Part shown: positions 1 to 64,000 of the stretch, piece after piece
Position numbering within the stretch: the first letter of the stretch is position 1
Layout of the letters: each line of letters begins with the position of its first letter
Notes under the pieces: model-generated
What the model was told of the DNA's origin: nothing
Database searches by the model: none
The model's input: the letters and a program-made list of their open reading frames with translations, nothing else
Source: Promethearchaeota archaeon
GTDB taxonomy: Archaea > Asgardarchaeota > Lokiarchaeia > Sigyniarchaeales > SOKP01
NCBI GenBank assembly: GCA_011364925.1
Contig: RDOA01000002.1
Location: 32,001 to 96,000, forward strand
Reading direction: 5' to 3'
Length of the DNA: 64,000 nt
Translations under genes and position numbers: made by a program

Positions 1-122
1 AGCCTAATTAATCTCCGATCTTCCATATTATCAACAAAATAATGATAAATTTTAGTACTTAAATACCTTTTTATATTAAATTATTATAAAGTACTAATTC
101 TGTTACATTCGGTTCGTGAATT

Positions 123-701
123 ATGTTTATTCTAGATGCATCTAATATTAAAGAGGCAAGGATAACAATATTTCTAATTTCTATCAATGTATTCTTATAT
201 GTTTTTTTTTTATTTACATCTGAGGATGTGGTTTTCCTTTTTGTTCAAATTAACAGTAGAATAATATACGATTTAGAGATATGGCGCCTTTTTACGGCGA
301 TGTTCTTACATGGAGACGCTCTCCACCTCTTTTCTAACATGATAGCGCTTTTAATTTTTGGGGCATATATTGAGTCAAATTATTCTAAATATCAATTTGT
401 CACAATTTATTTCTTGTCTGGGTTGATGGGGAATATTTTCTCAGTGATATTATTACCTCCATATACAATAAGCCTTGGAGCATCGGGTGCGATATTTGGT
501 TTAATTGGTGCGGCGTTTTTAATAATAATTCTTCGGCGAGATACTCCTCTAATCTTCATCGGATTACTCTACGTTTTCTATTTTATATTTTCATCCTTCT
601 CTCCTCAAATTAACTATTTTGCTCACATTTTTGGTTTAATTGGAGGATTCATACTCGGATATCTTTTTAAGAGGAGTAAAAATTATTTTAAGAGATACTA
701 A
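123..701 (+). CDS. Rhomboid family intramembrane serine protease
   Basis: WR motif (IWRLFT), H..H..SN, catalytic GASG and FAHIFG; multiple TM helices. Confidence 0.93.
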   Translation: MFILDASNIKEARITIFLISINVFLYVFFLFTSEDVVFLFVQINSRIIYDLEIWRLFTAMFLHGDALHLFSNMIALLIFGAYIESNYSKYQFVTIYFLSGLMGNIFSVILLPPYTISLGASGAIFGLIGAAFLIIILRRDTPLIFIGLLYVFYFIFSSFSPQINYFAHIFGLIGGFILGYLFKRSKNYFKRY

Positions 702-703
702 GA

Positions 704-1369
704 TTATTTTTTATTCTTATTCTTTTTTCGAGCTAATTCCATAGAGAAGTCTTTCTTACATAATGTCTCGATCGGACACAGATCGCATTTGGGACGACTT
801 GGAAGACAAACCTCTTGACCAAATCGGACAAATAACCTGTTTACACGAATCCATTGATTTTTGGGGATAAGTTCTTTCAGCGCTTTTTCCGTTTCTTCGG
901 GTATTTTTGTTTTTACCCATCCTAATCTATTTGGAATTCTATGCACGTGAGTGTCTACAGGAATTGCTGGAATTTTGAAAGCATACACTAAAACACAATT
1001 TGCAGTTTTTGCTCCAACACCAGGTAGCGATAATAACTCTTCAAAATCGTCCGGAACGATACCATCATATTTATTATTGATTATTTGGGAAACTTCTTTA
1101 ATTCGAGCGGCTTTTACCTTGTAAAATCCTGCTTTAAAGATCAATTTTTCTAATTCTTCTACCTCAGCATTTGCTATAAGTTCTGGAGTATCATATTTTG
1201 CGAATAAGGTCCTTGTCGCTTCCTCTGTGTTTAAATCTCTCGTTCTAGCCGATAAAATCGTGGAAATTAGAATTTTAAATGGGTCTTGCTTTTTTCGTGC
1301 TAGTTGATCCAAATGAGCTTCGCCCGTTAATGACGAATTGATTATATCTAAGATCTCTTTATAACTCAT
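704..1369 (-). CDS. nth: Endonuclease III (HhH-GPD DNA glycosylase/AP lyase)
   Basis: LPGVGAKTA HhH, VDTHVHR, C-x6-C-x2-C-x5-C 4Fe-4S motif. Confidence 0.95.
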   Translation of the reverse strand: MSYKEILDIINSSLTGEAHLDQLARKKQDPFKILISTILSARTRDLNTEEATRTLFAKYDTPELIANAEVEELEKLIFKAGFYKVKAARIKEVSQIINNKYDGIVPDDFEELLSLPGVGAKTANCVLVYAFKIPAIPVDTHVHRIPNRLGWVKTKIPEETEKALKELIPKNQWIRVNRLFVRFGQEVCLPSRPKCDLCPIETLCKKDFSMELARKKNKNKK

Positions 1370-1381
1370 CAGTTTAACAAA

Positions 1382-2785
1382 TTAATTTTCTTTTTCAAAA
1401 ACATATATTTTTCTTTTAACAATCTGTCCTTTTTTGGCATCTATCATAGTATTTACATTTTTTCGCTGAAATTGAAGCTTTTGATTAGATTTATTTGCTA
1501 TTCGATTCAAATCCAGTAATAATATATGGTTGAAATTATATTTCTTTGCAAGTTCTTCGACGTTAAGCGTAAGATCACCACCATCAACAGTACTGATAAT
1601 TGGTGCAACAATACTGATTCTTGCTTTTGGTTTTAATACTTTATAAGCTTCTCGAAAAGTAGCTTCAAATATTGGTACTAGTTTTGAATCGATTAATTCT
1701 TTTGTTTCAGTATAATAAGGTTTTTGATTGTAAAATGGCCCCAATTCAGGCTCGCTTGCTATTCCATCGAATTTTTCCGAACCAAAAATAGAAGACAACT
1801 TGGTAATATCCGTTTGTCTAATTTGTTCATTTAACAAGAATGGGATTGGTTCGTCAAGTTCGTTTAATAACCAGTTAAGATTACGTATGGTGTTTTTTAC
1901 TTTAATATCGTCAATATCAGAACCATATATCTGAAATTCTTCAATTAATGCAAACAATAAAATGGTACCATTACCTACGAATGGATCTAAAATCTTTTTT
2001 TTCTCTCTTTCCTCGAATAAATTCAAGAAATTTAACATAATTAAAGCTAATTTTGGTGAAATGGCGCTTTTAAACTCCTTAAAAGGCCTTTCTTCATCGA
2101 TTTTCTTCTTAAAGTTTGGATCATCGCAAGTTAATGTTCTCGCAATATAAAAACCTTCTTCAGTGAGTCCAAAAATTATTTCTGCTCTATCTTTATTGAA
2201 TAATCCGTATTTAATGATATGGTGTGGGAAGATTGGATTAAGGTTACCCGATTTGATATTTTCCTCTGGATATTGATAATAGAGCGATTTTTTAGCCCCT
2301 AATTCAATTACTAATGCCATAATTTCCTTATTTAAAAAGGGAAGAAAATGTTTTACTAATACTTCCGAATAATACGCGTCATCGTATAGATTAGGATAAA
2401 TCGAAACCGCAAAGAAAATACTTTCATTTTTAATATTTGTAAAAATTTTTGGAAGAGAATCACGCATAACTCCGTTAATTTTATTTCTTTCAGTTTCTAT
2501 TAGTTTAAATTTCTCAACTTTAAGAGGGAATGCTTTAAACATCGTCTGAATGTCAACAAAATCGTAAATCTCTGCAATTTTTTGACATCCACCCAATAAG
2601 TATTGAACTTCCATTAAATCGTTTATGTAATACTTGTTTTTATGTAAAGTTTCAAACTCTACAATTGCAATGTTAGCAGAATAGTCTGTAATTCGTCCTT
2701 TTATTTGCGAGTTCTTCAAAAAATTATCGAGTTCAGCTAAAGACAATTGCCAATTTGATCCTAAAACAAATAAGAATCGATTCAT
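1382..2785 (-). CDS. Trm11/TrmG10-like SAM-dependent RNA methyltransferase
   Basis: ISPKLALIMLN, ILDPFVGNGT SAM motif, GSDID, SEPELG (NPPY-like). Confidence 0.75.
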   Translation of the reverse strand: MNRFLFVLGSNWQLSLAELDNFLKNSQIKGRITDYSANIAIVEFETLHKNKYYINDLMEVQYLLGGCQKIAEIYDFVDIQTMFKAFPLKVEKFKLIETERNKINGVMRDSLPKIFTNIKNESIFFAVSIYPNLYDDAYYSEVLVKHFLPFLNKEIMALVIELGAKKSLYYQYPEENIKSGNLNPIFPHHIIKYGLFNKDRAEIIFGLTEEGFYIARTLTCDDPNFKKKIDEERPFKEFKSAISPKLALIMLNFLNLFEEREKKKILDPFVGNGTILLFALIEEFQIYGSDIDDIKVKNTIRNLNWLLNELDEPIPFLLNEQIRQTDITKLSSIFGSEKFDGIASEPELGPFYNQKPYYTETKELIDSKLVPIFEATFREAYKVLKPKARISIVAPIISTVDGGDLTLNVEELAKKYNFNHILLLDLNRIANKSNQKLQFQRKNVNTMIDAKKGQIVKRKIYVFEKEN

Positions 2786-2860
2786 AATGCTTCAAAAATA
2801 GAGTTCTTGGTTTTGAAAAACGAAGCATTTTATTTTTAGTTTTAGATTACGATTAATAAG

Positions 2861-4117
2861 TTATTTAAGATCTAAAACATATCTTACTATTTTTATAATG
2901 TCTGCTTTATGAACATTATTAGGTAGATTTATTTCGTGCTTTTTACAAAAATCTTTTAGTTCTTTTACGGTTAAAGTATTCAGATCTTCAGGCAACTCCT
3001 CAACTAACTCAAGCAACTCTTCATCTTTCATTTCTTCCTCGGTAATATTACGTTCATATTTTTCTCCTGAGATATCCTCTATTGCACTTATGATATCCTC
3101 TAAGTCTTCTTTTGTCCTCTTAGGAATTAAAGTGATTACTTTTTCTTCTTCCACTACTTCAGGAATTTTTTTTGGTTGACTACTTATTTGGTATCTATCA
3201 AATCGTTTGTCCTTTAGTTCTTTCATAATGGTTTTATAATTATCTTTAAAATACTTCAAACTAACATTCAATACATCTGAGAAATTGTCCCATTTCTTTC
3301 TTTTAACAAGTGAATCTGCCCAGTGAAATAAATCTCTTTGAATATCGACTGTTATTACCTTTCCTTCTGCTGTAACATCTAAAGTGAGCCAACGTAATAT
3401 ATTGGCTATAATTAAATCGTTATCAAACGCAGAAAATCCGTATTCTCTTCCAAGTGACGAGAATATAGAAAGCGTTCCAAACGCAACTACTTGACCGTTA
3501 TAATACTCGGATGTTAACATTAATGGGATTTTAGGGCAATCCTCTTCGAGCCATTCATTACCATCGAAATATTTTCTCCAACAATTTAGACCTCCTCTTA
3601 CCAAGACTTCAATTTTTATATCTTTTTCTTTTTCTCCAAGCTTTAGTGTACCTAATGAACATGTGTTTGATAAAACGATTTTTTGAACATTTTCCGTGAT
3701 GTAATGAGGTTTAAAATCAGATAATAATGGTCTCTTCTGCAAATTAACGTAATTAACTGAATCGTTAATTTCATCTGCCATGAACTCAAATCCAAAATTT
3801 CGTGTTAACTCGTTGATATTTGTTCTATTGATGTATTCTCCTCCTCGAGAACCTACGATAAGTAAACTTCCCCCAGTTCTTACATATTCCTCTAATACTT
3901 CTATTTCTTTTGGAGTTAAGTTGATATTTTTAGGTATTGACATTACAATAGCACTATAATTTTTCACTTTTTCCAATGAATGGAATCCCGCTTCAATTTT
4001 CCCTAATTTATAAGCAGACGTAAATAGGAACTGTGTGAAATCCGCATAACTCGAAGCTTCAAGTGATAGCATGTTGTTATGGCTATAGTCTAAACCTACA
4101 AAAATATCGCTATTCAA
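2861..4117 (-). CDS. GIFT (IFT52/GldG-like) domain protein with putative RHH segment and C-terminal Rho_N/SAP-like HeH domain
   Basis: DYSHNN..., EEYVRTGGSLLIVG, NINELTRNFGF, GQVVAFG typical of GIFT domains; C-terminal LTVKELKDFCKKHEI...KADII; TTG start. Confidence 0.65.
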   Translation of the reverse strand: MNSDIFVGLDYSHNNMLSLEASSYADFTQFLFTSAYKLGKIEAGFHSLEKVKNYSAIVMSIPKNINLTPKEIEVLEEYVRTGGSLLIVGSRGGEYINRTNINELTRNFGFEFMADEINDSVNYVNLQKRPLLSDFKPHYITENVQKIVLSNTCSLGTLKLGEKEKDIKIEVLVRGGLNCWRKYFDGNEWLEEDCPKIPLMLTSEYYNGQVVAFGTLSIFSSLGREYGFSAFDNDLIIANILRWLTLDVTAEGKVITVDIQRDLFHWADSLVKRKKWDNFSDVLNVSLKYFKDNYKTIMKELKDKRFDRYQISSQPKKIPEVVEEEKVITLIPKRTKEDLEDIISAIEDISGEKYERNITEEEMKDEELLELVEELPEDLNTLTVKELKDFCKKHEINLPNNVHKADIIKIVRYVLDLK

Positions 4118-4281
4118 AATAAATCATCCTAATTTTAAGTGCCTTCAAAAATATAATAATTTCTACTTTTATATATTTACAGTATGTTTCTCACTTTTCG
4201 ACTCAATTCGTATTCTATTTAAATATACATTAATGCAATTTTAGAGAAAAAACTAGTCATAATAAATAAAAAAAAAAGGAT

Positions 4282-5370
4282 TTAAATTTTAATCTTTATG
4301 TCCCATTTAGCTAAAAGCATAGCGATTCCTGCTTCAATTGCGATTGGTAGAACTCCCACAAGGATCATGACTATAAAGGGATTCGCAACACGTAGCTCTG
4401 CTCCAAAAAGACCTATCGCAAGATCGAACACGAATGTGAATATAAACAAGAGTAACATATTTCTACCCATTTCTGAAAGCACTGGTACTTTAAACTCCAA
4501 TTTTTCAAAACCGTAGAAAACTGCGATTAAGAAGCCAGACGTTGCAATTGCTAAACAAGCAAGGGAAGTTGTCGCGTCGTGATGTTCCGCTGGCTGGATC
4601 CAATCAAAACAATAGAAAATAATTATGAAAATTGTAGATACTGGTAATATTCTCTTTTTAAAACCAACTTTAGGGTCATTGGAGTCCATTTTATACCATT
4701 GAGAGAAACAAGTCGCCGCAATAGCAATAGCGGCATGGTTCAAAGAATTAAACGGAAAAGGAATAGTTCCGCCACCAAATCCCTTGTGTTCGAATACTGG
4801 AAGTGTATACAAAACTGCGTGAATAATCAAGATTCCAAGACTTACACATAATCTCTTGTCAGCACTCTTAGGCATCAAATAAGTGAGTAAATATGCAGCA
4901 AAACTCCCTATTGCTATATTTGCTAAAGTACCATACCATAATACTTCATCCCACGGAATTCCATCACCAGAAAGTAAACCTCCAAATAATCCATTAACTA
5001 AAAATGCTAGACAATATAATATTGCCACGCGTATAATTCCGTGTTTCCAAGCAGCTCTAACGCCCTTTTTTTCTCTTCTACTTGTAAAAGCTAAATAAGC
5101 AACAAAACCTAAAACAAACATAAAAATTTGCTGACCGATGTCAATAATAGTAATTAAAGCAGGATTTCCGTTGTAATATTTAAAACCATGGTTTAAAAGA
5201 GGAGGTCCTACTGGAGGAATGGAACCTGGAAAATTACCTGATAATGGCCAAGTAATCACCGATATAATGAGGAAAATTATAATCAATCCTCGAAATTGAT
5301 CTAACCACTCGTACCGCACATGCAATTTCTTCTTATTTAATTTTTCTTCTTTAGTTGCTTCTTCTGTCAT
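4282..5370 (-). CDS. HGSNAT/DUF1624-like membrane acyltransferase
   Basis: N-terminal RYEWLDQFRGL motif, FMFVLG, about 10 TM helices. Confidence 0.65.
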   Translation of the reverse strand: MTEEATKEEKLNKKKLHVRYEWLDQFRGLIIIFLIISVITWPLSGNFPGSIPPVGPPLLNHGFKYYNGNPALITIIDIGQQIFMFVLGFVAYLAFTSRREKKGVRAAWKHGIIRVAILYCLAFLVNGLFGGLLSGDGIPWDEVLWYGTLANIAIGSFAAYLLTYLMPKSADKRLCVSLGILIIHAVLYTLPVFEHKGFGGGTIPFPFNSLNHAAIAIAATCFSQWYKMDSNDPKVGFKKRILPVSTIFIIIFYCFDWIQPAEHHDATTSLACLAIATSGFLIAVFYGFEKLEFKVPVLSEMGRNMLLLFIFTFVFDLAIGLFGAELRVANPFIVMILVGVLPIAIEAGIAMLLAKWDIKIKI

Positions 5371-5527
5371 TTTATATCAAATTTCCATTTGATTTCAGTT
5401 TATAAAAGTAAATTTTGTATTTACTAGTTTCGATGCTTTTACATTTAAAAGTATCTCCTCAAAAAAGAGTAAACTTATTATAAGATTAGAACGAAATAAA
5501 ATTATTTTAATAGATTATTAAAAAAGC

Positions 5528-6994
5528 GTGGTAAATATGAAGAAAAGAGAGTTGGTTTCTATATTTTTCTTATTATCATTAATTCTTATCATTATAATGG
5601 ACAGTGCTCTATTTCTACCCAACGAAATATTAATTATTGCTGATTTGGGAATACAAATTAATGCCATTGGTATTATTATAAGCATTTATACAATTGTAAA
5701 CGGTATCTCTATTTTAGTGTTTGGTTATTTAACCGATACGATTGATAGAAGGAAAATTTTAATCTTAGCAGGAGCAATGTGGTCAATTACGGCAATATTG
5801 CACCTCTTTGTCGAACAATTTTGGCAGTTGCTCCTTGTCAGAATTGTAGCAGCTATCGCAGTAAGTGTAACTACTCCGCTTGTAGTTTCGTATTTATCTG
5901 ATATAATCTCGTCAGATTCTCGCTCAAAATCTTTCGCATTTTGGGGTTTGGTATCAAATATTGGGACATTAGCAGCAGCAGTATTAGCGTTAGCATTTAA
6001 TGTAATTAATTTCGAAGCTATACCTGAGATATATACGACGCTTCCCCAACAAGTCGGTTATATTGTACTTACATATCCAAATGAGCTTTATACTTGGCGT
6101 TTACCCTATTTTTATCTTGGGATTATTGCTCTTATCTTAACAGCTTTTAATTTCTTCGTTACCATAGAGCCTAAAAGGGGAGCAAAAGAAAAACAATTTA
6201 AAAAAGTTTTTTTAGATGATAGCTTCCGTTATTCCTACAAAATTAAATTTTCAGATTTAAAATTCATCTTCAAAAGGAAGTCAAACTTCTTCCTTATATT
6301 TAACTTCTTTGATGTGATTGCTTCAGGATTAATATTAGCTTATCTTTTCCCATATATTAATGTTGATCTTCGCGCTAATGTAAGTAATATCAAAATTATT
6401 ATTCTATTTCTTTTTATAATAATCATGGGGTTAATTGTTGGACAATTTTGGCTTGCTCATTGGGGAGATAAAAGGGTTAAGCGAGGAGATCTTTCCGGAA
6501 GGGTAAAAGTCGCAGTTATTTGTTCGATTTTGAATTTACCATTCTTTTTAATTGGATTTGCTATGACTCCCAACATTGCAAATTCAACTTTTTTCTTTGG
6601 AATTTTAGCGGTCAATGAAATTGAATTTTGGGTTTTATGGCTAGTCTATTGTACACTCCTTGGTTTAGGTCTTGCTTTTACTATGGGAATTGGTCCCAAT
6701 TGGTATAGTTCTCTTATCGATGTTAATTTTCCGGAGAACCGAGGTACTATGGTTGCCGTTGGATCTTTTGTTGATTCTATAGGGCGAGCTTTAGGGGCAG
6801 CAATAGGAGGTTTCATGTATACTTTCACAGGAAGTTTTTCTGCTACTATCTTTTGGTCGCTTCTAATATTTGGGATATTCTCAACTTGTCTTTGGATTCC
6901 GCTTTTCTTTACCGCTAAGAAAGATTATTTAGCAATTAACAAAGAAATGGAGTTAAGAGCGTTATCACTAAGCAAAAGACAAACTGAAGCCTAA
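5528..6994 (+). CDS. MFS transporter
   Basis: GYLTDTIDRRK motif A, second-repeat WGDK, about 12 TM helices. Confidence 0.9.
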   Translation: MVNMKKRELVSIFFLLSLILIIIMDSALFLPNEILIIADLGIQINAIGIIISIYTIVNGISILVFGYLTDTIDRRKILILAGAMWSITAILHLFVEQFWQLLLVRIVAAIAVSVTTPLVVSYLSDIISSDSRSKSFAFWGLVSNIGTLAAAVLALAFNVINFEAIPEIYTTLPQQVGYIVLTYPNELYTWRLPYFYLGIIALILTAFNFFVTIEPKRGAKEKQFKKVFLDDSFRYSYKIKFSDLKFIFKRKSNFFLIFNFFDVIASGLILAYLFPYINVDLRANVSNIKIIILFLFIIIMGLIVGQFWLAHWGDKRVKRGDLSGRVKVAVICSILNLPFFLIGFAMTPNIANSTFFFGILAVNEIEFWVLWLVYCTLLGLGLAFTMGIGPNWYSSLIDVNFPENRGTMVAVGSFVDSIGRALGAAIGGFMYTFTGSFSATIFWSLLIFGIFSTCLWIPLFFTAKKDYLAINKEMELRALSLSKRQTEA

Positions 6995-7773
6995 TGAGTC
7001 CTTAGTGCTTCTTCCTTAATTGAAAGCAATTTTTTGCTCCATTTTGGAAGGATGAATCCAATGTAAAAAAAGAAATTTGCTAAAACTAATAGTATTCTAA
7101 TTATTAGTAATAAAACAGGAGTCATCTCAATGATTGCATCGAAAATAGCAGAAATCCCAAAAAGTAAAAAACCTACGAAAAGAAACCTACCCTTCCATCT
7201 AATCTCGATATTTTCCTCCTTTTTCATAGAATTCAATGCAAAATGAACACCAGTTACACATGCGGTTAATATACTTACACCTAAAAATACCAATACAAAT
7301 CCCTTATAATCCATATCCATTAAATTTGTTGGATCGGGAAAAACACCTAGTAATGAGTTTATGGGTGCTCCTGGAGCGAAGATGAGAAAATAAAAGAGAT
7401 ACACTTCGAAAAAAATTGAAGCCACTCCATATATGAGTAGTAATAACTTCTTTTTATCTGGTTTTAAAGTAGTTGTGTAAACATTCAACCAAGCTAAAAT
7501 AGCAATAGGCACACCTACCATACCTACGAGAACATATACTGGGTAATTCAAGAATGCTCCTCGAGTGAGAACCCAATAAAGATATCCCACTCCACTAGAA
7601 TACCAAGGAGATGATGTAAAAACGATACATAAAAAGAAATTAAAGATTAAAAATTGTCTAGTTTTAATATATTTTATTAAAACGATTAAACTTAAAATAG
7701 TAGTTATTACGACTGAAATAAAGGCAGTTAAACCTGAAATTTGTGCTAATTCACTTAATACTTGAAAAATCAT
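6991..7773 (-). CDS. Seven-TM membrane protein of unknown function
   Basis: About 7 hydrophobic segments; same layout as 29132-29857. Confidence 0.7.
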   Translation of the reverse strand: MIFQVLSELAQISGLTAFISVVITTILSLIVLIKYIKTRQFLIFNFFLCIVFTSSPWYSSGVGYLYWVLTRGAFLNYPVYVLVGMVGVPIAILAWLNVYTTTLKPDKKKLLLLIYGVASIFFEVYLFYFLIFAPGAPINSLLGVFPDPTNLMDMDYKGFVLVFLGVSILTACVTGVHFALNSMKKEENIEIRWKGRFLFVGFLLFGISAIFDAIIEMTPVLLLIIRILLVLANFFFYIGFILPKWSKKLLSIKEEALRTH

Positions 7774-7885
7774 TTTTTCTTCCTCGACTTTATTGATCCT
7801 CTAATCAAAAGTTAAAACTACCATAATAACAAAATTAAGTTAATTTAAATTTATTTTTCAGCAAAAAGAAATTAAATTAACAAAC

Positions 7886-8797
7886 TCAGTTTTTAAATAC
7901 ATTTATATCGAAAACTACATGGTATAAACCAGGACCATAACTTTTTACAAATCTTTTTGCTAATAAAACGCTTTCAAATCCGCTTGTTTTGGCAATATCT
8001 TTAAACTCATTAAATAAATCTAAATAACTCTCCTTATCAACGACTCCCTCATAATGATAAATTGTATCTTTCAACTTGGCTAGAGTTAATGCTTCGCTTA
8101 TAAAATCTTTTGGCGCTGGGAATATACCCATAATAACACGATCTGCTCTAACGCCTGCATTGCTTAACTTTATCGCTTCTTCCTTACTATCACCATTAAT
8201 TGCAGTTATAATCCCCTCGAAATGGTTAAGGCTAATATTTTTAACCAAAAATTTATAAGCTTCGGGATTCAACTCTATACTATAAATTTTTTTAGGTTTT
8301 GAGTGTTTAGCGATAGGTAAAGAAAAATAACCAATACCAGCAAACATATCAACGATTATTTCACCATCTTTTACTAAAGTTGCTAAATATTTGCGTTCAT
8401 TAATGTTTCCTTGACTGAACATTATTTTAGTGATATCAAATTGATATCTTATCCCATGTTCTTTATGCTCTACAATTGGATTTTCCTCTCCTAGTAGATA
8501 TTTTATATTTTCAGGTTCTCTAAATTGACCTTTAATCGCACCTAAATTTAGATATACTGATTTAACATAATTTGGCAATATTTCTAAGTATTTCTCAGCT
8601 ATTAGAGTCTTTTTTTCCATTAATTTAGGGTTAAGTTTTAAAATTACAATATGACCTATAGTCTGAAACCCTCTAGGTAATAGCGCTAGTTCTTCCTCTG
8701 TTAGTTCGTCTTTCAATTTTTCTTTTAAATTTGCCTTTGATCCCATTTCCTTTCGTTCTACTGTAATGTCATTAGAATTAAATTTAATGTATATCAA
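7886..8797 (-). CDS. taw2: Met-10+/Trm5 family protein, probably Taw2-like wyosine aminocarboxypropyltransferase
   Basis: LPRGFQTIGH, KIMFSQGN, DMFAGIGYFSLP, ADRVIMG, IYHY; true start may be the internal MGSKAN. Confidence 0.7.
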   Translation of the reverse strand: MIYIKFNSNDITVERKEMGSKANLKEKLKDELTEEELALLPRGFQTIGHIVILKLNPKLMEKKTLIAEKYLEILPNYVKSVYLNLGAIKGQFREPENIKYLLGEENPIVEHKEHGIRYQFDITKIMFSQGNINERKYLATLVKDGEIIVDMFAGIGYFSLPIAKHSKPKKIYSIELNPEAYKFLVKNISLNHFEGIITAINGDSKEEAIKLSNAGVRADRVIMGIFPAPKDFISEALTLAKLKDTIYHYEGVVDKESYLDLFNEFKDIAKTSGFESVLLAKRFVKSYGPGLYHVVFDINVFKN

Positions 8798-8873
8798 ACA
8801 TATTAAAATAAAGAAATATTTTACTTTTTAACTAAATTTACATCATGAATTTACTTAAAAATGATGAATAAAT

Positions 8874-10733
8874 ATGCCAAGTTTAGAAGATAAAGAATTT
8901 TTAGTAGATGAAAATAAAGTATGGTTTACTGAAGGATATTGGCCAGAGGGGGTTCCGCACCAGCTAAAGGATGTAGAAGAAGTCAAAATTCTACCATTGT
9001 GGGATTATTTCATAGATGCTGCTAATATGTATGAAACGTGGGATCAAGATTTATGTATTTTTGCCTATGGGCCATATATTGAACGCGTAAAACTTAAGAC
9101 TCTATTTGACTACGCGAAGAAATTTGGAACATTTCTCTATGATACCTTAGGAATTAGAAGGGGAGATGTGGTGGCAATTGATCTCCCAAACTCTATAAAT
9201 TTCGTTGTAGCCTATATGGGATGTCAATACATAGGTGCTGTAGCACAAGGGATAAATCCTACATATCGCCCTATGGAACTTTTACATTCTTTGACTATGA
9301 CAAAAGCGAAAGTATTAGTGCTAATGGATATGTTATACATAGCTGGCCCGAGTACAATTTTGCCGAAAACGAGTGTGAAATATTTAATTCCATCTAACTT
9401 TGTTGATTTTCTTACTGCTGATGAAGCGATTATTGAAAAATTAGGTATCCCGAATGCAAAAGATAAGATTCCCGATGAGACTGAGCACTACAAAATTTAC
9501 TGGATGGAAAAGATTATCAAAGAAACAGAACCAAAAGAAATAAAAGTTGAGATTGAACCTTGGACAGATCCTGCAGTCTATTTAATGACTGGGGGTACCA
9601 CGGGACTACCGAAAGTTGCGATGCTTTCACATGCTAATCTAAGTGCTAATCTAAATATGATTAAAGATTGGACAGGTATTGGAGCCGGTGTTGTGACCCT
9701 CGGTATTATCCCCTTCTTTCATAGTTTTGGTATGACATGTGTTATGAATGCTGCTCTTGGAATAGGAATGGTTATGCTACTCTTCCCAAAGCCACCCTCA
9801 GATGAAATTTTATGCGAAGCAGTAAATAGAATCGAAGCTCCAGAAGGAATGATATATACAGGTGTCGAAATGTGGTTTAAAAGGTTTACAGATTTTATAC
9901 AAGAGATGGGTGTCGATGAATTTAAGAAGAAGTATGATTTTTGGAAGAAACTAAAATACGCTACACAAGGTGCAGGTCCCTTACATTCTTATGTACAAGA
10001 GCCTTTTGAGTCAATATTTTGCCCTATTCGTGCTGGATATGGTTTAACGGAGAGTTCACCTGTTCACAGTGTTGCGCCTTTCTGGGGTCCAACTAAGGAT
10101 GGAAAACTAGGATTACCAGTACCAGGCGCAGATTGGGCAATATTTCCATCCGATAACTTTGAAGCAGGACCTATATGTGACGGAACTAAAGAACTTGGAG
10201 GTTTTGGAGTTGAAAATACAGGAGAAATATGTTTAGCAGGTCCACACATTATGTTAGGTTATTTAGGAGAACAAAAAGAACAAGAAGATAACTTAAAATA
10301 CTGGGGTGGAAAACGTTGGCTTCTTACCGGTGATATTGGCTTCATGGACGAAGATGGTTGGGTGGAAATCCGAGATCGTAAAAAATCTCTAATTAAAGTC
10401 TCTGGACATTCTGTATTTCCAAAGGAAGTTGAAGAACTTATGGGAAATCATCCTGCAATTGATGAGGTTGCAGTCGCTGGTTTACCAGATGATCAAACTG
10501 GAGAAAAAGTTAAAGCGTGGATAACTCTTAAGCAAGGTTATAAAGTAGGGAAAAATATTGAAGTTGAGGATATTAAAGCATGGTGTCTAGAAAACATGGC
10601 TAAATGGAAGACTCCTAGATTAATTGAAGTCGTTCGAAGCCTACCTGTTTCTCAGACTGGTAAAGTTCAGAGAAGAGAATTACAAGAAAAAGACTTAGAG
10701 AGATTAGAAAAAGGCAGAGATATCAAAGGTTAG
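8874..10733 (+). CDS. Long-chain fatty acid-CoA ligase (AMP-forming)
   Basis: YLMTGGTTGLPK, GYGLTES, TGDIG, DRKK, terminal TGKVQR motifs. Confidence 0.9.
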   Translation: MPSLEDKEFLVDENKVWFTEGYWPEGVPHQLKDVEEVKILPLWDYFIDAANMYETWDQDLCIFAYGPYIERVKLKTLFDYAKKFGTFLYDTLGIRRGDVVAIDLPNSINFVVAYMGCQYIGAVAQGINPTYRPMELLHSLTMTKAKVLVLMDMLYIAGPSTILPKTSVKYLIPSNFVDFLTADEAIIEKLGIPNAKDKIPDETEHYKIYWMEKIIKETEPKEIKVEIEPWTDPAVYLMTGGTTGLPKVAMLSHANLSANLNMIKDWTGIGAGVVTLGIIPFFHSFGMTCVMNAALGIGMVMLLFPKPPSDEILCEAVNRIEAPEGMIYTGVEMWFKRFTDFIQEMGVDEFKKKYDFWKKLKYATQGAGPLHSYVQEPFESIFCPIRAGYGLTESSPVHSVAPFWGPTKDGKLGLPVPGADWAIFPSDNFEAGPICDGTKELGGFGVENTGEICLAGPHIMLGYLGEQKEQEDNLKYWGGKRWLLTGDIGFMDEDGWVEIRDRKKSLIKVSGHSVFPKEVEELMGNHPAIDEVAVAGLPDDQTGEKVKAWITLKQGYKVGKNIEVEDIKAWCLENMAKWKTPRLIEVVRSLPVSQTGKVQRRELQEKDLERLEKGRDIKG

Positions 10734-10739
10734 TTAGTA

Positions 10740-10758
10740 TTTTTTTTTTTTATTTTTC
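10740..10758 (+). terminator. Oligo-T tract, candidate archaeal terminator
   Basis: Long T-run a few bases after the acyl-CoA ligase stop codon. Confidence 0.45.
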
Positions 10759-10816
10759 ATTATATTTTATTTTTAACTCATATTATACTTGAACTAATAC
10801 ATAAGAAGATGTAAGC

Positions 10817-12034
10817 ATGAGTTTATCAGAATTATCTGTCAGCGAGAAATTGAAAATTGTTGGGGAAAAACACTCTCAAATTTATGAAATTATGAGTTCA
10901 AATCAAATTGATTGTTGGATTATCTTCACTCGAGAAACCGAAACAACTCCAGATTCCATTATGGAATTTGTTGTAGGAAACGATATAGTTTTGCAATCAG
11001 CATTCATCTTTGCAATTTATCAGAATGAGTTAAAAAAATATGCCATAGTTGGCAGTTTCGACGCTAACACAGAAAAAGAGAAGGGTTTATGGGACGAAGT
11101 GATTGGATATGGGCACGGTATTAAAGAACACTTGCAAGACAAACTTAAGATGTTAAATCCAGAGAAAATCGCCTTGGATTATTCTTTAAATGATGTTTCC
11201 GCAGACGGGCTAACACATGGGATGTACTTAATCCTAGAAGATTTACTAAAAGAATATTCTGATAGGTTTTTTAGTGCTGAGCCAATAATCCGAGCAGTTA
11301 GAGGCAGAAAAACACAGACAGAACTAAAATTGATAACTGAGGCGTGTAGGATTACCGAGGAAATTAATAGTCAAATTACCGCATATTTAAGGGTTGGTAT
11401 GAGTGAATTAGAAATCCAAAGTAAGTTTTATGAACTCGTTGAAAAGTATAATGTAGGTTATGCTTGGAAAAAACACCAAAATCCTATGTGCGATGCAGGA
11501 CCCGATAAAGAATTTGGACATGTATCACCTCAGCCTAATTCCTATACTAAATCAGGTTATACACTTCATAATGATTTTGGTGTGAAATATAAAGGGTATT
11601 GCTCTGATCTTCAACGAATGTGGTTTTTTGGAAGTAAAGAAGAGGTTCCTCAAGAGCTACGAGATGGGATTGACACAATTGTTCAGGCTATACAACTTTC
11701 TGCTGAAAAGATTAAACCGGGTGTTGAAGGATGGGAGATTGACAAGATTGCTCGTGATTTTATCGTAAGTAAGGGATACAAAGAGTATATGCACGGTCTA
11801 GGTCACCCAGTGGGGATTAAAGCCCATGATGGGGGCGGATTAATGGGACCCCTCTGGGAGCGCTATGGTGAATTACCTAAGACTCAATTAGAAGAAGGGC
11901 AAGTATTTACATTAGAACCAAGCCTCTGGACTAAAAATTATGGAATGATTGCATTAGAAGAAATGGTAATGATAACAAAGACAGGATGCAAATTCATTGT
12001 TGAACCTGCTCATGATTTTTTATACATCGATTAA
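10817..12034 (+). CDS. Xaa-Pro peptidase (M24B family)
   Basis: Metal ligands in DFG..GYCSDLQR, HGLGHPVG..HD, TLEP, LEE. Confidence 0.92.
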   Translation: MSLSELSVSEKLKIVGEKHSQIYEIMSSNQIDCWIIFTRETETTPDSIMEFVVGNDIVLQSAFIFAIYQNELKKYAIVGSFDANTEKEKGLWDEVIGYGHGIKEHLQDKLKMLNPEKIALDYSLNDVSADGLTHGMYLILEDLLKEYSDRFFSAEPIIRAVRGRKTQTELKLITEACRITEEINSQITAYLRVGMSELEIQSKFYELVEKYNVGYAWKKHQNPMCDAGPDKEFGHVSPQPNSYTKSGYTLHNDFGVKYKGYCSDLQRMWFFGSKEEVPQELRDGIDTIVQAIQLSAEKIKPGVEGWEIDKIARDFIVSKGYKEYMHGLGHPVGIKAHDGGGLMGPLWERYGELPKTQLEEGQVFTLEPSLWTKNYGMIALEEMVMITKTGCKFIVEPAHDFLYID

Positions 12035-12103
12035 GGAAAAGAATAAAGGTTCGTTGCTTTTTAACGCTTAAATTTGAATAAAAAGCTTAAATTTGTAATT
12101 GCC

Positions 12104-13729
12104 TCATTCGTTTAAGCGTTTATACGTTTTTTTCATAATTTTATAAATGTTTGTAAATTCATTAAAGAGTTTGTTGTATACCGCTCTGTTTTCTGGATTT
12201 GGTGTAAATATATTTGAATATTGAATTAAGTCAGGAATTTGATCCCAAGTTAGATATCCAAGCCCAACCGCTGCAATAAAAGCAGCTCCACGCGCATTTG
12301 CTTGTATCGGATCTTTTACTTGCTTTATTGTTCTATTGAGAACATCAGCAAAAATTTGACACCAGATGTTACTCGTAGCTCCACCACCGATCATACTTAC
12401 TTCTGGTATAACTATGTCATTTTTAGTCATTCCGGGATTTTCTTTAATTTTCTTCTTTTGGATAAATTTCTCAAGATAAATAAACAACCAATTAATATTA
12501 TACGCAACCCCTTCAAATATAGCTCTAATTAAATGTTCTCTTGACATTTCTAAAGAGAGGTTGTAAATACCCCCCCTTATTGTACTATCGTCCACTGGTG
12601 ATCGTTCTCCAATAAGCCAAGGAGTAAAAATTAGATTATTTGAACCAGCAGGTACATTCTCGACCATTCTATCAAAAATCTTATACACATCTGGTACTGC
12701 TTCTTCTCTTAGTAATTCATCTTTATGATATAAAATGTTGTCCCTTAGAAATGATAATGCTCCTCCAGCAATTTCCTGTTCATTAACAGCCATATATCTG
12801 CCGGGAATTCCTGAAGCAATCGCACCAATATCATGAAATATATCAGTATTTTTAAAAGGTATATGGCACACAACCCAATCACTCGTACCAATGTAAATAT
12901 GGGTATCATAGTTTCTCACAGCACCCGATCCTATCGCTGCGGATGGAACATCAGGAGCTCCTGCTATAACTTTTGTATTTTTATCCAATCCCAGTTCATT
13001 AGCAACTTCTGCTGTGATTGAACCCAGAACATCGGTGGAATTTATTAAATCGGAGGGTAATTTACTCTGATCTAATTTGCACATTTTAAGTAATTTTTTA
13101 GAATATTCTATCTTGTTAATATTTCTAATATCAGTTAACCAATGTACTCCTATAGTCGTATAAGAAGAAGCAAACTTTCCAGTTAATCTTAAATTAATAT
13201 AATCCTGTGGTTCCAAAAACATATATGTTTTATTATAAATGTCTGAATATTCATTTTTTATCAATAACATGTGTGCTATAGGATCCTTACCACTTAAACC
13301 CGGAGCACCGCCAGTTCTTTTTACCCATTTTAATGCTTTAATGATATTCATTCCAGAAAATTTTATTAAACCTTTATAAACCTCTTTTATGTAGGGAGCT
13401 CCTCTTGTATCCATCCATATTACCGCGTTCATTAAATGGTTCCCATTCTCATCTAATGGAACTGTACCAGACCATTGACTTGTATTGGAAATGCCTACGA
13501 TATCTTTGACTGAGACATGTCCATTCGCTATGACCTTTTTTGATGTATTAACAATTGCGTTCCACCAATCTTCAGGATCCTGTTCGACGCCCCCTCCTTT
13601 TTCTACATGTAATGGGACTTCTTGAAAAGCCCAATCGATAACATCACCATGAGTTGAGACTATAGCAGTCTTTGGTCCGCCTGTACCATGATCTATAGCA
13701 AGTATGTATTTCTTTTCTGAATCTGACAT
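12104..13729 (-). CDS. FGGY family carbohydrate kinase (xylulokinase-like)
   Basis: AIDHGTGGPK, EQDPEDWW, IWMDTRG, PWLIGERSP, RAIFEGVA. Confidence 0.92.
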   Translation of the reverse strand: MSDSEKKYILAIDHGTGGPKTAIVSTHGDVIDWAFQEVPLHVEKGGGVEQDPEDWWNAIVNTSKKVIANGHVSVKDIVGISNTSQWSGTVPLDENGNHLMNAVIWMDTRGAPYIKEVYKGLIKFSGMNIIKALKWVKRTGGAPGLSGKDPIAHMLLIKNEYSDIYNKTYMFLEPQDYINLRLTGKFASSYTTIGVHWLTDIRNINKIEYSKKLLKMCKLDQSKLPSDLINSTDVLGSITAEVANELGLDKNTKVIAGAPDVPSAAIGSGAVRNYDTHIYIGTSDWVVCHIPFKNTDIFHDIGAIASGIPGRYMAVNEQEIAGGALSFLRDNILYHKDELLREEAVPDVYKIFDRMVENVPAGSNNLIFTPWLIGERSPVDDSTIRGGIYNLSLEMSREHLIRAIFEGVAYNINWLFIYLEKFIQKKKIKENPGMTKNDIVIPEVSMIGGGATSNIWCQIFADVLNRTIKQVKDPIQANARGAAFIAAVGLGYLTWDQIPDLIQYSNIFTPNPENRAVYNKLFNEFTNIYKIMKKTYKRLNE

Positions 13730-13881
13730 AATTAATATTAATGTTGTTAAGGTAAATAAAGATTATTTGAACCTTAGATTTAGATTATTAATGGAACAGC
13801 AAAAAATACTTAAATATAAATAATTTTAGTTTTATCATTTTATTTGCTCAGATAAGGGTTAAGGTTTTACTTTTTCATATT

Positions 13882-16056
13882 TTGCTCAAAGGTGAATATT
13901 CAATCTCAAATTCAAAAGGAATCAAACAACTAGGAATAGTACTTATAGGCACAATTTTAATGAGCTTTATTTTAGCTATTACTTTACCAATTACTATAAC
14001 TCAAAAATCCCAAGAAAATAAGAATTTAGGGTTGCACACCCAAGCTGAAAGGCATATTTCAAGTCAATGGCTAAAGAATCCTACTTTTGATAATCCAAAT
14101 GATTCTTGGTTCTATAATATTGAAGGAGATAATTCGGATGTTAATGCTAGTTGTAAAGATGGTAAAGCAGATTTTAAAGTCTTAGGTAATCGACATTCTT
14201 ACTCCTTAATCGCAGATCCGCCCTTAGCTTCAAATTGGACAGTAAAAAACAATGCAAATTTTCCAAATCGTCCACAAGTATACGAAATCTCGAATGAAGG
14301 TTTTAGAGCATCTCACCTATACAATGATCAGACAGCTATATCAAATCCAAGCGTCCAATGGGAGAGAAATGTCAGCTTACCTGTCTATATGTCGGATTAC
14401 ACAATAGATATGGCATCTATTGATGTAAAAGTTTATGCAAATGCTTCTTTAAATATTGATCGAGAAGGTGATACTGAAGGAAGGGATGATCATGTAGCTT
14501 CTGTCGAAACATACGATGTAGGAGATTATGTTCGATTTTACGCGTTGATTTCTGATTTAGAAAAAAGAAAAGTCTATGAAATTGCATATTTTCAAACAGA
14601 AAGTTTAGGAGCAGGTAATCCTCCTGGAGAGGATATTTTAGAAGACACTATGATGGAGAGTGTTCCTGAGGATGATTTAACTTTTTATATTTCTTCAGTT
14701 TTAGAATCCGATCACAAGAATTTTACTTTATCAATAGGAATGATTCTTCATTTTGAAGATAATATTGTTTCAAATTGGGATTATGACAAATTTAATGAAG
14801 TAATTATAAAATCTGTTAACTTAACTTTTGGTTATTCAAAAAAAATAGATCAATCTACAGCAGTCTCTTGGAATCAAATAGGAAATTCTATTATGGGTGA
14901 GCGGATTGAAATTGAATCGGTCAGTCTTTCTTTCAAATATAAAATTGATAGTTTTTGGTCAAGTGATTTATCTCTTAATTCTAAAATGCAAATTTTGATT
15001 AATAATTATGACTGTGGCTATTTTATCAAATTGAGTTCATTTAATACTACTTATAAAGACTTCAGAATAGAAGGTACAGAAATTAACCCTTACATTTTAA
15101 AAAATATTAATATCTCATTATCAATTCAAGTTTTTATCGGTGATGAATTTCTATTAACTTACCCTTTTACAATCTCAATTGATGACATTTATTTTCAAAT
15201 ATCGTACACTTTATGGGTCGAAGATGAAATAGTTAATAATGATTTTATTTGGATAGTATTAATAATTTCATTTATAGTAATAGGATTACTTGCAGCTTTA
15301 AGTTTAAGATCGTATGTTTTATTACCCAGGCAGCAAAGAAAGAAATCTTATTTGATACTAAGAACTCAGAAATTTAAAGATGTAAGAAATTTACAAGCGA
15401 TTATAGCAATGCACAAACCAAGTGGACTTCCTATATACTCCCAAAGTTATTCTTCGATTATGAAGGGTAAGAAAACGCTTTTTTCGGGATTCATTCAGGC
15501 TGTATCGATTATTGGTGAAGAAATGACTAGATCTGATAAACAGGATGGAAAAAAAAAAAAATCCAAGGACAAAATTGATTTTCATAAAGTTATAGAACTC
15601 GATCTAAAACAATTTTATTGTCTTGTCTTGGATGTGGAAGAGTTAAGAACGGTCCTTATTTTAAAATCCAAATCTTCAAAACGCTTAAAGGAGATATTAG
15701 TGCATTTTAGTTTTGGTCTATATGTAAAAATATCAGATAGATTAAAGAACTGGGATAACGACCTTAATAATTTAGATGAGATCATTCGAACTTTGGTTTA
15801 CGAGTATTTTGATATTTACTACAAAGATCCGTTTAGTGTGAATATTGAAGAATCGGAGCTTATGAAGTATAAAAAGAAATTGAACCTATCTAAATTTGAG
15901 TTCCAAATTATGAATATAATATTCATGATCTTAAAGGAGAAGAGTCATTTTAAACTAATGGATATTCTTGAAAGAGAGACTGATAAAGACGAGGATCAAA
16001 TTATCAGCGCGTTAGAATCATTAATTGAATTCAAACTGATTAGACCTATTAAATAG
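13882..16056 (+). CDS. Membrane protein: large extracytoplasmic beta-rich region, one TM, cytoplasmic longin-like domain and C-terminal helical/wHTH-like tail
   Basis: N-terminal hydrophobic segment, TM at about 15244-15325, then LQAIIAMHKPSGLPIYS...LFSGFIQAVSIIGEEM. Confidence 0.65.
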   Translation: MLKGEYSISNSKGIKQLGIVLIGTILMSFILAITLPITITQKSQENKNLGLHTQAERHISSQWLKNPTFDNPNDSWFYNIEGDNSDVNASCKDGKADFKVLGNRHSYSLIADPPLASNWTVKNNANFPNRPQVYEISNEGFRASHLYNDQTAISNPSVQWERNVSLPVYMSDYTIDMASIDVKVYANASLNIDREGDTEGRDDHVASVETYDVGDYVRFYALISDLEKRKVYEIAYFQTESLGAGNPPGEDILEDTMMESVPEDDLTFYISSVLESDHKNFTLSIGMILHFEDNIVSNWDYDKFNEVIIKSVNLTFGYSKKIDQSTAVSWNQIGNSIMGERIEIESVSLSFKYKIDSFWSSDLSLNSKMQILINNYDCGYFIKLSSFNTTYKDFRIEGTEINPYILKNINISLSIQVFIGDEFLLTYPFTISIDDIYFQISYTLWVEDEIVNNDFIWIVLIISFIVIGLLAALSLRSYVLLPRQQRKKSYLILRTQKFKDVRNLQAIIAMHKPSGLPIYSQSYSSIMKGKKTLFSGFIQAVSIIGEEMTRSDKQDGKKKKSKDKIDFHKVIELDLKQFYCLVLDVEELRTVLILKSKSSKRLKEILVHFSFGLYVKISDRLKNWDNDLNNLDEIIRTLVYEYFDIYYKDPFSVNIEESELMKYKKKLNLSKFEFQIMNIIFMILKEKSHFKLMDILERETDKDEDQIISALESLIEFKLIRPIK

Positions 16057-16193
16057 GTTTCAACCTATATTTTAAAGCTGAAATCTCTAAAATGAAAAAT
16101 TCTTTTTCAACCGAAATGTTTTCTAATTAAATTAATTAGTTTTGCTACTTATACTTTAATAAAGGAAATTAAGGTCTTAGTTGATGATTTGTA

Positions 16194-17591
16194 ATGGAAT
16201 ACGAAGAAAAAGTTGAAAAAATTAAAAATATCGTTGATTCGCCTATAAGCAAGTTTAAACCCGAAGAATTAAAGGCGATTGTTGAACGATACGAGAAAAA
16301 CCATGTTAAATCTAAAAAAGCCTTTGAAAGGGCTAGGAAAATTATCCCTGGTGGAGTAGAACATAATCTTGCTTTTAATTTTCCTTTTCCTTTAGCTAGC
16401 AAGCGTGTTTTCGATTGCTATATGGAAACGGTTGACGACATTGTATTGACGGATTATTTAATGGACGGAGGACCTATAATTCTTGGACACAATCATCCGG
16501 TGTTAACAGAGAAAATAATAGAAGTTATTCGGGATATTGGACCGTGTCATGGAATAACTAACGAATATGAATATCTTGCAGCAGAAGAGCTTCAAAAGTA
16601 TTATCCTTCCTGTGAAATTATAAGATGGCTGCAAACCGGTACAGAAGCTGATATGCTTGCGATTAGAATCGCTAGAGTTGCAACTAATCGTAAATGGGTA
16701 ATTAAAATAGGAGGAAGTTACCATGGCTGGTCAGATCAGTTAGTTTACGATATGCACGTGCCTGGAACAAAACTATTGGAATCGCACGGTATTCCTAAAG
16801 ATGTGTTTAAATATACTGATTCTTGTCCTCCAAATGAAATCGAGACGCTACGAGAAATGTTTAAGGAAAAACGAAAAGTTGCCGCGGTCATAATTGAACC
16901 GATGGGAGGTGAGTCCGGAGCGATACCTGTTAGACCAGAATTTAATAAAGAAGTAGAAGAGCTCTGTCACGAAAACAAAACGCTCTTGATATCAGATGAA
17001 GTAGTGTGTGCTTTTAGATTACATATGGGTGGCGGTCAAGCGTATTATGGCTATGAACCTGATTTATCTGTGTTTGGGAAAATCGTTGGACACGGATACC
17101 CCTCAGCTGCAGCAATTGGGGGGAAAGAGGAGTACATGAACTATTGCGCGGCAGGTGTAAGTGGTGGAAAAAGAGCTTATAGCGGGGGAACTCTAGCAGC
17201 AAATCCTTTAACTTGTGCCGCTGCGTATCACGCAATTAAGTTAGTTGAGGAAACTGGTGCCACAGAAATAGCAGCAAGAGCTGGGGCTCGCCTGGCAAAT
17301 GGTTTGAATAATGTGTTCGAACAATACGATTTACCATGGTTTTCGTACAATTTGGGTGGAACAGTTCACTTTCATACTTCATGTTTATTTGGATTGAGTT
17401 TTGATAATCCTGATCAAGTTGGACAACTTCCATTAAGGAAAACATTTATGGAACACATGGGAGCAGCTTTAGTGGATCAGGAACTAATATCTGTTGCAGG
17501 AAGTAGGTTTTACACATGTATTCTTCATTCCGACAAGATAATTGATGAGACTGTCGAAAAAATTGAAGAAATATGTAAAAAAATCGAGTGA
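16194..17591 (+). CDS. Class III PLP aminotransferase (GSA aminomutase-like)
   Basis: IIPGGV, GPIILGH, GGSYHGWSD, IIEP, SDEV, FGKIVGHG, SGGTLAANP. Confidence 0.88.
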   Translation: MEYEEKVEKIKNIVDSPISKFKPEELKAIVERYEKNHVKSKKAFERARKIIPGGVEHNLAFNFPFPLASKRVFDCYMETVDDIVLTDYLMDGGPIILGHNHPVLTEKIIEVIRDIGPCHGITNEYEYLAAEELQKYYPSCEIIRWLQTGTEADMLAIRIARVATNRKWVIKIGGSYHGWSDQLVYDMHVPGTKLLESHGIPKDVFKYTDSCPPNEIETLREMFKEKRKVAAVIIEPMGGESGAIPVRPEFNKEVEELCHENKTLLISDEVVCAFRLHMGGGQAYYGYEPDLSVFGKIVGHGYPSAAAIGGKEEYMNYCAAGVSGGKRAYSGGTLAANPLTCAAAYHAIKLVEETGATEIAARAGARLANGLNNVFEQYDLPWFSYNLGGTVHFHTSCLFGLSFDNPDQVGQLPLRKTFMEHMGAALVDQELISVAGSRFYTCILHSDKIIDETVEKIEEICKKIE

Positions 17592-17723
17592 AATTAATTC
17601 AAGTATATTATTTTCTTTTTACTCTTACATCTTTTTTGACCGTCTTGTAAAAATAATGTATAGTTTTTAATGGTTACATAAATTAAGTCTTATAATTTAC
17701 AAACTTTAGATTATCTGTAGTTT

Positions 17724-20700
17724 ATGAAATCTAACAAATTAAGCGCTTATTCAATAATCAAGTACATTTCATATGAAGCTTTATTAGAGGAACAGCTTCA
17801 ATCAACAACAGAAAACGAAAGGCTGTTTGAGCGGTTAGCTAAAAAGAGGAATGTATTAAAGATTAAATTTCTTTCCTATAAAATTATTAACAGCATTATC
17901 TTTGCAGTTCAGCCCATTTTTCTCTTAATGGCATATTCAACCCTAAATTCGAATCTATACGATTTTTTAGATTTCCATACCATGTTTTTTATCAAGGCGG
18001 TAAATTTCCATTTCTTTTTTATTGTTCAGCTTTTCAACTTCTTTTTATTAGGGCTTTTTAGCATGACAACAATCATGTCTGGTGATATGTATGAATGGAT
18101 CAAAACTTTTCCATTGTCACGGAGAGATTTGAAAAAATTGGCATTTTACAGCATATACCATAACTTAAATGTGCCAATCATAATAAACACATTAGCGTTT
18201 CCTGTAATAATGCTGATAGCAACACAAAATTTTATAGTTTTTCTAATTTCTTTAGGGATCTCGATATTAAATATGATATTTTCTCTTTCAGTACTGATTA
18301 TTTCGAGTGAGAGAATTGCTAAATTTATGAAACGGTTTAGTAAAAAATCAAGAAAGCCACTCATCGTTCAATTGCTTAACACTTTTAGTTATGTATTAGT
18401 CATTTTTGGGGGAATATTCGTCATCGAAATTGCTTTAAATCTCTTAATTCCATTTCTGTTGAATTTAACAGATATATATTTTGTTCGATTATACAATCTT
18501 ATTCTCTTCTTGATACCATTTCCATTTAACGCAAGTTATTTAGTTTTATTATTTACTAGTGCTCCTCAGATGCATATTATCTTTTGGCTTAATCTTCTAT
18601 ACGGTTTTGGTTTGTACTTAATTTCCATTTATTTTCTTCTGCGTAAATCGTTTAAATCGCTTAATTCGGTTATATTATTAAAGTATAAAGAAAAGAGCGG
18701 AGAAGGCGATCTTGTTGATAATAAATATCCATTGAAAATTCATGCTATATCGCATTTCAAAGCATTTATTCGAAAAGATTTATTAACTGCTTCAAGAGAT
18801 TTGCAAACTTCCATGTATTTCATAATGCCAATCGTTTACTCCTTTACGTCTATGTTCTTTTTTAATTTCAGTCTACTTAGTGGGATGGGACCACTGGATA
18901 TTAATTTATTTTTAACGAATTGGATAGTAATTTTAGGATTGAGCCCAGTGCTTTCAGCTGTTATAGTATATAGCGTATTAAATATCGATAAACAAGGAAT
19001 AATACTATTAAATACCCTCCCAATTATAAGACGCCATCAAGCAACATCAAAATTGGTTATTGTAATTATAATCCAACTCTTAGCTGTATTATCTCCATCT
19101 TTAATTTATATTCTTAATCCTAATTTTATGGATATATTTTTAGCTAGTGTATTAGCCTTGCCCTTAGTATTATCGTTTACTCTTACAACATTTATAATGA
19201 GAGTACGCTATTTTGGAAAGAAAAAATATTATTATACTCTAGACGAAGTATTGTCTAATAATAAGATTGGAAAATGGACTTTAATTCTTTTAAGTAATTA
19301 TTTAATCTATGTATTTGCTATCCTAATCTCTACTTATGTTTTTTATGTCTTTAATTTTCTAATATTCATTTTTAATGAAGTCTTCCTTTCACTGATATTT
19401 TTGACCATTGTCATGAGTAAATTCAAAAAGTATTTCCCGAAAGAAGGTAGGAGAAATAGGAGTTTGACTATAGCAATTTCATTAATATATTGCTATGTAA
19501 TTGCTCATTTATTACTCTTAAGCTCAGTTTTATCAATTTCACTGCAATACGCAATTGTAATAGCCTGTATATGTTTGACAGGAATTATCCTTACCTTTAA
19601 ATATACTAAATTTCCTTTACGGATTTTAAAAAGAATGTTTGAAAAGCTAAAACCAAATTCTGAAGTGAAAGACCCTAGACAAGAACGTAATTGGATGCGC
19701 GTCATCATTTTGATTTCAGGGTTGTTCTTTGCTTATTCTCTTATACCTATAATCGTACACTTTACAACGACAGAGTATCTTCTAATTGGTATATTCTTAG
19801 TTATATTTAGTATATCTTTAATTCTCCTGACATTCAAAAGTCATAACAAAGATTCCAAAAAAGAGTTAGTCGAATCTAAAGAATTCTTCCAAATTGATTT
19901 TTTAAAAGCATTTATGATCTTTATGGTAATTTTCGATCACACTATACCATGGACGATTAAAAATGGAATGGGAGTTGCGTTATGGGAGAGGATTGCTATT
20001 CCCGTGTTTTTAGTTATTATGGGCTTTAATTTTGGACATTCATATAAGACTCGTGGTAAAGATAATTTTGGGACTAATTATTTGTTTAGAAAATTATCTC
20101 GATATTTGCTTCCATTTGTGATCATTTATGTGATTTCAGTTGGTCTTGGTTTATATTTTTACCATACTACTGATGTTCGAGTCTGGTTATTACGACAGGA
20201 TTCACCATATTCTTTCATTCATCTTTTTATCGGAATTCTTCCTTTTTGGGGTCCTGGAAACTGGTTTATGCCATTGTTATTTGGTAGTATCATTATACTT
20301 CCCATAATATTTAAAGGGTTTTCCGGGAGAACCATCTGGGCAATTATTACTTTGGTGTTATGTTTTCTTATTGAAATTGGTATGCAGTATATAGTATATT
20401 CTCAATTTCGACCGTTTGATTATGGTAATATATCTATTGTTTACATGTTCCTCTTAAATATACTATACTACACTTCAGCACTAGGATTGGGCATGTGGAT
20501 TTCAAGAAAACATGAGCTCTACAGTTGGCATAATCTTATTATTTGGATACTCTTCTCCTTAAGTCTTATTTATATTATTTGGTACCAATTTTTTGGTTTT
20601 AGATTAAGGGACAGTTCTGGCGTACCACTTTTAACTGGCGATTATAATTTCTTAGTCACTCCTTATGCTGCGTTTTTAGTTTTGTTCGTGATAAAAATTC

Positions 20701-20984
20701 TACCTAAAACAAAGAAAGGTATCATTACCAGATCTATTTCGGTGATAGGAAAATCCACATACCATATTCTTTTGGTACAAATTATGTATTTTGCGATTTT
20801 GATAGCAATTTATGGTGATCACTATGGTACAAGTATTTTGGGTACTGCTACTACCGATCTAAATTATTTTTTTAATCTCTTTCTCAATTGGGCACTATGC
20901 GTGCCAATTGGAATAATTTGGTGGTCAATAGAAAATTCAATTCGGAATTCTTGGAGAAAGAAATATAAAAAACCAACAAATTGA
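17724..20984 (+). CDS. Fusion of ABC-2-type permease-like membrane region and acyltransferase-3 (OafA-like) domain
   Basis: Duplicated permease-like halves (KAFIRKDLLTASRD); C-terminal QIDFLKAF..MVIFDH, IPVFLVIMGF, GNWFM, IGKSTYHILLVQ. Confidence 0.7.
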   Translation: MKSNKLSAYSIIKYISYEALLEEQLQSTTENERLFERLAKKRNVLKIKFLSYKIINSIIFAVQPIFLLMAYSTLNSNLYDFLDFHTMFFIKAVNFHFFFIVQLFNFFLLGLFSMTTIMSGDMYEWIKTFPLSRRDLKKLAFYSIYHNLNVPIIINTLAFPVIMLIATQNFIVFLISLGISILNMIFSLSVLIISSERIAKFMKRFSKKSRKPLIVQLLNTFSYVLVIFGGIFVIEIALNLLIPFLLNLTDIYFVRLYNLILFLIPFPFNASYLVLLFTSAPQMHIIFWLNLLYGFGLYLISIYFLLRKSFKSLNSVILLKYKEKSGEGDLVDNKYPLKIHAISHFKAFIRKDLLTASRDLQTSMYFIMPIVYSFTSMFFFNFSLLSGMGPLDINLFLTNWIVILGLSPVLSAVIVYSVLNIDKQGIILLNTLPIIRRHQATSKLVIVIIIQLLAVLSPSLIYILNPNFMDIFLASVLALPLVLSFTLTTFIMRVRYFGKKKYYYTLDEVLSNNKIGKWTLILLSNYLIYVFAILISTYVFYVFNFLIFIFNEVFLSLIFLTIVMSKFKKYFPKEGRRNRSLTIAISLIYCYVIAHLLLLSSVLSISLQYAIVIACICLTGIILTFKYTKFPLRILKRMFEKLKPNSEVKDPRQERNWMRVIILISGLFFAYSLIPIIVHFTTTEYLLIGIFLVIFSISLILLTFKSHNKDSKKELVESKEFFQIDFLKAFMIFMVIFDHTIPWTIKNGMGVALWERIAIPVFLVIMGFNFGHSYKTRGKDNFGTNYLFRKLSRYLLPFVIIYVISVGLGLYFYHTTDVRVWLLRQDSPYSFIHLFIGILPFWGPGNWFMPLLFGSIIILPIIFKGFSGRTIWAIITLVLCFLIEIGMQYIVYSQFRPFDYGNISIVYMFLLNILYYTSALGLGMWISRKHELYSWHNLIIWILFSLSLIYIIWYQFFGFRLRDSSGVPLLTGDYNFLVTPYAAFLVLFVIKILPKTKKGIITRSISVIGKSTYHILLVQIMYFAILIAIYGDHYGTSILGTATTDLNYFFNLFLNWALCVPIGIIWWSIENSIRNSWRKKYKKPTN

Positions 20985-21035
20985 AAGAATTTTAAAAGAA
21001 AATTTTAATATGATTTTTAATTTTTTTAAGAAAAT

Positions 21036-22070
21036 GTGATTATTATGGGAGATCAGAACGAGATTACTAATCCATCGAATTTGTTCAATAAAGATGGTTC
21101 TTTAGTTCAAAAAGGTTGGGCTCGGAAACCAATTTTAAAATATAATAAAGAATATATCGGGAAAGGTTGGACGCGAATTAAAGAATGGGATCATTTTTCT
21201 GTTCTAAATAAAAATTTTGGTTTCCAATTAACTATAGGGGATATTGGATATTTAACTCAAATGAGTTATGCTTGGCTAGATTTTAAAGAAAAAAAGAGAG
21301 ACGGTAAGGGCTTATTCAAATTCTTTACAAAATCAAAAACTCTTCCAATAAGTTCTTTAGAAGACAGTAAAATCGAATTTCCTACGAAAAAATTTAATGC
21401 TACAATATCAAAAGAAAAAAATAAGAGGATTCTGACGATTGACGATCCCTCTTTTCAAGATATTGGATTAAAAGGAAGTATTACTTTACACGATGATCCA
21501 AAGGCCGATAATACTGTTGTTGTTACTGGTTATAAAGAAAATCCAAGATTGTTTTATTATAACCATAAGATCAATTATATGCCCGCTGAAGGTTCTCTTA
21601 CGATTGGAGATAAATTGTATTCGTTTGAACCAGAAACTTCTTACGCACTTATGGACTGGGGTCGCGGAATTTGGCCTTATAAAACTCATTGGTTATGGGG
21701 TTCAGCTTGCGGACTTGATGACGGAGTTCCTGTTGCCTTTAATATTGGGTATGGTTTCGGAGATTTATCTACTCACACAGAAAATATCGTTTTTTACGAT
21801 GGTAAAGCACACAAAATAGATGAGGTCGAATTTCATCACGAAAATAGAGATCCAACAAAGCCTTGGAAGTTTACCAGTAATGACAACCGGTTTAATATGA
21901 CTCTAGATCCAATCATCCCTCACAAAGAAAAACTCAATTTCGGCTTGATTTATTTAAATTCGTCGCTACTCCATGGTTTGTATTCTGGAGAAGTTGTTCT
22001 TGACAATGGGGAAAAAATTAAGATCGAAAATATGCTAGGGCACGCCGAAGATATTTATTGGCGTTGGTAA
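21036..22070 (+). CDS. DUF2804 family protein
   Basis: GWARKP, RIKEWD, FYYNHK, DWGRGIWPY.THWLW, TEN, KPWKF motifs. Confidence 0.8.
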   Translation: MIIMGDQNEITNPSNLFNKDGSLVQKGWARKPILKYNKEYIGKGWTRIKEWDHFSVLNKNFGFQLTIGDIGYLTQMSYAWLDFKEKKRDGKGLFKFFTKSKTLPISSLEDSKIEFPTKKFNATISKEKNKRILTIDDPSFQDIGLKGSITLHDDPKADNTVVVTGYKENPRLFYYNHKINYMPAEGSLTIGDKLYSFEPETSYALMDWGRGIWPYKTHWLWGSACGLDDGVPVAFNIGYGFGDLSTHTENIVFYDGKAHKIDEVEFHHENRDPTKPWKFTSNDNRFNMTLDPIIPHKEKLNFGLIYLNSSLLHGLYSGEVVLDNGEKIKIENMLGHAEDIYWRW

Positions 22071-22173
22071 AACACTGTTTTTTACGATTTAAAATAACTT
22101 TGCAAGAAGATTCTTCGAACATTTAAGGTATATATTCCAAATTTTTATCAGTTAATACACCAATAACGCTATA

Positions 22174-22809
22174 CTATCCAAGCTCAGACTTTATTAGCGA
22201 AAGTGCTCTATTTGTTCTGATTTCAATCTCTTTAAAGTTTCCAGACGATATTAAGTCCTTCTTTACTATCCAACTTCCGCCACAAGCAATAACGTTATCC
22301 AATTTCAGGTATACAATCAAAGTGTCATCATTAACTCCACCAGTTGGCATGAAACGAGCATTAGGATACGGTCCAGATATTGCTTTGAGCATTTTTGGTC
22401 CTCCAGAAAGATCAGCGGGAAAAAATTTGAAAAAATTTAATCCTCTTTCTAATCCCCACTCAATGAAAGTAGGGCTATTAAGACCTGGAACGATGGGATA
22501 ATCATTTTTAACGCAATAATCGACTACAGTAGGATTAAAACCGGGCGTAACTATGAACTCTGCTCCAGCAAAAATGGCGGCATCAACTTGGTCAATTGTA
22601 AGCACCGTTCCTGCTCCTACTAGCATTTCCGGAAATTTATTTCTTATTAAAGAAATCGATTCTGCTGCTGCTTTAGTCCTAAAAGTAATCTCAATTACAG
22701 GTAAACCAGCATCCATGAGCGTTTTTGCTAAAGGAACAGCATTCTCAGAATCTTCAATTACAGCCACGGGAATCAATTTTAGTTCTTCTATCTTTTTAAT
22801 TACATCCAT
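22174..22809 (-). CDS. eda: KDPG/KHG aldolase
   Basis: IEITFRT, GAGTVL, FIVTPG, KFFPA, FMPTGGV, CGGSW. Confidence 0.95.
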   Translation of the reverse strand: MDVIKKIEELKLIPVAVIEDSENAVPLAKTLMDAGLPVIEITFRTKAAAESISLIRNKFPEMLVGAGTVLTIDQVDAAIFAGAEFIVTPGFNPTVVDYCVKNDYPIVPGLNSPTFIEWGLERGLNFFKFFPADLSGGPKMLKAISGPYPNARFMPTGGVNDDTLIVYLKLDNVIACGGSWIVKKDLISSGNFKEIEIRTNRALSLIKSELG

Positions 22810-22904
22810 AATTAGACTTCATGTATTATGCTTTTTTAATTTTATAAATTACATTAATTTCTGGGACGAAGATTTGGAGTATAATCTTTTAAGACTCTTC
22901 AATT

Positions 22905-23840
22905 TTAGCCATCTAATCCTAATACCAGTAAAATATTATCTATAGCCACTTCCACGGCTCGATCGATGCTTTCGTTCGTAAAAGCCCCTATATGTGGAGT
23001 GCAGATTGTCTGAGGATGACTTATGAGTTCATTAATTTCGGGAGGTTCATTTCTATAAACATCAGTGGCATAGACTTGAACTTTTCTTGTATTTAACGCT
23101 TTAACTAGTTCTAAATCGTCTACAACTTCTGCTCGAGCAGTATTTATAAGAAAGACTCCATCTTTCATCATAGATAAAGCTTTGTGGTCTATAATCGGAT
23201 TTTCTCCAGGAGGAACATGTAGACTAATAATATCCGACTTATTAAATAATTCGTATAAAGATACATATTGGAAATCTTCCGAAGGATTAAATGATTGGTC
23301 TGGATCAAAATCATAACCTAACACTTTCATTCCTAATCCTAATGCCATATTTATCACTCGTTTTCCAATATTGCCACAGCCTATGATCCCGATTATTTTC
23401 CCGTTTATCTCAATACCTTTAATCCGATTCCACTTTCCATTCTTCAACTCTTGATCATGAATAGGGATCGAACGAACGGCACTCAACATTAAGGATATAG
23501 CAAGTTCTGCCACTCCTTGGGCGTTAGAACCCGGTGTGATCTTAATTTCAATATTGAGCTCTCTTGCGGCCTCAAGATCGATATTGTCAGTCCCTACGCC
23601 ATTTCTACTTATTACCATTAAGTTTTTCGAAGACTTTAAAACTTTTTCTGAGATTTTCTCGGTTCCAGCTAAATATGCAACACATTCGGGTAAAAATTGA
23701 AGCTGTTCCTCCTCGGTAGGGCGTCTCCCTGGAGGACCAAATACGAGTTCCAATCCCGCGTTTTCCAGCCTTTTTAAAGCCGGATGCCCATAAAGCGTTA
23801 AAGTTCTTGAACCAATGTAAACCTTATTCACGATATTCAC
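22905..23840 (-). CDS. D-isomer-specific 2-hydroxyacid dehydrogenase (phosphoglycerate dehydrogenase-like, no ACT domain)
   Basis: SRNGVGTDNID, GIIGCGNIG, INTARA, DVYRNEP, TPHIGA. Confidence 0.9.
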   Translation of the reverse strand: MNIVNKVYIGSRTLTLYGHPALKRLENAGLELVFGPPGRRPTEEEQLQFLPECVAYLAGTEKISEKVLKSSKNLMVISRNGVGTDNIDLEAARELNIEIKITPGSNAQGVAELAISLMLSAVRSIPIHDQELKNGKWNRIKGIEINGKIIGIIGCGNIGKRVINMALGLGMKVLGYDFDPDQSFNPSEDFQYVSLYELFNKSDIISLHVPPGENPIIDHKALSMMKDGVFLINTARAEVVDDLELVKALNTRKVQVYATDVYRNEPPEINELISHPQTICTPHIGAFTNESIDRAVEVAIDNILLVLGLDG

Positions 23841-24412
23841 TCACCCCGTTTTGGATTGTTAATTATTTCGGGATTCCCGTTCTTTTCGACGATTATTTTT
23901 CTAAAGCCCTTTGTTTCTATGGTCTTGTAATCGTGTCCTGCGTCTGCCCTAAAGACAAAAAACATGATGAACGGTTCAGATTTAGATATATTTATACTTC
24001 TATGAGCAAACTTAGGAGGGACATACACAGAAATGCCCGGAGTCATCTCTTGTATTTCAGCTTTTCCCTTAAAATGTTCCATAAGTAAATACCCATGTCC
24101 TTTAATGCAATAATATACTTCAGCAGTTTCAAGCTTTTTATGGAAATGCCCTTTAGTCATGAAATACTCGTTACCAACTTTTCCAGGATTAATAATCGTG
24201 GTACCAAATGCTAAATCACTTGATTTTTCTGGAATACCCAATTCATAGAATTCATAAACACATGGGTCTTCTTTCTCAAGAATACTTTCGAAAGCTTTGG
24301 TATCTGCATACATCCCTTTCATGTCTGATAGCATTCTTCTCGTGGGAGTACGATCAGGGGAATACCCATCTTCCAAGCTAAATTTAATCGAAAACGACTT
24401 TTTTTCTTTCAT
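23837..24412 (-). CDS. pgiA: Cupin-type glucose-6-phosphate isomerase
   Basis: PGKVGNEYFMTKGHFH, EVYY, YVPP..AHRSIN, AGHDY. Confidence 0.9.
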   Translation of the reverse strand: MKEKKSFSIKFSLEDGYSPDRTPTRRMLSDMKGMYADTKAFESILEKEDPCVYEFYELGIPEKSSDLAFGTTIINPGKVGNEYFMTKGHFHKKLETAEVYYCIKGHGYLLMEHFKGKAEIQEMTPGISVYVPPKFAHRSINISKSEPFIMFFVFRADAGHDYKTIETKGFRKIIVEKNGNPEIINNPKRGE

Positions 24413-24447
24413 ATTCGTACACTTAATATTTTATTTAACTTTTAAAG

Positions 24448-24714
24448 CTAATTTTGAAAGATCCTCAAACTGGGGTCCACTCGTGGGAAAATCCAAGTAA
24501 AAATTTCAAGAATTTTTCCTCTTGGTTTACCTATCCCTAAATCTGGAAATAGCATCTGACCCCAATCCAATTTTTATCCATCTCTTTCAATCGTCGCAGT
24601 AACTCCACCAATATTCTCATGCTGTTCATAAACGGTTACAGAGTAACCTTCTTTTATAAGAAGCGCTGCAGATGTTAAACCAGATACCCCCGATCCTATT
24701 ACGACTACTTTCAT
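24448..24714 (-). pseudogene. Truncated phytoene-desaturase-family paralog
   Basis: ATG at 24714 reads MKVVVIGSGVSGLTSAALLIKEGYSVTVYEQHENIGGVTATIERDG*KLDWGQMLFPDLG...GKILE, colinear with the N-terminus of 24771-26306; in-frame TAA at the paralog's Tyr position. Confidence 0.85.
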
Positions 24715-24770
24715 ATCGAATTTAAAAATATTTTAATTCCATTAAACTTTTTGAATCTTAGAAAATTGGA

Positions 24771-26306
24771 ATGATAACAATTATGAAAGTCATCGTTATT
24801 GGTTCCGGTTTAGCCGGACTCACCGCTGCTGCTTATATGTGTCGTGAAGGGCATGATGTATCAATTTACGAACAATTTTCTGAAATTGGAGGCGTTACTG
24901 CCACCATTCATAAAAATGGATATTCATGGGATATAGGCCCTCTCTTATTAGAAGGCTTAGCTCCTCACGAAAGACTCGGAAAGATTCTAACTGAATTAGG
25001 AATCTCTGAAAAAATTAACATAATCCACGAGGATCGCGGGCAGGTATTTCCCGATTTTGCAATATGGAGGCCAAAAGAATATGAAGGGAAGTACTGGCGT
25101 AGAGACTACTTTAAACAGTTATTTCCGTCCGAGAGCGAGGGATTGGATAGATATTACCGCTACTACGATCAAATAATGACTCTTATGGCTATTAACAACC
25201 AACTCGAGTGGGCAAAAGGACTAAACGCGATTTGGCTGAAGTTAAAAATTTTGCCAAAATTCATAAAAGCCAAGAAATACATGGATAAGAGCGCTGCAGA
25301 TATAATGGATTCTTTCTTTGACGAACCAAAATTGAAAGCAATTTTCATGGGTATTCTCGCTGATTTCGTTGTTAAACCAAGCGAGTTTCCAGGATTAGGA
25401 GTACCGGTCTCAAATATCGAGACCGCTTTTGATAAGCGTATTCCTATTAAAATTAAAGGTGGAAAGTTACCTGTATATCATTACGTACAGAACGGATGCG
25501 AACAACTAGTAAATGCGTTTGCCGGATATATTAGAGAACACGGAGGAGAAATTCATGTAAATAGCTTGATTGAAGAGATTTTAATAGAAAACTATAAAGC
25601 AATTGGTGTTAAGTTAAAAAATGAAAATGCGATACCAGCAGATATAGTAATTGCGAGTGGCGGTGCTCACAAAACATTCTTTAGTTTAATAGGAAAAGAA
25701 AAACTACCTTTAGATTTCGTAAGAAATGTAGAGAATTTAGTCCATATGGAGTCTGTGTTAATGGTACATATTGGTATCGATTTTGATCCTACTCCCTACC
25801 AACGCGCAGCTTTATGCTACTATTATGGGACTTATGGTATAGAAGAAGCAGTTGAACGGTGTAGGTCGGGCGATTATCACGAAGGAAAAGAGGGATTTTT
25901 GATATATATCCCATCATTTCACTCTCCTGAAATGGCTCCACCCGGACACCACGCCGTAACCGTGTATACAATTGCACCTTATAAACTGAGCAAGGGAGAC
26001 TGGAATTCGCGCAAGGAAGAACTCGCGGATAAACTACTAATTGAAGCAGAAAAAGTAATCCCTGGCCTTCGCGAAGGCGCTAAAACAGAAGTGATTATGA
26101 CTCCTCTAGATTTTAAATCTCGTATTTTTGTTGAAAAGCACAGTTTTGGAGGCTTAGCTCCGATAATGAATCAACAAAGCCCCCCTCATCAAACGCCCAT
26201 TGAAAATTTATGGTACATTGGAGCACAGAGTGAATCCGGTGGTGGCGTTGCAGGAGTAGTGGCAGGAACACGTAAAGGAGTTTTGAGATTATTAAAAGAA
26301 TATTGA
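24771..26306 (+). CDS. Phytoene desaturase/retinol saturase-family FAD oxidoreductase
   Basis: VIGSGLAGL dinucleotide motif, GYSWDIGP, APPGHH, MTPLD, TPIENLWYIG...GGGVAGV. Confidence 0.88.
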   Translation: MITIMKVIVIGSGLAGLTAAAYMCREGHDVSIYEQFSEIGGVTATIHKNGYSWDIGPLLLEGLAPHERLGKILTELGISEKINIIHEDRGQVFPDFAIWRPKEYEGKYWRRDYFKQLFPSESEGLDRYYRYYDQIMTLMAINNQLEWAKGLNAIWLKLKILPKFIKAKKYMDKSAADIMDSFFDEPKLKAIFMGILADFVVKPSEFPGLGVPVSNIETAFDKRIPIKIKGGKLPVYHYVQNGCEQLVNAFAGYIREHGGEIHVNSLIEEILIENYKAIGVKLKNENAIPADIVIASGGAHKTFFSLIGKEKLPLDFVRNVENLVHMESVLMVHIGIDFDPTPYQRAALCYYYGTYGIEEAVERCRSGDYHEGKEGFLIYIPSFHSPEMAPPGHHAVTVYTIAPYKLSKGDWNSRKEELADKLLIEAEKVIPGLREGAKTEVIMTPLDFKSRIFVEKHSFGGLAPIMNQQSPPHQTPIENLWYIGAQSESGGGVAGVVAGTRKGVLRLLKEY

Positions 26307-26352
26307 ATTAAAAATTAAAAAAAGTATAAAAAAAAAAATAAATTAAATTTGA

Positions 26353-27813
26353 CTATAACCCAAGTTCTTTTAGCTTTTTTTTATTCTCTGCTACGACTTT
26401 AGGAGTAAGTGTATAATATTTTCTGAAGATAAGTATTGTAACGAGAACTAGCACTGCTGGTATAATTGCTGCGTGTATTATTATTCCAAAAACTGCTAAT
26501 TGCCATCCTGTTGGATTTGCAGTTATTAAATCTGCTAAAGTAGGAGCTCCTTCTTCAAACCCTGTTAGTGGATGTACAATGCCAAAGACCACTGCAGTAA
26601 AAACTCCACTTAACCGAATGATAAAGGCATTCCACCCATAGTATACTGAGTTCTCCCGTTTGTTATATCGAATCGTTAAATAATCTAATGTATCACCCAT
26701 AGTTGGAGGGTCCATAAACCATTGTCCACCTAACCCAACGCCCCATAAGATCATTGATATAATCCAACCAATAAATCCGAGAAATTGGCCAAAGATTAAT
26801 GGGATAAAGGTTAAAAACATCACCCAGCCAGCTATTAAACTCATCTTTTTATTATCATTAACCTTTTTGGCGAACCTTAACCAGAAATAAATTGAAATCA
26901 ATGCACCAAGTAGCATTCCACCCAAAATTATCGTAAGAACAAAAGGATCTGCATCTAGAACAAATGTTACTACGTAAGGAGCACTAGCTTGGATTAATGC
27001 AGCTGCTGCTTGATAACCGAAGAAAAAAATAACTTTGACTATATATATTCTATTGCTAAGAACCCTTTTCATTGTTTTAAAAAACGGTTCTTTTGAAACT
27101 CCAGTAGCAAGTTCTTTTTGTCTTGCGTAGTAATCCCTCAAAGATTTCTTTTCCCAAACACCTGGGAGCATTGTGAAGAATAATAATATTCCAATCCCAA
27201 CGCAAATCCATGCCATTGTTCTATATGTGTGTACATCACCTTTAGTTACGAGTAAAGGTGGTACGACCATTGCAAGTACTATTCCTATCATTCCTATTAT
27301 TGTTCCAATTCCAGTTGCAGTTCTTCTCTCATTCAGACCTCTAAACTTATCAGGATACAGCGCAGTTGAATTAATATTCCATAATGTAAATAAAGTATCA
27401 TACAGACATAATGAACCTAAATACCAACCAAAAATAGGCCATTGATTTGCCGCTACATCACTAAGCCAAGCAGAAGGAACTAAAAAGATCATAAGATAAG
27501 TAAACAACCACGGAACTGCGAGGAGTAAAATCCACGGTAAACGTTTATAGCCCCATTTTTTTTGCCATGGCATATTCAGCCTTTCTACTAAATAGCCCGA
27601 AAGTGGATCGTTAATAGCATTCCAAATAGAATAAAGAATAAAAGCAGTTGATACTAATAAAGTATCTAATCCGATCTCTACTTCATAAAAATAAAGAACA
27701 AAGATCCCAAAAGCTCCCGTAATCCACTGGCCATAGAGCTGAGAACAACCATAAGACACCATTATTCCCTTCGAATTTTCATACTCTTCTTTCGATTCTG
27801 CCATATCAATCAC
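26353..27813 (-). CDS. MFS transporter, GPH (MelB-like) family
   Basis: WNAINDPLSG, GYKRLPW, ERR.ATG, D..DY...RE..YYG motifs. Confidence 0.9.
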   Translation of the reverse strand: MIDMAESKEEYENSKGIMVSYGCSQLYGQWITGAFGIFVLYFYEVEIGLDTLLVSTAFILYSIWNAINDPLSGYLVERLNMPWQKKWGYKRLPWILLLAVPWLFTYLMIFLVPSAWLSDVAANQWPIFGWYLGSLCLYDTLFTLWNINSTALYPDKFRGLNERRTATGIGTIIGMIGIVLAMVVPPLLVTKGDVHTYRTMAWICVGIGILLFFTMLPGVWEKKSLRDYYARQKELATGVSKEPFFKTMKRVLSNRIYIVKVIFFFGYQAAAALIQASAPYVVTFVLDADPFVLTIILGGMLLGALISIYFWLRFAKKVNDNKKMSLIAGWVMFLTFIPLIFGQFLGFIGWIISMILWGVGLGGQWFMDPPTMGDTLDYLTIRYNKRENSVYYGWNAFIIRLSGVFTAVVFGIVHPLTGFEEGAPTLADLITANPTGWQLAVFGIIIHAAIIPAVLVLVTILIFRKYYTLTPKVVAENKKKLKELGL

Positions 27814-27891
27814 TCAATTCAATAGAAAATTTTTTGTATAAATAATAATATCATTAGTCAACCTTCTATTTAATAATTAATAATTAAAGAT

Positions 27892-28575
27892 ATGAAGATA
27901 ATAATTTTTGAACCCCACCCTGATGATTTATTGTTTGGACCAGGACCTATTCTCCTACAATGGATAAAAGAGGGTGAACATAATATTCATGTTGTAACTG
28001 TTACAGATGGAAGGGCTTGTTATAGGGCTTCTAAAGACATGCTTTCAGAAGACGCTCTGAAAATGACTGAAGACGATGTTGCTGACATGAGGATTAACGA
28101 AGCAAAGCATTCAATAAAATTTTTGCGATTACCGCCAGAAAATCATCATTTATTCAAATTCCACGACGCTGATGGACAAAAATATGTAAAAGAAGGCATC
28201 ACGAAAGCTACACCTTTAATTAACGGATTTGATCGAATAGTGTTACCAAGCAGTCATAACCTTCATGTAGATCACCAAGCTACTCATGATATCGCAATAG
28301 GTGCTGCTAAAGAACTTAATTTAGTAAATGTTGAATATTTCGTTTACTTTATTGCTTCCTACGGAAAATTCAAAGAAGATTCGAAAGATAAGCAATTTAA
28401 CTACACTATCGATGAGGAAACTGCCGAAATTTTAAAAGAGTGGTTAGATATTTATAAATCCCAGGAAAAATTGAAATGGACATGGAAAATGTACTCGCGC
28501 TACCTACGAAAAATACGAACTTGGACTTATGCGAAGTATAACTTTGAAGACATAGGAAAATATTATAACTTCTAA
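27892..28575 (+). CDS. PIG-L/LmbE family deacetylase
   Basis: EPHPDD, VTDG, R.NEA, HVDH, YKSQ. Confidence 0.9.
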   Translation: MKIIIFEPHPDDLLFGPGPILLQWIKEGEHNIHVVTVTDGRACYRASKDMLSEDALKMTEDDVADMRINEAKHSIKFLRLPPENHHLFKFHDADGQKYVKEGITKATPLINGFDRIVLPSSHNLHVDHQATHDIAIGAAKELNLVNVEYFVYFIASYGKFKEDSKDKQFNYTIDEETAEILKEWLDIYKSQEKLKWTWKMYSRYLRKIRTWTYAKYNFEDIGKYYNF

Positions 28576-28610
28576 TGTTATTGCTAAAACCATAAATTTT
28601 GAGAAAAGGG

Positions 28611-28958
28611 CTATTCAGGAAGGTAAAACTTACACACTGTGCATTGCTTTGCTTTTAACCGTCTTTCAGGTCCAAGAATTATGTATTTGCTTTTCATAGG
28701 GCCTCCACATTTAGGACAGCTTTTAACAAAATTCTCTTTTATAGAATCTAAGACAATTTGAATATTTTTCTCGAGTTTTAATAAATCATTTGCATTTTCA
28801 ATAATCCTTTTCGCAGAAATTATGCCAATTCCTTTAATCCACGCTAGATCTTCTGGTTTAGCAATCGCGATTTCTTCAATTGTTTTGACTCCCGCTTTAT
28901 TCAGATTAGTGGCAGCTATAGGTCCAATTCCTCTAATGCGTTCGAGTTCGTTAGACAT
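28611..28958 (-). CDS. Helix-hairpin-helix protein with C-terminal zinc ribbon
   Basis: Two HhH motifs (IRGIGP, IKGIG); CPKCG...CTVC. Confidence 0.8.
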   Translation of the reverse strand: MSNELERIRGIGPIAATNLNKAGVKTIEEIAIAKPEDLAWIKGIGIISAKRIIENANDLLKLEKNIQIVLDSIKENFVKSCPKCGGPMKSKYIILGPERRLKAKQCTVCKFYLPE

Positions 28959-29131
28959 GAGAAAACCCTGAATCTATAAATCCTGCTTGGGACAAGCATC
29001 TATTATTTTAAGAATGGATTAAAATGAATTTTAACCTTCAATTAGTTGAAATTGTAATATTATAATAAATAATGGGAATTCTATAAGATAAAATTTTATA
29101 TCACATAAAAAAAGAAAAAATGATTTAGAAA

Positions 29132-29857
29132 TTATTTTTCTATTTGACGTCCAACTCCATAATACATCATGAACCCTCCAAGAATAGCTAAGATCAATGC
29201 TAATATCCCTGCGATTATCCTAAAGGTTGCATTATTTAAGAAGTTTGATATAAAAATGGCGTACATGAATGTCATTAGAGCTATATATCCAAATATGAAG
29301 AATCTCCATTTTTTCTTTAATTGTTTATCTTCAAACTTCTGATAGATTTTTATCGAGTAGTAAAACGCCGGAATTGCCGCGAAACAAGTTAAAACTAATA
29401 TAATATACAGAAAGAACGGAAAACTCCATACAGGAGTCCAATTAGTCGCAGGGCTGATAGTCAACCCATAACCTGGGAAAAATAGAAAAATCACCATGCA
29501 AAAAACAGCTATAGCGTAGCCAATAAGAATTACCAATTGTTTGCTCGTATTTATTATCTTCTCTGACTTCAGAAGAATTAGATCAAACACTACTATAAAT
29601 ATTGGAGCATAAGTTGACGTAAAATTAGTTATAAAATTGAGCGCTAGGACAACAGTTACATCACTTAACGGGGCGTATATGAAATTTGCTATTACCCCAA
29701 TAACAGGAGAGATATAGAGTGATGCGAAGAATACATTAAGTCGTTTTCTATCTCTTGATAGTATTCTTATTGCTAAATAAAGAAACACAACTGAAATGAC
29801 TCCTTGAGCTACATACACAGTTAGAATTCGAGTAGGCGTTAATTGAGCTAAAACCAT
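29132..29857 (-). CDS. Seven-TM membrane protein of unknown function
   Basis: About 7 TM helices; KKKWRFF corresponds to RWKGRFL in 6991-7773. Confidence 0.7.
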   Translation of the reverse strand: MVLAQLTPTRILTVYVAQGVISVVFLYLAIRILSRDRKRLNVFFASLYISPVIGVIANFIYAPLSDVTVVLALNFITNFTSTYAPIFIVVFDLILLKSEKIINTSKQLVILIGYAIAVFCMVIFLFFPGYGLTISPATNWTPVWSFPFFLYIILVLTCFAAIPAFYYSIKIYQKFEDKQLKKKWRFFIFGYIALMTFMYAIFISNFLNNATFRIIAGILALILAILGGFMMYYGVGRQIEK

Positions 29858-30025
29858 ACTATTTTCACGTTCGGTTTGTTTACTTTTGTAGTTCTATTAA
29901 ATAAATTAGTATTTATTGATTTTTTTATTGTTATTACTAATATTAATTGTAGTTCAATTATTTAATTGTAATTTAAACAAATGATGAAAGAAATAAAATT
30001 ACTTATTTCTTTTATTATAGCAGGA

Positions 30026-30808
30026 TTACAATCTCTCGTAAGAATAATGAGTGTTGCATATTGAAAAGCCTACTTTCTCATATGCATGAATCGCAGGAAT
30101 GTTGGCCACCCTCACCATTATAAAACATTGTTCTTTCTCTTGAAATACACCATCTAAGACCGAAGAGAGTAATGAACTAGCATATCCTTGCCTCCAATAA
30201 TCTGGATGTGTCCCAACAACCGTTACGTATCCTATGTTCTCATATCTCCATACACTAATTATACTTACTAACATGTTATTTTCTGATATTCCGTACCATA
30301 TATTGTTTTCATCAATCAAAATATCATCTGGTTGATTTAAACCCCAGAAAATAGGATCAGCGATTCTCATTAATGAGATTATCTCTATTCTATTAATCTC
30401 ATTCAGTTTTTGAAAATTATATTTCTCAAAATCCTTTTGTTCTCCATTTTTCATGCCCATACGATACAATGCAATTTCTTTTCTATAAGCTGGAAAGAAT
30501 TTTGAAATCAATTCTCGATGGTTATTAAATCCTGTAACAGACTTCGGATTATAACTCTTCCCTGTTAATAAAAATTCAAGCCCTCTAATAGACCCTCTCA
30601 ATTGAATTCTGCGATCTCTCCAAATTAGGATCATTGCTTGAACTTTTTCTTCACCATCTAATGCCATAACTATTTTAGTATTTTCTGGATATTGGGCATA
30701 ATCAACATGGAAAAAGAAATACTTAGCAAAGTTATTTCTAATATAATCATAAAAAATTTCTTCGTTATCCTTAGTTACTTTAACTGATTTCAATTTATAA
30801 TCATCCAT
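30026..30808 (-). CDS. GNAT family N-acetyltransferase
   Basis: VGTHPDYWRQGYA acetyl-CoA motif, NIPAIHAYEKVGF. Confidence 0.9.
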   Translation of the reverse strand: MDDYKLKSVKVTKDNEEIFYDYIRNNFAKYFFFHVDYAQYPENTKIVMALDGEEKVQAMILIWRDRRIQLRGSIRGLEFLLTGKSYNPKSVTGFNNHRELISKFFPAYRKEIALYRMGMKNGEQKDFEKYNFQKLNEINRIEIISLMRIADPIFWGLNQPDDILIDENNIWYGISENNMLVSIISVWRYENIGYVTVVGTHPDYWRQGYASSLLSSVLDGVFQEKEQCFIMVRVANIPAIHAYEKVGFSICNTHYSYERL

Positions 30809-30882
30809 AAAATCTTAAAAGAAAATCAATTCGAGGAATTGGGATTATTTGACTAAAATATTAACTAAATTAAGTGATTCTA

Positions 30883-31071
30883 TTAGCGTTCTTTCCATTC
30901 CTGTCCACATCGCCCACAACGATACTTTTTTCCGTAAACGCGAGGGTAATCGCTGATAATCCGAGTTTTATCCGTAGATTCGTGAATCATATTTTTATTT
31001 TCCTCATCACAAGATGGACAACGGCGGCGACCTTCAGTTTTTTCTATAGTAAGAATCTTATCTTCATCCAT
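30883..31071 (-). CDS. Small zinc-ribbon protein
   Basis: CPSC...CGRCG, 62 aa; in the same orientation as its neighbours. Confidence 0.7.
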   Translation of the reverse strand: MDEDKILTIEKTEGRRRCPSCDEENKNMIHESTDKTRIISDYPRVYGKKYRCGRCGQEWKER

Positions 31072-31197
31072 TTATTTCAACTTTAAGTAGAATGAATTGT
31101 TAATATATAAATAATAAAGTCCTTGCTAATAAAATCTTCTTAGAATTGGATATTCTTTCGTATTGTTCTGAAGATTCGGTTTAACAATATAGATGCG

Positions 31198-31794
31198 TTA
31201 GAAAGAATTACGAGTAGTAGGTTCCTCTCCACTTGATTTTACCCGGTTAAACAAATCTGGATTTAGAAACTTTAATTTTAAATTGATGTAGCTTAACATT
31301 TTATTGAAGAGATCAGTGAGATCTCTCTTTCTATCCTGAATCTTAAAACAATAAAGAAATTCAAGCTCTTGAGTTTTTTGGATTAAGTTAAACTCTGTAA
31401 TATCTTTTTTCTTTGGAACCTTCTTATCTTGAATTAAAAATGTATCCACACCAACTAAAGCTGAGAAGCCATTGAAGATATAATAATTTTTAAAATATAC
31501 ATAATCCTTAAGATTGTAGTTAGAAATAGAATTTATATTATAGAGATTCACTGCTACCAAAATTACATCAAAATGACTAAACTGCTTATTCCTATGGATA
31601 AGATCGTCAAAATTATCGGCAATTGCAATCCGTAGTTTTATAGGGATATTTTCAAATTTAAGAAAGAATTCATAGACTAAACTTTCCGATTTATAATTTA
31701 TCGCCAATTCTTTCAAATAATCGGTAAAAACCTCTAGCCTAGAATCTTCAGTTCCAATTAGACCCAAGTTTATTGAAAATACGATATCCTTCAA
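31198..31794 (-). CDS. Degenerate Ras-like small GTPase fold protein
   Basis: Strand order like Rab (INLGLIG; IPIKLRI; DVILVAVNL; SALVGV; FCFKI) but no GKT, DxxG or NKxD; TTG start. Confidence 0.5.
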   Translation of the reverse strand: MKDIVFSINLGLIGTEDSRLEVFTDYLKELAINYKSESLVYEFFLKFENIPIKLRIAIADNFDDLIHRNKQFSHFDVILVAVNLYNINSISNYNLKDYVYFKNYYIFNGFSALVGVDTFLIQDKKVPKKKDITEFNLIQKTQELEFLYCFKIQDRKRDLTDLFNKMLSYINLKLKFLNPDLFNRVKSSGEEPTTRNSF

Positions 31795-31890
31795 ACGGTC
31801 TCAATTTCAAAAATAATTATTAAAGCCTTTAATTTAACAATATAATAATATAAAGCAAATATTAAATATTGATTTAACTATCTCACCACC

Positions 31891-32817
31891 ATGCTGATTA
31901 TTTATGCTTTATTAATCCTAATGGTACTTATCTGGAGCTTTTCGTTTGTTCTTGTGGACATTGCCGTGGAGTTTATATCGCCTATGTCTCTCGCGTTGAC
32001 AAGATTTCTGATAGCCTCACTCGTATTCATTCTTGTTGACATCTTTTTTCTTATAAGACACAGAATACAAAAACATAAAGAAGAAGATAAAAAAAGTAAA
32101 CTTGGATTCTCAAAAATGGAATGGATATATATCATTATAGCAAGTTTTTGTGGAGTTACAATTTTTTTCGCTATCCAATATTCTGCAATAGAATTAATCG
32201 GTCCTTCGCTACCTGCACTATTTGTTTGCCTTTTATCTCCTGTATTAATCACTATTTTAGCTTTAATATTTTTTAAAGAAAAATTGACGCGTTTTAAGTT
32301 AATAGGATTTGTTATTGCTACAATTGGAGGATTTTTACTAGTAACAGGAGGTGATTTAAGAACACTTACTCCTGAAACTCCCAATTTTTTAGGTTATTTA
32401 TTTGCTCTTGTTACGCCAATATTATGGGCCATATACACAATTGTAACGAAAAAAATATCTAATGAAAAGTCTAATTTGATTACTCTCAAATACATAGCTT
32501 ATTTTGGAACGATTGAGTTGTTTTTTTTCGTTCTCTTCAGCAATGAGTTATTGATTTTTATTCAAAATCTGACTAATGTTTTTGTATTGATGTCTGGAAT
32601 ATACTTAGGGGTTGGTTGTTATATTATTGGGTATTTTATTTGGCAAAAATCCCAAAAAGAACTAAAATCTTCCAAAGGAGCGTCGTTTCTATATATTGAA
32701 CCTTTTTTAACCTTACTTTTTTCAATATTCCTGAAGAGAACCGAGATTATAGTAGTATGGAATCTTATAGGAGGAATTATCGTATTAGTGGCAGTATTAA
32801 TTATAAATTACAAATAA
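31891..32817 (+). CDS. EamA/DMT family transporter
   Basis: IWSFSF, SP..LA..RF, two 5-TM repeats, LYIEP. Confidence 0.92.
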   Translation: MLIIYALLILMVLIWSFSFVLVDIAVEFISPMSLALTRFLIASLVFILVDIFFLIRHRIQKHKEEDKKSKLGFSKMEWIYIIIASFCGVTIFFAIQYSAIELIGPSLPALFVCLLSPVLITILALIFFKEKLTRFKLIGFVIATIGGFLLVTGGDLRTLTPETPNFLGYLFALVTPILWAIYTIVTKKISNEKSNLITLKYIAYFGTIELFFFVLFSNELLIFIQNLTNVFVLMSGIYLGVGCYIIGYFIWQKSQKELKSSKGASFLYIEPFLTLLFSIFLKRTEIIVVWNLIGGIIVLVAVLIINYK

Positions 32818-32961
32818 ATCTATTATTTTTAATCAATAATTAAATCTGACTAGTTTTTAAAGAAAAGTTGCATTGGCAAAAGTTTTTACAAAAATGTTAA
32901 ATATCAAAGTACTCTTATTCTTCTTTGATCTGTTATTATCAGATGAGAATTTCAAGAAGAG

Positions 32962-33366
32962 TTGAAAAATTTGACCGAAATCAAGAAAATAACAAAAATT
33001 TCCCTAATCTGGTACACTGTCGCTGGTTTTCTTTTTGCTTTTATGTTTATAGTTTTAACAGATTTTACCATGAGTTTTATGCAATGGCCATACAATGATC
33101 CAATCGATTTTTGGTTTCAGGGAGGGACTATGTTAGTTTTAGCAATCACTACTCTACTAGCACTATTCAAGAAAGAATGGGAAGGAATAAAATTATTCTT
33201 CTTTTTAGTAATAATTTGGGATATAATGGTTCTTATCATGGATATTGTTGCCGTAGCAATATTGAATTTTTCTGAGACTACTTTTTTGTTTATGATTACT
33301 TTCATCATCCTCCTCTCATTCAATTTAGTAATTGGGCTCGTAAGTTGGATGACTCAAAGAAGATAA
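32962..33366 (+). CDS. Hypothetical 4-TM membrane protein
   Basis: Four hydrophobic segments; TTG start. Confidence 0.65.
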   Translation: MKNLTEIKKITKISLIWYTVAGFLFAFMFIVLTDFTMSFMQWPYNDPIDFWFQGGTMLVLAITTLLALFKKEWEGIKLFFFLVIIWDIMVLIMDIVAVAILNFSETTFLFMITFIILLSFNLVIGLVSWMTQRR

Positions 33367-33461
33367 TATATATAAACCTTTTTTTTTAGATTTATACTCC
33401 TGACGGACTTAAATCAAAATATTTGAAGAAAAAATATACTATTGTCCTTAAATTAACAGAA

Positions 33462-34898
33462 TTACAGATGTTTTAAAGCAACATCTTCTAATTCTTTTGC
33501 TACCCTATCATCAATTGGTCGTAGAGATCCCTTACTTAGTAATTTAAACGCTTCTTCTTTTGCTCTTTTTCGAGTAGATTTCGCTCCTGAAGCTTTCCAC
33601 ATATCCCGAGATTGTCGATCTATAACAGGTCCAGCAAGGAACAATTCTTTTCTAAATAACTTTAATGTTGACGGATGGGAGAGTAATTCCTCTTTATCCT
33701 CGTAATCTTTTAAAATATTTGCTGCAAAAGGAGAACCGTAATCTTCTATACCTTGTAAAAGTCTTTTTACCATTCCTATAAGTTCGTTATCAATCACTAA
33801 TTTTTCAATGCTCTGAGTAGACTCAAAATCTAACATACCCGGTCCGGAAACCATATTAACTCCCGCAAGCCCAGCTAAAAGAGCTCCCATACCTGCTTCG
33901 AAACCAGCTTGAGTGTCTGGAACTTTGGAGTCGCTTAAGCTCATGTATGCGTGAGTAGGCATTTTTAGGAATTTTCCCATTTCTACATCACCCAAATTTA
34001 TCATCATAGTCTCTATCGCTCCCATAGGAGTGGTTCCTTGCTTCATGTCTAAAATCGCTGGTGAACCGCCCCATATTAAAGGAGCACCAGTTTTTGTTAA
34101 TTGTCCAATTACGACGCCCGCAAGACATTCAGCACAATGCTGAGTTATCGAGCCTATTAAACTCATTGGAGCACTGGCTCCGGCTAGTGGCATGGAAACG
34201 AATTCAGATGGTATCATGCTCACAGCAGCGTCAATAAGAGACTGGGTAGTAAGGTCAGACCATTTTAATGGAGGGCTTGGGCAAGCATCGAAAATAGCTA
34301 ACGGTTTTCTCGCTAAATCGTCCTCTGAACGCCTACAACTCAGCAATAAGTCCTTCATAATTGTAAAACTTTCTTTTCGGAAAGTACCCGTTACAACTGG
34401 TTTGTAACAATTTGTTAATGCTATAAACAATCTGTGCCAATCCTGAGCTTCTTTTGGTACATCTTGATAGATTAAGGCAGTACTCTGAGCTTCTATGTAT
34501 TGTAAGTGCTCAACAACTTTAGAAAAGCGAATGAAGTCCTCTTTTATGGCGTTTCTAATTTCTCCAGAAGTCTCGTCGAAGTATAAAATTGCTGCGGAAC
34601 CAGGATCAAAATGTACATTATCTTCTCCAAGAGTTATGTGTTCCTTTCCCTCTCGATCGTATAATTTGATCTCGCTCGGAACCGTCTTAAGACATTTTTC
34701 AACTAAATCTGATGGAATAAAATATCGTAAGCCTTCATGAGAAATTCCTTCGTTGTGAAATAATTCTTTAGCATTTTCATTTTCTAAAAAGATTCCCAAG
34801 TTTTCTAGTATCTCTTTCGCTTCGATATAGATTTTATTTTTATGTTCTTCGTCTAATACTTGAATTTTTGGTCTTAATATACCCACTTTCACATTCAC
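33462..34898 (-). CDS. MttB-family (non-pyrrolysine) methylated-amine:corrinoid methyltransferase
   Basis: LYDREG, PSPPLKW, MPLAGASAP, SLSDSKVPDTQAGFE, GPGMLDFE...LVIDNE; Leu codon (TTA, 33936-33938) at the position aligned with Pyl. Confidence 0.9.
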   Translation of the reverse strand: MNVKVGILRPKIQVLDEEHKNKIYIEAKEILENLGIFLENENAKELFHNEGISHEGLRYFIPSDLVEKCLKTVPSEIKLYDREGKEHITLGEDNVHFDPGSAAILYFDETSGEIRNAIKEDFIRFSKVVEHLQYIEAQSTALIYQDVPKEAQDWHRLFIALTNCYKPVVTGTFRKESFTIMKDLLLSCRRSEDDLARKPLAIFDACPSPPLKWSDLTTQSLIDAAVSMIPSEFVSMPLAGASAPMSLIGSITQHCAECLAGVVIGQLTKTGAPLIWGGSPAILDMKQGTTPMGAIETMMINLGDVEMGKFLKMPTHAYMSLSDSKVPDTQAGFEAGMGALLAGLAGVNMVSGPGMLDFESTQSIEKLVIDNELIGMVKRLLQGIEDYGSPFAANILKDYEDKEELLSHPSTLKLFRKELFLAGPVIDRQSRDMWKASGAKSTRKRAKEEAFKLLSKGSLRPIDDRVAKELEDVALKHL

Positions 34899-34914
34899 AT
34901 CCGATTATGTGTCT

Positions 34915-35793
34915 CTATAATGAATCGATAACTTTTCTAATTTCGCGTATCGTCTCTGGAGACGTACCACAGCACCCCCCGACAACTTTAGCGCCTAAAG
35001 CAATTATCCTTTTAATATCTGCTACAAAATCTTTTACAGGCTGATCATAATGCGCTCTTTTATCGTTATCTATTCTTGGTTGGCCAGCGTTGGGTTTTGC
35101 AGATATTGGTTTATCCGTAAGGTTTGTAAGTTCTAGCACTAACTCTACCATTTCTTCAGAACCTAGCGTACAATTCGCTCCCACGACATCGACTTTTGCG
35201 TTTTCTTGGGCACGAACACACTTTTCTAGTGAATCCCCCATTATCGTAAAAAAACCTCTTTTAGTCTTTTTATAGGTCATAGAACTGATGATTGGTTTTT
35301 TTGAAAGGTTCCTAATTGCTTCTATTGCCGCCAACATTTCTTCTATATCAGACATAGTTTCGATATGCCAAAGATCTACACCCTTCTCCAATACGCTGGC
35401 CTGTTTCTCAAAACTCGATACCCATTGATCCGATGTAGCTTTTCCAACGGGAGGTCGAAATTCACCAGAAGGACCGATATCACCTACAATTAAGCGATTA
35501 GGTGGACGAGCTTTCCTTATATTTTCTAATGCTCGTGCATTAATCTCTGTAATCTGATTTTCTATTTTATATCTTTGTAGATTTAAAAAGCTAGCACCGA
35601 AAGTATTTGATTGACACATGTCCGCACCTACATCGTAATATGTCTTATGAATCTCGTATATAAGCTCGGGATTCTCAATGTTAAGCATATCAGGAAGCTT
35701 TCCTGGTTCAATACCACGCTTAAATATTTCAGAGCCCATACCTCCATCGAATAGTATGATTTTAGAGGCATCTTTCAACCATTCGGTAAACAT
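34915..35793 (-). CDS. Homocysteine S-methyltransferase (stand-alone MetH Hcy-binding domain)
   Basis: FDGGMGS, SNTFGA, GDIGP, IETM; Zn ligands in GANC and GGCCGT; KPNAG. Confidence 0.92.
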   Translation of the reverse strand: MFTEWLKDASKIILFDGGMGSEIFKRGIEPGKLPDMLNIENPELIYEIHKTYYDVGADMCQSNTFGASFLNLQRYKIENQITEINARALENIRKARPPNRLIVGDIGPSGEFRPPVGKATSDQWVSSFEKQASVLEKGVDLWHIETMSDIEEMLAAIEAIRNLSKKPIISSMTYKKTKRGFFTIMGDSLEKCVRAQENAKVDVVGANCTLGSEEMVELVLELTNLTDKPISAKPNAGQPRIDNDKRAHYDQPVKDFVADIKRIIALGAKVVGGCCGTSPETIREIRKVIDSL

Positions 35794-35818
35794 CTTTTTT
35801 TCCCTCCTAAAAACGTTC

Positions 35819-36487
35819 TTATTTATTGAGCAATTTTTTAACTAATTTAACAGCCTCTACAGCGCTACTCGCGAAACCATCTGCTTGGCATTCTTCAGTC
35901 CATGATTTTGTAACGGGAGCACCTCCAATGATCACCTTAAACTTACTTCTGATCCCTTTTTCTTCCAAAATATCAACGATCTTTTTCTGACCAAACATTG
36001 TGGTCGTGAGTAATGCAGAAACTCCAATTACATCAGCATTTTTTTCTATAGCAGTATTCACAATTTTTTCAGCAGGAACATCAGCTCCTAAGTCATACAC
36101 CTCAAAACCGTTAGCGCTTAACATCGTTCCTACGATGGTCTTTCCAATGGAATGAATATCTCCTTCAATCGTTGCTATTACGACTGTTCCTAAATTAATG
36201 TTTTCTCCACTCCGCTTTAACTCTGGCAAAAGAATATCCATTGACTCTTGCATTATTGTACCACCCAGCATTAATTCAGGCAAAAAAAAATCTCCTTCTT
36301 CCCATAAATCGCCAATTCTGCGTATACCATCTCCATATCCTTTTTCAATCACTTCTAACAAATTCATGTTTTCAATTATTGCCCTTTTTGCAAGTTCGAT
36401 GGCTCTTTCTTTGTCTAGATTCACAATCGCATCAGAAATTTCCTTATAAAATTGCTCCTGAACCAATTTATTATCTCCAAAAAACAT
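35819..36487 (-). CDS. Corrinoid (B12-binding) methyl-carrier protein
   Basis: Cap domain FFLPEL, EGDIHSIGK (DxHxxG), SALLTTT, IIGGAPV. Confidence 0.95.
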   Translation of the reverse strand: MFFGDNKLVQEQFYKEISDAIVNLDKERAIELAKRAIIENMNLLEVIEKGYGDGIRRIGDLWEEGDFFLPELMLGGTIMQESMDILLPELKRSGENINLGTVVIATIEGDIHSIGKTIVGTMLSANGFEVYDLGADVPAEKIVNTAIEKNADVIGVSALLTTTMFGQKKIVDILEEKGIRSKFKVIIGGAPVTKSWTEECQADGFASSAVEAVKLVKKLLNK

Positions 36488-36693
36488 ATTCAGTATAATT
36501 TTAATATTATCTGGATTAACTAATTAAAATTTCGGATTCAAACCTAAAACAGAAAATTTTAAAGTTCTAAGTCCTAAATTATTATTCCATTATTACCAGA
36601 TTATTTAACTTAATAAGAAATATAAACACTTACACTATATTAAATTAAAAATACAGAATATTAATTAATGTGGCTTAGAAAATGTGATTTATA

Positions 36694-37182
36694 ATGTCCA
36701 GAAGATATTATGCTAAAGGAAAAAAAACCTACGCTAAAGACCAAAATTTCGAACAAGATCAAGTCGGAAAAGAAAAAGAGCGTTATCTTATTAGCATAGA
36801 TTTGATGAGCTTAAAAACTCTAAAAGACTATGATATTATGGGATGGCGTGGTGAATTCTATTTCAAAGCAGACGGTCCTAAAGTGTTCAAATCGAGGTTT
36901 CCTAACAAAGGTAATATTAAGCTTCAGAGAAATCAAACCTTTACATCTAAGGCAGATATGAACATCTGGAGTCAATTCAAAACCGTAAAAGCGGGAGCTG
37001 AAGCCGTTGAGCGAGTTACGATTATATTAAGAGAACAGGATCATTTGAAGAAAGATGTCACCATCGCAGAACGTGAGTTTGAAATAGAACTACCTTCTAA
37101 AACGCGATACGAAATTTTACAGGATGAAAAGGAACAAACTAAAGCGAAACTGCGAATTCAAGCCTCAAGGACACGATATTAG
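36694..37182 (+). CDS. Hypothetical protein, C2-domain-like
   Basis: Beta-rich; KDYDIMGWRGEFYF and LREQDHLKKDVTIA resemble the two acidic loops of C2 domains. Confidence 0.5.
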   Translation: MSRRYYAKGKKTYAKDQNFEQDQVGKEKERYLISIDLMSLKTLKDYDIMGWRGEFYFKADGPKVFKSRFPNKGNIKLQRNQTFTSKADMNIWSQFKTVKAGAEAVERVTIILREQDHLKKDVTIAEREFEIELPSKTRYEILQDEKEQTKAKLRIQASRTRY

Positions 37183-37271
37183 AAATATTCATTTTTTCTC
37201 ACTTTTATTTTTTTAATTTTGGTTAGAAAAAAAATAATAGGATAATAATAAATTTTAAAAATTTTTTCAGA

Positions 37272-37886
37272 ATGAACAAAATTAAATTCAATATTGAAGT
37301 AGCGTCCGTAACTGACTCTCAGGGGATATTGGAAGCCCTTAAACAAAACCTTGTAGAAATTAGAGATGTTGATAAACTCTCCAAATTAAAAAAAAAAGAA
37401 TTAGAGGAAGAAGGGTTTCTACGTAAAGAAGTAAACCTAGAATACTATCAGGAACTAATCAAAGAACCTTTTACAGACATTTTTATCGCCAAAAATAAAT
37501 TGGGGAAAATAATTGGTTTTGCAAGCATTCATAGAAAAAAGAACAATATTGTAGAAGTTCGAGATGTTGTTGGCAATCTTTCATTTGAAAACGAAAAAAC
37601 TAAGAAACTATTGCTTAACGAAGAAAAAGAATTTGCATATTTAGACCAAGTGAGCATTTTACCGAAATTTAAGCATAAAGGAGTTGGCACAGCCATTTTC
37701 CAAAAAGCGTTGACAACCATTAATACACCTATAGTTGCTTTTATCGTTGAAGAACCAATATTCAACAAATCTTCGGCCGTGTGGCACGAACGCAACGGAT
37801 TTGAACTTCAAGCCACAAGCAGCGGCGAATATAAAGGAAATGCTTTTAAATTTCTGATTTACATAAATTGGAATTTAACTAAATGA
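37272..37886 (+). CDS. GNAT family N-acetyltransferase
   Basis: YLDQVSILPKFKHKGVGT, N..S..WHERNGF. Confidence 0.88.
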   Translation: MNKIKFNIEVASVTDSQGILEALKQNLVEIRDVDKLSKLKKKELEEEGFLRKEVNLEYYQELIKEPFTDIFIAKNKLGKIIGFASIHRKKNNIVEVRDVVGNLSFENEKTKKLLLNEEKEFAYLDQVSILPKFKHKGVGTAIFQKALTTINTPIVAFIVEEPIFNKSSAVWHERNGFELQATSSGEYKGNAFKFLIYINWNLTK

Positions 37887-37925
37887 AAGATATATGCATC
37901 ATTCTTTACTTATTATTTGGTGAGT

Positions 37926-38180
37926 TTATGTCTCATCGTCTTGAGACGAAAATTCCCCTGTTAAACTTTTCGCAAGCTTATTCCCAACATCAAATAGGCC
38001 CTTCATTGACTTATAGAATATGTCTCCAATAAGTTCACTCATTTTCTTATCTGGCTCGAAACAGACTTCACAATCATTGACATCGTTTAACTCTTGTATT
38101 AGATCAGCTTTTCTTTGCGCAAGCTGTTCATTAAGTTCCTCCAAATTGATTTTAATATTCTCCTTTTCTTGATTTTCCAT
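37926..38180 (-). CDS. Small acidic hypothetical protein (CxxC), last gene of the lipid cluster
   Basis: Starts 16 bp after the PlsC-like gene; GAGGT upstream; coiled-coil then CEVC. Confidence 0.7.
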   Translation of the reverse strand: MENQEKENIKINLEELNEQLAQRKADLIQELNDVNDCEVCFEPDKKMSELIGDIFYKSMKGLFDVGNKLAKSLTGEFSSQDDET

Positions 38181-38196
38181 TATTTTTACCTCGTTG

Positions 38197-38904
38197 TTAT
38201 TCTTCTATTGGGTGAACTTTAAGCGAATCAATAATATTAATTATATCTTCAGCAAGTTCGTACCGCTCATCGCGATATTTTTCACGATTTAATCGTTTTT
38301 CAACCTTAAGCGGGGTACCAATTTTAACTCTGATTCCCGTTGTGTTAAACATGCCAAGAACCCTCGCTTTTTCGGTGTAGATCGCTAAAGGAATTATCGG
38401 TGCCATTCCTGCAACTGCGAATTTAATAATTCCCGCCATGGCTTTTACTTGAACTTCTGGCGTTAACTTGGATTCTGGCGTCATAGCCACAAGATCCCCT
38501 ACCTCGTTAAGATAATGAAACACCATATCAATTGGAACAGTATCATCTTTATCAAGAGTACTACGGAACATTCCTAAATTTTTCAAAACAGGTCCATATA
38601 TTTGATGTTTCATTAACTTGTGATGAACCATAAAATGGATTCTACGTCCGGTAACCTGGCTAATAATTGCCATGTCTCTTAGTGCGTTGTCGCTTATCGT
38701 AGTCAAAATGGCCTTACCCTTAACTGGCACATTTTCTCTGCCCTCTATCTTCAAGTCAGCGAAAGCTCCTAAGCCAAAACCTCCAATTCCTTTTGTAACT
38801 GCGTATAACACATCTTTCATTAAATCCGTACTGAAAATCTTATCCTTTCCTTTCGTTTCTTTTTCTTCTTTTACTTCTTTTTCTTCTGGTATTGTTTGAA
38901 CCAT
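38197..38904 (-). CDS. PlsC-fold acyltransferase homolog with degenerate catalytic motifs
   Basis: IEGRENVP..GKAIL, RRIHFM, APIIPLAI, VKIGTP; HX4D replaced by TISDNALRD and FPEGTR by MTPESK. Confidence 0.8.
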   Translation of the reverse strand: MVQTIPEEKEVKEEKETKGKDKIFSTDLMKDVLYAVTKGIGGFGLGAFADLKIEGRENVPVKGKAILTTISDNALRDMAIISQVTGRRIHFMVHHKLMKHQIYGPVLKNLGMFRSTLDKDDTVPIDMVFHYLNEVGDLVAMTPESKLTPEVQVKAMAGIIKFAVAGMAPIIPLAIYTEKARVLGMFNTTGIRVKIGTPLKVEKRLNREKYRDERYELAEDIINIIDSLKVHPIEE

Positions 38905-38916
38905 TCTTCTTCCACC

Positions 38917-39111
38917 TTATAGTCTATCTATAAAATTATTCACTTCCTCCATCCGTTTCTCGTAGTATTCTTTTAACTCTTTCTCAGAAACAAACGTAGG
39001 AATTACTTTTTCTAAATAAATATCAAAAATCGTTGATAACTTGGTTTTATGTTGAATTGACTCAAGAAATTCCTCTCCTAAGTGCTTTAGTTGATTAAAA
39101 AAGTCTGACAT
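38917..39111 (-). CDS. Small hypothetical protein (64 aa)
   Basis: Tightly packed between activase and PlsC-like genes; amphipathic helical pattern. Confidence 0.65.
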   Translation of the reverse strand: MSDFFNQLKHLGEEFLESIQHKTKLSTIFDIYLEKVIPTFVSEKELKEYYEKRMEEVNNFIDRL

Positions 39112-39132
39112 CTCTTTATCATCTTTTTTATT

Positions 39133-40158
39133 TTAAGTTAATTGATCCCATTTTCCGCATCGAGAGCCCCAACGGGCTATAATTTTATTACCAAATTCTG
39201 GCATTTTTACTTGAACAATCTCACAATTATTCGGACAGTCGCCACAATTGAAAGCAGAGGTAGTAAATTCAATCTCTGCTACTTCAAGACCTCTAAACAC
39301 TGTCTCGTGTTCGCGTTCTAAATAATAGTCTCTAACTAAAATAGCCATACCAAGTGCTCCCATAAGAACGTTATATTTAGGGACTATAACTTTACACCCT
39401 AAGTGCCTCTCAAAAGCTTCTATAATTCCCTTATTGTAGGACACCCCTCCTTGAAAGACGATTGGTTCTTCGAGGTCTTTACCTTTACCAACGTTGTTCA
39501 TATAATTGCGAACGAGAGAATCGCACAGTCCAGCAATTATATCCGCTTTAGAATACCCCGCGTTTTGCTTGTGAATCATATCTGATTCAGCAAATACAGT
39601 ACACCTACCAGCTATACTTACCGGGTTCTTTGATTTTATAGCATAATCTCCAAACTCTTCAATAGGAATCCCAAGCCTCGCCGCTTGGTGGTCAAGGAAC
39701 GAACCTGTTCCAGCAGCGCAAACAGAGTTCATTGCGAAATCTATAATTATGCCATCTCTCAAGAGTATAATTTTAGAATCCTGACCTCCGATCTCTAATA
39801 TGGTTCTTACATCGGGATACATTGTTTGAGCGGCAACAGCGTGAGCAATTATCTCGGTTTTTGCGAGATCTGCTCCTACAATGGCTTTAGTTAAATATCT
39901 TGCTGAACCAGTCGTCCCACAGCAACGAATAGCATATTCGGGTAAATTCTCACTCTCTTCTATTTTATCGCGTAATTGTGCCATTCCTGCTTTTGCTGAA
40001 TCGATAGGAGAACCTCTATTCCGCAAAAATACACTGGTTAGTATATTTCCGTCAGTATCCATAAGAACGAATTTACAACTTACGCTACCTATGTCGATTC
40101 CAAGGAACGCATCCTTCTTATCTTCTTCTTTCATTACTTTTTCAGATACATCTTCCAT
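39133..40158 (-). CDS. BcrAD/BadFG/HgdC-type ATP-dependent activator (ASKHA ATPase, 4Fe-4S), set A
   Basis: GIDIGSVSCK, TTGSAR, EIGGQDSK, NSVCAAGTGSFLD, AGRCTVFAESD; C-terminal CGDCPNNC...RC. Confidence 0.93.
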   Translation of the reverse strand: MEDVSEKVMKEEDKKDAFLGIDIGSVSCKFVLMDTDGNILTSVFLRNRGSPIDSAKAGMAQLRDKIEESENLPEYAIRCCGTTGSARYLTKAIVGADLAKTEIIAHAVAAQTMYPDVRTILEIGGQDSKIILLRDGIIIDFAMNSVCAAGTGSFLDHQAARLGIPIEEFGDYAIKSKNPVSIAGRCTVFAESDMIHKQNAGYSKADIIAGLCDSLVRNYMNNVGKGKDLEEPIVFQGGVSYNKGIIEAFERHLGCKVIVPKYNVLMGALGMAILVRDYYLEREHETVFRGLEVAEIEFTTSAFNCGDCPNNCEIVQVKMPEFGNKIIARWGSRCGKWDQLT

Positions 40159-40293
40159 TTTTACTCACCATTAAACCGAATTTTGTATTAATTGATTCGT
40201 TACGAATTCTGTATTATTTTTAATTTCTTTATTTTTACGAGCGGGCAAATTATACAATGTTTTGTTATTTGAGAAAGAAAATAAGACGAATAA

Positions 40294-40359
40294 TTTTACT
40301 TAATTAACTATTTAATCAAAAAAAAAACAGTTTAAAATAAAAATTTACCCATTATAAAC
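40294..40359 (-). promoter_or_regulatory. Shared cluster promoter, copy 1 (box B 40294-40320; core 40333-40359)
   Basis: + strand TAAAATAAAAATTTACCCATTATAAAC, one mismatch to the copies at 45656 and 50697. Confidence 0.7.
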
Positions 40360-40601
40360 CGATTATTAAAAGTATTACTATAATTATACACATTTTTGAT
40401 CCTCATTTTGTTCGAATCTTGATTAGTCTTCATTTTCGATAAATTTCCTTGTCCGTAGTTACTACTTCAATGTAAGTCATATACTTATTTTATCGAAGTC
40501 ATTTAAATAGTATAATCTTATTCATCTTCCTTATAAAATTTTACACATATTTTTAAAACTTAATTTTCTGATTAGTATTTAAAATTAAATAAGATGAATT
40601 T

Positions 40602-41225
40602 ATGATGGAAAAAATAATTAATCTTGATTTAAAAGCAAAAGAGAATATAATTATCGCTAGTAAAGAAGAACTAGTTGCCTTAGAATTAAATAAGTTAGCT
40701 AAAAACCTCTTGAAAAGAGTGAAAACAAGAAAGAATTTTGCGGAAAAAGAGATAAAATTAGCTGAAATTAGAAAAAGTATGGTTGAAAATAACTACAAAT
40801 TATTAGAAAACAAAATTAATTCAAGGGAGATACTAGACTTTTCGGAGGATGTAATAAAAAAAGAACGGGAATTTATAGATTATCACGAGAAAATCGCTGA
40901 AAATCAACTAAATTTAGCAAAACTACATAAAGAAATAGCAGAACTTGAAGAAAAATTAGCGAAAAGTAAGATAATTTTAGCAAATTCTAAACTAAATGTC
41001 GCTAAAACTCGTCTTAAGATAGGTAAGTTGCAACAAAAGTTTGTAAATGTTGTTCAAAAGAAAACACCTGAAAAAGCTAAGATAATAAAACATCTATATA
41101 AGGAAGAAGAAGAAAAATTAAATCATCAACTCAAAGATGTAATCGAAAAAGAAAATCAAGTTAAAATGTTTCAAAATGATATCGCAAAGATAACAAATAA
41201 ACTCTCCCAGACTCTGACAAATTAA
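40602..41225 (+). CDS. Coiled-coil hypothetical protein
   Basis: K/E/L-rich heptad pattern throughout. Confidence 0.7.
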   Translation: MMEKIINLDLKAKENIIIASKEELVALELNKLAKNLLKRVKTRKNFAEKEIKLAEIRKSMVENNYKLLENKINSREILDFSEDVIKKEREFIDYHEKIAENQLNLAKLHKEIAELEEKLAKSKIILANSKLNVAKTRLKIGKLQQKFVNVVQKKTPEKAKIIKHLYKEEEEKLNHQLKDVIEKENQVKMFQNDIAKITNKLSQTLTN

Positions 41226-41261
41226 ATAAACTCAATTTTTAGTTAATTATTTTGAAATGAC

Positions 41262-41738
41262 CTATTCTCTAATTATTAAAACATCACAAGGAACATGTCT
41301 TAAAACTTTCTCTGCTACATTTCCAAGTAAGATTTCTTCAAGAAGAGAATGAAGACCTTTACTTCCAATTATAACAAGATCAACTTGCTCTTTTTTAACC
41401 ATTTCTTTAATATAAGATACAGGACCATATTCAAAAATTAATCGAGTTTCCACTTCTGATCCTGCTTCCATAAAAAGATTCTTAGCTCTATCTAAAATTG
41501 CTTGGCCATTTTTTTCATATACTTCTCTTATCCGTTGAATATCAGGATCTGAAATACTATAGACGTAAGGAATATTATAAGATGGTCCCATAAACATCCC
41601 TCCAGGTTCTGCATGATACTCTACTGAATGAAACACGATCACCTTACTTTTAGCTGATTTTTGAAGTTCGATTGCTTTTAATATAGCCTTGTAAGAAGAT
41701 TCTGATCCATCAATGCCAATTAATATTTTCTTATAAAT
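41262..41738 (-). CDS. Universal stress protein (UspA family); start extended beyond the ORF track
   Basis: In-frame upstream extension reads (I/M)YKKILIGIDGSESSYKA; GSKG...LLGNVAEKVLRHVPCDVL; the only plausible start is ATT at 41738 behind AGGTGA. Confidence 0.85.
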   Translation of the reverse strand: MYKKILIGIDGSESSYKAILKAIELQKSAKSKVIVFHSVEYHAEPGGMFMGPSYNIPYVYSISDPDIQRIREVYEKNGQAILDRAKNLFMEAGSEVETRLIFEYGPVSYIKEMVKKEQVDLVIIGSKGLHSLLEEILLGNVAEKVLRHVPCDVLIIRE

Positions 41739-41904
41739 AATTCATCACCTTATTGAATATTTATTAATTAAAACAAAATTAGCTATTAAAATATTCTGGC
41801 TATAATTTTTAGAGAAAAAGATTAAGTAAAAAATCAATAATCAATAGTTAGATATTTCAGAATAGACCGAGTATTATGACGAATTATTATTTTAATAAAG
41901 GTGT

Positions 41905-42234
41905 ATGAAAATTACTGAGAATATTTATAGGTTGACATGGAGAAATAAATGGATTACTGCTCATGCTACTTCGATTGATGACTTTATCGAAACATTTGAG
42001 AATTTGGCAAAAGAATTTAGAAGGTGGAAGGAATTAGGAATAAAGTTATATACAGATAGAGGTATAGGGGATGATTATGCTTCATTTATCACTGATGATA
42101 TGGATATTGCCATTAAAGCAGGATTCACATTCTATATGGGCGATGATAGAAAAAGAGAGTATCTTGAGCTGCTATCTGGGGGAGAAATTGAAGTTCCAAA
42201 AGAGAAACTCGAAAAATTAAGAAAAAAGGATTAA
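41905..42234 (+). CDS. Hypothetical protein
   Basis: 109-aa ORF with AAGGTG upstream; protein-like composition. Confidence 0.65.
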   Translation: MKITENIYRLTWRNKWITAHATSIDDFIETFENLAKEFRRWKELGIKLYTDRGIGDDYASFITDDMDIAIKAGFTFYMGDDRKREYLELLSGGEIEVPKEKLEKLRKKD

Positions 42235-42395
42235 TACTTTGAAATTTTAAAATTTTTCCCGAAGTAATAAATTTATAGTCTTCCAATCTTAGAATAGGTT
42301 AGATTAAAACCCAACAGCTACAAAAAAATCAGTGGACCTGACTATTCGAAATTTCTTCATAAAAGTCCCTAATTAGAAAAAATTAGAAATGAGCA

Positions 42396-43430
42396 TTAAT
42401 AGTAATCAAGATTATTAGATTTCGTATCGCAAAACTCCTTAAGCTTCAGGACTTCCCATTTATACTCTTCAAGTTTAATAATATATACCCCTTCAACGCT
42501 ATCCTCAATAGGATATCCCCTTCCTTGAGTCCATCTAATATTCGAAATACGTATTTCGTCTCCCACATGAATTAAATCCCAGAATAGTCCCGCACAGCAT
42601 CCCAGATGCCCACAACCTCTAACTACTATACAATCATCCTCCCAATCGTCATTGTCGCTCTCTGAGAGAATATTTTCTGTTATACCTTTTACAAGCGCGT
42701 TTATATGTATAACAGGAAAGGGTTCATAAATGAGACAATACTCGCCTAGATAAATTTCAATGTACCCTGAAAACGCACTCGCCGAGATTGCTTTGATATT
42801 TTTGATAAAAATTCTAAAAGTTTTGTCCGTATTCTCATAAATAGGTTTTCTTTCTAGTAATTTCCTCTCATGCCCCTCTACAGTCCAATCCACGAGTCCG
42901 AGTGATAGGAACATTTTGAATCGCTTTGGAAAGGCTTCAAATGGGATTTTTGGTTCCAGATGGAAAGGTGATAATAAAATAACTCCATCATCAGTATCAA
43001 AGGCAGGACCACCATCTGGGTATAGAACTAATTTTCTCCTTTTCCATTTAGGATCACGGAAATATTTTGGAATAAATGTTCCTTCTATTATAAGTGCTGA
43101 AGGTCCCAATTTTTTCAAAGGAGTCGTCCTAAGATTGTTTTTTTTTACTTTTTCCTCCCTTTTCCGTTCCAATTCTTCAACCACATCGAATTGATAGTAT
43201 TCTCCCTCCAGTTCAAAGGGCGAGTTGTTTTCGGGCATCAATCTATATTCTGATATCGGAGAGCGAAAACCAGAGAGTAGAACATCAATTTCTTTTCCTA
43301 CAAAATCCTTCATATCTCCATCTTTATATAATTCTGATTCTAATGTAATAACTTGTCCACTAGTCAATCGAATTGTTATTAGTATTACTTCATTTTCAAT
43401 CTCTTTGGTATTCTCAAGGAGGACTTTCAT
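42396..43430 (-). CDS. Hypothetical protein (C-terminal CGHLGCC)
   Basis: 344-aa ORF; no family recognised. Confidence 0.65.
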   Translation of the reverse strand: MKVLLENTKEIENEVILITIRLTSGQVITLESELYKDGDMKDFVGKEIDVLLSGFRSPISEYRLMPENNSPFELEGEYYQFDVVEELERKREEKVKKNNLRTTPLKKLGPSALIIEGTFIPKYFRDPKWKRRKLVLYPDGGPAFDTDDGVILLSPFHLEPKIPFEAFPKRFKMFLSLGLVDWTVEGHERKLLERKPIYENTDKTFRIFIKNIKAISASAFSGYIEIYLGEYCLIYEPFPVIHINALVKGITENILSESDNDDWEDDCIVVRGCGHLGCCAGLFWDLIHVGDEIRISNIRWTQGRGYPIEDSVEGVYIIKLEEYKWEVLKLKEFCDTKSNNLDYY

Positions 43431-43529
43431 TAATTAACCACTTTTACATCATATTTTCCATAAATTTCAATTTTTTAATAGGAAAGGTATTTTTATAAAT
43501 GAAAATAATATTTTAGATAATAATTAGAA

Positions 43530-44417
43530 ATGTTCAAAATAAATAAGTTCATCACGCTTGAACTTCGAAACGGAAAGACAGTTATTTTTTTGGATAACTC
43601 TGAATTTGCAATTTGTATGGGTGCAAGCATTAATACTATTTTAAGGGACCTAGCATACGGTTCCGTTGATAAAACAATTGAAGATTTGGATATGAGATCT
43701 TTTGTTTCGTTAAGTCCAGAAGAAGAGTATTGGGTGCACTGCTCTAATTTACAAGCGTGGAGCGAAAATAATTACGACACGAGATTAATTCATCCAGATC
43801 TTTCTTTCCCTTTATTGAGAGAGTTAGTACAACTAGGCGACCCCAAAGCGTTAGAAGTGTTTAAGGATGAACTCGTTAAAAAATTTAAAAGCAATCACAT
43901 GCCGACAGTTATATTTTTACTTCAGGGTGGCTATTTAGATGAATTTACTGACGAAGAATTTGAAGTTTTGATGACTGAAGTAAAGGAAAAGATTTATACC
44001 TACGAGATTGACACTCAAGATAAAATTGTTTTGGATATGGTGTTCGAAGGCGAAGATTATGATGAGGTTCCACCGCTCGAGCGCTTCAAACCGAGGGCGA
44101 TACAATTTTTAATGGAACACCCAATAATAAACTTATTCGAATTGTTAGTTAAGTTTGGATGTTATTACCTTAAAGCCTATTACCCGTGGATTTTTAAGTT
44201 CTTTGGTTGCCTTAAAAAGAAGGAGCCTGAGCTGTTTAAGAAAAAAGTGGAATTGCTTTTGAAAAAGGGTTATAAACTTATTCCAGCAACAGTGGAATAC
44301 TCCGAGAATATTGGAGATTACACATTTCATGACAAACGGTCCGATTATTCGGAGATGGACGAGTTTGCACAAGTGTTTTACTATAGATATCTAAGAGATT
44401 ATAATTTCAAAAGTTAA
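43530..44417 (+). CDS. Lokiarchaeal-type conserved domain protein (domain commonly found N-terminal to LRRs)
   Basis: FKINKFITLEL...SPEEEYWVHCSNLQAWSENNYDTRLIH..LSFPLL..L...GDP.A..VFK.E. Confidence 0.7.
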   Translation: MFKINKFITLELRNGKTVIFLDNSEFAICMGASINTILRDLAYGSVDKTIEDLDMRSFVSLSPEEEYWVHCSNLQAWSENNYDTRLIHPDLSFPLLRELVQLGDPKALEVFKDELVKKFKSNHMPTVIFLLQGGYLDEFTDEEFEVLMTEVKEKIYTYEIDTQDKIVLDMVFEGEDYDEVPPLERFKPRAIQFLMEHPIINLFELLVKFGCYYLKAYYPWIFKFFGCLKKKEPELFKKKVELLLKKGYKLIPATVEYSENIGDYTFHDKRSDYSEMDEFAQVFYYRYLRDYNFKS

Positions 44418-44419
44418 AA

Positions 44420-45604
44420 TTATTCGGTAATAATCTTAACGCACTCGTTATAGAAAGAGTCGCCGTAGTAAGGATAAATTTTCCGATTCCCATTTGCTTG
44501 GAATTCTTTGTTTTTTTCTATTTCCTTTTTCCTCCTACCATGCATAAGGTCTGCGAACGCCTCTAATCGCGTGCGGAAACCTTCCATACCTGATTGTTCA
44601 TCGAAGGAGAAATAAATTATTGGGAGATCGTAGATTTTCTTGAGTTTATTGGTTATAATCGTGCGAGCTACGACCTCAGGCATACATAAAAAGGGATACT
44701 CATGGACGAAACCATCAAATCCAGCCAGCGCCTTGTCGATATACTCCCCAAGCACCCACCTCGCCTCTCCACCGCAGTCTAACGGTAAATATGGACGCGA
44801 AAGATGCTCCAACCATTTTCTGTGATAATTTAGATGAAATTTGTGGACAACCCAATCATACAAGCTTAGAGATTGGTGAATTTCGATTCCCATCTCACCT
44901 AGCTTTCTTCTAATGTCAAGGTTAACGTAAGGTTCCAAGCTTATATGAATCTCGCCCGATATCCCTACTTTTAACGGAGTTCGAGTTTTATCGATATCCA
45001 GACCATTAAAATCTTGTTTAATAACATTTTTAAATTTCCTTAACTCGGGGAGCGTATTAGCCTCGTCGAGCTTTGTTAGCAGACCATTTACAATGTCTGT
45101 AGTGTCTCCTTGATTTCGCTCGTACGCTCGGAATAGCCCCTCTGCCGTCTGGATGTCGTTGAGTAATTTAGCCTTCTTTAGGAAAAATATGATGGCTTTC
45201 ACAAACTTCGAATAAACGAACAAATCACTCCGACCACTTATTTCTTGAAGCGTTTTAACCCAATGAAACTCAAGTAAATCGGCCTGATCCAAGGGGACTA
45301 CCGTAATATTCTTGTATCCCATATCCTTTAGAATTCTCTCCTGCACAGAAGCATAAAATCCGAACCTACAAGGTCCACAGTCGATCGCCATGACTAATGT
45401 ATCTGCTCCCTTCTCGATGGCATTGACAAAATCCCCTATTGTCGCCTTGAATGGAAAACAAACGAACTCTGGAGATTGCTTAACGCCGATTTTGATTGCC
45501 TCACGATTTGTTGGATCAGGAACGACCACATCTAAATCAAGGCTTGTAAAAAGTGTTTTAAAGGCAACCCAGTTTGGGCCCATATTAGGGAAGGAGATTA
45601 ACAT
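44420..45604 (-). CDS. PlsR-like/HgdAB-like reductase subunit 2, set A
   Basis: SPEFVCFPFK, CGPCRFGFY, GEIH, PFLCMPE, SFDEQSG..GFRTRLEAF. Confidence 0.85.
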   Translation of the reverse strand: MLISFPNMGPNWVAFKTLFTSLDLDVVVPDPTNREAIKIGVKQSPEFVCFPFKATIGDFVNAIEKGADTLVMAIDCGPCRFGFYASVQERILKDMGYKNITVVPLDQADLLEFHWVKTLQEISGRSDLFVYSKFVKAIIFFLKKAKLLNDIQTAEGLFRAYERNQGDTTDIVNGLLTKLDEANTLPELRKFKNVIKQDFNGLDIDKTRTPLKVGISGEIHISLEPYVNLDIRRKLGEMGIEIHQSLSLYDWVVHKFHLNYHRKWLEHLSRPYLPLDCGGEARWVLGEYIDKALAGFDGFVHEYPFLCMPEVVARTIITNKLKKIYDLPIIYFSFDEQSGMEGFRTRLEAFADLMHGRRKKEIEKNKEFQANGNRKIYPYYGDSFYNECVKIITE

Positions 45605-45619
45605 CTTAAATCTAAGAAA

Positions 45620-45685
45620 TTTTACCTAAGTCAAGTATTTGATCAAAACATGGTTTAAAATAAAAATTTACCCCTTATAAACAAA
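45620..45685 (-). promoter_or_regulatory. Shared cluster promoter, copy 2 (box B 45620-45647; core 45656-45685)
   Basis: Minus strand GTTTATAAGGGGTAAATTTTTATTTTA with TATA-like TTTATAA; identical to 50697-50726. Confidence 0.75.
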
Positions 45686-45779
45686 ATATTAATCATGTGT
45701 TATTTTTAATAAAAAATGGGAGCAATAATAATAAGATAGGATGCAAAAATTAATATTCCAGATAGTTCCAAAACTCGAA

Positions 45780-47105
45780 TCAAGATACCAGATTTTTCCA
45801 TATCGAATTTCTTGAAAAGAACTCAAGTCCGTTCTTAACGGCGAATCCTACATCTAATTTCTTTGATGGATTCAGCATAGTTAAAACCTTTGACATTGGT
45901 GTTTCAATACTAGAAACAAAATAATCAAAATTAGATTTCGGCTTAAAATATATACTTTTTATTTCATCCGGGATCACATACTTGACATCTTTAAACAAGG
46001 GATTAGCATTCTTGTTGCCGACCATTAAATCATGAAATGCTTCGATTCTTGTTCTAAGTCCTTCAAAACCAGAACTTCCATCAAGACTAATATGAATTTG
46101 GGGCATGTAAAACTTGTCCATGTTTTTCTCAGCCTCTAGCATTCCCATGAGGGATATTTCAGGCATGCAAGTGAAGGGAAAAATGTGGACATAGCCGTCG
46201 AACCCTTTTTCTTGACACTCAAGATAACTCCCCATGTTCCAGATCATCTCCCCACCAACATCCATTGGGACATAATTTTTTGCCCTTTTTTCAAGTCGTC
46301 TTCTTCGTTGGCTGGCGTCAAGTTTGTACATAACCCAATCAAAGACATCATACTGCTTGTGAACCTCGATACCCATGACGCCTAATTCTCCCATCAGATC
46401 ATAATTAACCCATTTCTCCAACATGACTTGGATTTCCCCAGTATAACAAACCCTCAAAGGTTCCATTTCCTTGTCAATAGGAATCTTGCGAAAGTGTTCA
46501 TCTATCGTTCTATCAAAATTAGATAATTTCATCAAATTGTATTCGTTATCAAGTAAATTCATCAAAGTATGAACTACTTTGGTAGTCATTGCTTTGGTTT
46601 TTTCCCGACATCTAACAAGTCCTTCAATATGGCTGATTCTTTCAACATAGTATGCTTTGATTAAGAACAAGAGTGTGTTTCTTAAAATTTTATAGTCATC
46701 AATTTTTCTTCCTGTTCTTTTTTCTAAATCATGAAACATCCTTAGCCATTCAAGATTTCGGAAATCATCTTGATTCAGATAAAACATTCTAACATCATTG
46801 AATCCCATGTTTTTCAAGATCCTTTTCTGGACAACAGCATAAATTCCTGCTCGACAAGGACCGTGATCAACAATCATCGCAAAATCTTTGACGTCATAAT
46901 TACGATACAGGTTTATCATTTCACCAAGAATGACTTTAAATGGAAAACAAACGAATTCAGGAGAAACTTTGACTCCTTCACTAACGATGTCAGTGTTTAC
47001 TAAAGGTGGTTCAACAACTTCAATACCAGGAAGATCATAGAATAAACCTTTGAAAAAAATATAGCTCCAACCCATTCGTGAAAATGCAATTCTGACATTT
47101 ACCAT
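45780..47105 (-). CDS. PlsR-like/HgdAB-like reductase subunit 2, set B
   Basis: SPEFVCFPFK, HGPCRAGIY, GEIQ, PFTCMPE, GLRTRIEAF; overlaps the end of the activase gene. Confidence 0.85.
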   Translation of the reverse strand: MVNVRIAFSRMGWSYIFFKGLFYDLPGIEVVEPPLVNTDIVSEGVKVSPEFVCFPFKVILGEMINLYRNYDVKDFAMIVDHGPCRAGIYAVVQKRILKNMGFNDVRMFYLNQDDFRNLEWLRMFHDLEKRTGRKIDDYKILRNTLLFLIKAYYVERISHIEGLVRCREKTKAMTTKVVHTLMNLLDNEYNLMKLSNFDRTIDEHFRKIPIDKEMEPLRVCYTGEIQVMLEKWVNYDLMGELGVMGIEVHKQYDVFDWVMYKLDASQRRRRLEKRAKNYVPMDVGGEMIWNMGSYLECQEKGFDGYVHIFPFTCMPEISLMGMLEAEKNMDKFYMPQIHISLDGSSGFEGLRTRIEAFHDLMVGNKNANPLFKDVKYVIPDEIKSIYFKPKSNFDYFVSSIETPMSKVLTMLNPSKKLDVGFAVKNGLEFFSRNSIWKNLVS

Positions 47106-48130
47106 TTACCGCACCTACTGTTCCATCGTGCAAATATCCTATCATCCTTTTCTTTTCCAGTTACCTTACTTTTATCTTCTTCTCTGACAATGTATTTAAC
47201 CGTACATCTATTCGCACAATCAGGACAGACAAATGAACCTGGAGCCAAGTTCATTTCACTGACTTTTAGGCCATGAAAAGAAGATAGCTGTCCATTTACA
47301 TGTTCCTTTGCCAAAATGGCTGAACCAAATGCTCCCATCACATAATAGTTTTCATGAATAATGACTTCATGCCCCAATTCTTCTTCAAAAGCATTTTTTA
47401 TTCCGGAATTTGCTGCAACTCCTCCTTGGAATACGAAGGGAGGACTCAGTTTTTTACCCTTGCACACATTATTCAAGTAGTTTCTAACAAGAGCTTTACA
47501 TAATCCCTTGATAATTGCTTCTTTAGAATATCCTTCTTGTTGTTTACTGATCATATCAGATTCGGCAAAAACTGTGCATCGTCCTGCAATTGAAACCTCC
47601 TCTTCTGCCCGAGAAGCATAATCCCCAAATTCTTCAATTGGAACCTTGATCCGAATTGCTTGGTGATCTAGAAAAGAACCAGTTCCGGCAGCACAAACAC
47701 TGTTCATGTTAAAATCTGTTACGATGCCATTTTTCATCAATATAACTTTGCTGTCCTGTCCTCCGATTTCAAGAATTGTTCTCACGTCAGGGGTATAAGT
47801 TGAAGCTCCAATTGCGTGAGCAATTATTTCAGGTTTTGCTATATCTGCACCGATTAAAGCTTTTATTAAATACCTAGCAGAACCTGTTGTCCCAACACCA
47901 TAAATATTTTTTTCGATGTGATCGGGAAGGACTTCTTCCATGTATTTTAGATTTTCTTGTGTAGAAACAATGGGAGAACCATCATTTCTAGTCCAGGTTG
48001 CATACAATAATTCATTACTCTCATTAATTATTGCACATTTCGTGGAGACACTTCCGACATCGATTCCTAGATATAACTTGTCTTCCACATCATCTGGAAG
48101 AATATTCTTGATAAATTCTGGTTCATTCAT
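47099..48130 (-). CDS. BcrAD/BadFG/HgdC-type ATP-dependent activator, set B
   Basis: GIDVGSVSTK, EIGGQDSK, NSVCAAGTGSFLD, AGRCTVFAESD, CPDCANRC; ATGA overlap with the upstream gene. Confidence 0.93.
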   Translation of the reverse strand: MNEPEFIKNILPDDVEDKLYLGIDVGSVSTKCAIINESNELLYATWTRNDGSPIVSTQENLKYMEEVLPDHIEKNIYGVGTTGSARYLIKALIGADIAKPEIIAHAIGASTYTPDVRTILEIGGQDSKVILMKNGIVTDFNMNSVCAAGTGSFLDHQAIRIKVPIEEFGDYASRAEEEVSIAGRCTVFAESDMISKQQEGYSKEAIIKGLCKALVRNYLNNVCKGKKLSPPFVFQGGVAANSGIKNAFEEELGHEVIIHENYYVMGAFGSAILAKEHVNGQLSSFHGLKVSEMNLAPGSFVCPDCANRCTVKYIVREEDKSKVTGKEKDDRIFARWNSRCGKW

Positions 48131-50640
48131 TTGTATTTCTTCCTCCTTATCATTTCTATAAAAGATTCTATTCTTGTGGTTATTTGGGATTCTCCAGTGT
48201 GTTCATCTAATGTAAGATCAATAAAAGGTTTATTTTTCATGTCAAAATCCTGCATTACCAATTCTTGAATTAAAGAATCAGGACCACATGCAAAAGAAAT
48301 TAAGAAAATGCCTCCATCAATCTCTTCATTATGGATAACATAATCAGATAATTGCATCAATTCATCTTCATTATCCCAGAAATTGGTTAGATTATCATCA
48401 ATTTCAACTCTTCTTGAGAAGATTTCCTTTGGAGCATTTTCAACAGTTACAACATCAACAAAATTGGCTTTGAGTATATCCATTAATCCATGATTAATAA
48501 TTGGTTCATAAGTGTTGTATGGATGACCAAGAACCATTAATGTAAGTGGATAATTTTCATAATCTTTGTTAAGTTTAGGTCGAAATCTTTTCTTAAACTT
48601 ATAATTAGGATATTTATCAAAAGGATACATTTTGTAAAGTGCATCAATGACAAGAATTCCATCCTCAGTCAACTTATGGAATTCTTCAAGTTTTTTATAT
48701 CCGTTCTCATACGCAAGTTTTGATTCTTCTTTAGATTTGCCTAATGTTTTTCCAAAATCTATTGCTGATTTCATCATTGTATGTTCCCTGGCATTAAAAG
48801 TCCATTCAATAACGGGAACATTAGAAACTGTCGAGTGCTGAGTGACATCTGGAAGGAGCAGGAATTTTGGACAATAATAATGATCCTTACTTTTACTAAC
48901 GAGTCTTGGAACAAATATAAAATCTAGATCGGGGTGATTCGTCGATAAATAATTCACATGACCGTAATGAATCTTGACTGGAATGCATAAATCGGTTGCA
49001 GACTGATTAGATCCGTTGGTAAGAATTTCTTTGTTCGTTTCTGGACTCACAATAACTTCGCAACCAAGACTTGTAAGCATTCCTTCCCATAATGGAAAAT
49101 ACTTGTAGAAATACAGGGAACGTGGTATACCTACCTTCAGGCTTTTCGTCTTTTCAGGTTTTTCAGTCTTTTCAGTTTTTTCGTTCTTTTTCTTATAATT
49201 CGTCTTTTCGTACAGGTTTCGAAATAGGTTCTTAGGATCCGTTCGTTCTTTCACATTATCGTATAATTCCTTGTTATATATCTTCCAGAACAAGTCTTCC
49301 TCGTAGAAATTGTGAGTTATTAGAGTTTTCATTCCCCCGAGCTCATAAACCTTTTCTTCAAGCGCTTTATAGAAGTTAAATCCCTTTCTTTTTTGCTCGA
49401 ACCCGTAGATGGCAAAATCTATGAATAATTCATCCTCGATGGGAGCGAACATGTCTTGATTAAGCCACGGGTAGAACTTGTACCCATCCAGCTTGTCTTT
49501 TTGCATGCGGTAAGGGACGATCCAAACCGGGAAGTAATTATCAAATACATCCAGGTACCAATTAAAAAATTCTTCCGCGTGAGTGAATGGTATGAAGACA
49601 TCAACAATTACGTCCGGTTCTCCACCCTTCTTAGTTAAAAATGGCAATCGTTCGCTGATGTTAAGAATATTTGTTGATCCAAGTATATAGGGTCCTACTA
49701 ACCACCGGACTACTTTATTCTCAAAAATTCCTCCAGCAACATTCCGTATCGACCAGTGACAATCTGCATCATACCTGAAAAAATAATCTATGGTGGAGAG
49801 GAAATCTCGCTTTTTTTCCATCGCACTTTTGTAATAAATATCGTAAAAATATTGACTCTTGTAAGGAGCTTCCTCCTCATCAACGAAGCTGGCAACACAG
49901 AGTACGTTCATATTCTTGGAGAAGATAAGCCCGTCCATCATTTCAATATCCTGCTTTTCGTAGTGTTGCATGATAGCTTCCATGTATTCACTAAAAGTAT
50001 TGTAACGGATGTAATCGATGCGAACGCACTTTTTTGCTGGAACGAGCTTAAACTTTAGGAGTGTGATGATTGCAATCGTGCCAAAACTCCCATGCAGCAT
50101 CTCGAATATATCATGGTTATCGCTTTTCGTGCATAACATTATGTCGCCTGTTCCTGTCACGATTTCTATTTCTTCACAGGAATCGAAAAATCCCCCATAC
50201 TTGAAAGACATGGATTCAACAGAACATCCTGCTACTGCCCCGCCTATCGTGATTCCCTTGAGCTCGGAAACCGTTTGCGGTACAAGACCATACTTTAAGG
50301 TTTCTGTTGCAAGTTTAACAAAAGTAACCCCTCCTTCTGCAATACATGTCCTAGTATCCGTGTTTATCTCAATAATGTCAGTAAGTGACTTTACATCAAT
50401 CGGCTTGTCACTATAGATTGGGTTATCTGGTTGTGGAGCCATGTGGGAAACATTCGCCTTTTTTAGAGAAAAATATTCTCCTGGCTTCGCGTTGTCGTAC
50501 GCGTTTCTAACCATTTCAGAGATCGCTTCTACTTTTCTTTTATGTATTGCTAGTTTTTCTTCGCTCATGTCATACACAGGCTTGGGATTATTGCACGAAA
50601 CGATCCTTGCTTTGGGAAGGAAATTAACATTATTTTTCAA
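48127..50640 (-). CDS. Fusion: DHCR24/Rv3719-like FAD oxidoreductase + DUF2229 reductase domain 1, set B
   Basis: ELKGITIGGAVAGCSVESMSFKYG, HGSFGT, YFFRYD, TDP.NLF.NLYEK; linker; then VGIPRSL, CIPVKIHYGH, CPKF, GHPYN, SFACGPDS, LDEHTGE..TRIESF. Confidence 0.85.
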   Translation of the reverse strand: MKNNVNFLPKARIVSCNNPKPVYDMSEEKLAIHKRKVEAISEMVRNAYDNAKPGEYFSLKKANVSHMAPQPDNPIYSDKPIDVKSLTDIIEINTDTRTCIAEGGVTFVKLATETLKYGLVPQTVSELKGITIGGAVAGCSVESMSFKYGGFFDSCEEIEIVTGTGDIMLCTKSDNHDIFEMLHGSFGTIAIITLLKFKLVPAKKCVRIDYIRYNTFSEYMEAIMQHYEKQDIEMMDGLIFSKNMNVLCVASFVDEEEAPYKSQYFYDIYYKSAMEKKRDFLSTIDYFFRYDADCHWSIRNVAGGIFENKVVRWLVGPYILGSTNILNISERLPFLTKKGGEPDVIVDVFIPFTHAEEFFNWYLDVFDNYFPVWIVPYRMQKDKLDGYKFYPWLNQDMFAPIEDELFIDFAIYGFEQKRKGFNFYKALEEKVYELGGMKTLITHNFYEEDLFWKIYNKELYDNVKERTDPKNLFRNLYEKTNYKKKNEKTEKTEKPEKTKSLKVGIPRSLYFYKYFPLWEGMLTSLGCEVIVSPETNKEILTNGSNQSATDLCIPVKIHYGHVNYLSTNHPDLDFIFVPRLVSKSKDHYYCPKFLLLPDVTQHSTVSNVPVIEWTFNAREHTMMKSAIDFGKTLGKSKEESKLAYENGYKKLEEFHKLTEDGILVIDALYKMYPFDKYPNYKFKKRFRPKLNKDYENYPLTLMVLGHPYNTYEPIINHGLMDILKANFVDVVTVENAPKEIFSRRVEIDDNLTNFWDNEDELMQLSDYVIHNEEIDGGIFLISFACGPDSLIQELVMQDFDMKNKPFIDLTLDEHTGESQITTRIESFIEMIRRKKYK
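49147..49182 (-). repeat. 9-bp tandem repeat x4 encoding the EKT/EKP interdomain linker
   Basis: GAAAAAACT GAAAAGACT GAAAAACCT GAAAAGACG at the junction of the two domains. Confidence 0.8.
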
Positions 50641-50645
50641 AGAAG

Positions 50646-50726
50646 TTTTACTTAGGCAAGTATTTGATCAAATCTATGAAATCAAATAACTCACTCTAAA
50701 ATAAAAATTTACCCCTTATAAACAAA
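50646..50726 (-). promoter_or_regulatory. Shared cluster promoter, copy 3 (box B 50646-50672; core 50697-50726)
   Basis: 30 bp identical to 45656-45685; CAAGTATTTGATCAAA identical to 45632-45647. Confidence 0.75.
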
Positions 50727-50973
50727 TTGTCAATTGTATGATACTTTTAATAAAAATTTCAATAATATATATTAATTTTCACAGATCGATTGACACTATT
50801 ATATTTGTATCTCCCGTCATATTGAGTTCTTCTAACATATATATAGCTCCTCGCTTCAGTCAAAAACTTTATTCCTTTCAGTATCGCTAAACGATACTAT
50901 ATACTAATAAACAACAGATCAGAAAGACTAAAATTAGAAAAGATTACAATTTCAATGCGAACATGGGATTATA

Positions 50974-52383
50974 TTACAACAAGTTATCTGACTTCTTCAT
51001 TAGTTCATTCTTCTTTTTACGCAGTCTTTTAGCCTGGACTGCGATAGTTTCAAGAAGTCTTATTTGGTTAGAGGCTAACCATGGGCCTTCACAATCCACG
51101 GCAGCGTATGGAACATCACTCTTATTGGCCAAAGGTCTTATGATTGCTTGAGAATTCATAGCAGGTTGGCAATTAAATGTTCCAAGGTTTATTAAGCCAT
51201 CGTAAATGTTTTCCTTAAGAGAATACAAAAACCTACCAACAATTTGTGGTGTTTCAGTCATACTGTTTGAGGATACATATTTATTACCTTCTTCTAGGAG
51301 TTTATCAATTTCGATATAGGAATCGAACAATAATCCTGATCTACTCATTATTCTTCTGTACATCTTACATTGAGTATCAATAAAATTTATCATACTCTTG
51401 GTTCTTTTCGCTCTTACTGCCTCTTTTTGTTCTTTTTCGTTTAATTCAGAAAAATTAATTAAGGCCTCATCGAACTGATCTTTTGGGGTGAGAAGTCCTT
51501 TACTAAACCCAAACCTTATTGTATTTTCGGACAAAAGTAAAGTCATCCCTTCTGAAACATCAGCAACCTTTGTTATAATTCCTTTCTGAAGGAAAAATTC
51601 TTCAATTGGATAATGATCAAACATTAAGTTCAATCCCCCAAAGATTAAAATTTTAGTAGTCTCTTCGACTTTAGCTTTTAAAGGGATTTTCGCAACTTCT
51701 TTTGCCCACCTTACTAAACCAGTTTTTATGGTTTTTTCCCCCATTCTCACGCTTTCAATGAAGTTGGTTGTAATTTCTTCGAAAGTGTTCAAAGCAGAGT
51801 ATTCATCCTCAGCCGTACATCGTAGGGCGTTCCGCGCTTCAATTATATACTGTCCGATTATAAAATTGAGCTTTTCTTGCGCAATAAAGTCTTTATTCAA
51901 TCCTAGATAATTATTATAATAATTAGGTATCTGGTAGAATAACACATTTTTCAGATTCAGTCGTTTTGAAAAGTTTTTCCATATAACTGGCCATGCACCA
52001 TTCTGACACGGGCCATCTTGATCTATGGGAGTAATATAAATAGTGATCTCGTTTTCAGATCTATTCTCATGAATATCTTTCAATATCTCACCAGCAATAG
52101 CAACACACGCAAGACATTCTCTTCCAGAACAGATCTTCTTACCGTATTGTAGAGTGGAGGTGTTAGTTTCTTTGCTGATACGGACATTCTTATTGTGTGA
52201 AGCGTACAAATCTTTAACAAGACGTATCCCATAAGAATTTCTTGGTTCTGGCAAAACATAGACAATTCTTGGATCACTAAAGTCAACGCTATTTCCATCG
52301 CTGTCTATAATAGAACCATTATGAACTTCAGCCGATTTTACTTTTTGAATATCTTCGATTTTAAATTTCTTTATATCAGACAT
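50974..52383 (-). CDS. PlsR-like reductase subunit 2, set C
   Basis: SGRECLAC, DGPCQNGAW, ET...VG, FNCQPA, AAVDCEG; 17 bp downstream of the PlsA-like gene. Confidence 0.8.
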   Translation of the reverse strand: MSDIKKFKIEDIQKVKSAEVHNGSIIDSDGNSVDFSDPRIVYVLPEPRNSYGIRLVKDLYASHNKNVRISKETNTSTLQYGKKICSGRECLACVAIAGEILKDIHENRSENEITIYITPIDQDGPCQNGAWPVIWKNFSKRLNLKNVLFYQIPNYYNNYLGLNKDFIAQEKLNFIIGQYIIEARNALRCTAEDEYSALNTFEEITTNFIESVRMGEKTIKTGLVRWAKEVAKIPLKAKVEETTKILIFGGLNLMFDHYPIEEFFLQKGIITKVADVSEGMTLLLSENTIRFGFSKGLLTPKDQFDEALINFSELNEKEQKEAVRAKRTKSMINFIDTQCKMYRRIMSRSGLLFDSYIEIDKLLEEGNKYVSSNSMTETPQIVGRFLYSLKENIYDGLINLGTFNCQPAMNSQAIIRPLANKSDVPYAAVDCEGPWLASNQIRLLETIAVQAKRLRKKKNELMKKSDNLL

Positions 52384-52400
52384 TTTTCTATTAAAATTCT

Positions 52401-55334
52401 CTAGCTTGTTAATTCAAATTTTTTACGTCGTTCTTCAATTATATCAAGAAATGCTTCTACCCGTGTTTCAAAACCAGCATGTGCAGTATGTGAATCAATC
52501 TCAAGATAACAAAATGTAGATCCTGCAAGCTCCTGTCGAAATTGATGATACATTGTACCGTCAGGACCACAAGAAAAACAGGAAACCATACAAATATAGA
52601 CATTTGGATTTTTTTTTGCGAAATTTACTGCATTATCGATCTGTTGAGTAAAAAGCCATGCATTTCGTTCATGATTAGCCGTTAGTAGTGGTAAAATATC
52701 AACTGGAATAGCATGATATCCTCTACTTGCAATTTTCTGAGGAAGTGCAATATTAATATCATTAGGATAGATTACATAAGGTCTTCCAGCAATTATTACA
52801 CTTGGTTCCTTGATTAATTTATCTAGTAGTTTTTCTCCTAACTCATGATACTTCCGAATAAACTTTTTATAATGAGAAAAAGCCCGTTTACCTGCTTCTA
52901 TTCCTACACTCCTTTCTAATCCGAGTTGAATCGCAACTTGCCCCAATTCTTGTAATGTTGTTTGTAAATATCGTTTCGATGTGCTTATATGAGGTGCTAA
53001 AATTCTATCTTGCTCGTTCTCAAACGCAGCTCGAACAACATCAGATATAACAGCTGTTGAGCTGCAGGTATACCCGTGAAGATATCCATCTGTAGGTTCG
53101 AATTCAAAAGTTCGAGGTAAAAATATATATTCGATTCCTTGGTTGATAAGATCTAGTACTGCTCCATGCGTTAATTCACCAGGATAACATATCGATGCCA
53201 ATGTTTTAGTATTTCCTAATGTATTTGATTTTGATAACACTACATCGAATCCCAATTCATTAATAAATTTGGTATAAAAGGGAAAAAGTGAATGTGTAGT
53301 TAAAACCATTGGTAAACCAATAGATCCTAGTGAATTTTTAAGAGCAGTTGGTCCAAATTCATCGTAAATCATTGAGTTCCTTATCTCTACTAGATTTTTA
53401 CCTAGTTTTATCTTTTTGCCTCTCTGACGCAATAGCTTGTATTTTGAACATAATCCACCAAACGGATAGGTATTGCCTCTTATGGAAATGTTTTGGATCT
53501 CGCAATTGTTTTCACATGCATTACACCTAAATGTGCTCTTTACTTTCATCTCTCCATGTAGAAGATCCCTTAAATTAAAATTATGTTCAGAGATTTCTTC
53601 GTTTCTTAAAAGATCGAGAGCCATTAGAGCAGAACCTATACTTCCCATAAGCTCGGGATGGGCTGGAACAATAATTTTTCGTTGAACTCGATCAGCAATG
53701 GCTAATGCAACAGCTTTATTTAAAGCAAGGCCTCCCAGAAATAAGATATTTTCACCAATTTGGCGGGATCCAATGATCCTCGAAATATAATTATCAGCAA
53801 TTGAATAAACAAGACCTGCAACAACATCCTCTCGTTTAGCGCCTTGCTGTAGTGCGTTTCTTAAATCAGTATTAATAAAAGCTGCACATCTTTCCCCAAA
53901 TGAAATTGGCTGAGAGCTGGTTAGAGCAATTTCACTGATTTTTTCGACTGGAATCCCCATATCTACTGACGCAGATTCTTCTAAAAAACTCCCAGTTCCG
54001 GCAGAACACCCTTCATTCATAGCATAATCAATAGGAACACCTTTTAAAAAGGAAATAAATTTTGAATCTTGCCCACCAATTTCAAAGACAGTATCGATTC
54101 CAAGTAATTCTTCCGTAGCGGATCGTGCGTGAGCTAATATTTCGTTAAAACTTCGACAATTATCCAAATACACTGAAACCATTTCTCTCGCTGACCCTGT
54201 TACACCGCATTGAATTATATTAATCGTAGTATTGCCAATTTGTTCTAAAAGTATCTCTAGACACTGTTTTGTTGATACAATGGGATTCCCTAAAGTTCTT
54301 AAATACGCACTAGCTCCAATGGAACTATCTTTTACATTGAATAGAACTGCTTTTGTAGTAGTTGATCCGGCGTCTAAACCTAATATATAGGATCCATTTT
54401 TAACAATTCTCATTTTAGTAGCTGGTTCTACTCGATAATCTAATAAATTTTCAATACTGGTAAGGGTTTTAGTAGTTTCAAAGACCGACTCCTTTTGTTC
54501 AATCAAATTTTCACTCCTTTGAGTATCATTTTGAATCTCAGACGCATATAGAGCCGCTCCAAAGACTTCAAGAAATGGGCTTTCTGATAAAACTTCAATA
54601 TCAGAGGATGGAAGAAAGTTTTGCATACTTTCGATAAAATACTTATTTAAAGAAACCCCACCCGTGATAACTATTAAATCAGTTGGCCATTGAGCACTCT
54701 CAATCATTTCACTCACTTTTCTTGCTAAATCGTGTATTAATGTTTTTGCGATGTCTTCTTTTTTACATTCTCCTTTGTTAAGTTTATGCGTCGCGTCAGA
54801 TTTACAATGCACCGAACATCGAGTTGCTAATTGAACTAACTGCCCCTTTGAACTTTCCTCAATTCCCTGCTTTACAGAGAGACCCATCCTTTCAAGTTGC
54901 TGGACGATAAATTCTCCTGTTCCAGCGGCACATTTAGAGGTTGAAATAATATTCTTAATAACGCCATTTTTCATTGGGTATATACTAAATGTTTCGCCTC
55001 CTAAAGAAAGAAGTAAATCGGGTTTTAAATTATAATATTGCAGTGCTTTTTCAAAGCATTCTACTTCAGAATAATAGGGAAAATCGAAAAATTGTTTTGC
55101 AACATTTCCTGTCATAACGATATTTGAATCACCATTGGTATTATGACGTTTAAAAATCTCTCTAATTTTTTCTCTAGGGAAACCCTCATGACGCAAAACT
55201 TCATTTATTATCGTTCCGTCTTGGGAAATTCGAACCCATTTTACAGAAACCGCCCCTATCTCTAATCCCTCATAATACTTATACTTGTACGAGACTTCTT
55301 TTGTGAAACTTTCGTTTGACATTAGGATCATCAA
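52401..55334 (-). CDS. PlsA/Ger-like protein: activator 1 - activator 2 - DUF2229 reductase 1, set C
   Basis: Act1 KCAAGTGEF/RCSVHC; Act2 GLDAGSTTTK, EIGGQDSK, NEGCSAGTGSFLEE, RCAAF; CNACENNC; Red1 CYPGE.THG, GRPY, CFSCGPD, EIDSHTAHAGFETRVEAF. Confidence 0.88.
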   Translation of the reverse strand: MMILMSNESFTKEVSYKYKYYEGLEIGAVSVKWVRISQDGTIINEVLRHEGFPREKIREIFKRHNTNGDSNIVMTGNVAKQFFDFPYYSEVECFEKALQYYNLKPDLLLSLGGETFSIYPMKNGVIKNIISTSKCAAGTGEFIVQQLERMGLSVKQGIEESSKGQLVQLATRCSVHCKSDATHKLNKGECKKEDIAKTLIHDLARKVSEMIESAQWPTDLIVITGGVSLNKYFIESMQNFLPSSDIEVLSESPFLEVFGAALYASEIQNDTQRSENLIEQKESVFETTKTLTSIENLLDYRVEPATKMRIVKNGSYILGLDAGSTTTKAVLFNVKDSSIGASAYLRTLGNPIVSTKQCLEILLEQIGNTTINIIQCGVTGSAREMVSVYLDNCRSFNEILAHARSATEELLGIDTVFEIGGQDSKFISFLKGVPIDYAMNEGCSAGTGSFLEESASVDMGIPVEKISEIALTSSQPISFGERCAAFINTDLRNALQQGAKREDVVAGLVYSIADNYISRIIGSRQIGENILFLGGLALNKAVALAIADRVQRKIIVPAHPELMGSIGSALMALDLLRNEEISEHNFNLRDLLHGEMKVKSTFRCNACENNCEIQNISIRGNTYPFGGLCSKYKLLRQRGKKIKLGKNLVEIRNSMIYDEFGPTALKNSLGSIGLPMVLTTHSLFPFYTKFINELGFDVVLSKSNTLGNTKTLASICYPGELTHGAVLDLINQGIEYIFLPRTFEFEPTDGYLHGYTCSSTAVISDVVRAAFENEQDRILAPHISTSKRYLQTTLQELGQVAIQLGLERSVGIEAGKRAFSHYKKFIRKYHELGEKLLDKLIKEPSVIIAGRPYVIYPNDINIALPQKIASRGYHAIPVDILPLLTANHERNAWLFTQQIDNAVNFAKKNPNVYICMVSCFSCGPDGTMYHQFRQELAGSTFCYLEIDSHTAHAGFETRVEAFLDIIEERRKKFELTS

Positions 55335-55479
55335 ATATTATTGGATAATTGTTTAAAATCTTCTCAAAGGGAGTACCGAATTTAATTTAATTCCAAATTT
55401 AGAATATCTATTCAATAATTCCTTAGTTTATCTAAATTGCTTAAAATTATGATATAATGGTTAAGCACATATGGTTATA

Positions 55480-55526
55480 TTTTACTTAGATACTTATTTA
55501 ATCAAAATTGAAGTGTTGTATATAAA
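55480..55526 (-). promoter_or_regulatory. Promoter of the PlsA-like gene with box B copy 4 (55480-55506) and TATA-like TTTATATA (55519-55526)
   Basis: TTTTACTTAGATACTTATTTAATCAAA matches box B of the other three units. Confidence 0.55.
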
Positions 55527-55715
55527 TGTTTTCCTACACTTGCAACGGGTAGAATCTCTTAATTTTTGCCGAATCCTTGTTCACTGAATGAACATTCATT
55601 TATTTTGCATTGTTCTTTGCAATTTATCGAAAAATAGTATAATACGATAAATCCTAGACAAAGTTGAAATTTAAGACTTATCAAAAAAAAGAGGTACAAA
55701 ATACAAGTTTGGAAC

Positions 55716-56792
55716 CTATACTTCTTGTTTTGAGCGAATAATTAAATGTTGCTTTTGGTTTAAGTCCTTTCTTCTTTTCTTTCTTCTAATCATTTCAACA
55801 AAACTTTCTACTCTTGTCAATAATCCAGCTTCTCCCGAATGTTCATCCATCGTAATCTCCAAGAAAGGAAGTCCAACAACTTTCATATCGCGCATGATTA
55901 ATTCTGAAATTAGACTATCTGGACCACAAGCAAAACTTATTAAGAAAATAACTCCATCAATTTCGTCTCGACCTTCAGTGAGGAAATATCGGATGCTTTG
56001 CATGATTTCTTCTTCATGGCGCCAGTAATTTCGAAGTTTCCCACCTTTTGGGTTGACGATAACAGGTTTCTTAAAAATGAATTCTGGTAAGTTTTCGATA
56101 GTGATAACTTCTACTCCTTGATCTTGTAACTTTTTCTGAAAATCAAGGTTGATGAAAGTATCGAATATGTTGTAAGCATGTCCTAATAGTAAAAACTTTA
56201 TATCACCAGTGAGTTTTCTCTTAGGTAAGGTAAAAGAGCGATTCCTTTCAGCTAACCGTAGTGCATAATTGACCGAAGCGCCGTTTCTCAAAAATTCGTG
56301 ATACTCGTCAAAATACCTTTGGGCTTCTCTATACGCGTTTAAAGATTGATTTTGAGTTTTTCCTAACTGACTACCGAGTTCAATTGCGGCTGCTGATATA
56401 GGAAACTCTTTAACATTTACCTCAAAGTTCAAAATTTTTGGAACTCCCGGTAAAATTTTAATTACATCGGGTAATGATAAGAATTTTGGGCAAAAATACG
56501 AATCTTTTGTTTCAGAAACATATCTCGGTACAAAAATATAGTCTAAATCAGGGTGTTCTTCTATTAGTTTGATAACTTGTCCGTAGTAAATCTTAACGGG
56601 AATGCATAACTCTCCAAATCCATGAGTTACGCCTTCCTCAACTATTTTTTTGTTTGTAAGGGGACTTATAACGATTTCGGCATCTAGCTCTTCTAAGATC
56701 TTTTTCCAAAACGGAAAATACCTGTAAAAATGAAGCGCTCTCGGTATCCCCACTTTGAATTTTTTCTTAGTGGACGGTTGTGGAACTTCCAT
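55716..56792 (-). CDS. Stand-alone DUF2229 reductase domain 1, set A
   Basis: VGIPRAL, CIPVKIYYG, CPKFLSLPD, GHAYN, SFACGPDS, MDEHSGEAGLLTRVESF. Confidence 0.88.
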   Translation of the reverse strand: MEVPQPSTKKKFKVGIPRALHFYRYFPFWKKILEELDAEIVISPLTNKKIVEEGVTHGFGELCIPVKIYYGQVIKLIEEHPDLDYIFVPRYVSETKDSYFCPKFLSLPDVIKILPGVPKILNFEVNVKEFPISAAAIELGSQLGKTQNQSLNAYREAQRYFDEYHEFLRNGASVNYALRLAERNRSFTLPKRKLTGDIKFLLLGHAYNIFDTFINLDFQKKLQDQGVEVITIENLPEFIFKKPVIVNPKGGKLRNYWRHEEEIMQSIRYFLTEGRDEIDGVIFLISFACGPDSLISELIMRDMKVVGLPFLEITMDEHSGEAGLLTRVESFVEMIRRKKRRKDLNQKQHLIIRSKQEV

Positions 56793-56813
56793 GTTAACAC
56801 ATCCCCTTAAGTT

Positions 56814-58493
56814 CTATGCATCTGGGCTATCATAAAGCAATAAATCTTTAATTTGAGCCATCATATTGGCAGTTAGACGCTTTAATTCTTCGTAGTCCGG
56901 CATAGGTTTACCCCAATATTTTTTGTGCTCCATGAATAAAGGTCCTGCTTTTAAGATATGACCTGTGTAGAAATTCAACATTTTCGCGTGTTTGGGATAG
57001 ATGTCTTCCGTTCCCGTTATCCCGATCAGTACGATTGGAACTTGTTTTTCGATCGCTAAACGCATCGCTCCGGTGTGACCCTCCAATAGTTCTCCGCCAC
57101 CAGGATTAGTAGTTCCCTCAGGATAAACTACACATAATTCTCCTTTGTCCAATACACTTTTTGCGTAATTGAATGAATCTATATCGTGTTGACCGCGTTT
57201 AAGTGGGAAAGCGTGATGGTTTCTAATCCACGCGTTAACAAGCGGCGGTTTGAATAAGGTTTGTTTTGCCATCTGATATAAAACCCGTTTACTATGATAG
57301 ATTAAACTCGTTGCTAAGATAATTACATCCCATTCAGAATTGTGGTTAGTGCACACGACAGCAGCTCCTTCTTCGGGTATATATTTTTCGAAATCAATTA
57401 CTTTATAGGGCATCATCAGTTCACACCAATTGTGGACTAACCAACCCGAGAAGTTTTGGACAGTTCTCTGAAATTGATCTCGAACTCCAAAAACCTCCAA
57501 TGTCTTTAAAAACGAATACCATATATCGTCGAAAAGTTGTAATGTACCTATTCCAACATCTTTTAAATAACCCTTGAAGGAGAACGAATCTTTAGGTTTT
57601 TGGGCGTCTTCTGGAGAACCGATTGATAATTCCTCTTCTTTCTTTTGCTTTCTCGGATCTACAATAACGTAATCTCGCAAATCTAGTACTACTTGACGTA
57701 ATTCAGTGGTTAGTCTTTTTATTTCTTCGTATGATACTTTGTTAATATCGTATTTGTCGTAATATATTGGGTCTCCTACGCGCACTTTAACTTGAGTTGG
57801 CTTCATTACAAGTTTGCCTTTGGGTAACGCATTTCTCGATCCTATAACTGCCATAGGAACTATAGGTACTTTCGTCTCAATGGCTAGTCGAACCGCTCCT
57901 GTTTTAAATTCTCCGAGCTCCCAACCTGTCTCTTCTCGAGATCGTGTCCCTTCAGGGAAAATGCCAACCCACTCTCCATTACGTATAATCTCCTTAGCTG
58001 TCTCCCACCCTTGCTCAGGATTTTCTCGGTCTAATTTAAACGCTCCGAGATTAGTAAATAAGGTTCTTACTAAAGGAGTTTTGAAATTGTCCAACTTACT
58101 CATGTATCGGATTCGTCTGTGGCACGCAGCACCATAGAAGAACGGGTCTAAATGGCTTTCATGGTTTCCCACTAGGATGCCCGGACCATATTCAGGGAAC
58201 ATATTCCCTTGTGGGTATTCTGCTTTAAAATTCCACAAAAGACGAGCAAAAAACTTAATATAGATAAACGCAGCCCACCATTGGAGTTGTCCTTCAATAT
58301 CTTCAACGTCTAATCGTTTAATAGCTTTGCGGTAAAGGTCGTTTAAGGGATCAATAGGATTATACTTTAATACCTTATAAGTTGCGTTTTGATGTCGTTT
58401 TCCGAAGTCTAATTCTTCTTGTTCCTTTTCTTCAGTAGTTTTAACTAAACGCGTTTCTTCAGTAGTTTTAAATTCTTCTTCTTCTAGTACCAT
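56814..58493 (-). CDS. plsC: Tandem double-domain PlsC-family glycerolipid acyltransferase
   Basis: Domain 1 NHESHLD...FPEGTRS; domain 2 NHNSEWD...YPEGTTN; both HX4D motifs intact. Confidence 0.93.
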   Translation of the reverse strand: MVLEEEEFKTTEETRLVKTTEEKEQEELDFGKRHQNATYKVLKYNPIDPLNDLYRKAIKRLDVEDIEGQLQWWAAFIYIKFFARLLWNFKAEYPQGNMFPEYGPGILVGNHESHLDPFFYGAACHRRIRYMSKLDNFKTPLVRTLFTNLGAFKLDRENPEQGWETAKEIIRNGEWVGIFPEGTRSREETGWELGEFKTGAVRLAIETKVPIVPMAVIGSRNALPKGKLVMKPTQVKVRVGDPIYYDKYDINKVSYEEIKRLTTELRQVVLDLRDYVIVDPRKQKKEEELSIGSPEDAQKPKDSFSFKGYLKDVGIGTLQLFDDIWYSFLKTLEVFGVRDQFQRTVQNFSGWLVHNWCELMMPYKVIDFEKYIPEEGAAVVCTNHNSEWDVIILATSLIYHSKRVLYQMAKQTLFKPPLVNAWIRNHHAFPLKRGQHDIDSFNYAKSVLDKGELCVVYPEGTTNPGGGELLEGHTGAMRLAIEKQVPIVLIGITGTEDIYPKHAKMLNFYTGHILKAGPLFMEHKKYWGKPMPDYEELKRLTANMMAQIKDLLLYDSPDA

Positions 58494-58506
58494 TTTTTAC
58501 ACACTT

Positions 58507-59289
58507 TTAGGATTTTATTTTTACACTATTTTTAGTGCTCGAATCGGATATATTCTTTTTTTCAATTAACTTTTTTAATTCCTCTAGTGAATCAATTAAT
58601 AAATCGGGTTCGAATTCTGCTAACATCTCTTTTTTACTAACACCGCTTGCGACTCCGATCGTCCAAACTCCAGCTTCTCTCCCAGCTTGGATATCTGAAG
58701 GCATATCCCCAATCATTACAAACTCTTTCAAATTACACGATTTGTAAGTCTCGAAAACGGGATTTAGAGCTGTTGGATCGGGTTTCAAATTAGGGAGAAG
58801 ATCAGCTCCAAAAACACCTTTAAAAACGCTTTTAACCTTGTTTTCTTCAAGATGAGGAATGATATTCTTAGTCTGATTATGTGATACGATAAAAAAGTCG
58901 TACGATTTCTTGTATTTACTAATGAAATCGGTTGCTTCGGGGTAAAAGGGTGCTTCTTTAGCTAATGTTAAGTATCGAGTAAATATTTTTACCGCTATTC
59001 TTAATTTTTTAAAGAATGTTAATGATTGGAGCGAAGTAATGTATTTAAACAATTCAAAAGATTCTAATATGATTTTAGGAAGTGGCGTTCCTTGGATTAT
59101 CTCCATTAAAGCTCCGATCTCTTGCATCGTAGTTTCAATATTGGTCTTAATCTGCTTCTCTTCGTAGACTTCTTCTATTGATTTCTGAAGTGATTCTCTT
59201 ATATCGAGGACAGTTCCGTCAAAATCGAAAATAATACCTCGAATTGTCCCATTTTGAAGCCGCTTTACTAATTGATTGTCAGAGATCAT
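58507..59289 (-). CDS. HAD-superfamily phosphatase (Gph-like), first gene of the lipid operon
   Basis: FDFDGT, VSH, KPDP, IGDMPSD...G..AG; 13 bp upstream of the double PlsC. Confidence 0.92.
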   Translation of the reverse strand: MISDNQLVKRLQNGTIRGIIFDFDGTVLDIRESLQKSIEEVYEEKQIKTNIETTMQEIGALMEIIQGTPLPKIILESFELFKYITSLQSLTFFKKLRIAVKIFTRYLTLAKEAPFYPEATDFISKYKKSYDFFIVSHNQTKNIIPHLEENKVKSVFKGVFGADLLPNLKPDPTALNPVFETYKSCNLKEFVMIGDMPSDIQAGREAGVWTIGVASGVSKKEMLAEFEPDLLIDSLEELKKLIEKKNISDSSTKNSVKIKS

Positions 59290-59596
59290 TTTTTATTAAA
59301 AATCGGCCGAATTTTTAATAACTATTAAATTAATAATAGGTGAATTATCTTTACTTAAGTGATTTTCTATATAAAAAGATAATGATTATGTTTAAAGTAT
59401 GAAAAGTATGTAAAGTTTTAGCAGAAAAAATGGAAAAGCTTGATAATTTTTAAAAAAAAAATTTCAAATTTTGACTATCTTACATCTGTTTGCGATACTT
59501 CACATTTTTAGACCATGTATCCATGGTATTATTCCTTTAATATAAGATTCTTAAATATTATGTCGAAAAATAATTATTTAATTAGAGGTATTGAGT

Positions 59597-59764
59597 ATGG
59601 AATGGCAAAAACAATATCAGAAGGATAAATATCGTCACGTCAATTTCCTTGAAACTCTTCCCATTAAGGAAGAAAAGATTCTAAAACTATTTCTTAAGAG
59701 AAATCAAAATCCGATTGATCTAGCGCATCAAATGTCTCATCCATATGATGAGAATCATATATAG
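59597..59764 (+). pseudogene. Short ORF (55 aa), possible decayed gene
   Basis: GAGGT 7 nt before ATG; MEWQKQYQKDKYRHVNFLETLP...; stop-interrupted coding-like sequence continues to about 59935. Confidence 0.3.
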
Positions 59765-60044
59765 TAAGTGCGAATCAATTTTAAATAAGTTTTCTATTCA
59801 ATCTCTATTTAATTTGAGGACCCTGCAAAATTGATATTGTTTATAGGGACAATCATAGATACCGCAGTTAATTCCGTTCACTTAGGATTAGTTGCTAGGT
59901 TAAACAAAGACACTGGAAAAAAGCTCTTAAATTAATATTTACTACGGGTTTTTAAATATTTGTAATTATGAACATTAAAATATATTATCACTTATTATTA
60001 AGTTGGTAAAATATAACCAAAATCTATGCGATTAGGTTTTTAAA

Positions 60045-60587
60045 ATGAGTAGAACTTCTACTTCCGATTTTCAATTTAAGATTCCGATAATAGGGGATGG
60101 CGGTGTAGGTAAAACCACGTTAACTCATCGCTATCTTCACGGATTATTTAAAGAGAGCTACCATTTAACGATTGGAGTAGATTTTTTTCTCAAAAAGCTT
60201 GAAATAGATGGGAAAAAAGTCTCTTTACAAATTTGGGATTTTGCTGGTGAAGAAAAATTTAGATTTTTACTACCTGGAGTAATCAATGGGGCTAATGGGA
60301 CCATTTTCATGTTTGATATAACAAGGTACGGGTCATTTGAGAATTTACCCAACTGGTTGGATGTTTTTAATAAGGCTAATGAAAATCACAATCAAGCAGT
60401 TCCTGCCTTGTTAGTAGGTAGTAAAACTGATCTCGCAGGAATTAGGACAGTTCCACCTAAAGAAGCTAAAGAATTCGCCCGGGATAATAATTTTATCAGC
60501 TATATTGAATGTTCTTCTAAAAGTGGTGAAAATGTAGAAGAACTCTTTAAAACAATTACTAAAATTATGATGGAAAAGGTAAAATAA
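60045..60587 (+). CDS. Rab-like small GTPase
   Basis: G1 GDGGVGKTT, G2 TIGVDF, G3 WDFAGEEKF, G4 GSKTD, G5 CSSK; no C-terminal prenylation Cys. Confidence 0.95.
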   Translation: MSRTSTSDFQFKIPIIGDGGVGKTTLTHRYLHGLFKESYHLTIGVDFFLKKLEIDGKKVSLQIWDFAGEEKFRFLLPGVINGANGTIFMFDITRYGSFENLPNWLDVFNKANENHNQAVPALLVGSKTDLAGIRTVPPKEAKEFARDNNFISYIECSSKSGENVEELFKTITKIMMEKVK

Positions 60588-60691
60588 CTTAGCATTTTAT
60601 TATCTATAAAGCTTTTATACCTTCTATTAATTATTAAAAAGTAATCATACACGAATTCTATTTTTAGTATGTAATTCCGTTATTCATACAT

Positions 60692-62317
60692 GTGATTATT
60701 ATGAAGTCAATGCACGAGTTGAGCGTACCAGTTCCGACGAAGCGATCTTTGGTCGTAAGGAGCAATAAAGAAGTATCAATGAAACAGAGAGAATACGCTC
60801 TGAAAGAAACAGAATATAGTATGTTTTCATTCCCTGCTGATATGCTTGTTTTAGATTTTCTTTCTGACAGTGGGAGTTCTTCAATGACTGATTTACAATG
60901 GGCTTCACTTTTTCACGGAGATGAGTCCTACGGTCGTAATAAAGGGTATTATGTTTTACTCGATGCTATAAGGGACACTTTTGAGAGAGGAAATGAACCC
61001 CAGAAAGCAATAAACCTGATTTTATCGGGGGAAACAAACGTAGAAAAACTTATGGACGAGTTGTATTTAAAATCCCATGAGGGTGGTTTTGTTAATGGAG
61101 GGATTCATCAACTAGCTCGTCCAAACGCATTTTTAGTACCTCAAGGACGTTGTGCGGAACATCTCTTATTCTCAACAATCGCTCCTATTTTAAAAGATAG
61201 AAATCCCGATATAGAGTACTATATTCCAAATAATGGCCATTTCGACACTACTGAAGCTAACATCGCTGCGAATGGTATGCATCCTGTTAATTTATTCTCG
61301 GTTAATTTATTTGAAGATTTCCCTTCCGATCAAATGTCCGCAAAAAACCCGTTCAAAGGGAATATGGATAGCAAAGAATTAGAAGCTTTCATTGAGGATA
61401 AAGGAGTAGAAAGTGTACCACTAATTTACTTAACAATTACTAACAACACCGCAGCAGGACAACCTGTGTCGTTAAAGAATATTAAAACTATAAGCGAGAT
61501 CGCTCGAAATTATGAAATTCCGCTTTTTTTCGACGCATGTAGGTTTGCCGAAAATGCGTATTTTATTAAAGAATTTGAGGAAGAATATCGTAATTACAGC
61601 GTAGTAGAAATCGTAAAAGAAATGTTTTCCTATGCTGACGGATTTACAATAAGTTTTAAAAAAGATGGGCTCGCTAACATCGGAGGAGGAATGTTTTTCA
61701 GAGACCAAGGAACTTTTTATAAGAAGTTCTCGGATAACGGAAACATTGGTATAAAGCTAAAAGAAAAACAGATATTAACCTTTGGTAACGATTCCTATGG
61801 GGGTCTTAGCGGGCGAGCGATTATGACTATAACTGTAGGACTTTATGAAATCGTTAAAGAGCAATACTTGAGAGAAAGAATACGTTTGGTGAGAGAATTT
61901 GCTTTAAAGCTTTCAAAAAATGGAGTACCGGTTGTTCTGCCGGCGGGGGGTCATGCCGTTTATATTAATGTGGAGAAATTTTTCGAAGGAACTGAAATGA
62001 AAATTGATGATTTTGGCGGGGTAGGATTTACAATAGAACTGCTAAAACATTATGGCATTAGAGCTTGTGAATTAGGTCCTTTTGCGTTCGAATGGGATAA
62101 AAAAACTCCAGAACAACGAAAAGGCATTTTAAACTTGGTACGTTTTGCAATACCGCGTAACGTATATGAATCTTCTCACATTGATTATGCTGTCGCAGCT
62201 GTAACAGAATTGTATAACAATAGAGAAAGAATTCCAAAAGTCAAAATCTCCCGAGGAGCTAATTTGAGACTTCGGCATTTCCAATCAGGATTGGAACCAA
62301 TCTATAATTCTCAATAA
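60692..62317 (+). CDS. tnaA: Tryptophanase-like PLP beta-eliminating lyase
   Basis: DFLSDSG, GDESY, QGR.AE, HFDTT, TNNTAAGQPVS, DACRFAEN, SFKKDG; C-terminal LRHF (TPL has LRFF). Confidence 0.82.
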   Translation: MIIMKSMHELSVPVPTKRSLVVRSNKEVSMKQREYALKETEYSMFSFPADMLVLDFLSDSGSSSMTDLQWASLFHGDESYGRNKGYYVLLDAIRDTFERGNEPQKAINLILSGETNVEKLMDELYLKSHEGGFVNGGIHQLARPNAFLVPQGRCAEHLLFSTIAPILKDRNPDIEYYIPNNGHFDTTEANIAANGMHPVNLFSVNLFEDFPSDQMSAKNPFKGNMDSKELEAFIEDKGVESVPLIYLTITNNTAAGQPVSLKNIKTISEIARNYEIPLFFDACRFAENAYFIKEFEEEYRNYSVVEIVKEMFSYADGFTISFKKDGLANIGGGMFFRDQGTFYKKFSDNGNIGIKLKEKQILTFGNDSYGGLSGRAIMTITVGLYEIVKEQYLRERIRLVREFALKLSKNGVPVVLPAGGHAVYINVEKFFEGTEMKIDDFGGVGFTIELLKHYGIRACELGPFAFEWDKKTPEQRKGILNLVRFAIPRNVYESSHIDYAVAAVTELYNNRERIPKVKISRGANLRLRHFQSGLEPIYNSQ

Positions 62318-62432
62318 TTAAAATAATGTTCGCAATTTAAAAAACAAAAAATCGCTCTTAGATTAAGATCTTTAACTTTTTTAGTATATTTCGTTATACT
62401 TAAAAAGTTAAAGTTATGCTTTCATTTTTTTT

Positions 62433-63368
62433 ATGCGTACTTATTATGGTAAAATAGGAGAACTTGAAGAGATTTTAATATCTTTACCCTTTTATTATTG
62501 CATGATAAAAAATGAATTTAGTTCCGTTCCAATTCTTGACAATTTTTATCAAACATCATCCTATTTTCCTATGCCCGTGGTACTTATAAGCACCATATCT
62601 CCTTCGGGAAAAACTAATTTAGGGCCATATTCACTTTGTTTTCCCTACATCATAGCTGAGAAGCATTCTATGTTATTAATTAGTCGTTCAAACAGTAATA
62701 CTGCTGAAAATATTAGAAGAGCTAAAGTATGTGCGATAAATTTTATCCCCTACAATAAGAAATTATTAAAAGAATGCGTTTTACTTGGGTACCCCGGAGA
62801 AACTACAGAAGAAAAAATGAAGAATAACAAATTTACCCTTATTCCCTCCCAGAGAACTCCTGAAGAGAAACAAGAGAATTTCATATATCCTGAAATTGTT
62901 GACGAAGCTATCCAAGTATTCGAGTGTACTTTAGACGAATCTTTTCCTACTTACAATAATGAAGTAACTCTCGAATCTCATTTCGTGCTTAATATTGACA
63001 AGATTCTTTTAAAGAACGAATGGAAAGAATTGCTATATGAAGGAAAAGAGTTTCCCGATTTACCAATCGACTTTGGCTATAGAAATAACATTAATTTCTG
63101 GTTTAGTAAGCATTCTGCTCCTTACGCTGAACCAATCCCTAAAGAAAAAGGAAATTCTGTAAACACAGTGATATATGCCGCTCAAAGAATAGACCCAGAA
63201 GTTGAATGGACCGATGAGGCTTGTGAAAAACTCGTAAAAGTCCCTCGCATCTTTTTGAAGAAGGTTCTAAAAGGGTGCGTTGAAATTGCTAAAGAAGAAG
63301 GTATCAGACTAATAACACCTGAATTCATGGACAAAATAAGAGATAAACGAGCTGTTGAGAAGCAATAA
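62433..63368 (+). CDS. Flavin reductase-like (split-barrel) protein with C-terminal PCP_red domain
   Basis: PMPVVLIST..GKTNLGPYS, SNTAENI, FEC; EWTDEACEKLVKVPRIF...EIAKEEG..IT; start probably at the internal MIKNEF. Confidence 0.8.
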   Translation: MRTYYGKIGELEEILISLPFYYCMIKNEFSSVPILDNFYQTSSYFPMPVVLISTISPSGKTNLGPYSLCFPYIIAEKHSMLLISRSNSNTAENIRRAKVCAINFIPYNKKLLKECVLLGYPGETTEEKMKNNKFTLIPSQRTPEEKQENFIYPEIVDEAIQVFECTLDESFPTYNNEVTLESHFVLNIDKILLKNEWKELLYEGKEFPDLPIDFGYRNNINFWFSKHSAPYAEPIPKEKGNSVNTVIYAAQRIDPEVEWTDEACEKLVKVPRIFLKKVLKGCVEIAKEEGIRLITPEFMDKIRDKRAVEKQ

Positions 63369-63494
63369 GCTTAAAAAAATTAAACTTCCTTAGCCTTACA
63401 TACTTCCAGTATCATAGGAAGAATTAAATCCAAAGCGATCTCTTTAAGACTATCCGGTGCTTTTAATAGATAAATCGCTTTTCCTAAAAAATCC

Positions 63495-63851
63495 TTATAT
63501 ATCGAGTGTTCTCAACCTTTGAGAAATATTCTTCCTTCTCAGAATCTTCATAAAATCGTCTTCTTTCTGTTTAAGTTTACCAAGAAAAGAATCCAACTTA
63601 TCAAAATTGTTGAACCAATGTTCTTCTCCGTTTACGATTATTTTAACGCCTTTTCTTTCGTTGTTATTGATAATTGCATATATCCCTCCTATTTCTGAAT
63701 CATGTTTTATAAAGATTTTTTCACCTTCCATATTATGATCTTTTTCATTTCCTTTTTTAGCCCAAAATTGATTTTTAAGAAGATAACTTCTATACATACT
63801 CATTTTTCCACACACACGACCTTTTATAATGTATTTTTCACAAGTCATCAT
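63495..63851 (-). CDS. Hypothetical protein, possibly frameshifted at its 3' end
   Basis: 118-aa ORF; alternative frames continue with protein-like sequence to about 63380. Confidence 0.45.
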   Translation of the reverse strand: MMTCEKYIIKGRVCGKMSMYRSYLLKNQFWAKKGNEKDHNMEGEKIFIKHDSEIGGIYAIINNNERKGVKIIVNGEEHWFNNFDKLDSFLGKLKQKEDDFMKILRRKNISQRLRTLDI

Positions 63852-64000
63852 TATATTGCTAATGATAACCCATAGAGTAGTATCTAAGTAATATAAGATC
63901 AGTTTTGATAATAGAATGCTGTGTTATCTGTATTATACGCAGGTATTACGCGAATATTAATTTCTAATTACTAATTTAACCAGTATTTACTTAGATGCGA

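Follow-up and report, generated by a model that had tools for sequence, protein, structure and literature searches.

A candidate 'esterify, then reduce' ether-lipid operon in Lokiarchaeia

Gene content of the locus

The window is the whole 64,000-nucleotide stretch of DNA that was analysed (Promethearchaeota archaeon, GCA_011364925.1, RDOA01000002.1:32001-96000). Between positions 37926 and 59289 it carries 13 minus-strand ORFs, all co-oriented. The original prediction of a series broken solely by an insert at 40.6-44.4 kb was borne out, each ORF being located with its coordinates unchanged, and the predicted domains and motifs were recovered using Pfam and NCBIfam profiles and motif reading. 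The reductase genes form three sets, A, B and C, whose Act and Red domains are named after PMC12838417. From the first gene of the operon onwards, the features are:

58507-59289, minus strand: HAD-IA type phosphatase, 260 aa (PF13419, HAD_2, 83 bits), first gene of the family f1 operon
56814-58493, minus strand: PlsC/AGPAT acyltransferase with two tandem domains, 559 aa (PF01553 matched in two stretches, 184 bits)
55716-56792, minus strand: set C Red1, standalone DUF2229 subunit, 358 aa (155 bits), assigned to the ancestral core
55479-55507: 29-nt box without A/T-rich element (repeat families D2, D6, D9)
52401-55334, minus strand: set A Act-Act-Red1, 977 aa (two PF01869 domains and DUF2229)
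50974-52383, minus strand: set A Red2, partner of the 977-aa protein, 469 aa (three invariant Cys)
48127-50640, minus strand: set B FAD_binding_4 and DUF2229 Red1 fusion, 837 aa (Pfam)
47099-48130, minus strand: set B activase, 343 aa (PF01869, 161 bits; C-terminal CX2CX3C...C module)
45780-47105, minus strand: set B Red2, 441 aa (39% identity to set C Red2; three invariant Cys)
45618-45715 and 50643-50756: further copies of the repeat pair found at 40293-40392 (families D2, D6, D9, 70-87% identity)
44420-45604, minus strand: set C Red2, core partner subunit, 394 aa (AlphaFold model and fold matches)
40602-44417, mixed strands: strain-specific insert that interrupts set C, with five ORFs (207, 126, 109, 344 and 295 aa; the 126-aa one is Usp)
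40293-40392, no strand assigned: putative promoter-like repeat pair preceding the set C activase gene (29-nt box and 60-nt A/T-rich element)
39133-40158, minus strand: set C activase, HgdC-type ATPase, 341 aa (PF01869, 163 bits; TIGR00241, 199 bits; C-terminal CX2CX3C...C module)
38917-39111, minus strand: conserved 64-aa protein, its position shared by family f1 loci
38197-38904, minus strand: PlsC paralogue without catalytic His, 235 aa (PF01553, 30 bits)
37926-38180, minus strand: 84-aa ORF, weakly conserved and a doubtful member (match in one relative)

The GC content of the five-ORF insert falls to 27%, Usp was the sole domain recognised in it by profile search, and the N-terminal half of its 295-aa protein belongs to a family with at least seven copies in this genome. 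In relatives the set C activase directly follows Red2, and the insert is missing between these two genes in G109, G144 and G040.

Acyltransferases, phosphatase and small proteins

Both domains of the 559-aa protein retain HX4D and PEGT (NHESHLD/FPEGTRS and NHNSEWD/YPEGTTN), as expected of a double PlsC with two intact motifs, and the curated AGPAT domain model TIGR00530 scored 159.7 bits against a cut-off of 102.95. In family f2 the two PlsC domains are separate genes. The 235-aa paralogue, described beforehand as a pseudo-enzyme, has indeed lost the catalytic His of HX4D (ISDNALRD/TPESK), and the four family f1 genera checked all have ISDN or ISKN where NHxxxxD would stand. The HAD protein possesses DFDGT and GDMPSD, i.e. 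the DxDxT and GDxxxD motifs, and every specific NCBIfam equivalog model scored far under its cut-off on it. Its orthologue lies directly 5' of the double PlsC in L001, L004, L006, L020, L021, L030, L051 and L119 and is missing from the family f2 version of the operon. As to the two small proteins, both ORFs exist, yet only the 64-aa one is well conserved (55-80% identity among family f1 loci, with no family match in the profile search); the 84-aa ORF matched a single relative (G083, 44% identity), was not found in L003 or L018, and its membership is doubtful.

A profile search of the whole 3.9-Mb genome placed every DUF2229 match and every PF01553 match inside this cluster, a concentration far beyond chance. 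Around the PlsC adjacency the intergenic gaps measure 13-21 bp. The same genome encodes a PlsY of 407 aa, next to an esterase-like gene.

Three reductase sets of two architectures

Four activator domains had been predicted and were found (BcrAD_BadFG twice in the 977-aa protein and once each in the 343- and 341-aa proteins), together with three DUF2229 Red1 domains (in the 358-, 977- and 837-aa proteins) and three Red2 proteins (469, 441 and 394 aa). The latter give weak or no Pfam matches; they are mutually alignable and have three invariant Cys in common. Such a triplet is present in every Red1 and Red2 of the three sets (Cys 63, 101 and 289 in set C Red1; Cys 49, 79 and 307 in set C Red2), and we read these residues as putative iron-sulfur cluster ligands. 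The expected grouping with the PlsA/Ger superfamily rather than with HgdAB/Bcr proper held: DUF2229 scored 155.4, 133.9 and 155.2 bits (gathering cut-off, 29.4), whereas HGD-D reached 27-30 bits and covered the last 60-80 residues only. DUF2229 is the domain of PlsA/Ger (PMC13159169).

The notion of three PlsA/PlsR sets did not survive, since Act-Act-Red1 with a Red2 occurs in set A alone. In sets B and C alike the activase is one protein of its own (343 and 341 aa, 54% identical), and their Red1 is FAD-fused or standalone, only 20-24% identical to that of set A. In the tree the PlsC-linked sets B and C fall outside the set A clade, in a separate group of standalone-DUF2229 systems none of which has been characterised, and their sequence allows assignment neither to PlsA nor to Ger. 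The PlsC-linked systems make up one clade (SH-aLRT 99); set C Red1 belongs to clade I, and its best 120 database relatives are 77-93% identical to it.

Set A has the architecture of PlsA/PlsR (Clostridium perfringens Q8XL48/Q8XL47; fused PlsA of Enterococcus and Lactococcus), with which all three sets have DUF2229, an HgdC-type activase and conserved Cys in common. It also resembles Ger (Thermotoga maritima Tmari_0479; Desulfatibacillum alkenivorans SHJ90043) in having two activase domains and DUF2229, though set A is split where Ger is one fused protein. Set A and the Pfam-typical fused enzyme of Sporomusa ovata lie in different clades. In all 80 loci examined a Red2-type gene either comes after the set-A-type gene or is joined to it in a fusion; the Red2 of set A itself matched no Pfam family and no PDB sequence. 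Set A has its closest bacterial relatives in Desulfobacterota (58-62% identity to the 977-aa protein). Asgard copies are monophyletic within a bacterial clade, full-length in four of 26 family genomes, and inserted in or beside the operon at sites that differ between genomes; set A is a bacterial cassette that entered by lateral transfer. In Sporomusa and Desulfosudis, set-A-type genes come after a giant polyketide synthase. A divergent PlsC neighbours one further fused DUF2229 gene, which comes from a Desulfosudis MAG.

Set B is a paralogue of set C. In its 837-aa protein, FAD_binding_4 (approximately residues 1-490) is joined by a charged linker to DUF2229 Red1 (approximately 491-837), and translation may in fact begin at an internal ATG. 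The activase ORF shares 4 and 7 bases with the genes on either side. Within the order this FAD domain type is present solely as the DUF2229 fusion (17 of 61 genomes), which forms only three protein clusters of 88-92% identity. DHCR24-like family members reduce C=C bonds in lipids. The FAD part shows 42-53% identity to standalone FAD oxidoreductases and 55% to an Anaeramoeba flamelloides protein automatically annotated as 24-dehydrocholesterol reductase; its Atlas neighbours are named 'Delta(24)-sterol reductase', which is a lead only. A likeness to sterol delta-24 reductase and to BfaA, the actinobacterial DHCR24-like enzyme of 10-methylstearate synthesis (PMC5660069), is suggested by these names and by the FAD_binding_4 domain; set B differs from both by its fusion to a DUF2229 subunit.

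The AlphaFold model of set C Red2 (pLDDT 86.6) matched the double-cubane cluster protein, the class I benzoyl-CoA reductases BzdNO/MbdON and 2-hydroxyisocaproyl-CoA dehydratase with probability 1.0 and TM 0.5-0.56, confirming that the protein shares its fold with ATP-dependent radical reductases and dehydratases. The activase family and the three Cys per subunit are likewise common to the 2-hydroxyacyl-CoA dehydratases HadBC/HgdAB with their activator, BzdNO, MbdON and the double-cubane protein, but identity is only 12-15%, HGD-D matches just the C-terminus and the locus offers no CoA-substrate context. The N-terminal part of DUF2229 and the four-Cys tail of the activase (Cys 305, 308, 312 and 334 in set C) are specific to the PlsA-like family with respect to the CoA radical enzymes.

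Since this structural superfamily includes dehydratases, arene reductases and small-molecule reductases, PlsC-made lipids might undergo some other radical reaction (e.g. dehydration or reduction in the chain, or reduction at a different carbonyl) and no conversion of ester to ether. The divergence of sets B and C from set A agrees with this, and a DHCR24-like domain could equally well serve to saturate a C=C bond within the chain. We nevertheless consider it unlikely, as DUF2229 has so far been linked solely to PlsA/Ger chemistry (PMC13159169, PMC12838417) and a PlsA/Ger-type cassette has repeatedly been recruited into the same operon.

Distribution across Asgard archaea

All 27 sampled genomes with a set-C-type Red1 (26 classed in families f1/f2 plus G031, classed in f16) have a PlsC gene on the contig of that Red1, at most about 300 bp away. 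The linkage was further found in families f2 and f28, including the closed genomes of Promethearchaeum syntrophicum MK-D1, Ca. Lokiarchaeum ossiferum and Ca. Harpocratesius repetitus, each recognised through an exact protein match, and the order PlsC then Red1-Red2-Act is conserved in at least three families. The predicted conservation of the PlsC linkage in relatives holds across the order, where it also ends: in other Asgard families, f5 and f27, sister three-gene systems occur in genomes that lack PF01553 altogether. It is likewise real for set C and does not extend to PlsA/Ger-type set A, for which about 50 bacterial loci revealed no PlsC neighbour, nor the operon with PlsC and HAD seen here. 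Sporomusa ovata carries two related systems with no PlsC nearby, one between spoIIE and tilS and the other among transporter genes.

The PlsC-free relatives could mean that the substrate is not a lipid at all (e.g. an acyl-CoA or an aromatic acid from fermentation) and that the PlsC-like proteins acylate another acceptor or are linked by regulation only. NCBI names of these reductase-system proteins ('acyl-CoA dehydratase activase(-related)') point the same way, as do the acyl-CoA dehydrogenases (3), CoA-transferases (2) and HGD-D proteins (2) among 101 bacterial neighbours of set-A-type genes. Against this stand the tightness of the PlsC adjacency and its conservation in at least three families, the score of the double PlsC above the curated AGPAT threshold and the confinement of the genome's PF01553 genes to the operon, and we regard a non-lipid substrate as quite unlikely.

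In G083 and G178, which belong to the window's genus, HAD, PlsC and the PlsC paralogue are kept and the reductase is absent. This counts against an ether-lipid module, yet it also fits reductases acting as optional tailoring enzymes downstream of the acyltransferases.

A candidate ester-to-ether pathway

We put the probability that the cluster is an 'esterify, then reduce' ether-lipid operon of Lokiarchaeia at about one half. Reduction of esters to ethers has been shown for bacterial PlsA/PlsR and Ger. The ancestral core comprises one or two PlsC directly 5' of a three-component, ATP-driven radical reductase, i.e. a standalone DUF2229 Red1, a homologous Red2 and a single HgdC-type activase bearing an additional module of four cysteines. 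The core of the window's family further includes the HAD phosphatase, the fused double PlsC, the His-less paralogue and the 64-aa protein, and two cassettes entered it later, set B as a paralogue and set A by lateral transfer. PlsC would join an acyl chain by an ester bond to a backbone of glycerol phosphate or lyso-lipid, the HAD enzyme would take off a phosphate, and the activase, using ATP, would push a low-potential electron into Red1/Red2, which would convert the ester carbonyl through a ketyl radical and a hemiacetal to a vinyl or alkyl ether. The observations cover gene content and the integrity of motifs, the fold, and synteny, phylogeny and distribution; from them we infer this chemistry, as well as the substrate, the product and the chain type (fatty or isoprenoid). 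The flavin domain of set B could saturate a C=C bond, e.g. that of a vinyl ether; a 'yet-unknown enzyme' converting vinyl ethers to alkyl ethers has been called for (PMC13274423).

What leads us to this reading is the gathering of all PF01553 and DUF2229 of the genome in one cluster, PlsC beside set-C-clade Red1 in 27/27 genomes and in f2/f28, and the single clade of PlsC-linked systems. Intact HX4D/PEGT, HAD, Red Cys and activase Cys motifs add to it, as do the radical-enzyme fold of Red2 with the DUF2229 of Red1, the arrival of set A, built like proven ester reductases, at several different sites in or beside the operon, and a flavin domain that resembles lipid C=C reductases and occurs in the order only as an operon fusion. 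Against it weigh the clade of sets B and C without a characterised member, the sister systems in PlsC-free f5/f27 genomes and the Sporomusa ovata copies without PlsC, as well as the absence of recurrent lipid neighbours around bacterial set-A-type genes. MK-D1, the sole operon-bearing culture with a published lipid profile, also speaks against it: the core operon is present (Red2, DSAG12_00860), yet the only lipids reported from it are isoprenoid, namely phytane and biphytanes (PMC11316595). The method used for MK-D1 could have missed ester lipids (PMC13400652).

The MK-D1 profile, devoid of non-isoprenoid core lipids, would also suit salvage or remodelling of lipids from bacterial partners or detritus with no de novo membrane pathway, PlsC re-acylating lyso-lipids, HAD trimming head groups and the reductases modifying the products. 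These archaea are syntrophs and fermenters, and the esterase-like gene adjoining PlsY would have a place in such a scheme. We hold salvage to be improbable, because the conserved core contains no lipase, transporter or beta-oxidation gene and ATP-driven reduction is expensive for catabolism.

Ger homologues and PlsC genes are already published for Asgard archaea, the former in Lokiarchaeota including MK-D1, by similarity alone and without operon context (PMC13159169). No description of the operon link, the three-component form or the FAD fusion was found in the literature searched. The lokiarchaeial genome analysed here has its sole bacterial-type lipid acyltransferases in an operon together with iron-sulfur radical reductases akin to bacterial enzymes that convert lipid esters to ethers. 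The bearing of this operon on the bacterial/archaeal 'lipid divide' is bench-testable, as both cultured Lokiarchaeia, MK-D1 and Ca. L. ossiferum (NEF87_002902), possess the core operon.

The Asgard three-gene systems also resemble the activase-less PlsA homologues of Bacillota, whose role is unknown (PMC13274423), in their standalone DUF2229 protein and partner, and differ from them by having their own single activase and by being fixed beside PlsC in one order, which provides a first functional context for these homologues. Two activase-less examples from Sporomusa ovata branch with the Asgard three-gene systems in the tree.

Gene content and motifs of the cluster

The cluster occupies the minus strand at 37926-59289 of the window, in a host genome of 3.9 Mb (112 contigs), and comprises 13 ORFs. 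ORF calls, family profiles and motif reading confirmed the original prediction of 13 co-oriented genes encoding a phosphatase, acyltransferases, activators and reductase subunits. Hereafter, Red1 designates the DUF2229 subunit, Red2 its partner subunit and Act or activase the HgdC-type ATPase (BcrAD_BadFG domain).

Genes of the cluster in transcription order (assigned with family profiles)
Gene 1, minus: HAD hydrolase, 260 aa
Gene 2, minus: 559-aa protein with two PlsC (PF01553) domains
Gene 3, minus: set C Red1, standalone DUF2229, 358 aa
Genes 4-5, minus: set A, i.e. Act-Act-DUF2229 of 977 aa, then its partner of 469 aa
Genes 6-8, minus: set B, i.e. FAD_binding_4-DUF2229 of 837 aa, activase of 343 aa and partner of 441 aa
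Gene 9, minus: set C Red2, partner, 394 aa
40602-44417: insert between set C Red2 and set C activase
Gene 10, minus: set C activase, 341 aa
Gene 11, minus: 64-aa protein
Gene 12, minus: PlsC paralogue, 235 aa
Gene 13, minus: ORF of 84 aa

Genes overlap or are spaced by 12-21 bp within units, and units are separated by 175-381 bp. Both domains of the double PlsC retain intact HX4D and PEGT motifs, the catalytic His is missing from the 235-aa paralogue (in four genera alike) and the HAD protein carries DFDGT and GDMPSD motifs. Three invariant Cys were found in each Red1 and each Red2 of sets A, B and C. Both single activases (sets B and C) end with a CX2CX3C...C module that matches the Act2-Red1 linker of the 977-aa protein. 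The AlphaFold model of the 394-aa Red2 (pLDDT 86.6) matches the double-cubane cluster protein, BzdNO/MbdON and 2-hydroxyisocaproyl-CoA dehydratase (probability 1.0, TM 0.5-0.56). Sequence search gave no PDB match for the 469-aa Red2, and PHROGs gave nothing useful for the insert ORFs and small proteins. A genome-wide profile search placed all DUF2229 and all PF01553 matches of this genome inside the cluster.

Distribution and linkage to PlsC

An operon joining PlsC to a PlsA/Ger-superfamily reductase is conserved across Lokiarchaeales, including both cultured species; full-text searches retrieved no paper joining Asgard PlsC genes and such reductases in one operon. In a phylum-wide sample of 151 genomes, set-C-type Red1 was found in 24 of 25 genomes of the window's family (f1), in both genomes of family f2 and elsewhere only in G031 (family f16), and in all 27 of these genomes the contig also held a PF01553 gene no more than about 300 bp away. 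The G031 copy (G031:C6:485-2152), 88 % identical to the core Red1 of the window and accompanied by PlsC, lies on a short contig of a genome that is 76 % complete, and is probably mis-binned. Families f5 and f27 harbor three-gene systems (30-36 % identity) as well as fused enzymes, and PF01553 was absent from the nine f5/f27 genomes checked. PlsC was present and set-C-type Red1 absent in f14, f22 and f25 within the same sample. No conserved neighbors were found around the PlsC-less three-gene systems.

In an order-wide sample of 61 genomes, the PlsC-linked clade was found in 37 of 41 f1 genomes, at least 12 of 14 f2 genomes, the single f28 genome and one of four f29 genomes. PlsC adjoins the reductase genes wherever contigs permit, except in G160; in G164 and G177 the two lie on separate contigs. 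All that G159 has is a relative of the other three-gene clade, whose nearest PlsC is 53 kb away, and G184 lacks both acyltransferases and reductases. Exact-sequence matches identified three closed genomes of this sample as Promethearchaeum syntrophicum MK-D1 (G167; Red2 is DSAG12_00860 / QEE15037.1), Ca. Lokiarchaeum ossiferum (G172; NEF87_002902) and Ca. Harpocratesius repetitus (G161), and all three carry the operon. Its order in MK-D1 is PadR - PlsC(308) - Red1(350) - Red2(419) - activase(372) - RagA-like GTPase, and L. ossiferum shares this core, with PlsC present as two genes. In G089, from the genus of H. repetitus (f2), the catalytic His of the second PlsC is replaced by Phe.

Two genomes of the window's genus, both 100 % complete, hold HAD, double PlsC and PlsC paralogue genes side by side, devoid of reductase and activase genes: G083 (L119, i.e. 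G083:C6:60000-79999, positions 8899-13424) and G178 (C14:48632-51420). They represent natural 'knock-outs' for lipid comparison. The 84-aa ORF was also found in the G083 locus, the one of the two in which it was sought.

Small GTPase genes flank the operon (60045-60587 in the window; L123:3171-4112; L122:4277-5233), with a Ras-family gene upstream in f1 (also at loci L020, L024, L051 and L119) and, in MK-D1 and L. ossiferum, a Gtr1/RagA-like gene immediately downstream. This proximity may be due to chance in such GTPase-rich genomes.

Phylogeny of DUF2229 and origin of set A

A quick IQ-TREE analysis of 62 DUF2229 domains, with SH-aLRT support only and drawn with midpoint rooting rather than an outgroup, separated two groups; its long branches (the Sporomusa ovata fused enzyme and some Desulfosudis oleivorans copies) are unsafe. 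Group I gathers standalone Red1, i.e. two S. ovata proteins, eight proteins of further Asgard lineages (f5, f27 and, as a second copy, G089) and the PlsC-linked clade. The latter unites set C, set B and the f2 proteins with a support of 99 and coincides exactly with the PlsC-linked systems. Group II is made of Act-Act-Red1 enzymes: one fused S. ovata enzyme typical of the Pfam family (282 bits, on a long branch), other fused enzymes of about 1400 aa from bacteria and Asgard archaea, and a set-A-type clade (support 100).

The original prediction read the whole cluster as a candidate ether-lipid pathway with reductases of the PlsA/Ger architecture. The linkage to PlsC on which it drew is indeed kept in relatives, but only set A has the Act-Act-Red1 organization, sets B and C falling in the other group. 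Within the PlsA/Ger superfamily, the system is a three-component form encoded in an operon with PlsC and, in some cases, fused to a flavin domain.

Asgard set A copies are monophyletic (support 99) among Desulfobacterota, Myxococcota, Bacillota and Spirochaetota. Set A is full-length in no more than 4 of the 26 f1 genomes and shares 58-62 % identity with bacterial proteins; together with its position in the tree, this is most economically read as a transfer from bacteria into f1 archaea.

Nested structure of the cluster

Relatives reveal that the cluster is nested around a core. In G144 and G040, which belong to a different f1 genus, this core is contiguous, in the order HAD - double PlsC - Red1(358) - Red2(394) - activase(341) - 64 aa - PlsC paralogue. 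In the window and in G008, the core genes for Red1 and Red2 are separated by sets A and B; G109 has set B and the core, and lacks the 40.6-44.4 kb insert. Sets B and C are paralogous (43 % identity for Red1, 54 % for the activase and 39 % for Red2), and set A is distant from both (20-24 % for Red1). Set A varies in position among Asgard genomes: it follows core Red1 or set B Red2, or stands alone, and fragments of core genes are often next to it.

Two repeats, a 60-nt A/T-rich element and a 29-nt box, precede four units of the cluster, their copies being 70-87 % identical.

Copies of the A/T-rich element and 29-nt box
40293-40392: upstream of a cluster unit
45618-45715: upstream of a cluster unit
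50643-50756: upstream of a cluster unit
55479-55507: 29-nt box alone, upstream of a cluster unit

This arrangement fits cassette insertion accompanied by duplication of a putative promoter. Contigs of G077, G117, G141, G188 and G008 break just past core Red1 or within the N-terminus of set B, and repeats disturbing assembly may be the cause.

Within the insert, the N-terminal 150 residues of a 295-aa protein (43530-44417) belong to a family with no known domain and at least seven copies in the genome (39-48 % identity; G000 contigs C20, C22, C41, C45, C101 and C108). In two further MAGs (L021:4935-5776 and L048:14641-15171), relatives of this protein adjoin cassettes of set A, and the family is possibly linked to rearrangements of the cluster.

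The flavin domain of set B

Residues 1-490 of the 837-aa protein (P0245; 48127-50640) have cytokinin dehydrogenases as best PDB match, over the FAD_binding_4 core. An Anaeramoeba flamelloides protein that bears the annotation 24-dehydrocholesterol reductase aligns with 93 % of this domain at 55 % identity, and many standalone FAD oxidoreductases of bacteria and Asgard archaea share 42-53 % identity with the domain. Among the nearest ESM Atlas clusters, one bears the name Delta(24)-sterol reductase (score 0.97); we take this as a lead only. The fusion with DUF2229 is limited to three protein clusters (88-92 % identity), and within the order the domain occurs solely as this operon fusion, in 17 of 61 genomes, all from f1. 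Conversion of vinyl to alkyl ethers has been proposed as possibly due to an unknown enzyme (PMC13274423), and the flavin fusion is a candidate for this missing reductase, discussed for brGDGT biosynthesis. The homologue of the anaerobic protist A. flamelloides is closer than almost all prokaryotic standalone proteins; lateral transfer, or a lineage common to eukaryotes and Asgard archaea, is possible.

Bacterial relatives and their contexts

A motif scan of named genomes, based on two set-A-specific motifs, returned only the set-A subfamily. The 101 neighbors tallied around bacterial set-A-type genes included no recurrent family and no PlsC. S. ovata has four DUF2229 systems and one Desulfosudis MAG five; the family has several functions or, at the least, several paralogues. 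One of the two S. ovata three-gene systems lies among housekeeping genes (spoIIE, tilS, ftsH), the other has transporter, B12-binding and further unrelated genes around it. PlsA homologues without activase have no known role (PMC13274423), and the archaeal operon offers a first functional context for bacterial standalone-DUF2229 'PlsA homologues'.

In Sporomusa and Desulfosudis, the gene directly before a set-A-type gene encodes a polyketide synthase (about 3250 aa) that carries a terminal reductase domain.

Polyketide synthase loci
L065:53-9817: Sporomusa ovata DSM 2662
L061:96-9974: Desulfosudis oleivorans MAG

These synthases (KS-DH-KR-ACP-KS-ACP-terminal reductase) end about 30-180 bp before the Act-Act-Red1 gene, and the reductase of this sub-clade may tailor a polyketide-derived lipid. 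The sole PlsC-DUF2229 adjacency seen in bacteria is L103, from a D. oleivorans MAG, where a typical PlsC (5707-6468; 253 aa, 111 bits) is divergent from a fused DUF2229 gene of 1425 aa.

Proposed function and ether lipid synthesis

Eukaryotes have their closest known relatives among the Asgard archaea, whose bacterial-type lipid genes (PlsC, PlsY and Ger homologues), so far treated as isolated genes, have long been cited in debates on the origin of bacterial-type membranes in an archaeal host. PlsC and PlsY of Loki- and Thorarchaeota were reported earlier (PMC6737245; discussed in PMC13400652), and Ger homologues are known from Lokiarchaeota (including MK-D1) and Heimdallarchaeota (PMC13159169). 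PlsA/PlsR is described as acting on diacyl lipids, in which the acyl ester at sn-1 becomes a vinyl ether (Jackson 2021, cited through PMC9702350), and Ger of T. maritima and D. alkenivorans expressed in E. coli yields 1-O-alkyl glycerols under anoxic conditions only (PMC13159169). Sequence cannot separate Ger from PlsA (PMC13274423).

The best-supported reading, to which we give a probability of about 0.5, is that the cluster is an esterify-then-reduce lipid module. The acyltransferase(s), together with the phosphatase in f1, would produce an acyl-glycerol ester, which the Red1/Red2 pair, driven by the activase, would reduce to an ether; set B could add C=C saturation, and set A would be a recruited bacterial enzyme with the architecture of proven ester reductases. 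In this version, the less radical one, the product would be a fatty-alkyl or alkenyl ether in an Asgard archaeon. The lipids of MK-D1, a carrier of the core operon, contain only phytane and biphytanes (PMC11316595), which argues against abundant fatty-alkyl ethers in that strain.

MK-D1 is described as lacking GGGP synthase (PMC11316595). PF01884 had no match at E <= 1e-5 in the closed MK-D1, L. ossiferum and H. repetitus genomes, nor in 11 of the 14 f2 genomes that include them. MK-D1 makes phytanyl and biphytanyl ethers though PF01884 was not found and the operon is present. The lack of a PF01884 match in MK-D1 and most of f2 leaves room for isoprenoid ether bonds formed by ester reduction. 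The operon would then be a second, GGGPS-free archaeal route to glycerol ethers, in which an isoprenoid acid (phytanoyl or geranylgeranoyl) would be esterified and the ester reduced, the DHCR24-like domain of set B saturating isoprenoid double bonds; we regard this route as very improbable.

PF01884 was present in 40 of 41 f1 genomes. Complementarity between GGGPS and the operon was rejected as a rule, f1 having both (40/41 and 37/41, respectively), as do two f2 genomes (genera g57 and g64). The esterify-then-reduce reading makes one pathway hypothesis out of scattered genes, at specific loci (near DSAG12_00860 and NEF87_002902) where it is testable in culture. It also bears on how the first ether bond is made in Lokiarchaeia that lack GGGPS, among them the cultured members.

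In the window's genome, searches for G1PDH (PF13685) and GpsA (PF01210) gave weak, ambiguous matches only. Its sole PlsY-family gene (L120:4758-5981, G000:C36) follows a BD-FAE/esterase-like gene and encodes 407 aa, the PlsY domain covering only residues 20-192.

Follow-up and report, generated by a model that had tools for sequence, protein, structure and literature searches.

The nearest characterised relatives of the reductases described here appear to be two bacterial systems, the anaerobic plasmalogen synthase PlsA/PlsR of Clostridium perfringens (CPE1194/1195; PMC12838417, PMC8788747) and the glycerol ester reductase Ger of Thermotoga maritima (Tmari_0479) and Desulfatibacillum alkenivorans (PMC13159169), to which they are linked by domain architecture and by uncharacterised bacterial homologues of 21-29% identity. 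PlsA/PlsR proteins, assayed from C. perfringens and E. faecalis, turn an sn-1 acyl ester into a vinyl ether, and Ger yields 1-O-alkyl glycerol lipids under anaerobic conditions. Ger activity has been assayed and Ger homologues are reported from Lokiarchaeota (PMC13159169), in which PlsC/PlsY genes have also been noted (PMC6737245).

The locus compared with these systems lies in a 64-kb window (the whole stretch of DNA that was analysed) on a 193-kb contig of a Lokiarchaeia-type (Promethearchaeota) genome of 3.9 Mb, assembled in 112 contigs. All five DUF2229 matches of the genome fall within one gene cluster of the window, as do its only PF01553 (PlsC) matches, PlsC2 and PlsCs. On balance, the whole is probably best explained as a lipid gene cluster whose ancestral operon has been split by two further versions of its reductase and by orphan genes. 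The evolutionary anatomy of the cluster can be given with high confidence; its predicted ester-to-ether lipid function, read from the genes, is finely balanced. The conserved unit, with reductase set A and the genes inserted into it, comprises:

58507..59289, minus strand: HAD-IA family phosphatase (Pfam HAD_2, 2.7e-23), first gene of the ancestral unit
56814..58493, minus strand: PlsC2, tandem PlsC-type acyltransferase with two Acyltransferase domains
55716..56792, minus strand: A_Red1, putative catalytic subunit with Pfam DUF2229 and HGD-D and three invariant Cys
44420..45604, minus strand: A_Red2, 78-90% identical to Red2 of compact operons, with three invariant Cys
40602..44417, mixed strands: inserted block of five genes (orf207+, Usp-, orf109+, orf344-, orf295+) between Red2A and ActA
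39133..40158, minus strand: A_Act, with one BcrAD_BadFG domain (1.5e-47)
38917..39111, minus strand: orf64, small conserved gene between Act and PlsCs
38197..38904, minus strand: PlsCs, PlsC-fold protein with a weak Pfam Acyltransferase match (4.8e-7), after Act in relatives too
37926..38180, minus strand: orf84, which closes the conserved unit, 47-71% identical in relatives

The ancestral unit would have combined a tandem acyltransferase with a three-protein enzyme of the benzoyl-CoA reductase/2-hydroxyacyl-CoA dehydratase radical family, laid out as HAD-PlsC2-Red1, then Red2-Act-orf64, then PlsCs-orf84. The HAD phosphatase, which falls under every NCBIfam equivalog cut-off, precedes PlsC2 by 13-17 nt, both here and in many relatives. 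In PlsC2 itself, each of the two domains carries intact HX4D and xPEGT catalytic motifs (HESHLD/FPEGTRS and HNSEWD/YPEGTTN); a search of PlsCs for the HX4D and PEGT motifs found neither. The AF2 model of A_Red1, the sole subunit modelled (pLDDT 86.6), matched HadB/C, DCCP, BzdNO and MbdON in a fold search (E 1e-10 to 1e-7, TM about 0.5); by sequence, Red1 gave marginal PDB matches only, and A_Act matched HadI and HgdC at 1e-38 to 1e-35. The small gene orf64 is found in the same place in 30 related loci, another family included, with 51-94% identity, and orf84 follows PlsCs by 16-47 nt in relatives. The five-gene block, of which only Usp belongs to a Pfam family, is missing from compact relatives, where the gap between Red2 and Act is 20-76 nt. 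At loose thresholds, orf64, orf84, orf109, orf207, orf295, orf344 and C_Red2 had zero Pfam or NCBIfam matches.

The order HAD-PlsC2-Red1-Red2-Act-orf-PlsC*-orf, proposed as ancestral by a sequence-only reading of this DNA, is indeed compact in many relatives: 14 of 79 named related Promethearchaeota loci have HAD-PlsC2-Red1-Red2-Act-orf64-PlsCs-orf84 without interruption, and the compact operon is present in G007, G016 and G034 as well as in a second family (G026). The trees of the three A genes are congruent, so neither of the outcomes that the sequence-only reading had named as refuting it was seen, and the link of a reductase set to PlsC holds in at least three families. The junction between Red1 and Red2 is a family-wide insertion hot spot, at which B comes next after Red1 in 23 of the 79 loci, C in eight, and other DNA fills the gap in at least 11; B is the sole insertion in G011. 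In this genome, three insertions at two junctions broke the operon, adding the following two sets to the five-gene block:

52401..55334, minus strand: C Act1-Act2-Red1, PlsA-type polypeptide with two BcrAD_BadFG domains and DUF2229
50974..52383, minus strand: C_Red2, PlsR-type subunit with three invariant Cys
45804..50604, minus strand: cassette B, three genes with about 40 nt of upstream sequence, about 4.8 kb
48127..50568, minus strand: FAD(DHCR24-like)-Red1 fusion of set B, with FAD_binding_4 (1.4e-13), DUF2229 and HGD-D
47099..48130, minus strand: B_Act, with one BcrAD_BadFG domain (5.5e-47), two cluster Cys and a C-terminal Cys motif
45780..47105, minus strand: B_Red2, 39% identical to A_Red2

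The three sets lie where the sequence-only reading had placed them: each of the eight ORFs is intact and on the minus strand, their domains match, and every Fe-S Cys is kept. Sets A, B and C share with bacterial homologues the invariant C63/C101/C289 of Red1 and C49/C79/C307 of Red2, and every Act domain shares with them C147/C186. The activases of all three sets match Pfam BcrAD_BadFG at 1e-47 to 1e-52; the Pfam DUF2229/HGD-D matches of A_Red2 and B_Red2 are weak. By BLASTP, A and B are 54% (Act), 43% (Red1) and 39% (Red2) identical, whereas C is only 24-36% identical to A, in agreement with the claim that C is the more divergent. The description of A and B as close paralogs was borne out as far as their 39-54% identity and three quoted motifs, which occur exactly in the proteins of both, but B_Red1 and B_Red2 proved nearer to a set of a sister family. 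With dN/dS at 0.01-0.08 in A and 0.05 in C, compared with 0.16-0.33 in B, purifying selection on sets A and C is strong. When the suggested comparison of GC, GC3 and codon usage was made, A_Red2 alone was a composition outlier (GC3 z +4.4) and no foreign signature appeared for B or C, whose insertions are thus undatable by composition.

That B, C and unrelated genes had been inserted into the operon was upheld, with the refinement that B has spread recently and laterally, whereas C is old and passed on vertically. C is found usually just after Red1A; its tree agrees with how the species are related and dS is saturated, which suggests an old, vertically inherited resident of this junction that would have entered long ago. 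The tree neighbours of C are fused Ger/PlsA-like homologues of about 1420-1450 aa from the sister family, together with bacterial proteins, and C_Red2, which has no Pfam match, aligns over its full length with residues 988-1430 of a fused 1448-aa homologue (E 1e-25).

Cassette B has overlapping genes (by 4 and 7 nt), as the sequence-only reading had it, but the conserved start of its fusion gene is the ATG at 50568 (MSEEKLAI), not the TTG at 50640; the 72 nt between them cross a stretch left over from the 5' end of Red2A, out of frame. The FAD-Red1 fusion was seen in three near-identical protein clusters only. Its N-terminal 460 aa (54% of the query) are 55% identical to an Anaeramoeba protein named DHCR24, and the nearest solved structures of the FAD domain are cytokinin oxidases. 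Alkyl-DHAP synthase, the ether-lipid flavoenzyme, was rejected as the identity of this domain (marginal match, E 1e-3). DHCR24 is the delta24-sterol reductase, and VAO/PCMH flavoproteins of its type reduce C=C bonds in lipid tails; actinobacterial TmsA/BfaA, a 10-methylene-acyl reductase, belongs to the same family.

Between genomes, cassette B is 87-97% identical in nucleotide sequence over about 4.8 kb with fixed ends, compared with 73-81% for the adjoining Red2A and 64-81% for flanking genes. Its dS is 0.05-0.54, whereas A genes of the same genome pairs are saturated at silent sites, which argues that B spread laterally and recently, between species and genera. It is present in at least four genera at the DNA level, with protein-level matches in five. 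All that travels with it are remnants of the 3' end of Red1A and the 5' end of Red2A, and a search of the cassette and of its flanks at an unrelated site found no integrase, transposase or terminal repeats. B would derive from a set like that of the sister family, which then gained a DHCR24-like flavoprotein, and would here have come to lie at the 5' end of Red2A, bordered by a second copy of the promoter and opening codons of that gene. Short upstream boxes mark this and three other units:

55495..55506, minus strand: box B (TTTGATTAAATA), an exact copy ahead of set C
50614..50723, minus strand: second copy of the promoter region of Red2A (box A at 50697-50723 and box B at 50661-50672, with opening codons of Red2A at 50614-50630)
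45636..45682, minus strand: promoter-like region native to Red2A (box A at 45656-45682 and box B at 45636-45647)
40309..40359, minus strand: third box copy, upstream of ActA (box A 40333-40359, box B 40309-40320)

Box A (27 nt) occurs three times in the 3.9-Mb genome, and box B has 10 exact copies genome-wide, four of them upstream of units of the cluster. Relatives of the genus keep the native Red2A box ahead of A_Red2, and the region of this box holds a TATA-like TTTATAA some 70 nt ahead of the ATG; this sequence and its position suggest that box A is promoter-like. The duplicate is 87% identical to the 60 nt that precede A_Red2 and contains ATGTTAATTTCCTTCCC, which equals the start of Red2A at 16 of 17 bases. 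The third copy stands before ActA, parted from Red2A by the five orphan genes. Because a conserved promoter-like box of their own precedes Red2-Act, the ancestral unit was probably never a single transcript, and the boxes common to four units suggest co-regulation.

Two other accounts of how the nest arose were weighed. If the three sets were local tandem duplicates of A that diverged in place, the motifs and identity shared by A and B, their adjoining positions and the doubled promoter sequences would be expected, but C belongs to a separate fused-type clade, other genomes carry B elsewhere on the chromosome, at unrelated sites, and B is near-identical across genera where A is saturated. In addition, B_Red1 and B_Red2 cluster with the PlsC-linked set of the sister family (SH-aLRT 99 for Red2), and an AU test rejected a clade of A and B (p 0.0003), although these trees came from quick searches, B stems are long in all three gene trees and the AU group was chosen after tree inspection. 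B was accordingly rejected as a local duplicate of A, and local duplication of all three sets is very improbable. An artefact of assembly or binning is scarcely credible: the metagenome-assembled genome is in 112 contigs, a cassette so similar between genomes favours chimeric joins, and the contigs of many relatives break at B, but this window is within a 193-kb contig, in contigs from several independently named MAG series B is joined to the divergent A genes of each, the copies of the cassette differ from one another by 3-13%, and G043, of one other species, has the same nest in the order Red1A-C-X-B-Red2A-Act.

For function, the preferred reading is that PlsC2 acylates a glycerol phosphate and that a homodimeric, ATP-driven activase feeds low-potential electrons to the Red1/Red2 pair, in which three Cys of each subunit would hold a [4Fe-4S] cluster and which would turn the acyl ester, by reduction, into a vinyl or alkyl ether. 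It is rather unlikely that the enzymes act instead on another activated substrate (such as an acyl-CoA or 2-hydroxyacyl thioester) and that the PlsC-like proteins acylate a molecule that is not part of the membrane. Among solved structures, the nearest are those of CoA-ester dehydratases/reductases and the double-cubane protein, NCBI names the proteins acyl-CoA dehydratase activase-related, the assayed enzymes are fused (Act-Act-Red1), unlike the stand-alone Red1/Red2 of A/B type, and the sole Lokiarchaeon lipid analysis cited here, of a cultured organism, found archaeal lipids only (PMC13400652). Against this, DUF2229 is common to PlsA and Ger, the sets are tied to the genome's sole PlsC domains, a link kept in several families, and the fusion partner in B comes from a family of flavoproteins active on C=C bonds of lipids. 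Rather unlikely, too, is the view that the sets are redundant, with B persisting as a self-spreading cassette, C left over and no division of labour between positions or products. The lateral spread and higher dN/dS of B fit that view, as do the patchy presence of B and C among close relatives and one closed genome in which Red1A adjoins C and Red2A is absent, which hints at interchangeable parts; yet every cofactor residue is kept in all three sets, A and C are strongly constrained, the upstream boxes suggest co-regulation, and B alone has the flavoprotein fusion and the long stems expected after a change of function. Under the preferred ester-to-ether reading, the fused flavoprotein of B may saturate a vinyl ether. 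A bolder extension, speculative and on present evidence unlikely, is that A and C serve different positions or substrates, that the B flavoprotein is the missing vinyl-ether reductase leading to saturated alkyl ethers, and that Asgard lineages trade such modules as ready-made cassettes.

The eukaryotic host cell has its closest known relatives among the Asgard archaea, and the transition from archaeal ether/isoprenoid membranes to fatty-acyl membranes is an open problem. Here, the genome's only PlsC acyltransferases are tied to a three-subunit PlsA/Ger-like reductase, at a junction that repeatedly takes up further reductase sets, one of which, fused to a lipid-type flavoprotein, is now moving between genera. 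The locus offers three small, defined gene sets for expression and a natural experiment in the modular exchange of putative lipid-remodelling genes.

The literature searched gave no description of a PlsC-linked three-gene set or of such a nest, and the locus resembles each known system in part. PlsA/PlsR has like parts (Act, Act, Red1 with DUF2229, and Red2), the conserved Fe-S Cys and an anaerobic host in common with the sets described here, but its split into Act-Act-Red1 and a separate Red2 is that of set C only; A and B each encode one Act, one Red1 (FAD-fused in B) and one Red2 as separate proteins, and all the sets here are archaeal and adjacent to PlsC genes. Ger shares the domain families, and fused forms of about 1400-1500 aa in the sister family are the nearest relatives of set C; this genome has no Ger-type ORF of about 1400 aa with two activase domains and DUF2229/HGD-D repeats. 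The three-gene A/B type is absent from the account of Ger (PMC13159169) and would probably fall below the 30% coverage filter used there, as Red1 has only about 25% of the length of Ger. A bacterial Moorella-type Red1-Red2 fusion also exists. The three-gene logic of A and B, an activator with two catalytic subunits, is that of the 2-hydroxyacyl-CoA dehydratases and class I benzoyl-CoA reductases (HadI/HadBC, HgdC/HgdAB, BzdNO and MbdONPQ); the activase is a clear sequence homologue, and the Red1 model has the same fold, as has the double-cubane cluster protein, but Red1/Red2 here have DUF2229, catalytic-subunit identity is 13-17%, and the gene context is acyltransferases rather than CoA-ester fermentation or aromatic degradation. 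With DHCR24-type flavoproteins, the N-terminus of the B fusion has FAD_binding_4 in common, and B differs from them by its fusion to an Fe-S reductase subunit.

The three versions of the Act/Red1/Red2 enzyme (an activase and two reductase catalytic subunits) lie at 37.9-59.3 kb of the window, among putative lipid genes all transcribed from the minus strand, on a 193-kb contig of a 3.9-Mb genome assembled in 112 contigs. In the direction of transcription, the cluster reads:

58507-59289, minus strand: HAD-IA family phosphatase (HAD)
56814-58493, minus strand: tandem PlsC-type acyltransferase (PlsC2)
55716-56792, minus strand: A_Red1
52401-55334, minus strand: Act-Act-Red1 protein of set C
50974-52383, minus strand: C_Red2
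48127-50568, minus strand: FAD-Red1 protein of set B (ORF extends to 50640)
47099-48130, minus strand: B_Act
45780-47105, minus strand: B_Red2
44420-45604, minus strand: A_Red2
40602-44417, both strands: five unrelated genes
39133-40158, minus strand: A_Act
38917-39111, minus strand: orf64
38197-38904, minus strand: PlsC-fold protein (PlsCs)
37926-38180, minus strand: orf84

Pfam and NCBIfam bore out the domain content first described for these genes, and the three motifs quoted in the sequence-only reading were found exactly as given. Three cysteines are invariant in each Red1, three in each Red2 and two in each Act domain, all of them common to bacterial PlsA-like proteins, and the stand-alone activases of sets A and B also have the Cys-rich tail seen on the second Act domain in fused proteins. 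C_Red2 had no match in a Pfam search; its whole length aligns with the last 440 residues of a 1448-aa fused homologue belonging to a sister family. In a fold search, the AlphaFold model of A_Red1 (pLDDT 86.6) matched the catalytic subunits of 2-hydroxyisocaproyl-CoA dehydratase, the double-cubane protein and class I benzoyl-CoA reductases, and in a sequence search A_Act matched the activators of these enzymes (E 1e-38 to 1e-35). Because the cysteines are conserved in every Red1, Red2 and Act, and because of the domain, alignment and fold matches, the three proposed reductase sets are complete and intact. The cluster parts are members of the BCR/HAD radical enzyme family. The genome's five DUF2229 matches and three PlsC-type domains all fall within the cluster; both catalytic motif pairs of PlsC2 are intact, and the HX4D and PEGT motifs sought in PlsCs were not found. 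PlsY and GGGP synthase are also encoded in the genome. A per-gene composition check that took 1521 long genomic ORFs as its reference found A_Red2 to be the sole atypical gene of the cluster (GC3 0.437, z +4.4; codon-usage score z -3.3).

The 79 related loci and the best homologues all come from metagenome-assembled genomes (as are the genomes compared) named Promethearchaeota or Promethearchaeia, which are Lokiarchaeia-type Asgard archaea. Contiguity of set A in relatives, a test named beforehand, was confirmed by many examples: HAD-PlsC2-Red1-Red2-Act-PlsCs-orf84 is contiguous in two genomes of the same genus (G007 and G016), the PlsC2-to-PlsCs stretch is contiguous on a short contig of G034, and the order is present in G026 of another family, where orf84 was not detected. 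Of the 79 loci, 14 have an unbroken Red1-Red2-Act, with PlsCs next where the contig continues. The predicted ancestral gene order was right in detail, since orf64 (64 aa, no family match) lies between Act and PlsCs in 30 related loci, with 51-94% identity; it probably encodes a genuine small subunit of the system or a partner protein. PlsC-Red1-Red2-Act is the order in sister family f2, and all three trees (quick IQ-TREE searches, with uncharacterised bacterial homologues standing in for assayed PlsA, PlsR and Ger) put A_Red1, A_Red2 and A_Act with the same relatives, in agreement with a common origin of set A. A second, remoter Red1-Red2-Act set is found in the sister family (L033, L034, L035 and L039-L040), its Red1 and Red2 being 32-35% identical to those of set A; its Red2 groups with bacterial Moorella-type Red1-Red2 fusions (SH-aLRT 99), with no firm order in the Red1 tree. 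Upstream of HAD, a Ras-family small GTPase (Pfam 4e-48) and a beta-eliminating lyase (60045-62317) keep their position in many relatives, and a block just beyond the cluster (33462-36487; a corrinoid protein, a homocysteine-methyltransferase-like gene and an MttB-family gene) is conserved in several.

The ancestral unit was probably not one transcript, because the Red1-Red2 gap, usually 42-834 nt in the 79 loci, holds in this genus a conserved 27-nt box A with a TATA-like core and a 12-nt box B. With up to four mismatches allowed, box A occurs at only three sites in the 3.9-Mb genome, which lie ahead of A_Red2, B and A_Act. The copy ahead of B runs on through box B and the first A_Red2 codons (16 of 17 bases matching), which are out of frame with B; box B is present also ahead of C. 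Extra box A copies lie beside inserted blocks in other genomes as well. The displaced pieces of set A have thus each retained or acquired the putative A_Red2 promoter. The A genes are all under strong purifying selection (dN/dS 0.01-0.08).

Sets A and B had been taken for close paralogs, as their shared motifs and their identity (Act 54%, Red1 43%, Red2 39%) would suggest, but the Red1 and Red2 trees group B with the PlsC-linked set of f2 (SH-aLRT 93 and 99) and keep it apart from the A genes of its own genus. For Red2, a clade of A and B is rejected by an AU test (p 0.0003), the group having been chosen once the tree was known. The Act tree, with weak support, places B_Act outside every A-type activase. 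Each B gene sits on a long stem (0.9-1.1) with very short tips. Comparison of six species of the genus gave dS of 0.05-0.32 and third-position identity of 0.82-0.97 for B, whereas in those genome pairs the A genes range from dS 0.4 to saturation, with third-position identity mostly 0.43-0.68; across genera, B dS is 0.09-0.54, whereas A is saturated (third-position identity 0.39-0.48). BLASTN identity of B is 87-97% over about 4.8 kb with constant ends (45804-50604), and that of the adjoining A_Red2 is 73-81%. Judged by this divergence, set B is a cassette that has been spreading recently. Where B is found at another chromosomal site, stubs of the A_Red1 3' end and A_Red2 5' end accompany it, which points to a Red1/Red2 junction as the putative source and to recombination via flanking homology as the vehicle; a search for an integrase or terminal repeat found none. 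Among 5.8 billion proteins, the complete FAD-Red1 fusion is confined to three near-identical clusters. The FAD part shares 55% identity with an Anaeramoeba protein named DHCR24, and an alkyl-DHAP-synthase-like identity was rejected.

Set C, 24-36% identical to A, is old. It groups with fused f2 proteins of ~1420-1450 aa and bacterial homologues, its dS to the closest relative is saturated (dN/dS 0.05), and its tree mirrors the A-gene relations, with this genome sister to G008. It directly follows A_Red1 in 9 of 11 genomes examined and lies elsewhere in G008 and G017. Given the saturated dS, the A-like tree and the usual place, the nested position of C is probably old, and B arrived later. The proposed insertion of B, C and unrelated genes into an ancestral operon stands, in that compact relatives lack them, with B a spreading cassette and C an old component.

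The Red1/Red2 junction is a hot spot of insertion across the family. Among the 79 loci, B directly follows Red1 in 23 and C in eight; other DNA of 1.4-9.9 kb separates Red1 from Red2 in at least 11, and Red2-Act insertions occur in several. Every intermediate arrangement is represented among individual genomes: B alone is inserted, overlapping the A_Red1 end, in G011; G042 has A_Red1, C, 7 kb and A_Red2, with B at another site among housekeeping genes; and G043 has the same order as the window across a contig break (A_Red1-C-X-B, then B-A_Red2-Act). The closed chromosome CP070831.1 (G041, L127 11853-19500) kept PlsC2-A_Red1-C; A_Red2 is absent from the whole genome and no A-type activase is among its PF01869 matches. 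Its A_Red1 is intact, with all three cysteines and dN/dS of about 0.05, reflecting either recent loss or an A_Red1 working with set C parts. Distant homologues (31-33%) of orf344 and orf295 (42396-43430 and 43530-44417) recur beside B or C elsewhere (L027 16824-17270, L032 12253-12783), and genes of this type may travel with reductase sets. This Asgard operon is also carried by DATKTW010000084.1 (L084), titled Candidatus Nanopelagicaceae bacterium, and G034 and G075, placed in other families, have short contigs with genus-type A genes (79-88% identity); these records are likely mislabelled or mis-binned.

PlsC2 and the Act/Red1/Red2 enzymes may have an ester-to-ether lipid role: PlsC2 would make acyl esters, which the reductases would reduce to vinyl or alkyl ethers after the manner of PlsA/PlsR and Ger (PMC8788747, PMC13159169), and the B flavoprotein may saturate a vinyl ether. 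Sets A, B and C may differ in the position they act on or in their product. The single cited lipid analysis of a Lokiarchaeon found archaeal lipids only (PMC13400652), possibly due to the method. PlsC/PlsY (PMC6737245) and Ger homologues (PMC13159169) in Lokiarchaeota are published, the latter probably being the fused Ger-like type. Literature searches brought up no description of the three-gene set linked to PlsC, of the FAD fusion or of the nest; new here are the triple-nest anatomy, the difference in history between B and C, the copied promoter and the family-wide hot spot. DUF2229 of the cluster proteins is common to PlsA and Ger, and PlsA/PlsR have the same layout as set C.

Follow-up and report, generated by a model that had tools for sequence, protein, structure and literature searches.

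A complete VAO-fold flavoprotein is fused in the same frame to a Red1 subunit (DUF2229) of the PlsA/Ger type in a Promethearchaeota archaeon (Lokiarchaeia; Sigyniarchaeales; SOKP01), and a bacterial clade of the same flavoprotein family, here termed family X, is encoded directly after full-length PlsA/Ger genes, a pairing newly reported here. The Fe-S module and the flavin domain probably partner on a lipid; more tentatively, with somewhat less than an even chance, the Fe-S module would make a vinyl ether that the flavin domain reduces to an alkyl ether. A 2026 paper left the conversion of vinyl ethers to saturated alkyl ethers in anaerobes to a "yet-unknown enzyme" (PMC13274423). Because family X sits beside PlsA/Ger enzymes independently in bacteria, it is a testable candidate for this vinyl-ether-saturating step. 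In the literature searched, in which subscription journals are thinly covered, neither the FAD-DUF2229 architecture nor a "vinyl ether reductase" is described, in agreement with an earlier note on this DNA, whose author knew of no such description.

Architecture, setting and spread of the fusion

The window analyzed is a 64,000-nt stretch of contig RDOA01000002.1 (positions 32,001-96,000; assembly GCA_011364925.1), and all features described below lie on its reverse strand. A single open frame (48127-50640; 837 aa if read from TTG) carries both Pfam domains of the fusion proposed in the earlier note, with FAD_binding_4 at residues 81-170, DUF2229 at 502-734 (E 2.6e-45) and a weak HGD-D match at 754-831. 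Translation probably starts at the ATG at 50568, giving 813 aa, since homologues start at MSEEKL and the 24 extra codons from the TTG overlie a 21-codon uORF. The flavin domain predicted in that note is thus present (49186-50568; PF01565, AlphaFold model, DprE1 fold match, tree, dN/dS, GC3), probably with about 461 aa instead of ~485. The uORF (50630-50565) overlaps the fusion start and copies the first codons (MLISFP) of a neighboring Red2 gene, that of set A; it is the remnant of a duplicated set-A Red2 start, of which relatives retain 29 to 110 codons, and belongs to a duplicated promoter region with first codons at 50565-50756 (repeats D3 and D16). A Lys/Glu/Thr low-complexity linker (49141-49185) leads into Red1 (48127-49140; Pfam, alignment, dN/dS, GC3), which comprises 337 aa with DUF2229 and an HGD-D-like C terminus and lacks its own start codon. 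The (EKT)4-like repeat seen earlier in this linker is a local expansion in this genome; relatives have mostly 12 residues (range, 12 to 24), in frame every time. At the junction, GC3 steps from 0.44 in the FAD part to 0.25 in the Red1 part.

The fusion ends in an ATGA (48130-48127) that also holds the activator start, and the end of the activator gene shares 7 nt with the beginning of Red2, in agreement with the translational coupling previously claimed. The activator (47099-48130) is a single-domain ATP-dependent protein of the BcrAD_BadFG type (PF01869, E 5.5e-47; TIGR00241 above cut-off), and Red2 (45780-47105), with three Cys motifs, is the final gene of this three-gene cassette, set B. 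Cluster cysteines are C146/C185 in the activator, which also has a C-terminal 4-Cys motif, C52/C90/C285 in Red1 (domain numbering) and C53/C84/C313 in Red2, a pattern equal to that of a full-length bacterial protein (L146). The three Red1 cysteines are likely [4Fe-4S] ligands, and all three motifs occur in every complete fused copy.

Set B appears to have been inserted into a resident HAD-PlsC-Red1-Red2-Act-PlsC lipid operon, set A. The upstream part of the latter (55716-59289) encodes a HAD phosphatase, a two-domain PlsC acyltransferase and an unfused Red1 with 43% identity to the fused one, in an order that recurs in five other loci (L025, L026, L030, L036, and L049). The order in relatives likewise places the set-A Red2 (44420-45604) after that Red1 in the inferred ancestral operon. 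The downstream part (38197-40158) holds the set-A activator (39133-40158) and a degenerate PlsC-like gene (38197-38904), matching the Red2-Act-PlsC order in L025, L047, and L048. These PlsC neighbors uphold the lipid setting claimed for the fusion. Set C (50974-55334) consists of an Act-Act-Red1 gene (977 aa) and a Red2-like gene (469 aa) in the canonical two-gene layout of PlsA/PlsR or Ger; none of the other loci examined had it next to the fusion. Among unfused Red1-Act-Red2 trios whose neighbor is known, the nearest follows a PlsC gene (L218), and the nearest unfused Red1 (72% identity, L216) follows a different gene (523 aa) unrelated to the flavin domain.

An assembly chimera, or a fusion unique to this contig, was among the refuting outcomes named in the earlier note. 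A chimera is ruled out by 24 distinct, intact fused variants from independent assemblies among the loci examined, by three more 90%-identity clusters with the fusion (NCBI, JGI, and Logan), and by contigs of two metatranscriptomes from close relatives that span the junction, with 27 nt deleted in frame. For the strain itself, run X21 gives scant read coverage at the locus, and in the best DNA run a filter gap lies beside the junction. No split copy occurred among the 24 variants, and linker indels keep the frame in all cases. The FAD half is found in 28 of 134 genomes, from seven genera, of one Promethearchaeia (Loki) family, and it is fused in every genome of that family that shows the two halves. 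Purifying selection acts on both (dN/dS about 0.14 for the FAD domain and about 0.2 to 0.26 for Red1), and the set B cassette has spread laterally. Viral contigs searched yielded no family-X gene, and a plasmid search with the flavin domain returned BfaA-type matches only.

Family X and its pairing with PlsA/Ger genes in bacteria

PF01565 above cut-off and a complete fold in the AlphaFold model (pLDDT, 93; pTM, 0.92) place the flavin domain in the VAO/PCMH superfamily, and the fold search matched DprE1 (Z, 28.1; rmsd, 3.4 A; 368 residues aligned). Single-sequence folding of the full fusion protein was not usable (pLDDT, 32), and complex prediction for the flavin domain and Red1 (score, 0.00) carries no weight either way. 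Among the characterized relatives found, only BfaA/Rv3719 orthologues match at full length: genes of Tsukamurella, Nocardia and Nonomuraea, recognized by their synteny with cfa, are 28 to 30% identical to the domain over 93 to 97% of its length (E about 1e-46 to 1e-48). By tree and alignment, family X is sister to these lipid methylene reductases and has no characterized member; its members form a clade (support, 100; stem, 0.53) that excludes the cfa-linked genes, themselves 38 to 70% identical to one another. The separate clade, the identity level and the lack of a cfa partner rule out BfaA/Rv3719 orthology. A BfaB/cfa methyltransferase is not among the neighbors, the best genome match has an E of 5e-4 (tblastn), and PF02353 matches are partial only, in small methyltransferases. 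AGPS is also ruled out (14 to 16% identity; Z, 15 to 17, versus 28 for DprE1), its profile match being limited to positions 54 to 221 in the N-terminal half (E 4e-10).

The DHCR24/Rv3719-like assignment in the earlier note therefore stands in part: the motif EL..ITIGG...G..VESMS.KYG is present and BfaA/Rv3719 is the nearest characterized relative aligned, while BfaA orthology and a cfa partner fall away. Oxidases and AGPS are all much more distant from the domain than BfaA/Rv3719 is. The signature EL..IT.GG...G..ES.S.KYG, which we take to be that of DHCR24, is not diagnostic of this enzyme, because BfaA has it too and the DHCR24 form is our assumption. No hydrophobic leader precedes the first helix of the fold, with which the protein starts, i.e., there is no N-terminal membrane anchor. 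Automatic DHCR24 labels on family-X clusters and on an Anaeramoeba homologue are names only, not activities; in a tree that includes no verified eukaryotic DHCR24, the Anaeramoeba protein falls in with the fused clade. Sequence and fold searches with the flavin domain returned no solved DHCR24 or BfaA structure.

In eight metagenome loci (L141, L146, L154, L163, L168, L177, L178, and L184) with varied flanking genes and a GC content of 0.51 to 0.69, family X lies directly downstream of a full-length PlsA/Ger gene, a 1,420- to 1,460-aa Act-Act-Red1-Red2 gene whose two activator domains are a layout linked to Ger. In one genome (G449), the two genes lie 2 kb apart, and in a third clade member (L160) the gene and one of the PlsA type converge and overlap. 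Nine of ten members of one bacterial family-X clade (support, 99) are PlsA/Ger linked. A single origin of the bacterial pairing with the fusion is rejected (p-AU, 4e-51), and the pairing thus arose at least twice; Red1 of the bacterial partners is 22 to 24% identical to the fused Red1 and belongs to unrelated lineages. Under assumed gene frequencies, the chance of two such neighbors besides the discovery case is roughly 0.0001 to 0.006. Of the 79 stand-alone family-X loci, about 70 lack a PlsA-type gene in the stretches examined, and their neighbors vary; the stand-alone proteins most similar to the fused domain (57 to 62%) adjoin MFS, aminotransferase and other genes, and one family-X gene (L056) lies near a fatty-acid desaturase. 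A genome of the PlsA-linked clade (G525), of completeness not established, gave no DUF2229 match. Further PlsA-family-X operons were present in 2 of 301 named genomes in the phylum of the Bryobacteraceae locus, with no additional ones in the small order or the class of that locus and none in 300 genomes of the phylum of the Ignavibacteriales locus.

A proposed ester-to-alkyl-ether route and its alternatives

Set B might be viewed as a three-gene, laterally moving lipid-modification cassette. Its activator, probably a homodimer, would use ATP to drive low-potential electrons into the [4Fe-4S] pair of Red1/Red2, which would convert the acyl ester of a glycerolipid, by reduction and dehydration, into a 1-alkenyl (vinyl) ether, as in PlsA/PlsR; enzymes of this kind are oxygen sensitive. 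The tethered flavin domain would then reduce the electron-rich vinyl-ether double bond with NAD(P)H to a saturated alkyl ether; protonation would give an oxocarbenium ion, to which FADH2 would donate a hydride. The unactivated alkenes reduced by DHCR24 and BfaA give stabilized cations, a chemistry that suits an enol ether; the literature searched yielded no paper on how DHCR24 works mechanistically. The ester substrate, the vinyl-ether product, and what the flavin domain acts on and in which direction are our inferences. As a tether, the fusion would secure co-expression and colocalization; the "channelled" enzyme envisaged in the earlier note found no support, and the linker is variable and of low complexity. 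Independent PlsA-family-X pairing, BfaA homology, PlsC context, selection on both halves and linker indels that preserve the frame speak for this route. Against it speak the lack of a BfaB-type partner to supply a known substrate, the many family-X genes with no PlsA-type neighbor, the G525 genome without a DUF2229 match, the varied neighbors of the stand-alone proteins nearest to the fused domain, and the Ger-linked double activator of the bacterial partners. Since Ger of Thermotoga and Desulfatibacillum alone yields alkyl ethers in E. coli (PMC13159169), a flavin partner is not generally needed.

Both modules may instead serve the same membrane lipids at different bonds, the Fe-S trio at the ester and the flavin domain at a chain double bond (of an unsaturated or methylene acyl chain, or a Delta-type isoprenoid alkene as for DHCR24). 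BfaA works on mid-chain methylene groups, and most family-X genes lack PlsA neighbors, so the family would have a PlsA-independent substrate; the desaturase-linked gene and the Anaeramoeba protein fit as well. We nevertheless consider this unlikely, as the genome holds no cfa/BfaB homologue, its six GGR-family genes above cut-off already cover isoprenoid saturation, and repeated pairing with PlsA-type genes is less directly accounted for. Still less probable is a passenger fusion, in which a family-X gene landed before a Red1-Act-Red2 operon and lost its stop, the halves working on unrelated substrates and co-traveling as a cassette. The short variable linker, a Red1 without its own start, the GC3 step, the unrelated gene upstream of the nearest unfused Red1, and the youth of a fusion confined to one family would all fit such an event, against which stand the independent, kept operon pairing in bacteria and the absence of splitting among the 24 variants. 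If the flavin domain were a passenger, the remainder would be an ordinary, well-documented mobile PlsA-like cassette.

Reductive amino-acid fermentation offers established examples of a dehydratase paired with a flavin reductase. Set B could also be a radical dehydratase, like that of 2-hydroxyacyl-CoA, with a hydroxylated acyl or lipid chain as its substrate and the flavin domain reducing the enoyl or olefin for a net deoxygenation and no ether. The weak HGD-D match in Red1 and HadB/C-type PDB matches (E 0.002 to 0.009) point this way; the strong DUF2229 match, the C-terminal 4-Cys activator motif common to PlsA-type proteins, the PlsC context, and a canonical activator with two HGD-D genes encoded separately on contig C29 make it a slightly poorer prospect than the passenger event. 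Lowest of all we place an oxidative or relay role, in which the flavin domain takes part in ether-lipid turnover, with an ether lipid, an alcohol or an aldehyde being oxidized, or passes small-substrate electrons towards the Fe-S module. Most solved VAO-fold relatives are indeed oxidases or dehydrogenases, but they are only 10 to 18% identical to the domain, the full-length homologues of known activity are reductases, and the activator cluster would be poorly served by a flavin at the NAD(P)H level.

Returning to the vinyl-ether reading, we suggest, a shade more tentatively than the two-step chemistry itself, that the missing plasmalogen (vinyl-ether) reductase is to be found in family X, a family recruited separately as an operon partner in anaerobic bacteria and as a fusion in Asgard archaea, in a two-enzyme anaerobic ester-to-alkyl-ether route distinct from Ger. 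The stand-alone bacterial protein (L146 type, about 450 aa) makes this candidate cheap to test. If true, a large DHCR24/BfaA-related family without a characterized member would gain its first function, and some Lokiarchaeia would make fatty-alkyl ether lipids by a cassette still spreading between genera, which bears on bacterial-type ester/ether lipids in Asgard archaea, i.e., on the lipid-divide question and the sources of sediment ether-lipid biomarkers.

Comparison with known systems

Like PlsA/PlsR of Clostridium perfringens and the single-gene PlsA of Enterococcus and Lactococcus, set B combines an activator, Red1 (DUF2229) and Red2 with [4Fe-4S] Cys motifs, its PF01869, PF09989 and Red2 modules being encoded together in an anaerobic host and an acyltransferase context. 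It differs in its three genes and single activator domain, in place of Act1-Act2-Red1 in one chain, in the VAO flavoprotein at the N terminus of Red1, and in its archaeal host; the fused Red1 is only 21 to 26% identical to Red1 of full-length PlsA-type proteins. Ger (Tmari_0479; Desulfatibacillum alkenivorans SHJ90043) shares the domain families and the proposed net product, an alkyl ether, and Ger homologues have already been reported in Lokiarchaeota (PMC13159169). All confirmed alkyl-ether producers have a BBD core of two activator domains and DUF2229 (PMC13159169). In Ger this core lies in one chain that needs no flavin partner, whereas set B has one B domain, on a gene separate from D, and a fused flavoprotein. 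PlsA and Ger are not distinguishable by sequence (PMC13274423). Compared with the 2-hydroxyacyl-CoA dehydratases (HgdAB/HadBC), Red1 reaches 27.2 bits for PF06050, below the cut-off of 28.4 and over its last 78 residues only, and Red2 has no PF06050 match.

On the flavin side, AGPS (alkyldihydroxyacetonephosphate synthase) has the VAO fold and an ether-lipid pathway in common with the fusion and a different chemistry. DHCR24/DWF1, the sterol Delta24-reductase, presumably bears the same signature motif, and the fusion differs from it in lacking an N-terminal membrane anchor and an evident sterol context. BfaA/TmsA/Rv3719 is the 10-methylene fatty-acid reductase (PMC7791843, PMC5660069) and reduces C=C bonds on phospholipid acyl chains with NADPH (PMC7791843). 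This nearest characterized relative shares full-length homology, common motifs and a soluble form without a TM anchor; family X has His for Asn in the N-terminal motif and FRYD for WRWD, falls in its separate, well-supported clade, and is partnered by a PlsA-type Fe-S reductase instead of a cfa-type methyltransferase.

Fusion gene and cassette layout

The fusion frame (48127-50640, minus strand) stays open for 837 codons and joins a VAO-fold flavoprotein domain (FAD_binding_4; FAD half) to a Red1-type reductase (DUF2229) with a weak HGD-D tail in Pfam. The single-frame fusion claimed in the earlier note therefore stands, with both domains present and 24 distinct fused variants collected, the linker spanning 12-24 residues; the halves share one frame at every locus showing both. 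Contigs of two metatranscriptomes, from close relatives, bridge the junction, which suggests that the fusion is transcribed there. The stop codon of the fusion lies within an overlap with the start of the activator gene, which in turn overlaps Red2, consistent with the proposed translational coupling of this cassette (set B). All three conserved Cys are retained in the Red1 half, and so are those of the activator and Red2.

The protein is probably 813 aa long, starting at the Met encoded at 50568, since this is where homologues begin and the 24 extra 5' codons overlie a 21-codon uORF (50630-50565, minus strand). Codons 1-6 of the uORF copy the start of the Red2 gene of the resident lipid operon (set A), and the promoter region of that Red2 is also duplicated. 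Such copies of the set-A Red2 5' end occur ahead of the fusion in the window (50565-50756) and at L008, L010, L013, L015, L018, and L020, varying by genome (6, 29, 48, 63, 67, or 110 codons), which suggests insertion through recombination at set-A Red2 or later erosion. Repeated elements of 27-60 nt also precede several cluster units (40293-40392, 45618-45715, 50643-50756, and 55479-55507).

The flavin domain and its bacterial partners

The flavin half is predicted to adopt a complete VAO-type fold (pLDDT 93; DprE1 match, Z 28.1), and sequence matches of solved structures cover its N-terminal half only. The full-length matches of known role are BfaA/Rv3719 orthologues (28-30% identity), recognized via synteny with a cfa-type methyltransferase; BfaA catalyzes NADPH-dependent reduction of methylene C=C bonds on phospholipid chains (PMC7791843). 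The full-length homology upholds part of the earlier label of a DHCR24/Rv3719-like reductase, but the domain belongs to a separate clade (support 100), family X, whose stand-alone members (40-62% identical) come mainly from uncultured bacteria. Some matches carry automatically given "Delta24-sterol reductase" names. The action of the domain may be likened to that of BfaA/Rv3719 and DHCR24, but it is at most a candidate member of either family.

Five proteins of 888-916 aa (P0355, P0359, P0362, P0369, and P0373) each match the family-X profile twice and are apparently tandem flavin-domain duplications. A protist protein from Anaeramoeba flamelloides (P0004, KAJ3439860.1; 55% identical) falls into one group (support 97) with L117 and the fused domains of Asgard archaea, and the A. 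ignava homologue (P0414) was placed outside family X; the former gene was possibly gained laterally by this anaerobic eukaryote. In the PQTVSELKG motif of the window's fusion, Ser (VSEL) is shared by the clade of Asgard fusion, Anaeramoeba, and L059, against Pro (VPEL) in the majority of family-X and BfaA proteins; this position lies near the flavin in VAO enzymes.

Across 79 stand-alone family-X loci, the commonest direct neighbor is a full-length PlsA/Ger-type gene. The flavin gene lies 3' of an Act-Act-Red1-Red2 gene in eight loci (L141, L146, L154, L163, L168, L177, L178, and L184; partner of 1420-1460 aa, truncated where the contig stops in three), at spacings from a 4-nt overlap up to ~140 nt, and the flanking genes vary; in genome G449, the flavin and PlsA-type genes are separated by two small genes, one of them PIN-like. 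At L146, a convergent Red2-only gene (6815-8122) just follows the operon. The flavin genes of these eight loci and G449 fall into a single clade in which 9 of 10 members are linked to a PlsA-type gene; grouping of this clade with the fused domains was rejected (p-AU 4e-51), and the Red1 partners of fused and bacterial family X occupy different branches. At L160, which belongs to a third clade, the flavin gene and a divergent PlsA-type gene overlap at their 3' ends, which may be coincidence. A rough estimate built on assumed gene frequencies puts the chance of two PlsA-type neighbors beyond the discovery case at ~0.0001-0.006, and of one alone at 0.01-0.1. Taken together, these observations lend good support to a functional link of family X to PlsA/Ger-type genes, no particular reaction being implied.

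Genomic setting and lateral spread

Set C (Act-Act-Red1 plus Red2; 50974-55334) has the canonical PlsA/Ger layout; its long-branched Red1 groups with bacterial PlsA genes adjoining family X, and set C was not beside the fusion in the other loci examined. A two-domain PlsC acyltransferase (56814-58493), conserved upstream of set-A Red1, is the genome's sole intact PlsC-motif protein in a simple motif scan. Given six GGR-family genes above cutoff, one beside a GGGP-synthase-family gene (contigs C19, C21, C27, C31, C41, and C70 of the window's genome, G000), a predicted archaeal lipid route coexists with the bacterial-type operon. DUF2229 genes are near-universal in the class (134/161 genomes), so set B is an addition to a resident system.

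Among the other genomes of the window's family, a profile search recovered the FAD half in 28 of 134, spread over 7 genera, and it recovered none in 26 genomes from other families of the class; one further fragment, at a contig end, came from searching the whole phylum. Contig breaks are frequent at the fusion locus, so these figures are minima: with fragments included, 18/37 genomes of the genus carry it. Together with the fused variants, these counts dispel the concern that the fusion is unique to this contig. Loci at 86-94% identity are mostly titled Promethearchaeota. The cassette also occurs at 91-93% identity in L025, L034, and L042, titled Nanopelagicaceae, Ignavibacteriales, and Nitrosopumilaceae, respectively; L025 shares contig number and position with G011, of the window's genus, so mislabeling or mis-binning is likely.

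The set B genes remain together across genomes. In the window's genus they often lie within an HAD-PlsC-Red1-Red2-Act-PlsC operon, between Red1 and Red2, and are frequently preceded by 29-110 codons left over from that Red2; elsewhere their surroundings are unrelated. Between-genera synonymous divergence is lower for the flavin half (median 0.25, minimum 0.03) than for RpoB (0.77, saturated), and their trees disagree, which indicates recent lateral spread of set B between genera; mis-binning could mimic single transfer cases, but the contigs of two carriers measure 154 kb and 700 kb. Selection is purifying on each half (dN/dS of ~0.14 for flavin and 0.2-0.26 for Red1). Across the junction GC3 drops from 0.44 in the flavin half to 0.25 in Red1, which fits separate origins. 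The closest unfused Red1 (72%) has the same activator and Red2 after it and an unrelated gene before it; a PlsC gene precedes the second closest (56%). The unrelated gene directly 5' of the closest unfused trio encodes 523 aa without Pfam match (L216:657-2228; two or three predicted hydrophobic segments).

Candidate reactions

A vinyl ether is the product when PlsA/PlsR reduces the sn-1 ester (PMC9702350, PMC8788747), and Ger proceeds unaided to the alkyl ether (PMC13159169). PlsA and Ger are indistinguishable by sequence, single-activator homologues have been linked to plasmalogens, and an unknown vinyl-to-alkyl ether enzyme has been invoked (PMC13274423). In the simplest joint reading, which we prefer tentatively and at somewhat less than an even chance, the Fe-S trio of set B would convert the ester to a vinyl ether and the flavin domain would saturate it to the alkyl ether. 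DHCR24 and BfaA reduce unactivated alkenes via cation-like intermediates, a chemistry that suits an enol ether. Against this reading, most family-X genes, the closest stand-alone relatives included, have no PlsA neighbor, genome G525 gave no DUF2229 match, and the two activator domains of the bacterial partners are a layout associated with Ger. The flavin domain might instead saturate a different bond on the same lipids, which is unlikely; that it is a passenger fusion is more doubtful. Dehydration by set B with enoyl reduction by the flavin domain seems slightly less probable again, and an oxidative or relay role for this domain the least probable.

Lokiarchaeota Ger homologues are already published (PMC13159169); a search of mainly open-access literature found no description of the fusion architecture or the bacterial PlsA-family-X operon. 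The likeness drawn in the earlier note also falls short in gene content: BfaA/Rv3719 has a cfa-type methyltransferase in synteny, whereas no cfa/BfaB homologue was found in the window's genome. Set B is best classed as a variant of the PlsA/Ger kind, and it offers a specific, cheaply testable candidate for the openly stated missing enzyme between vinyl and alkyl ethers.
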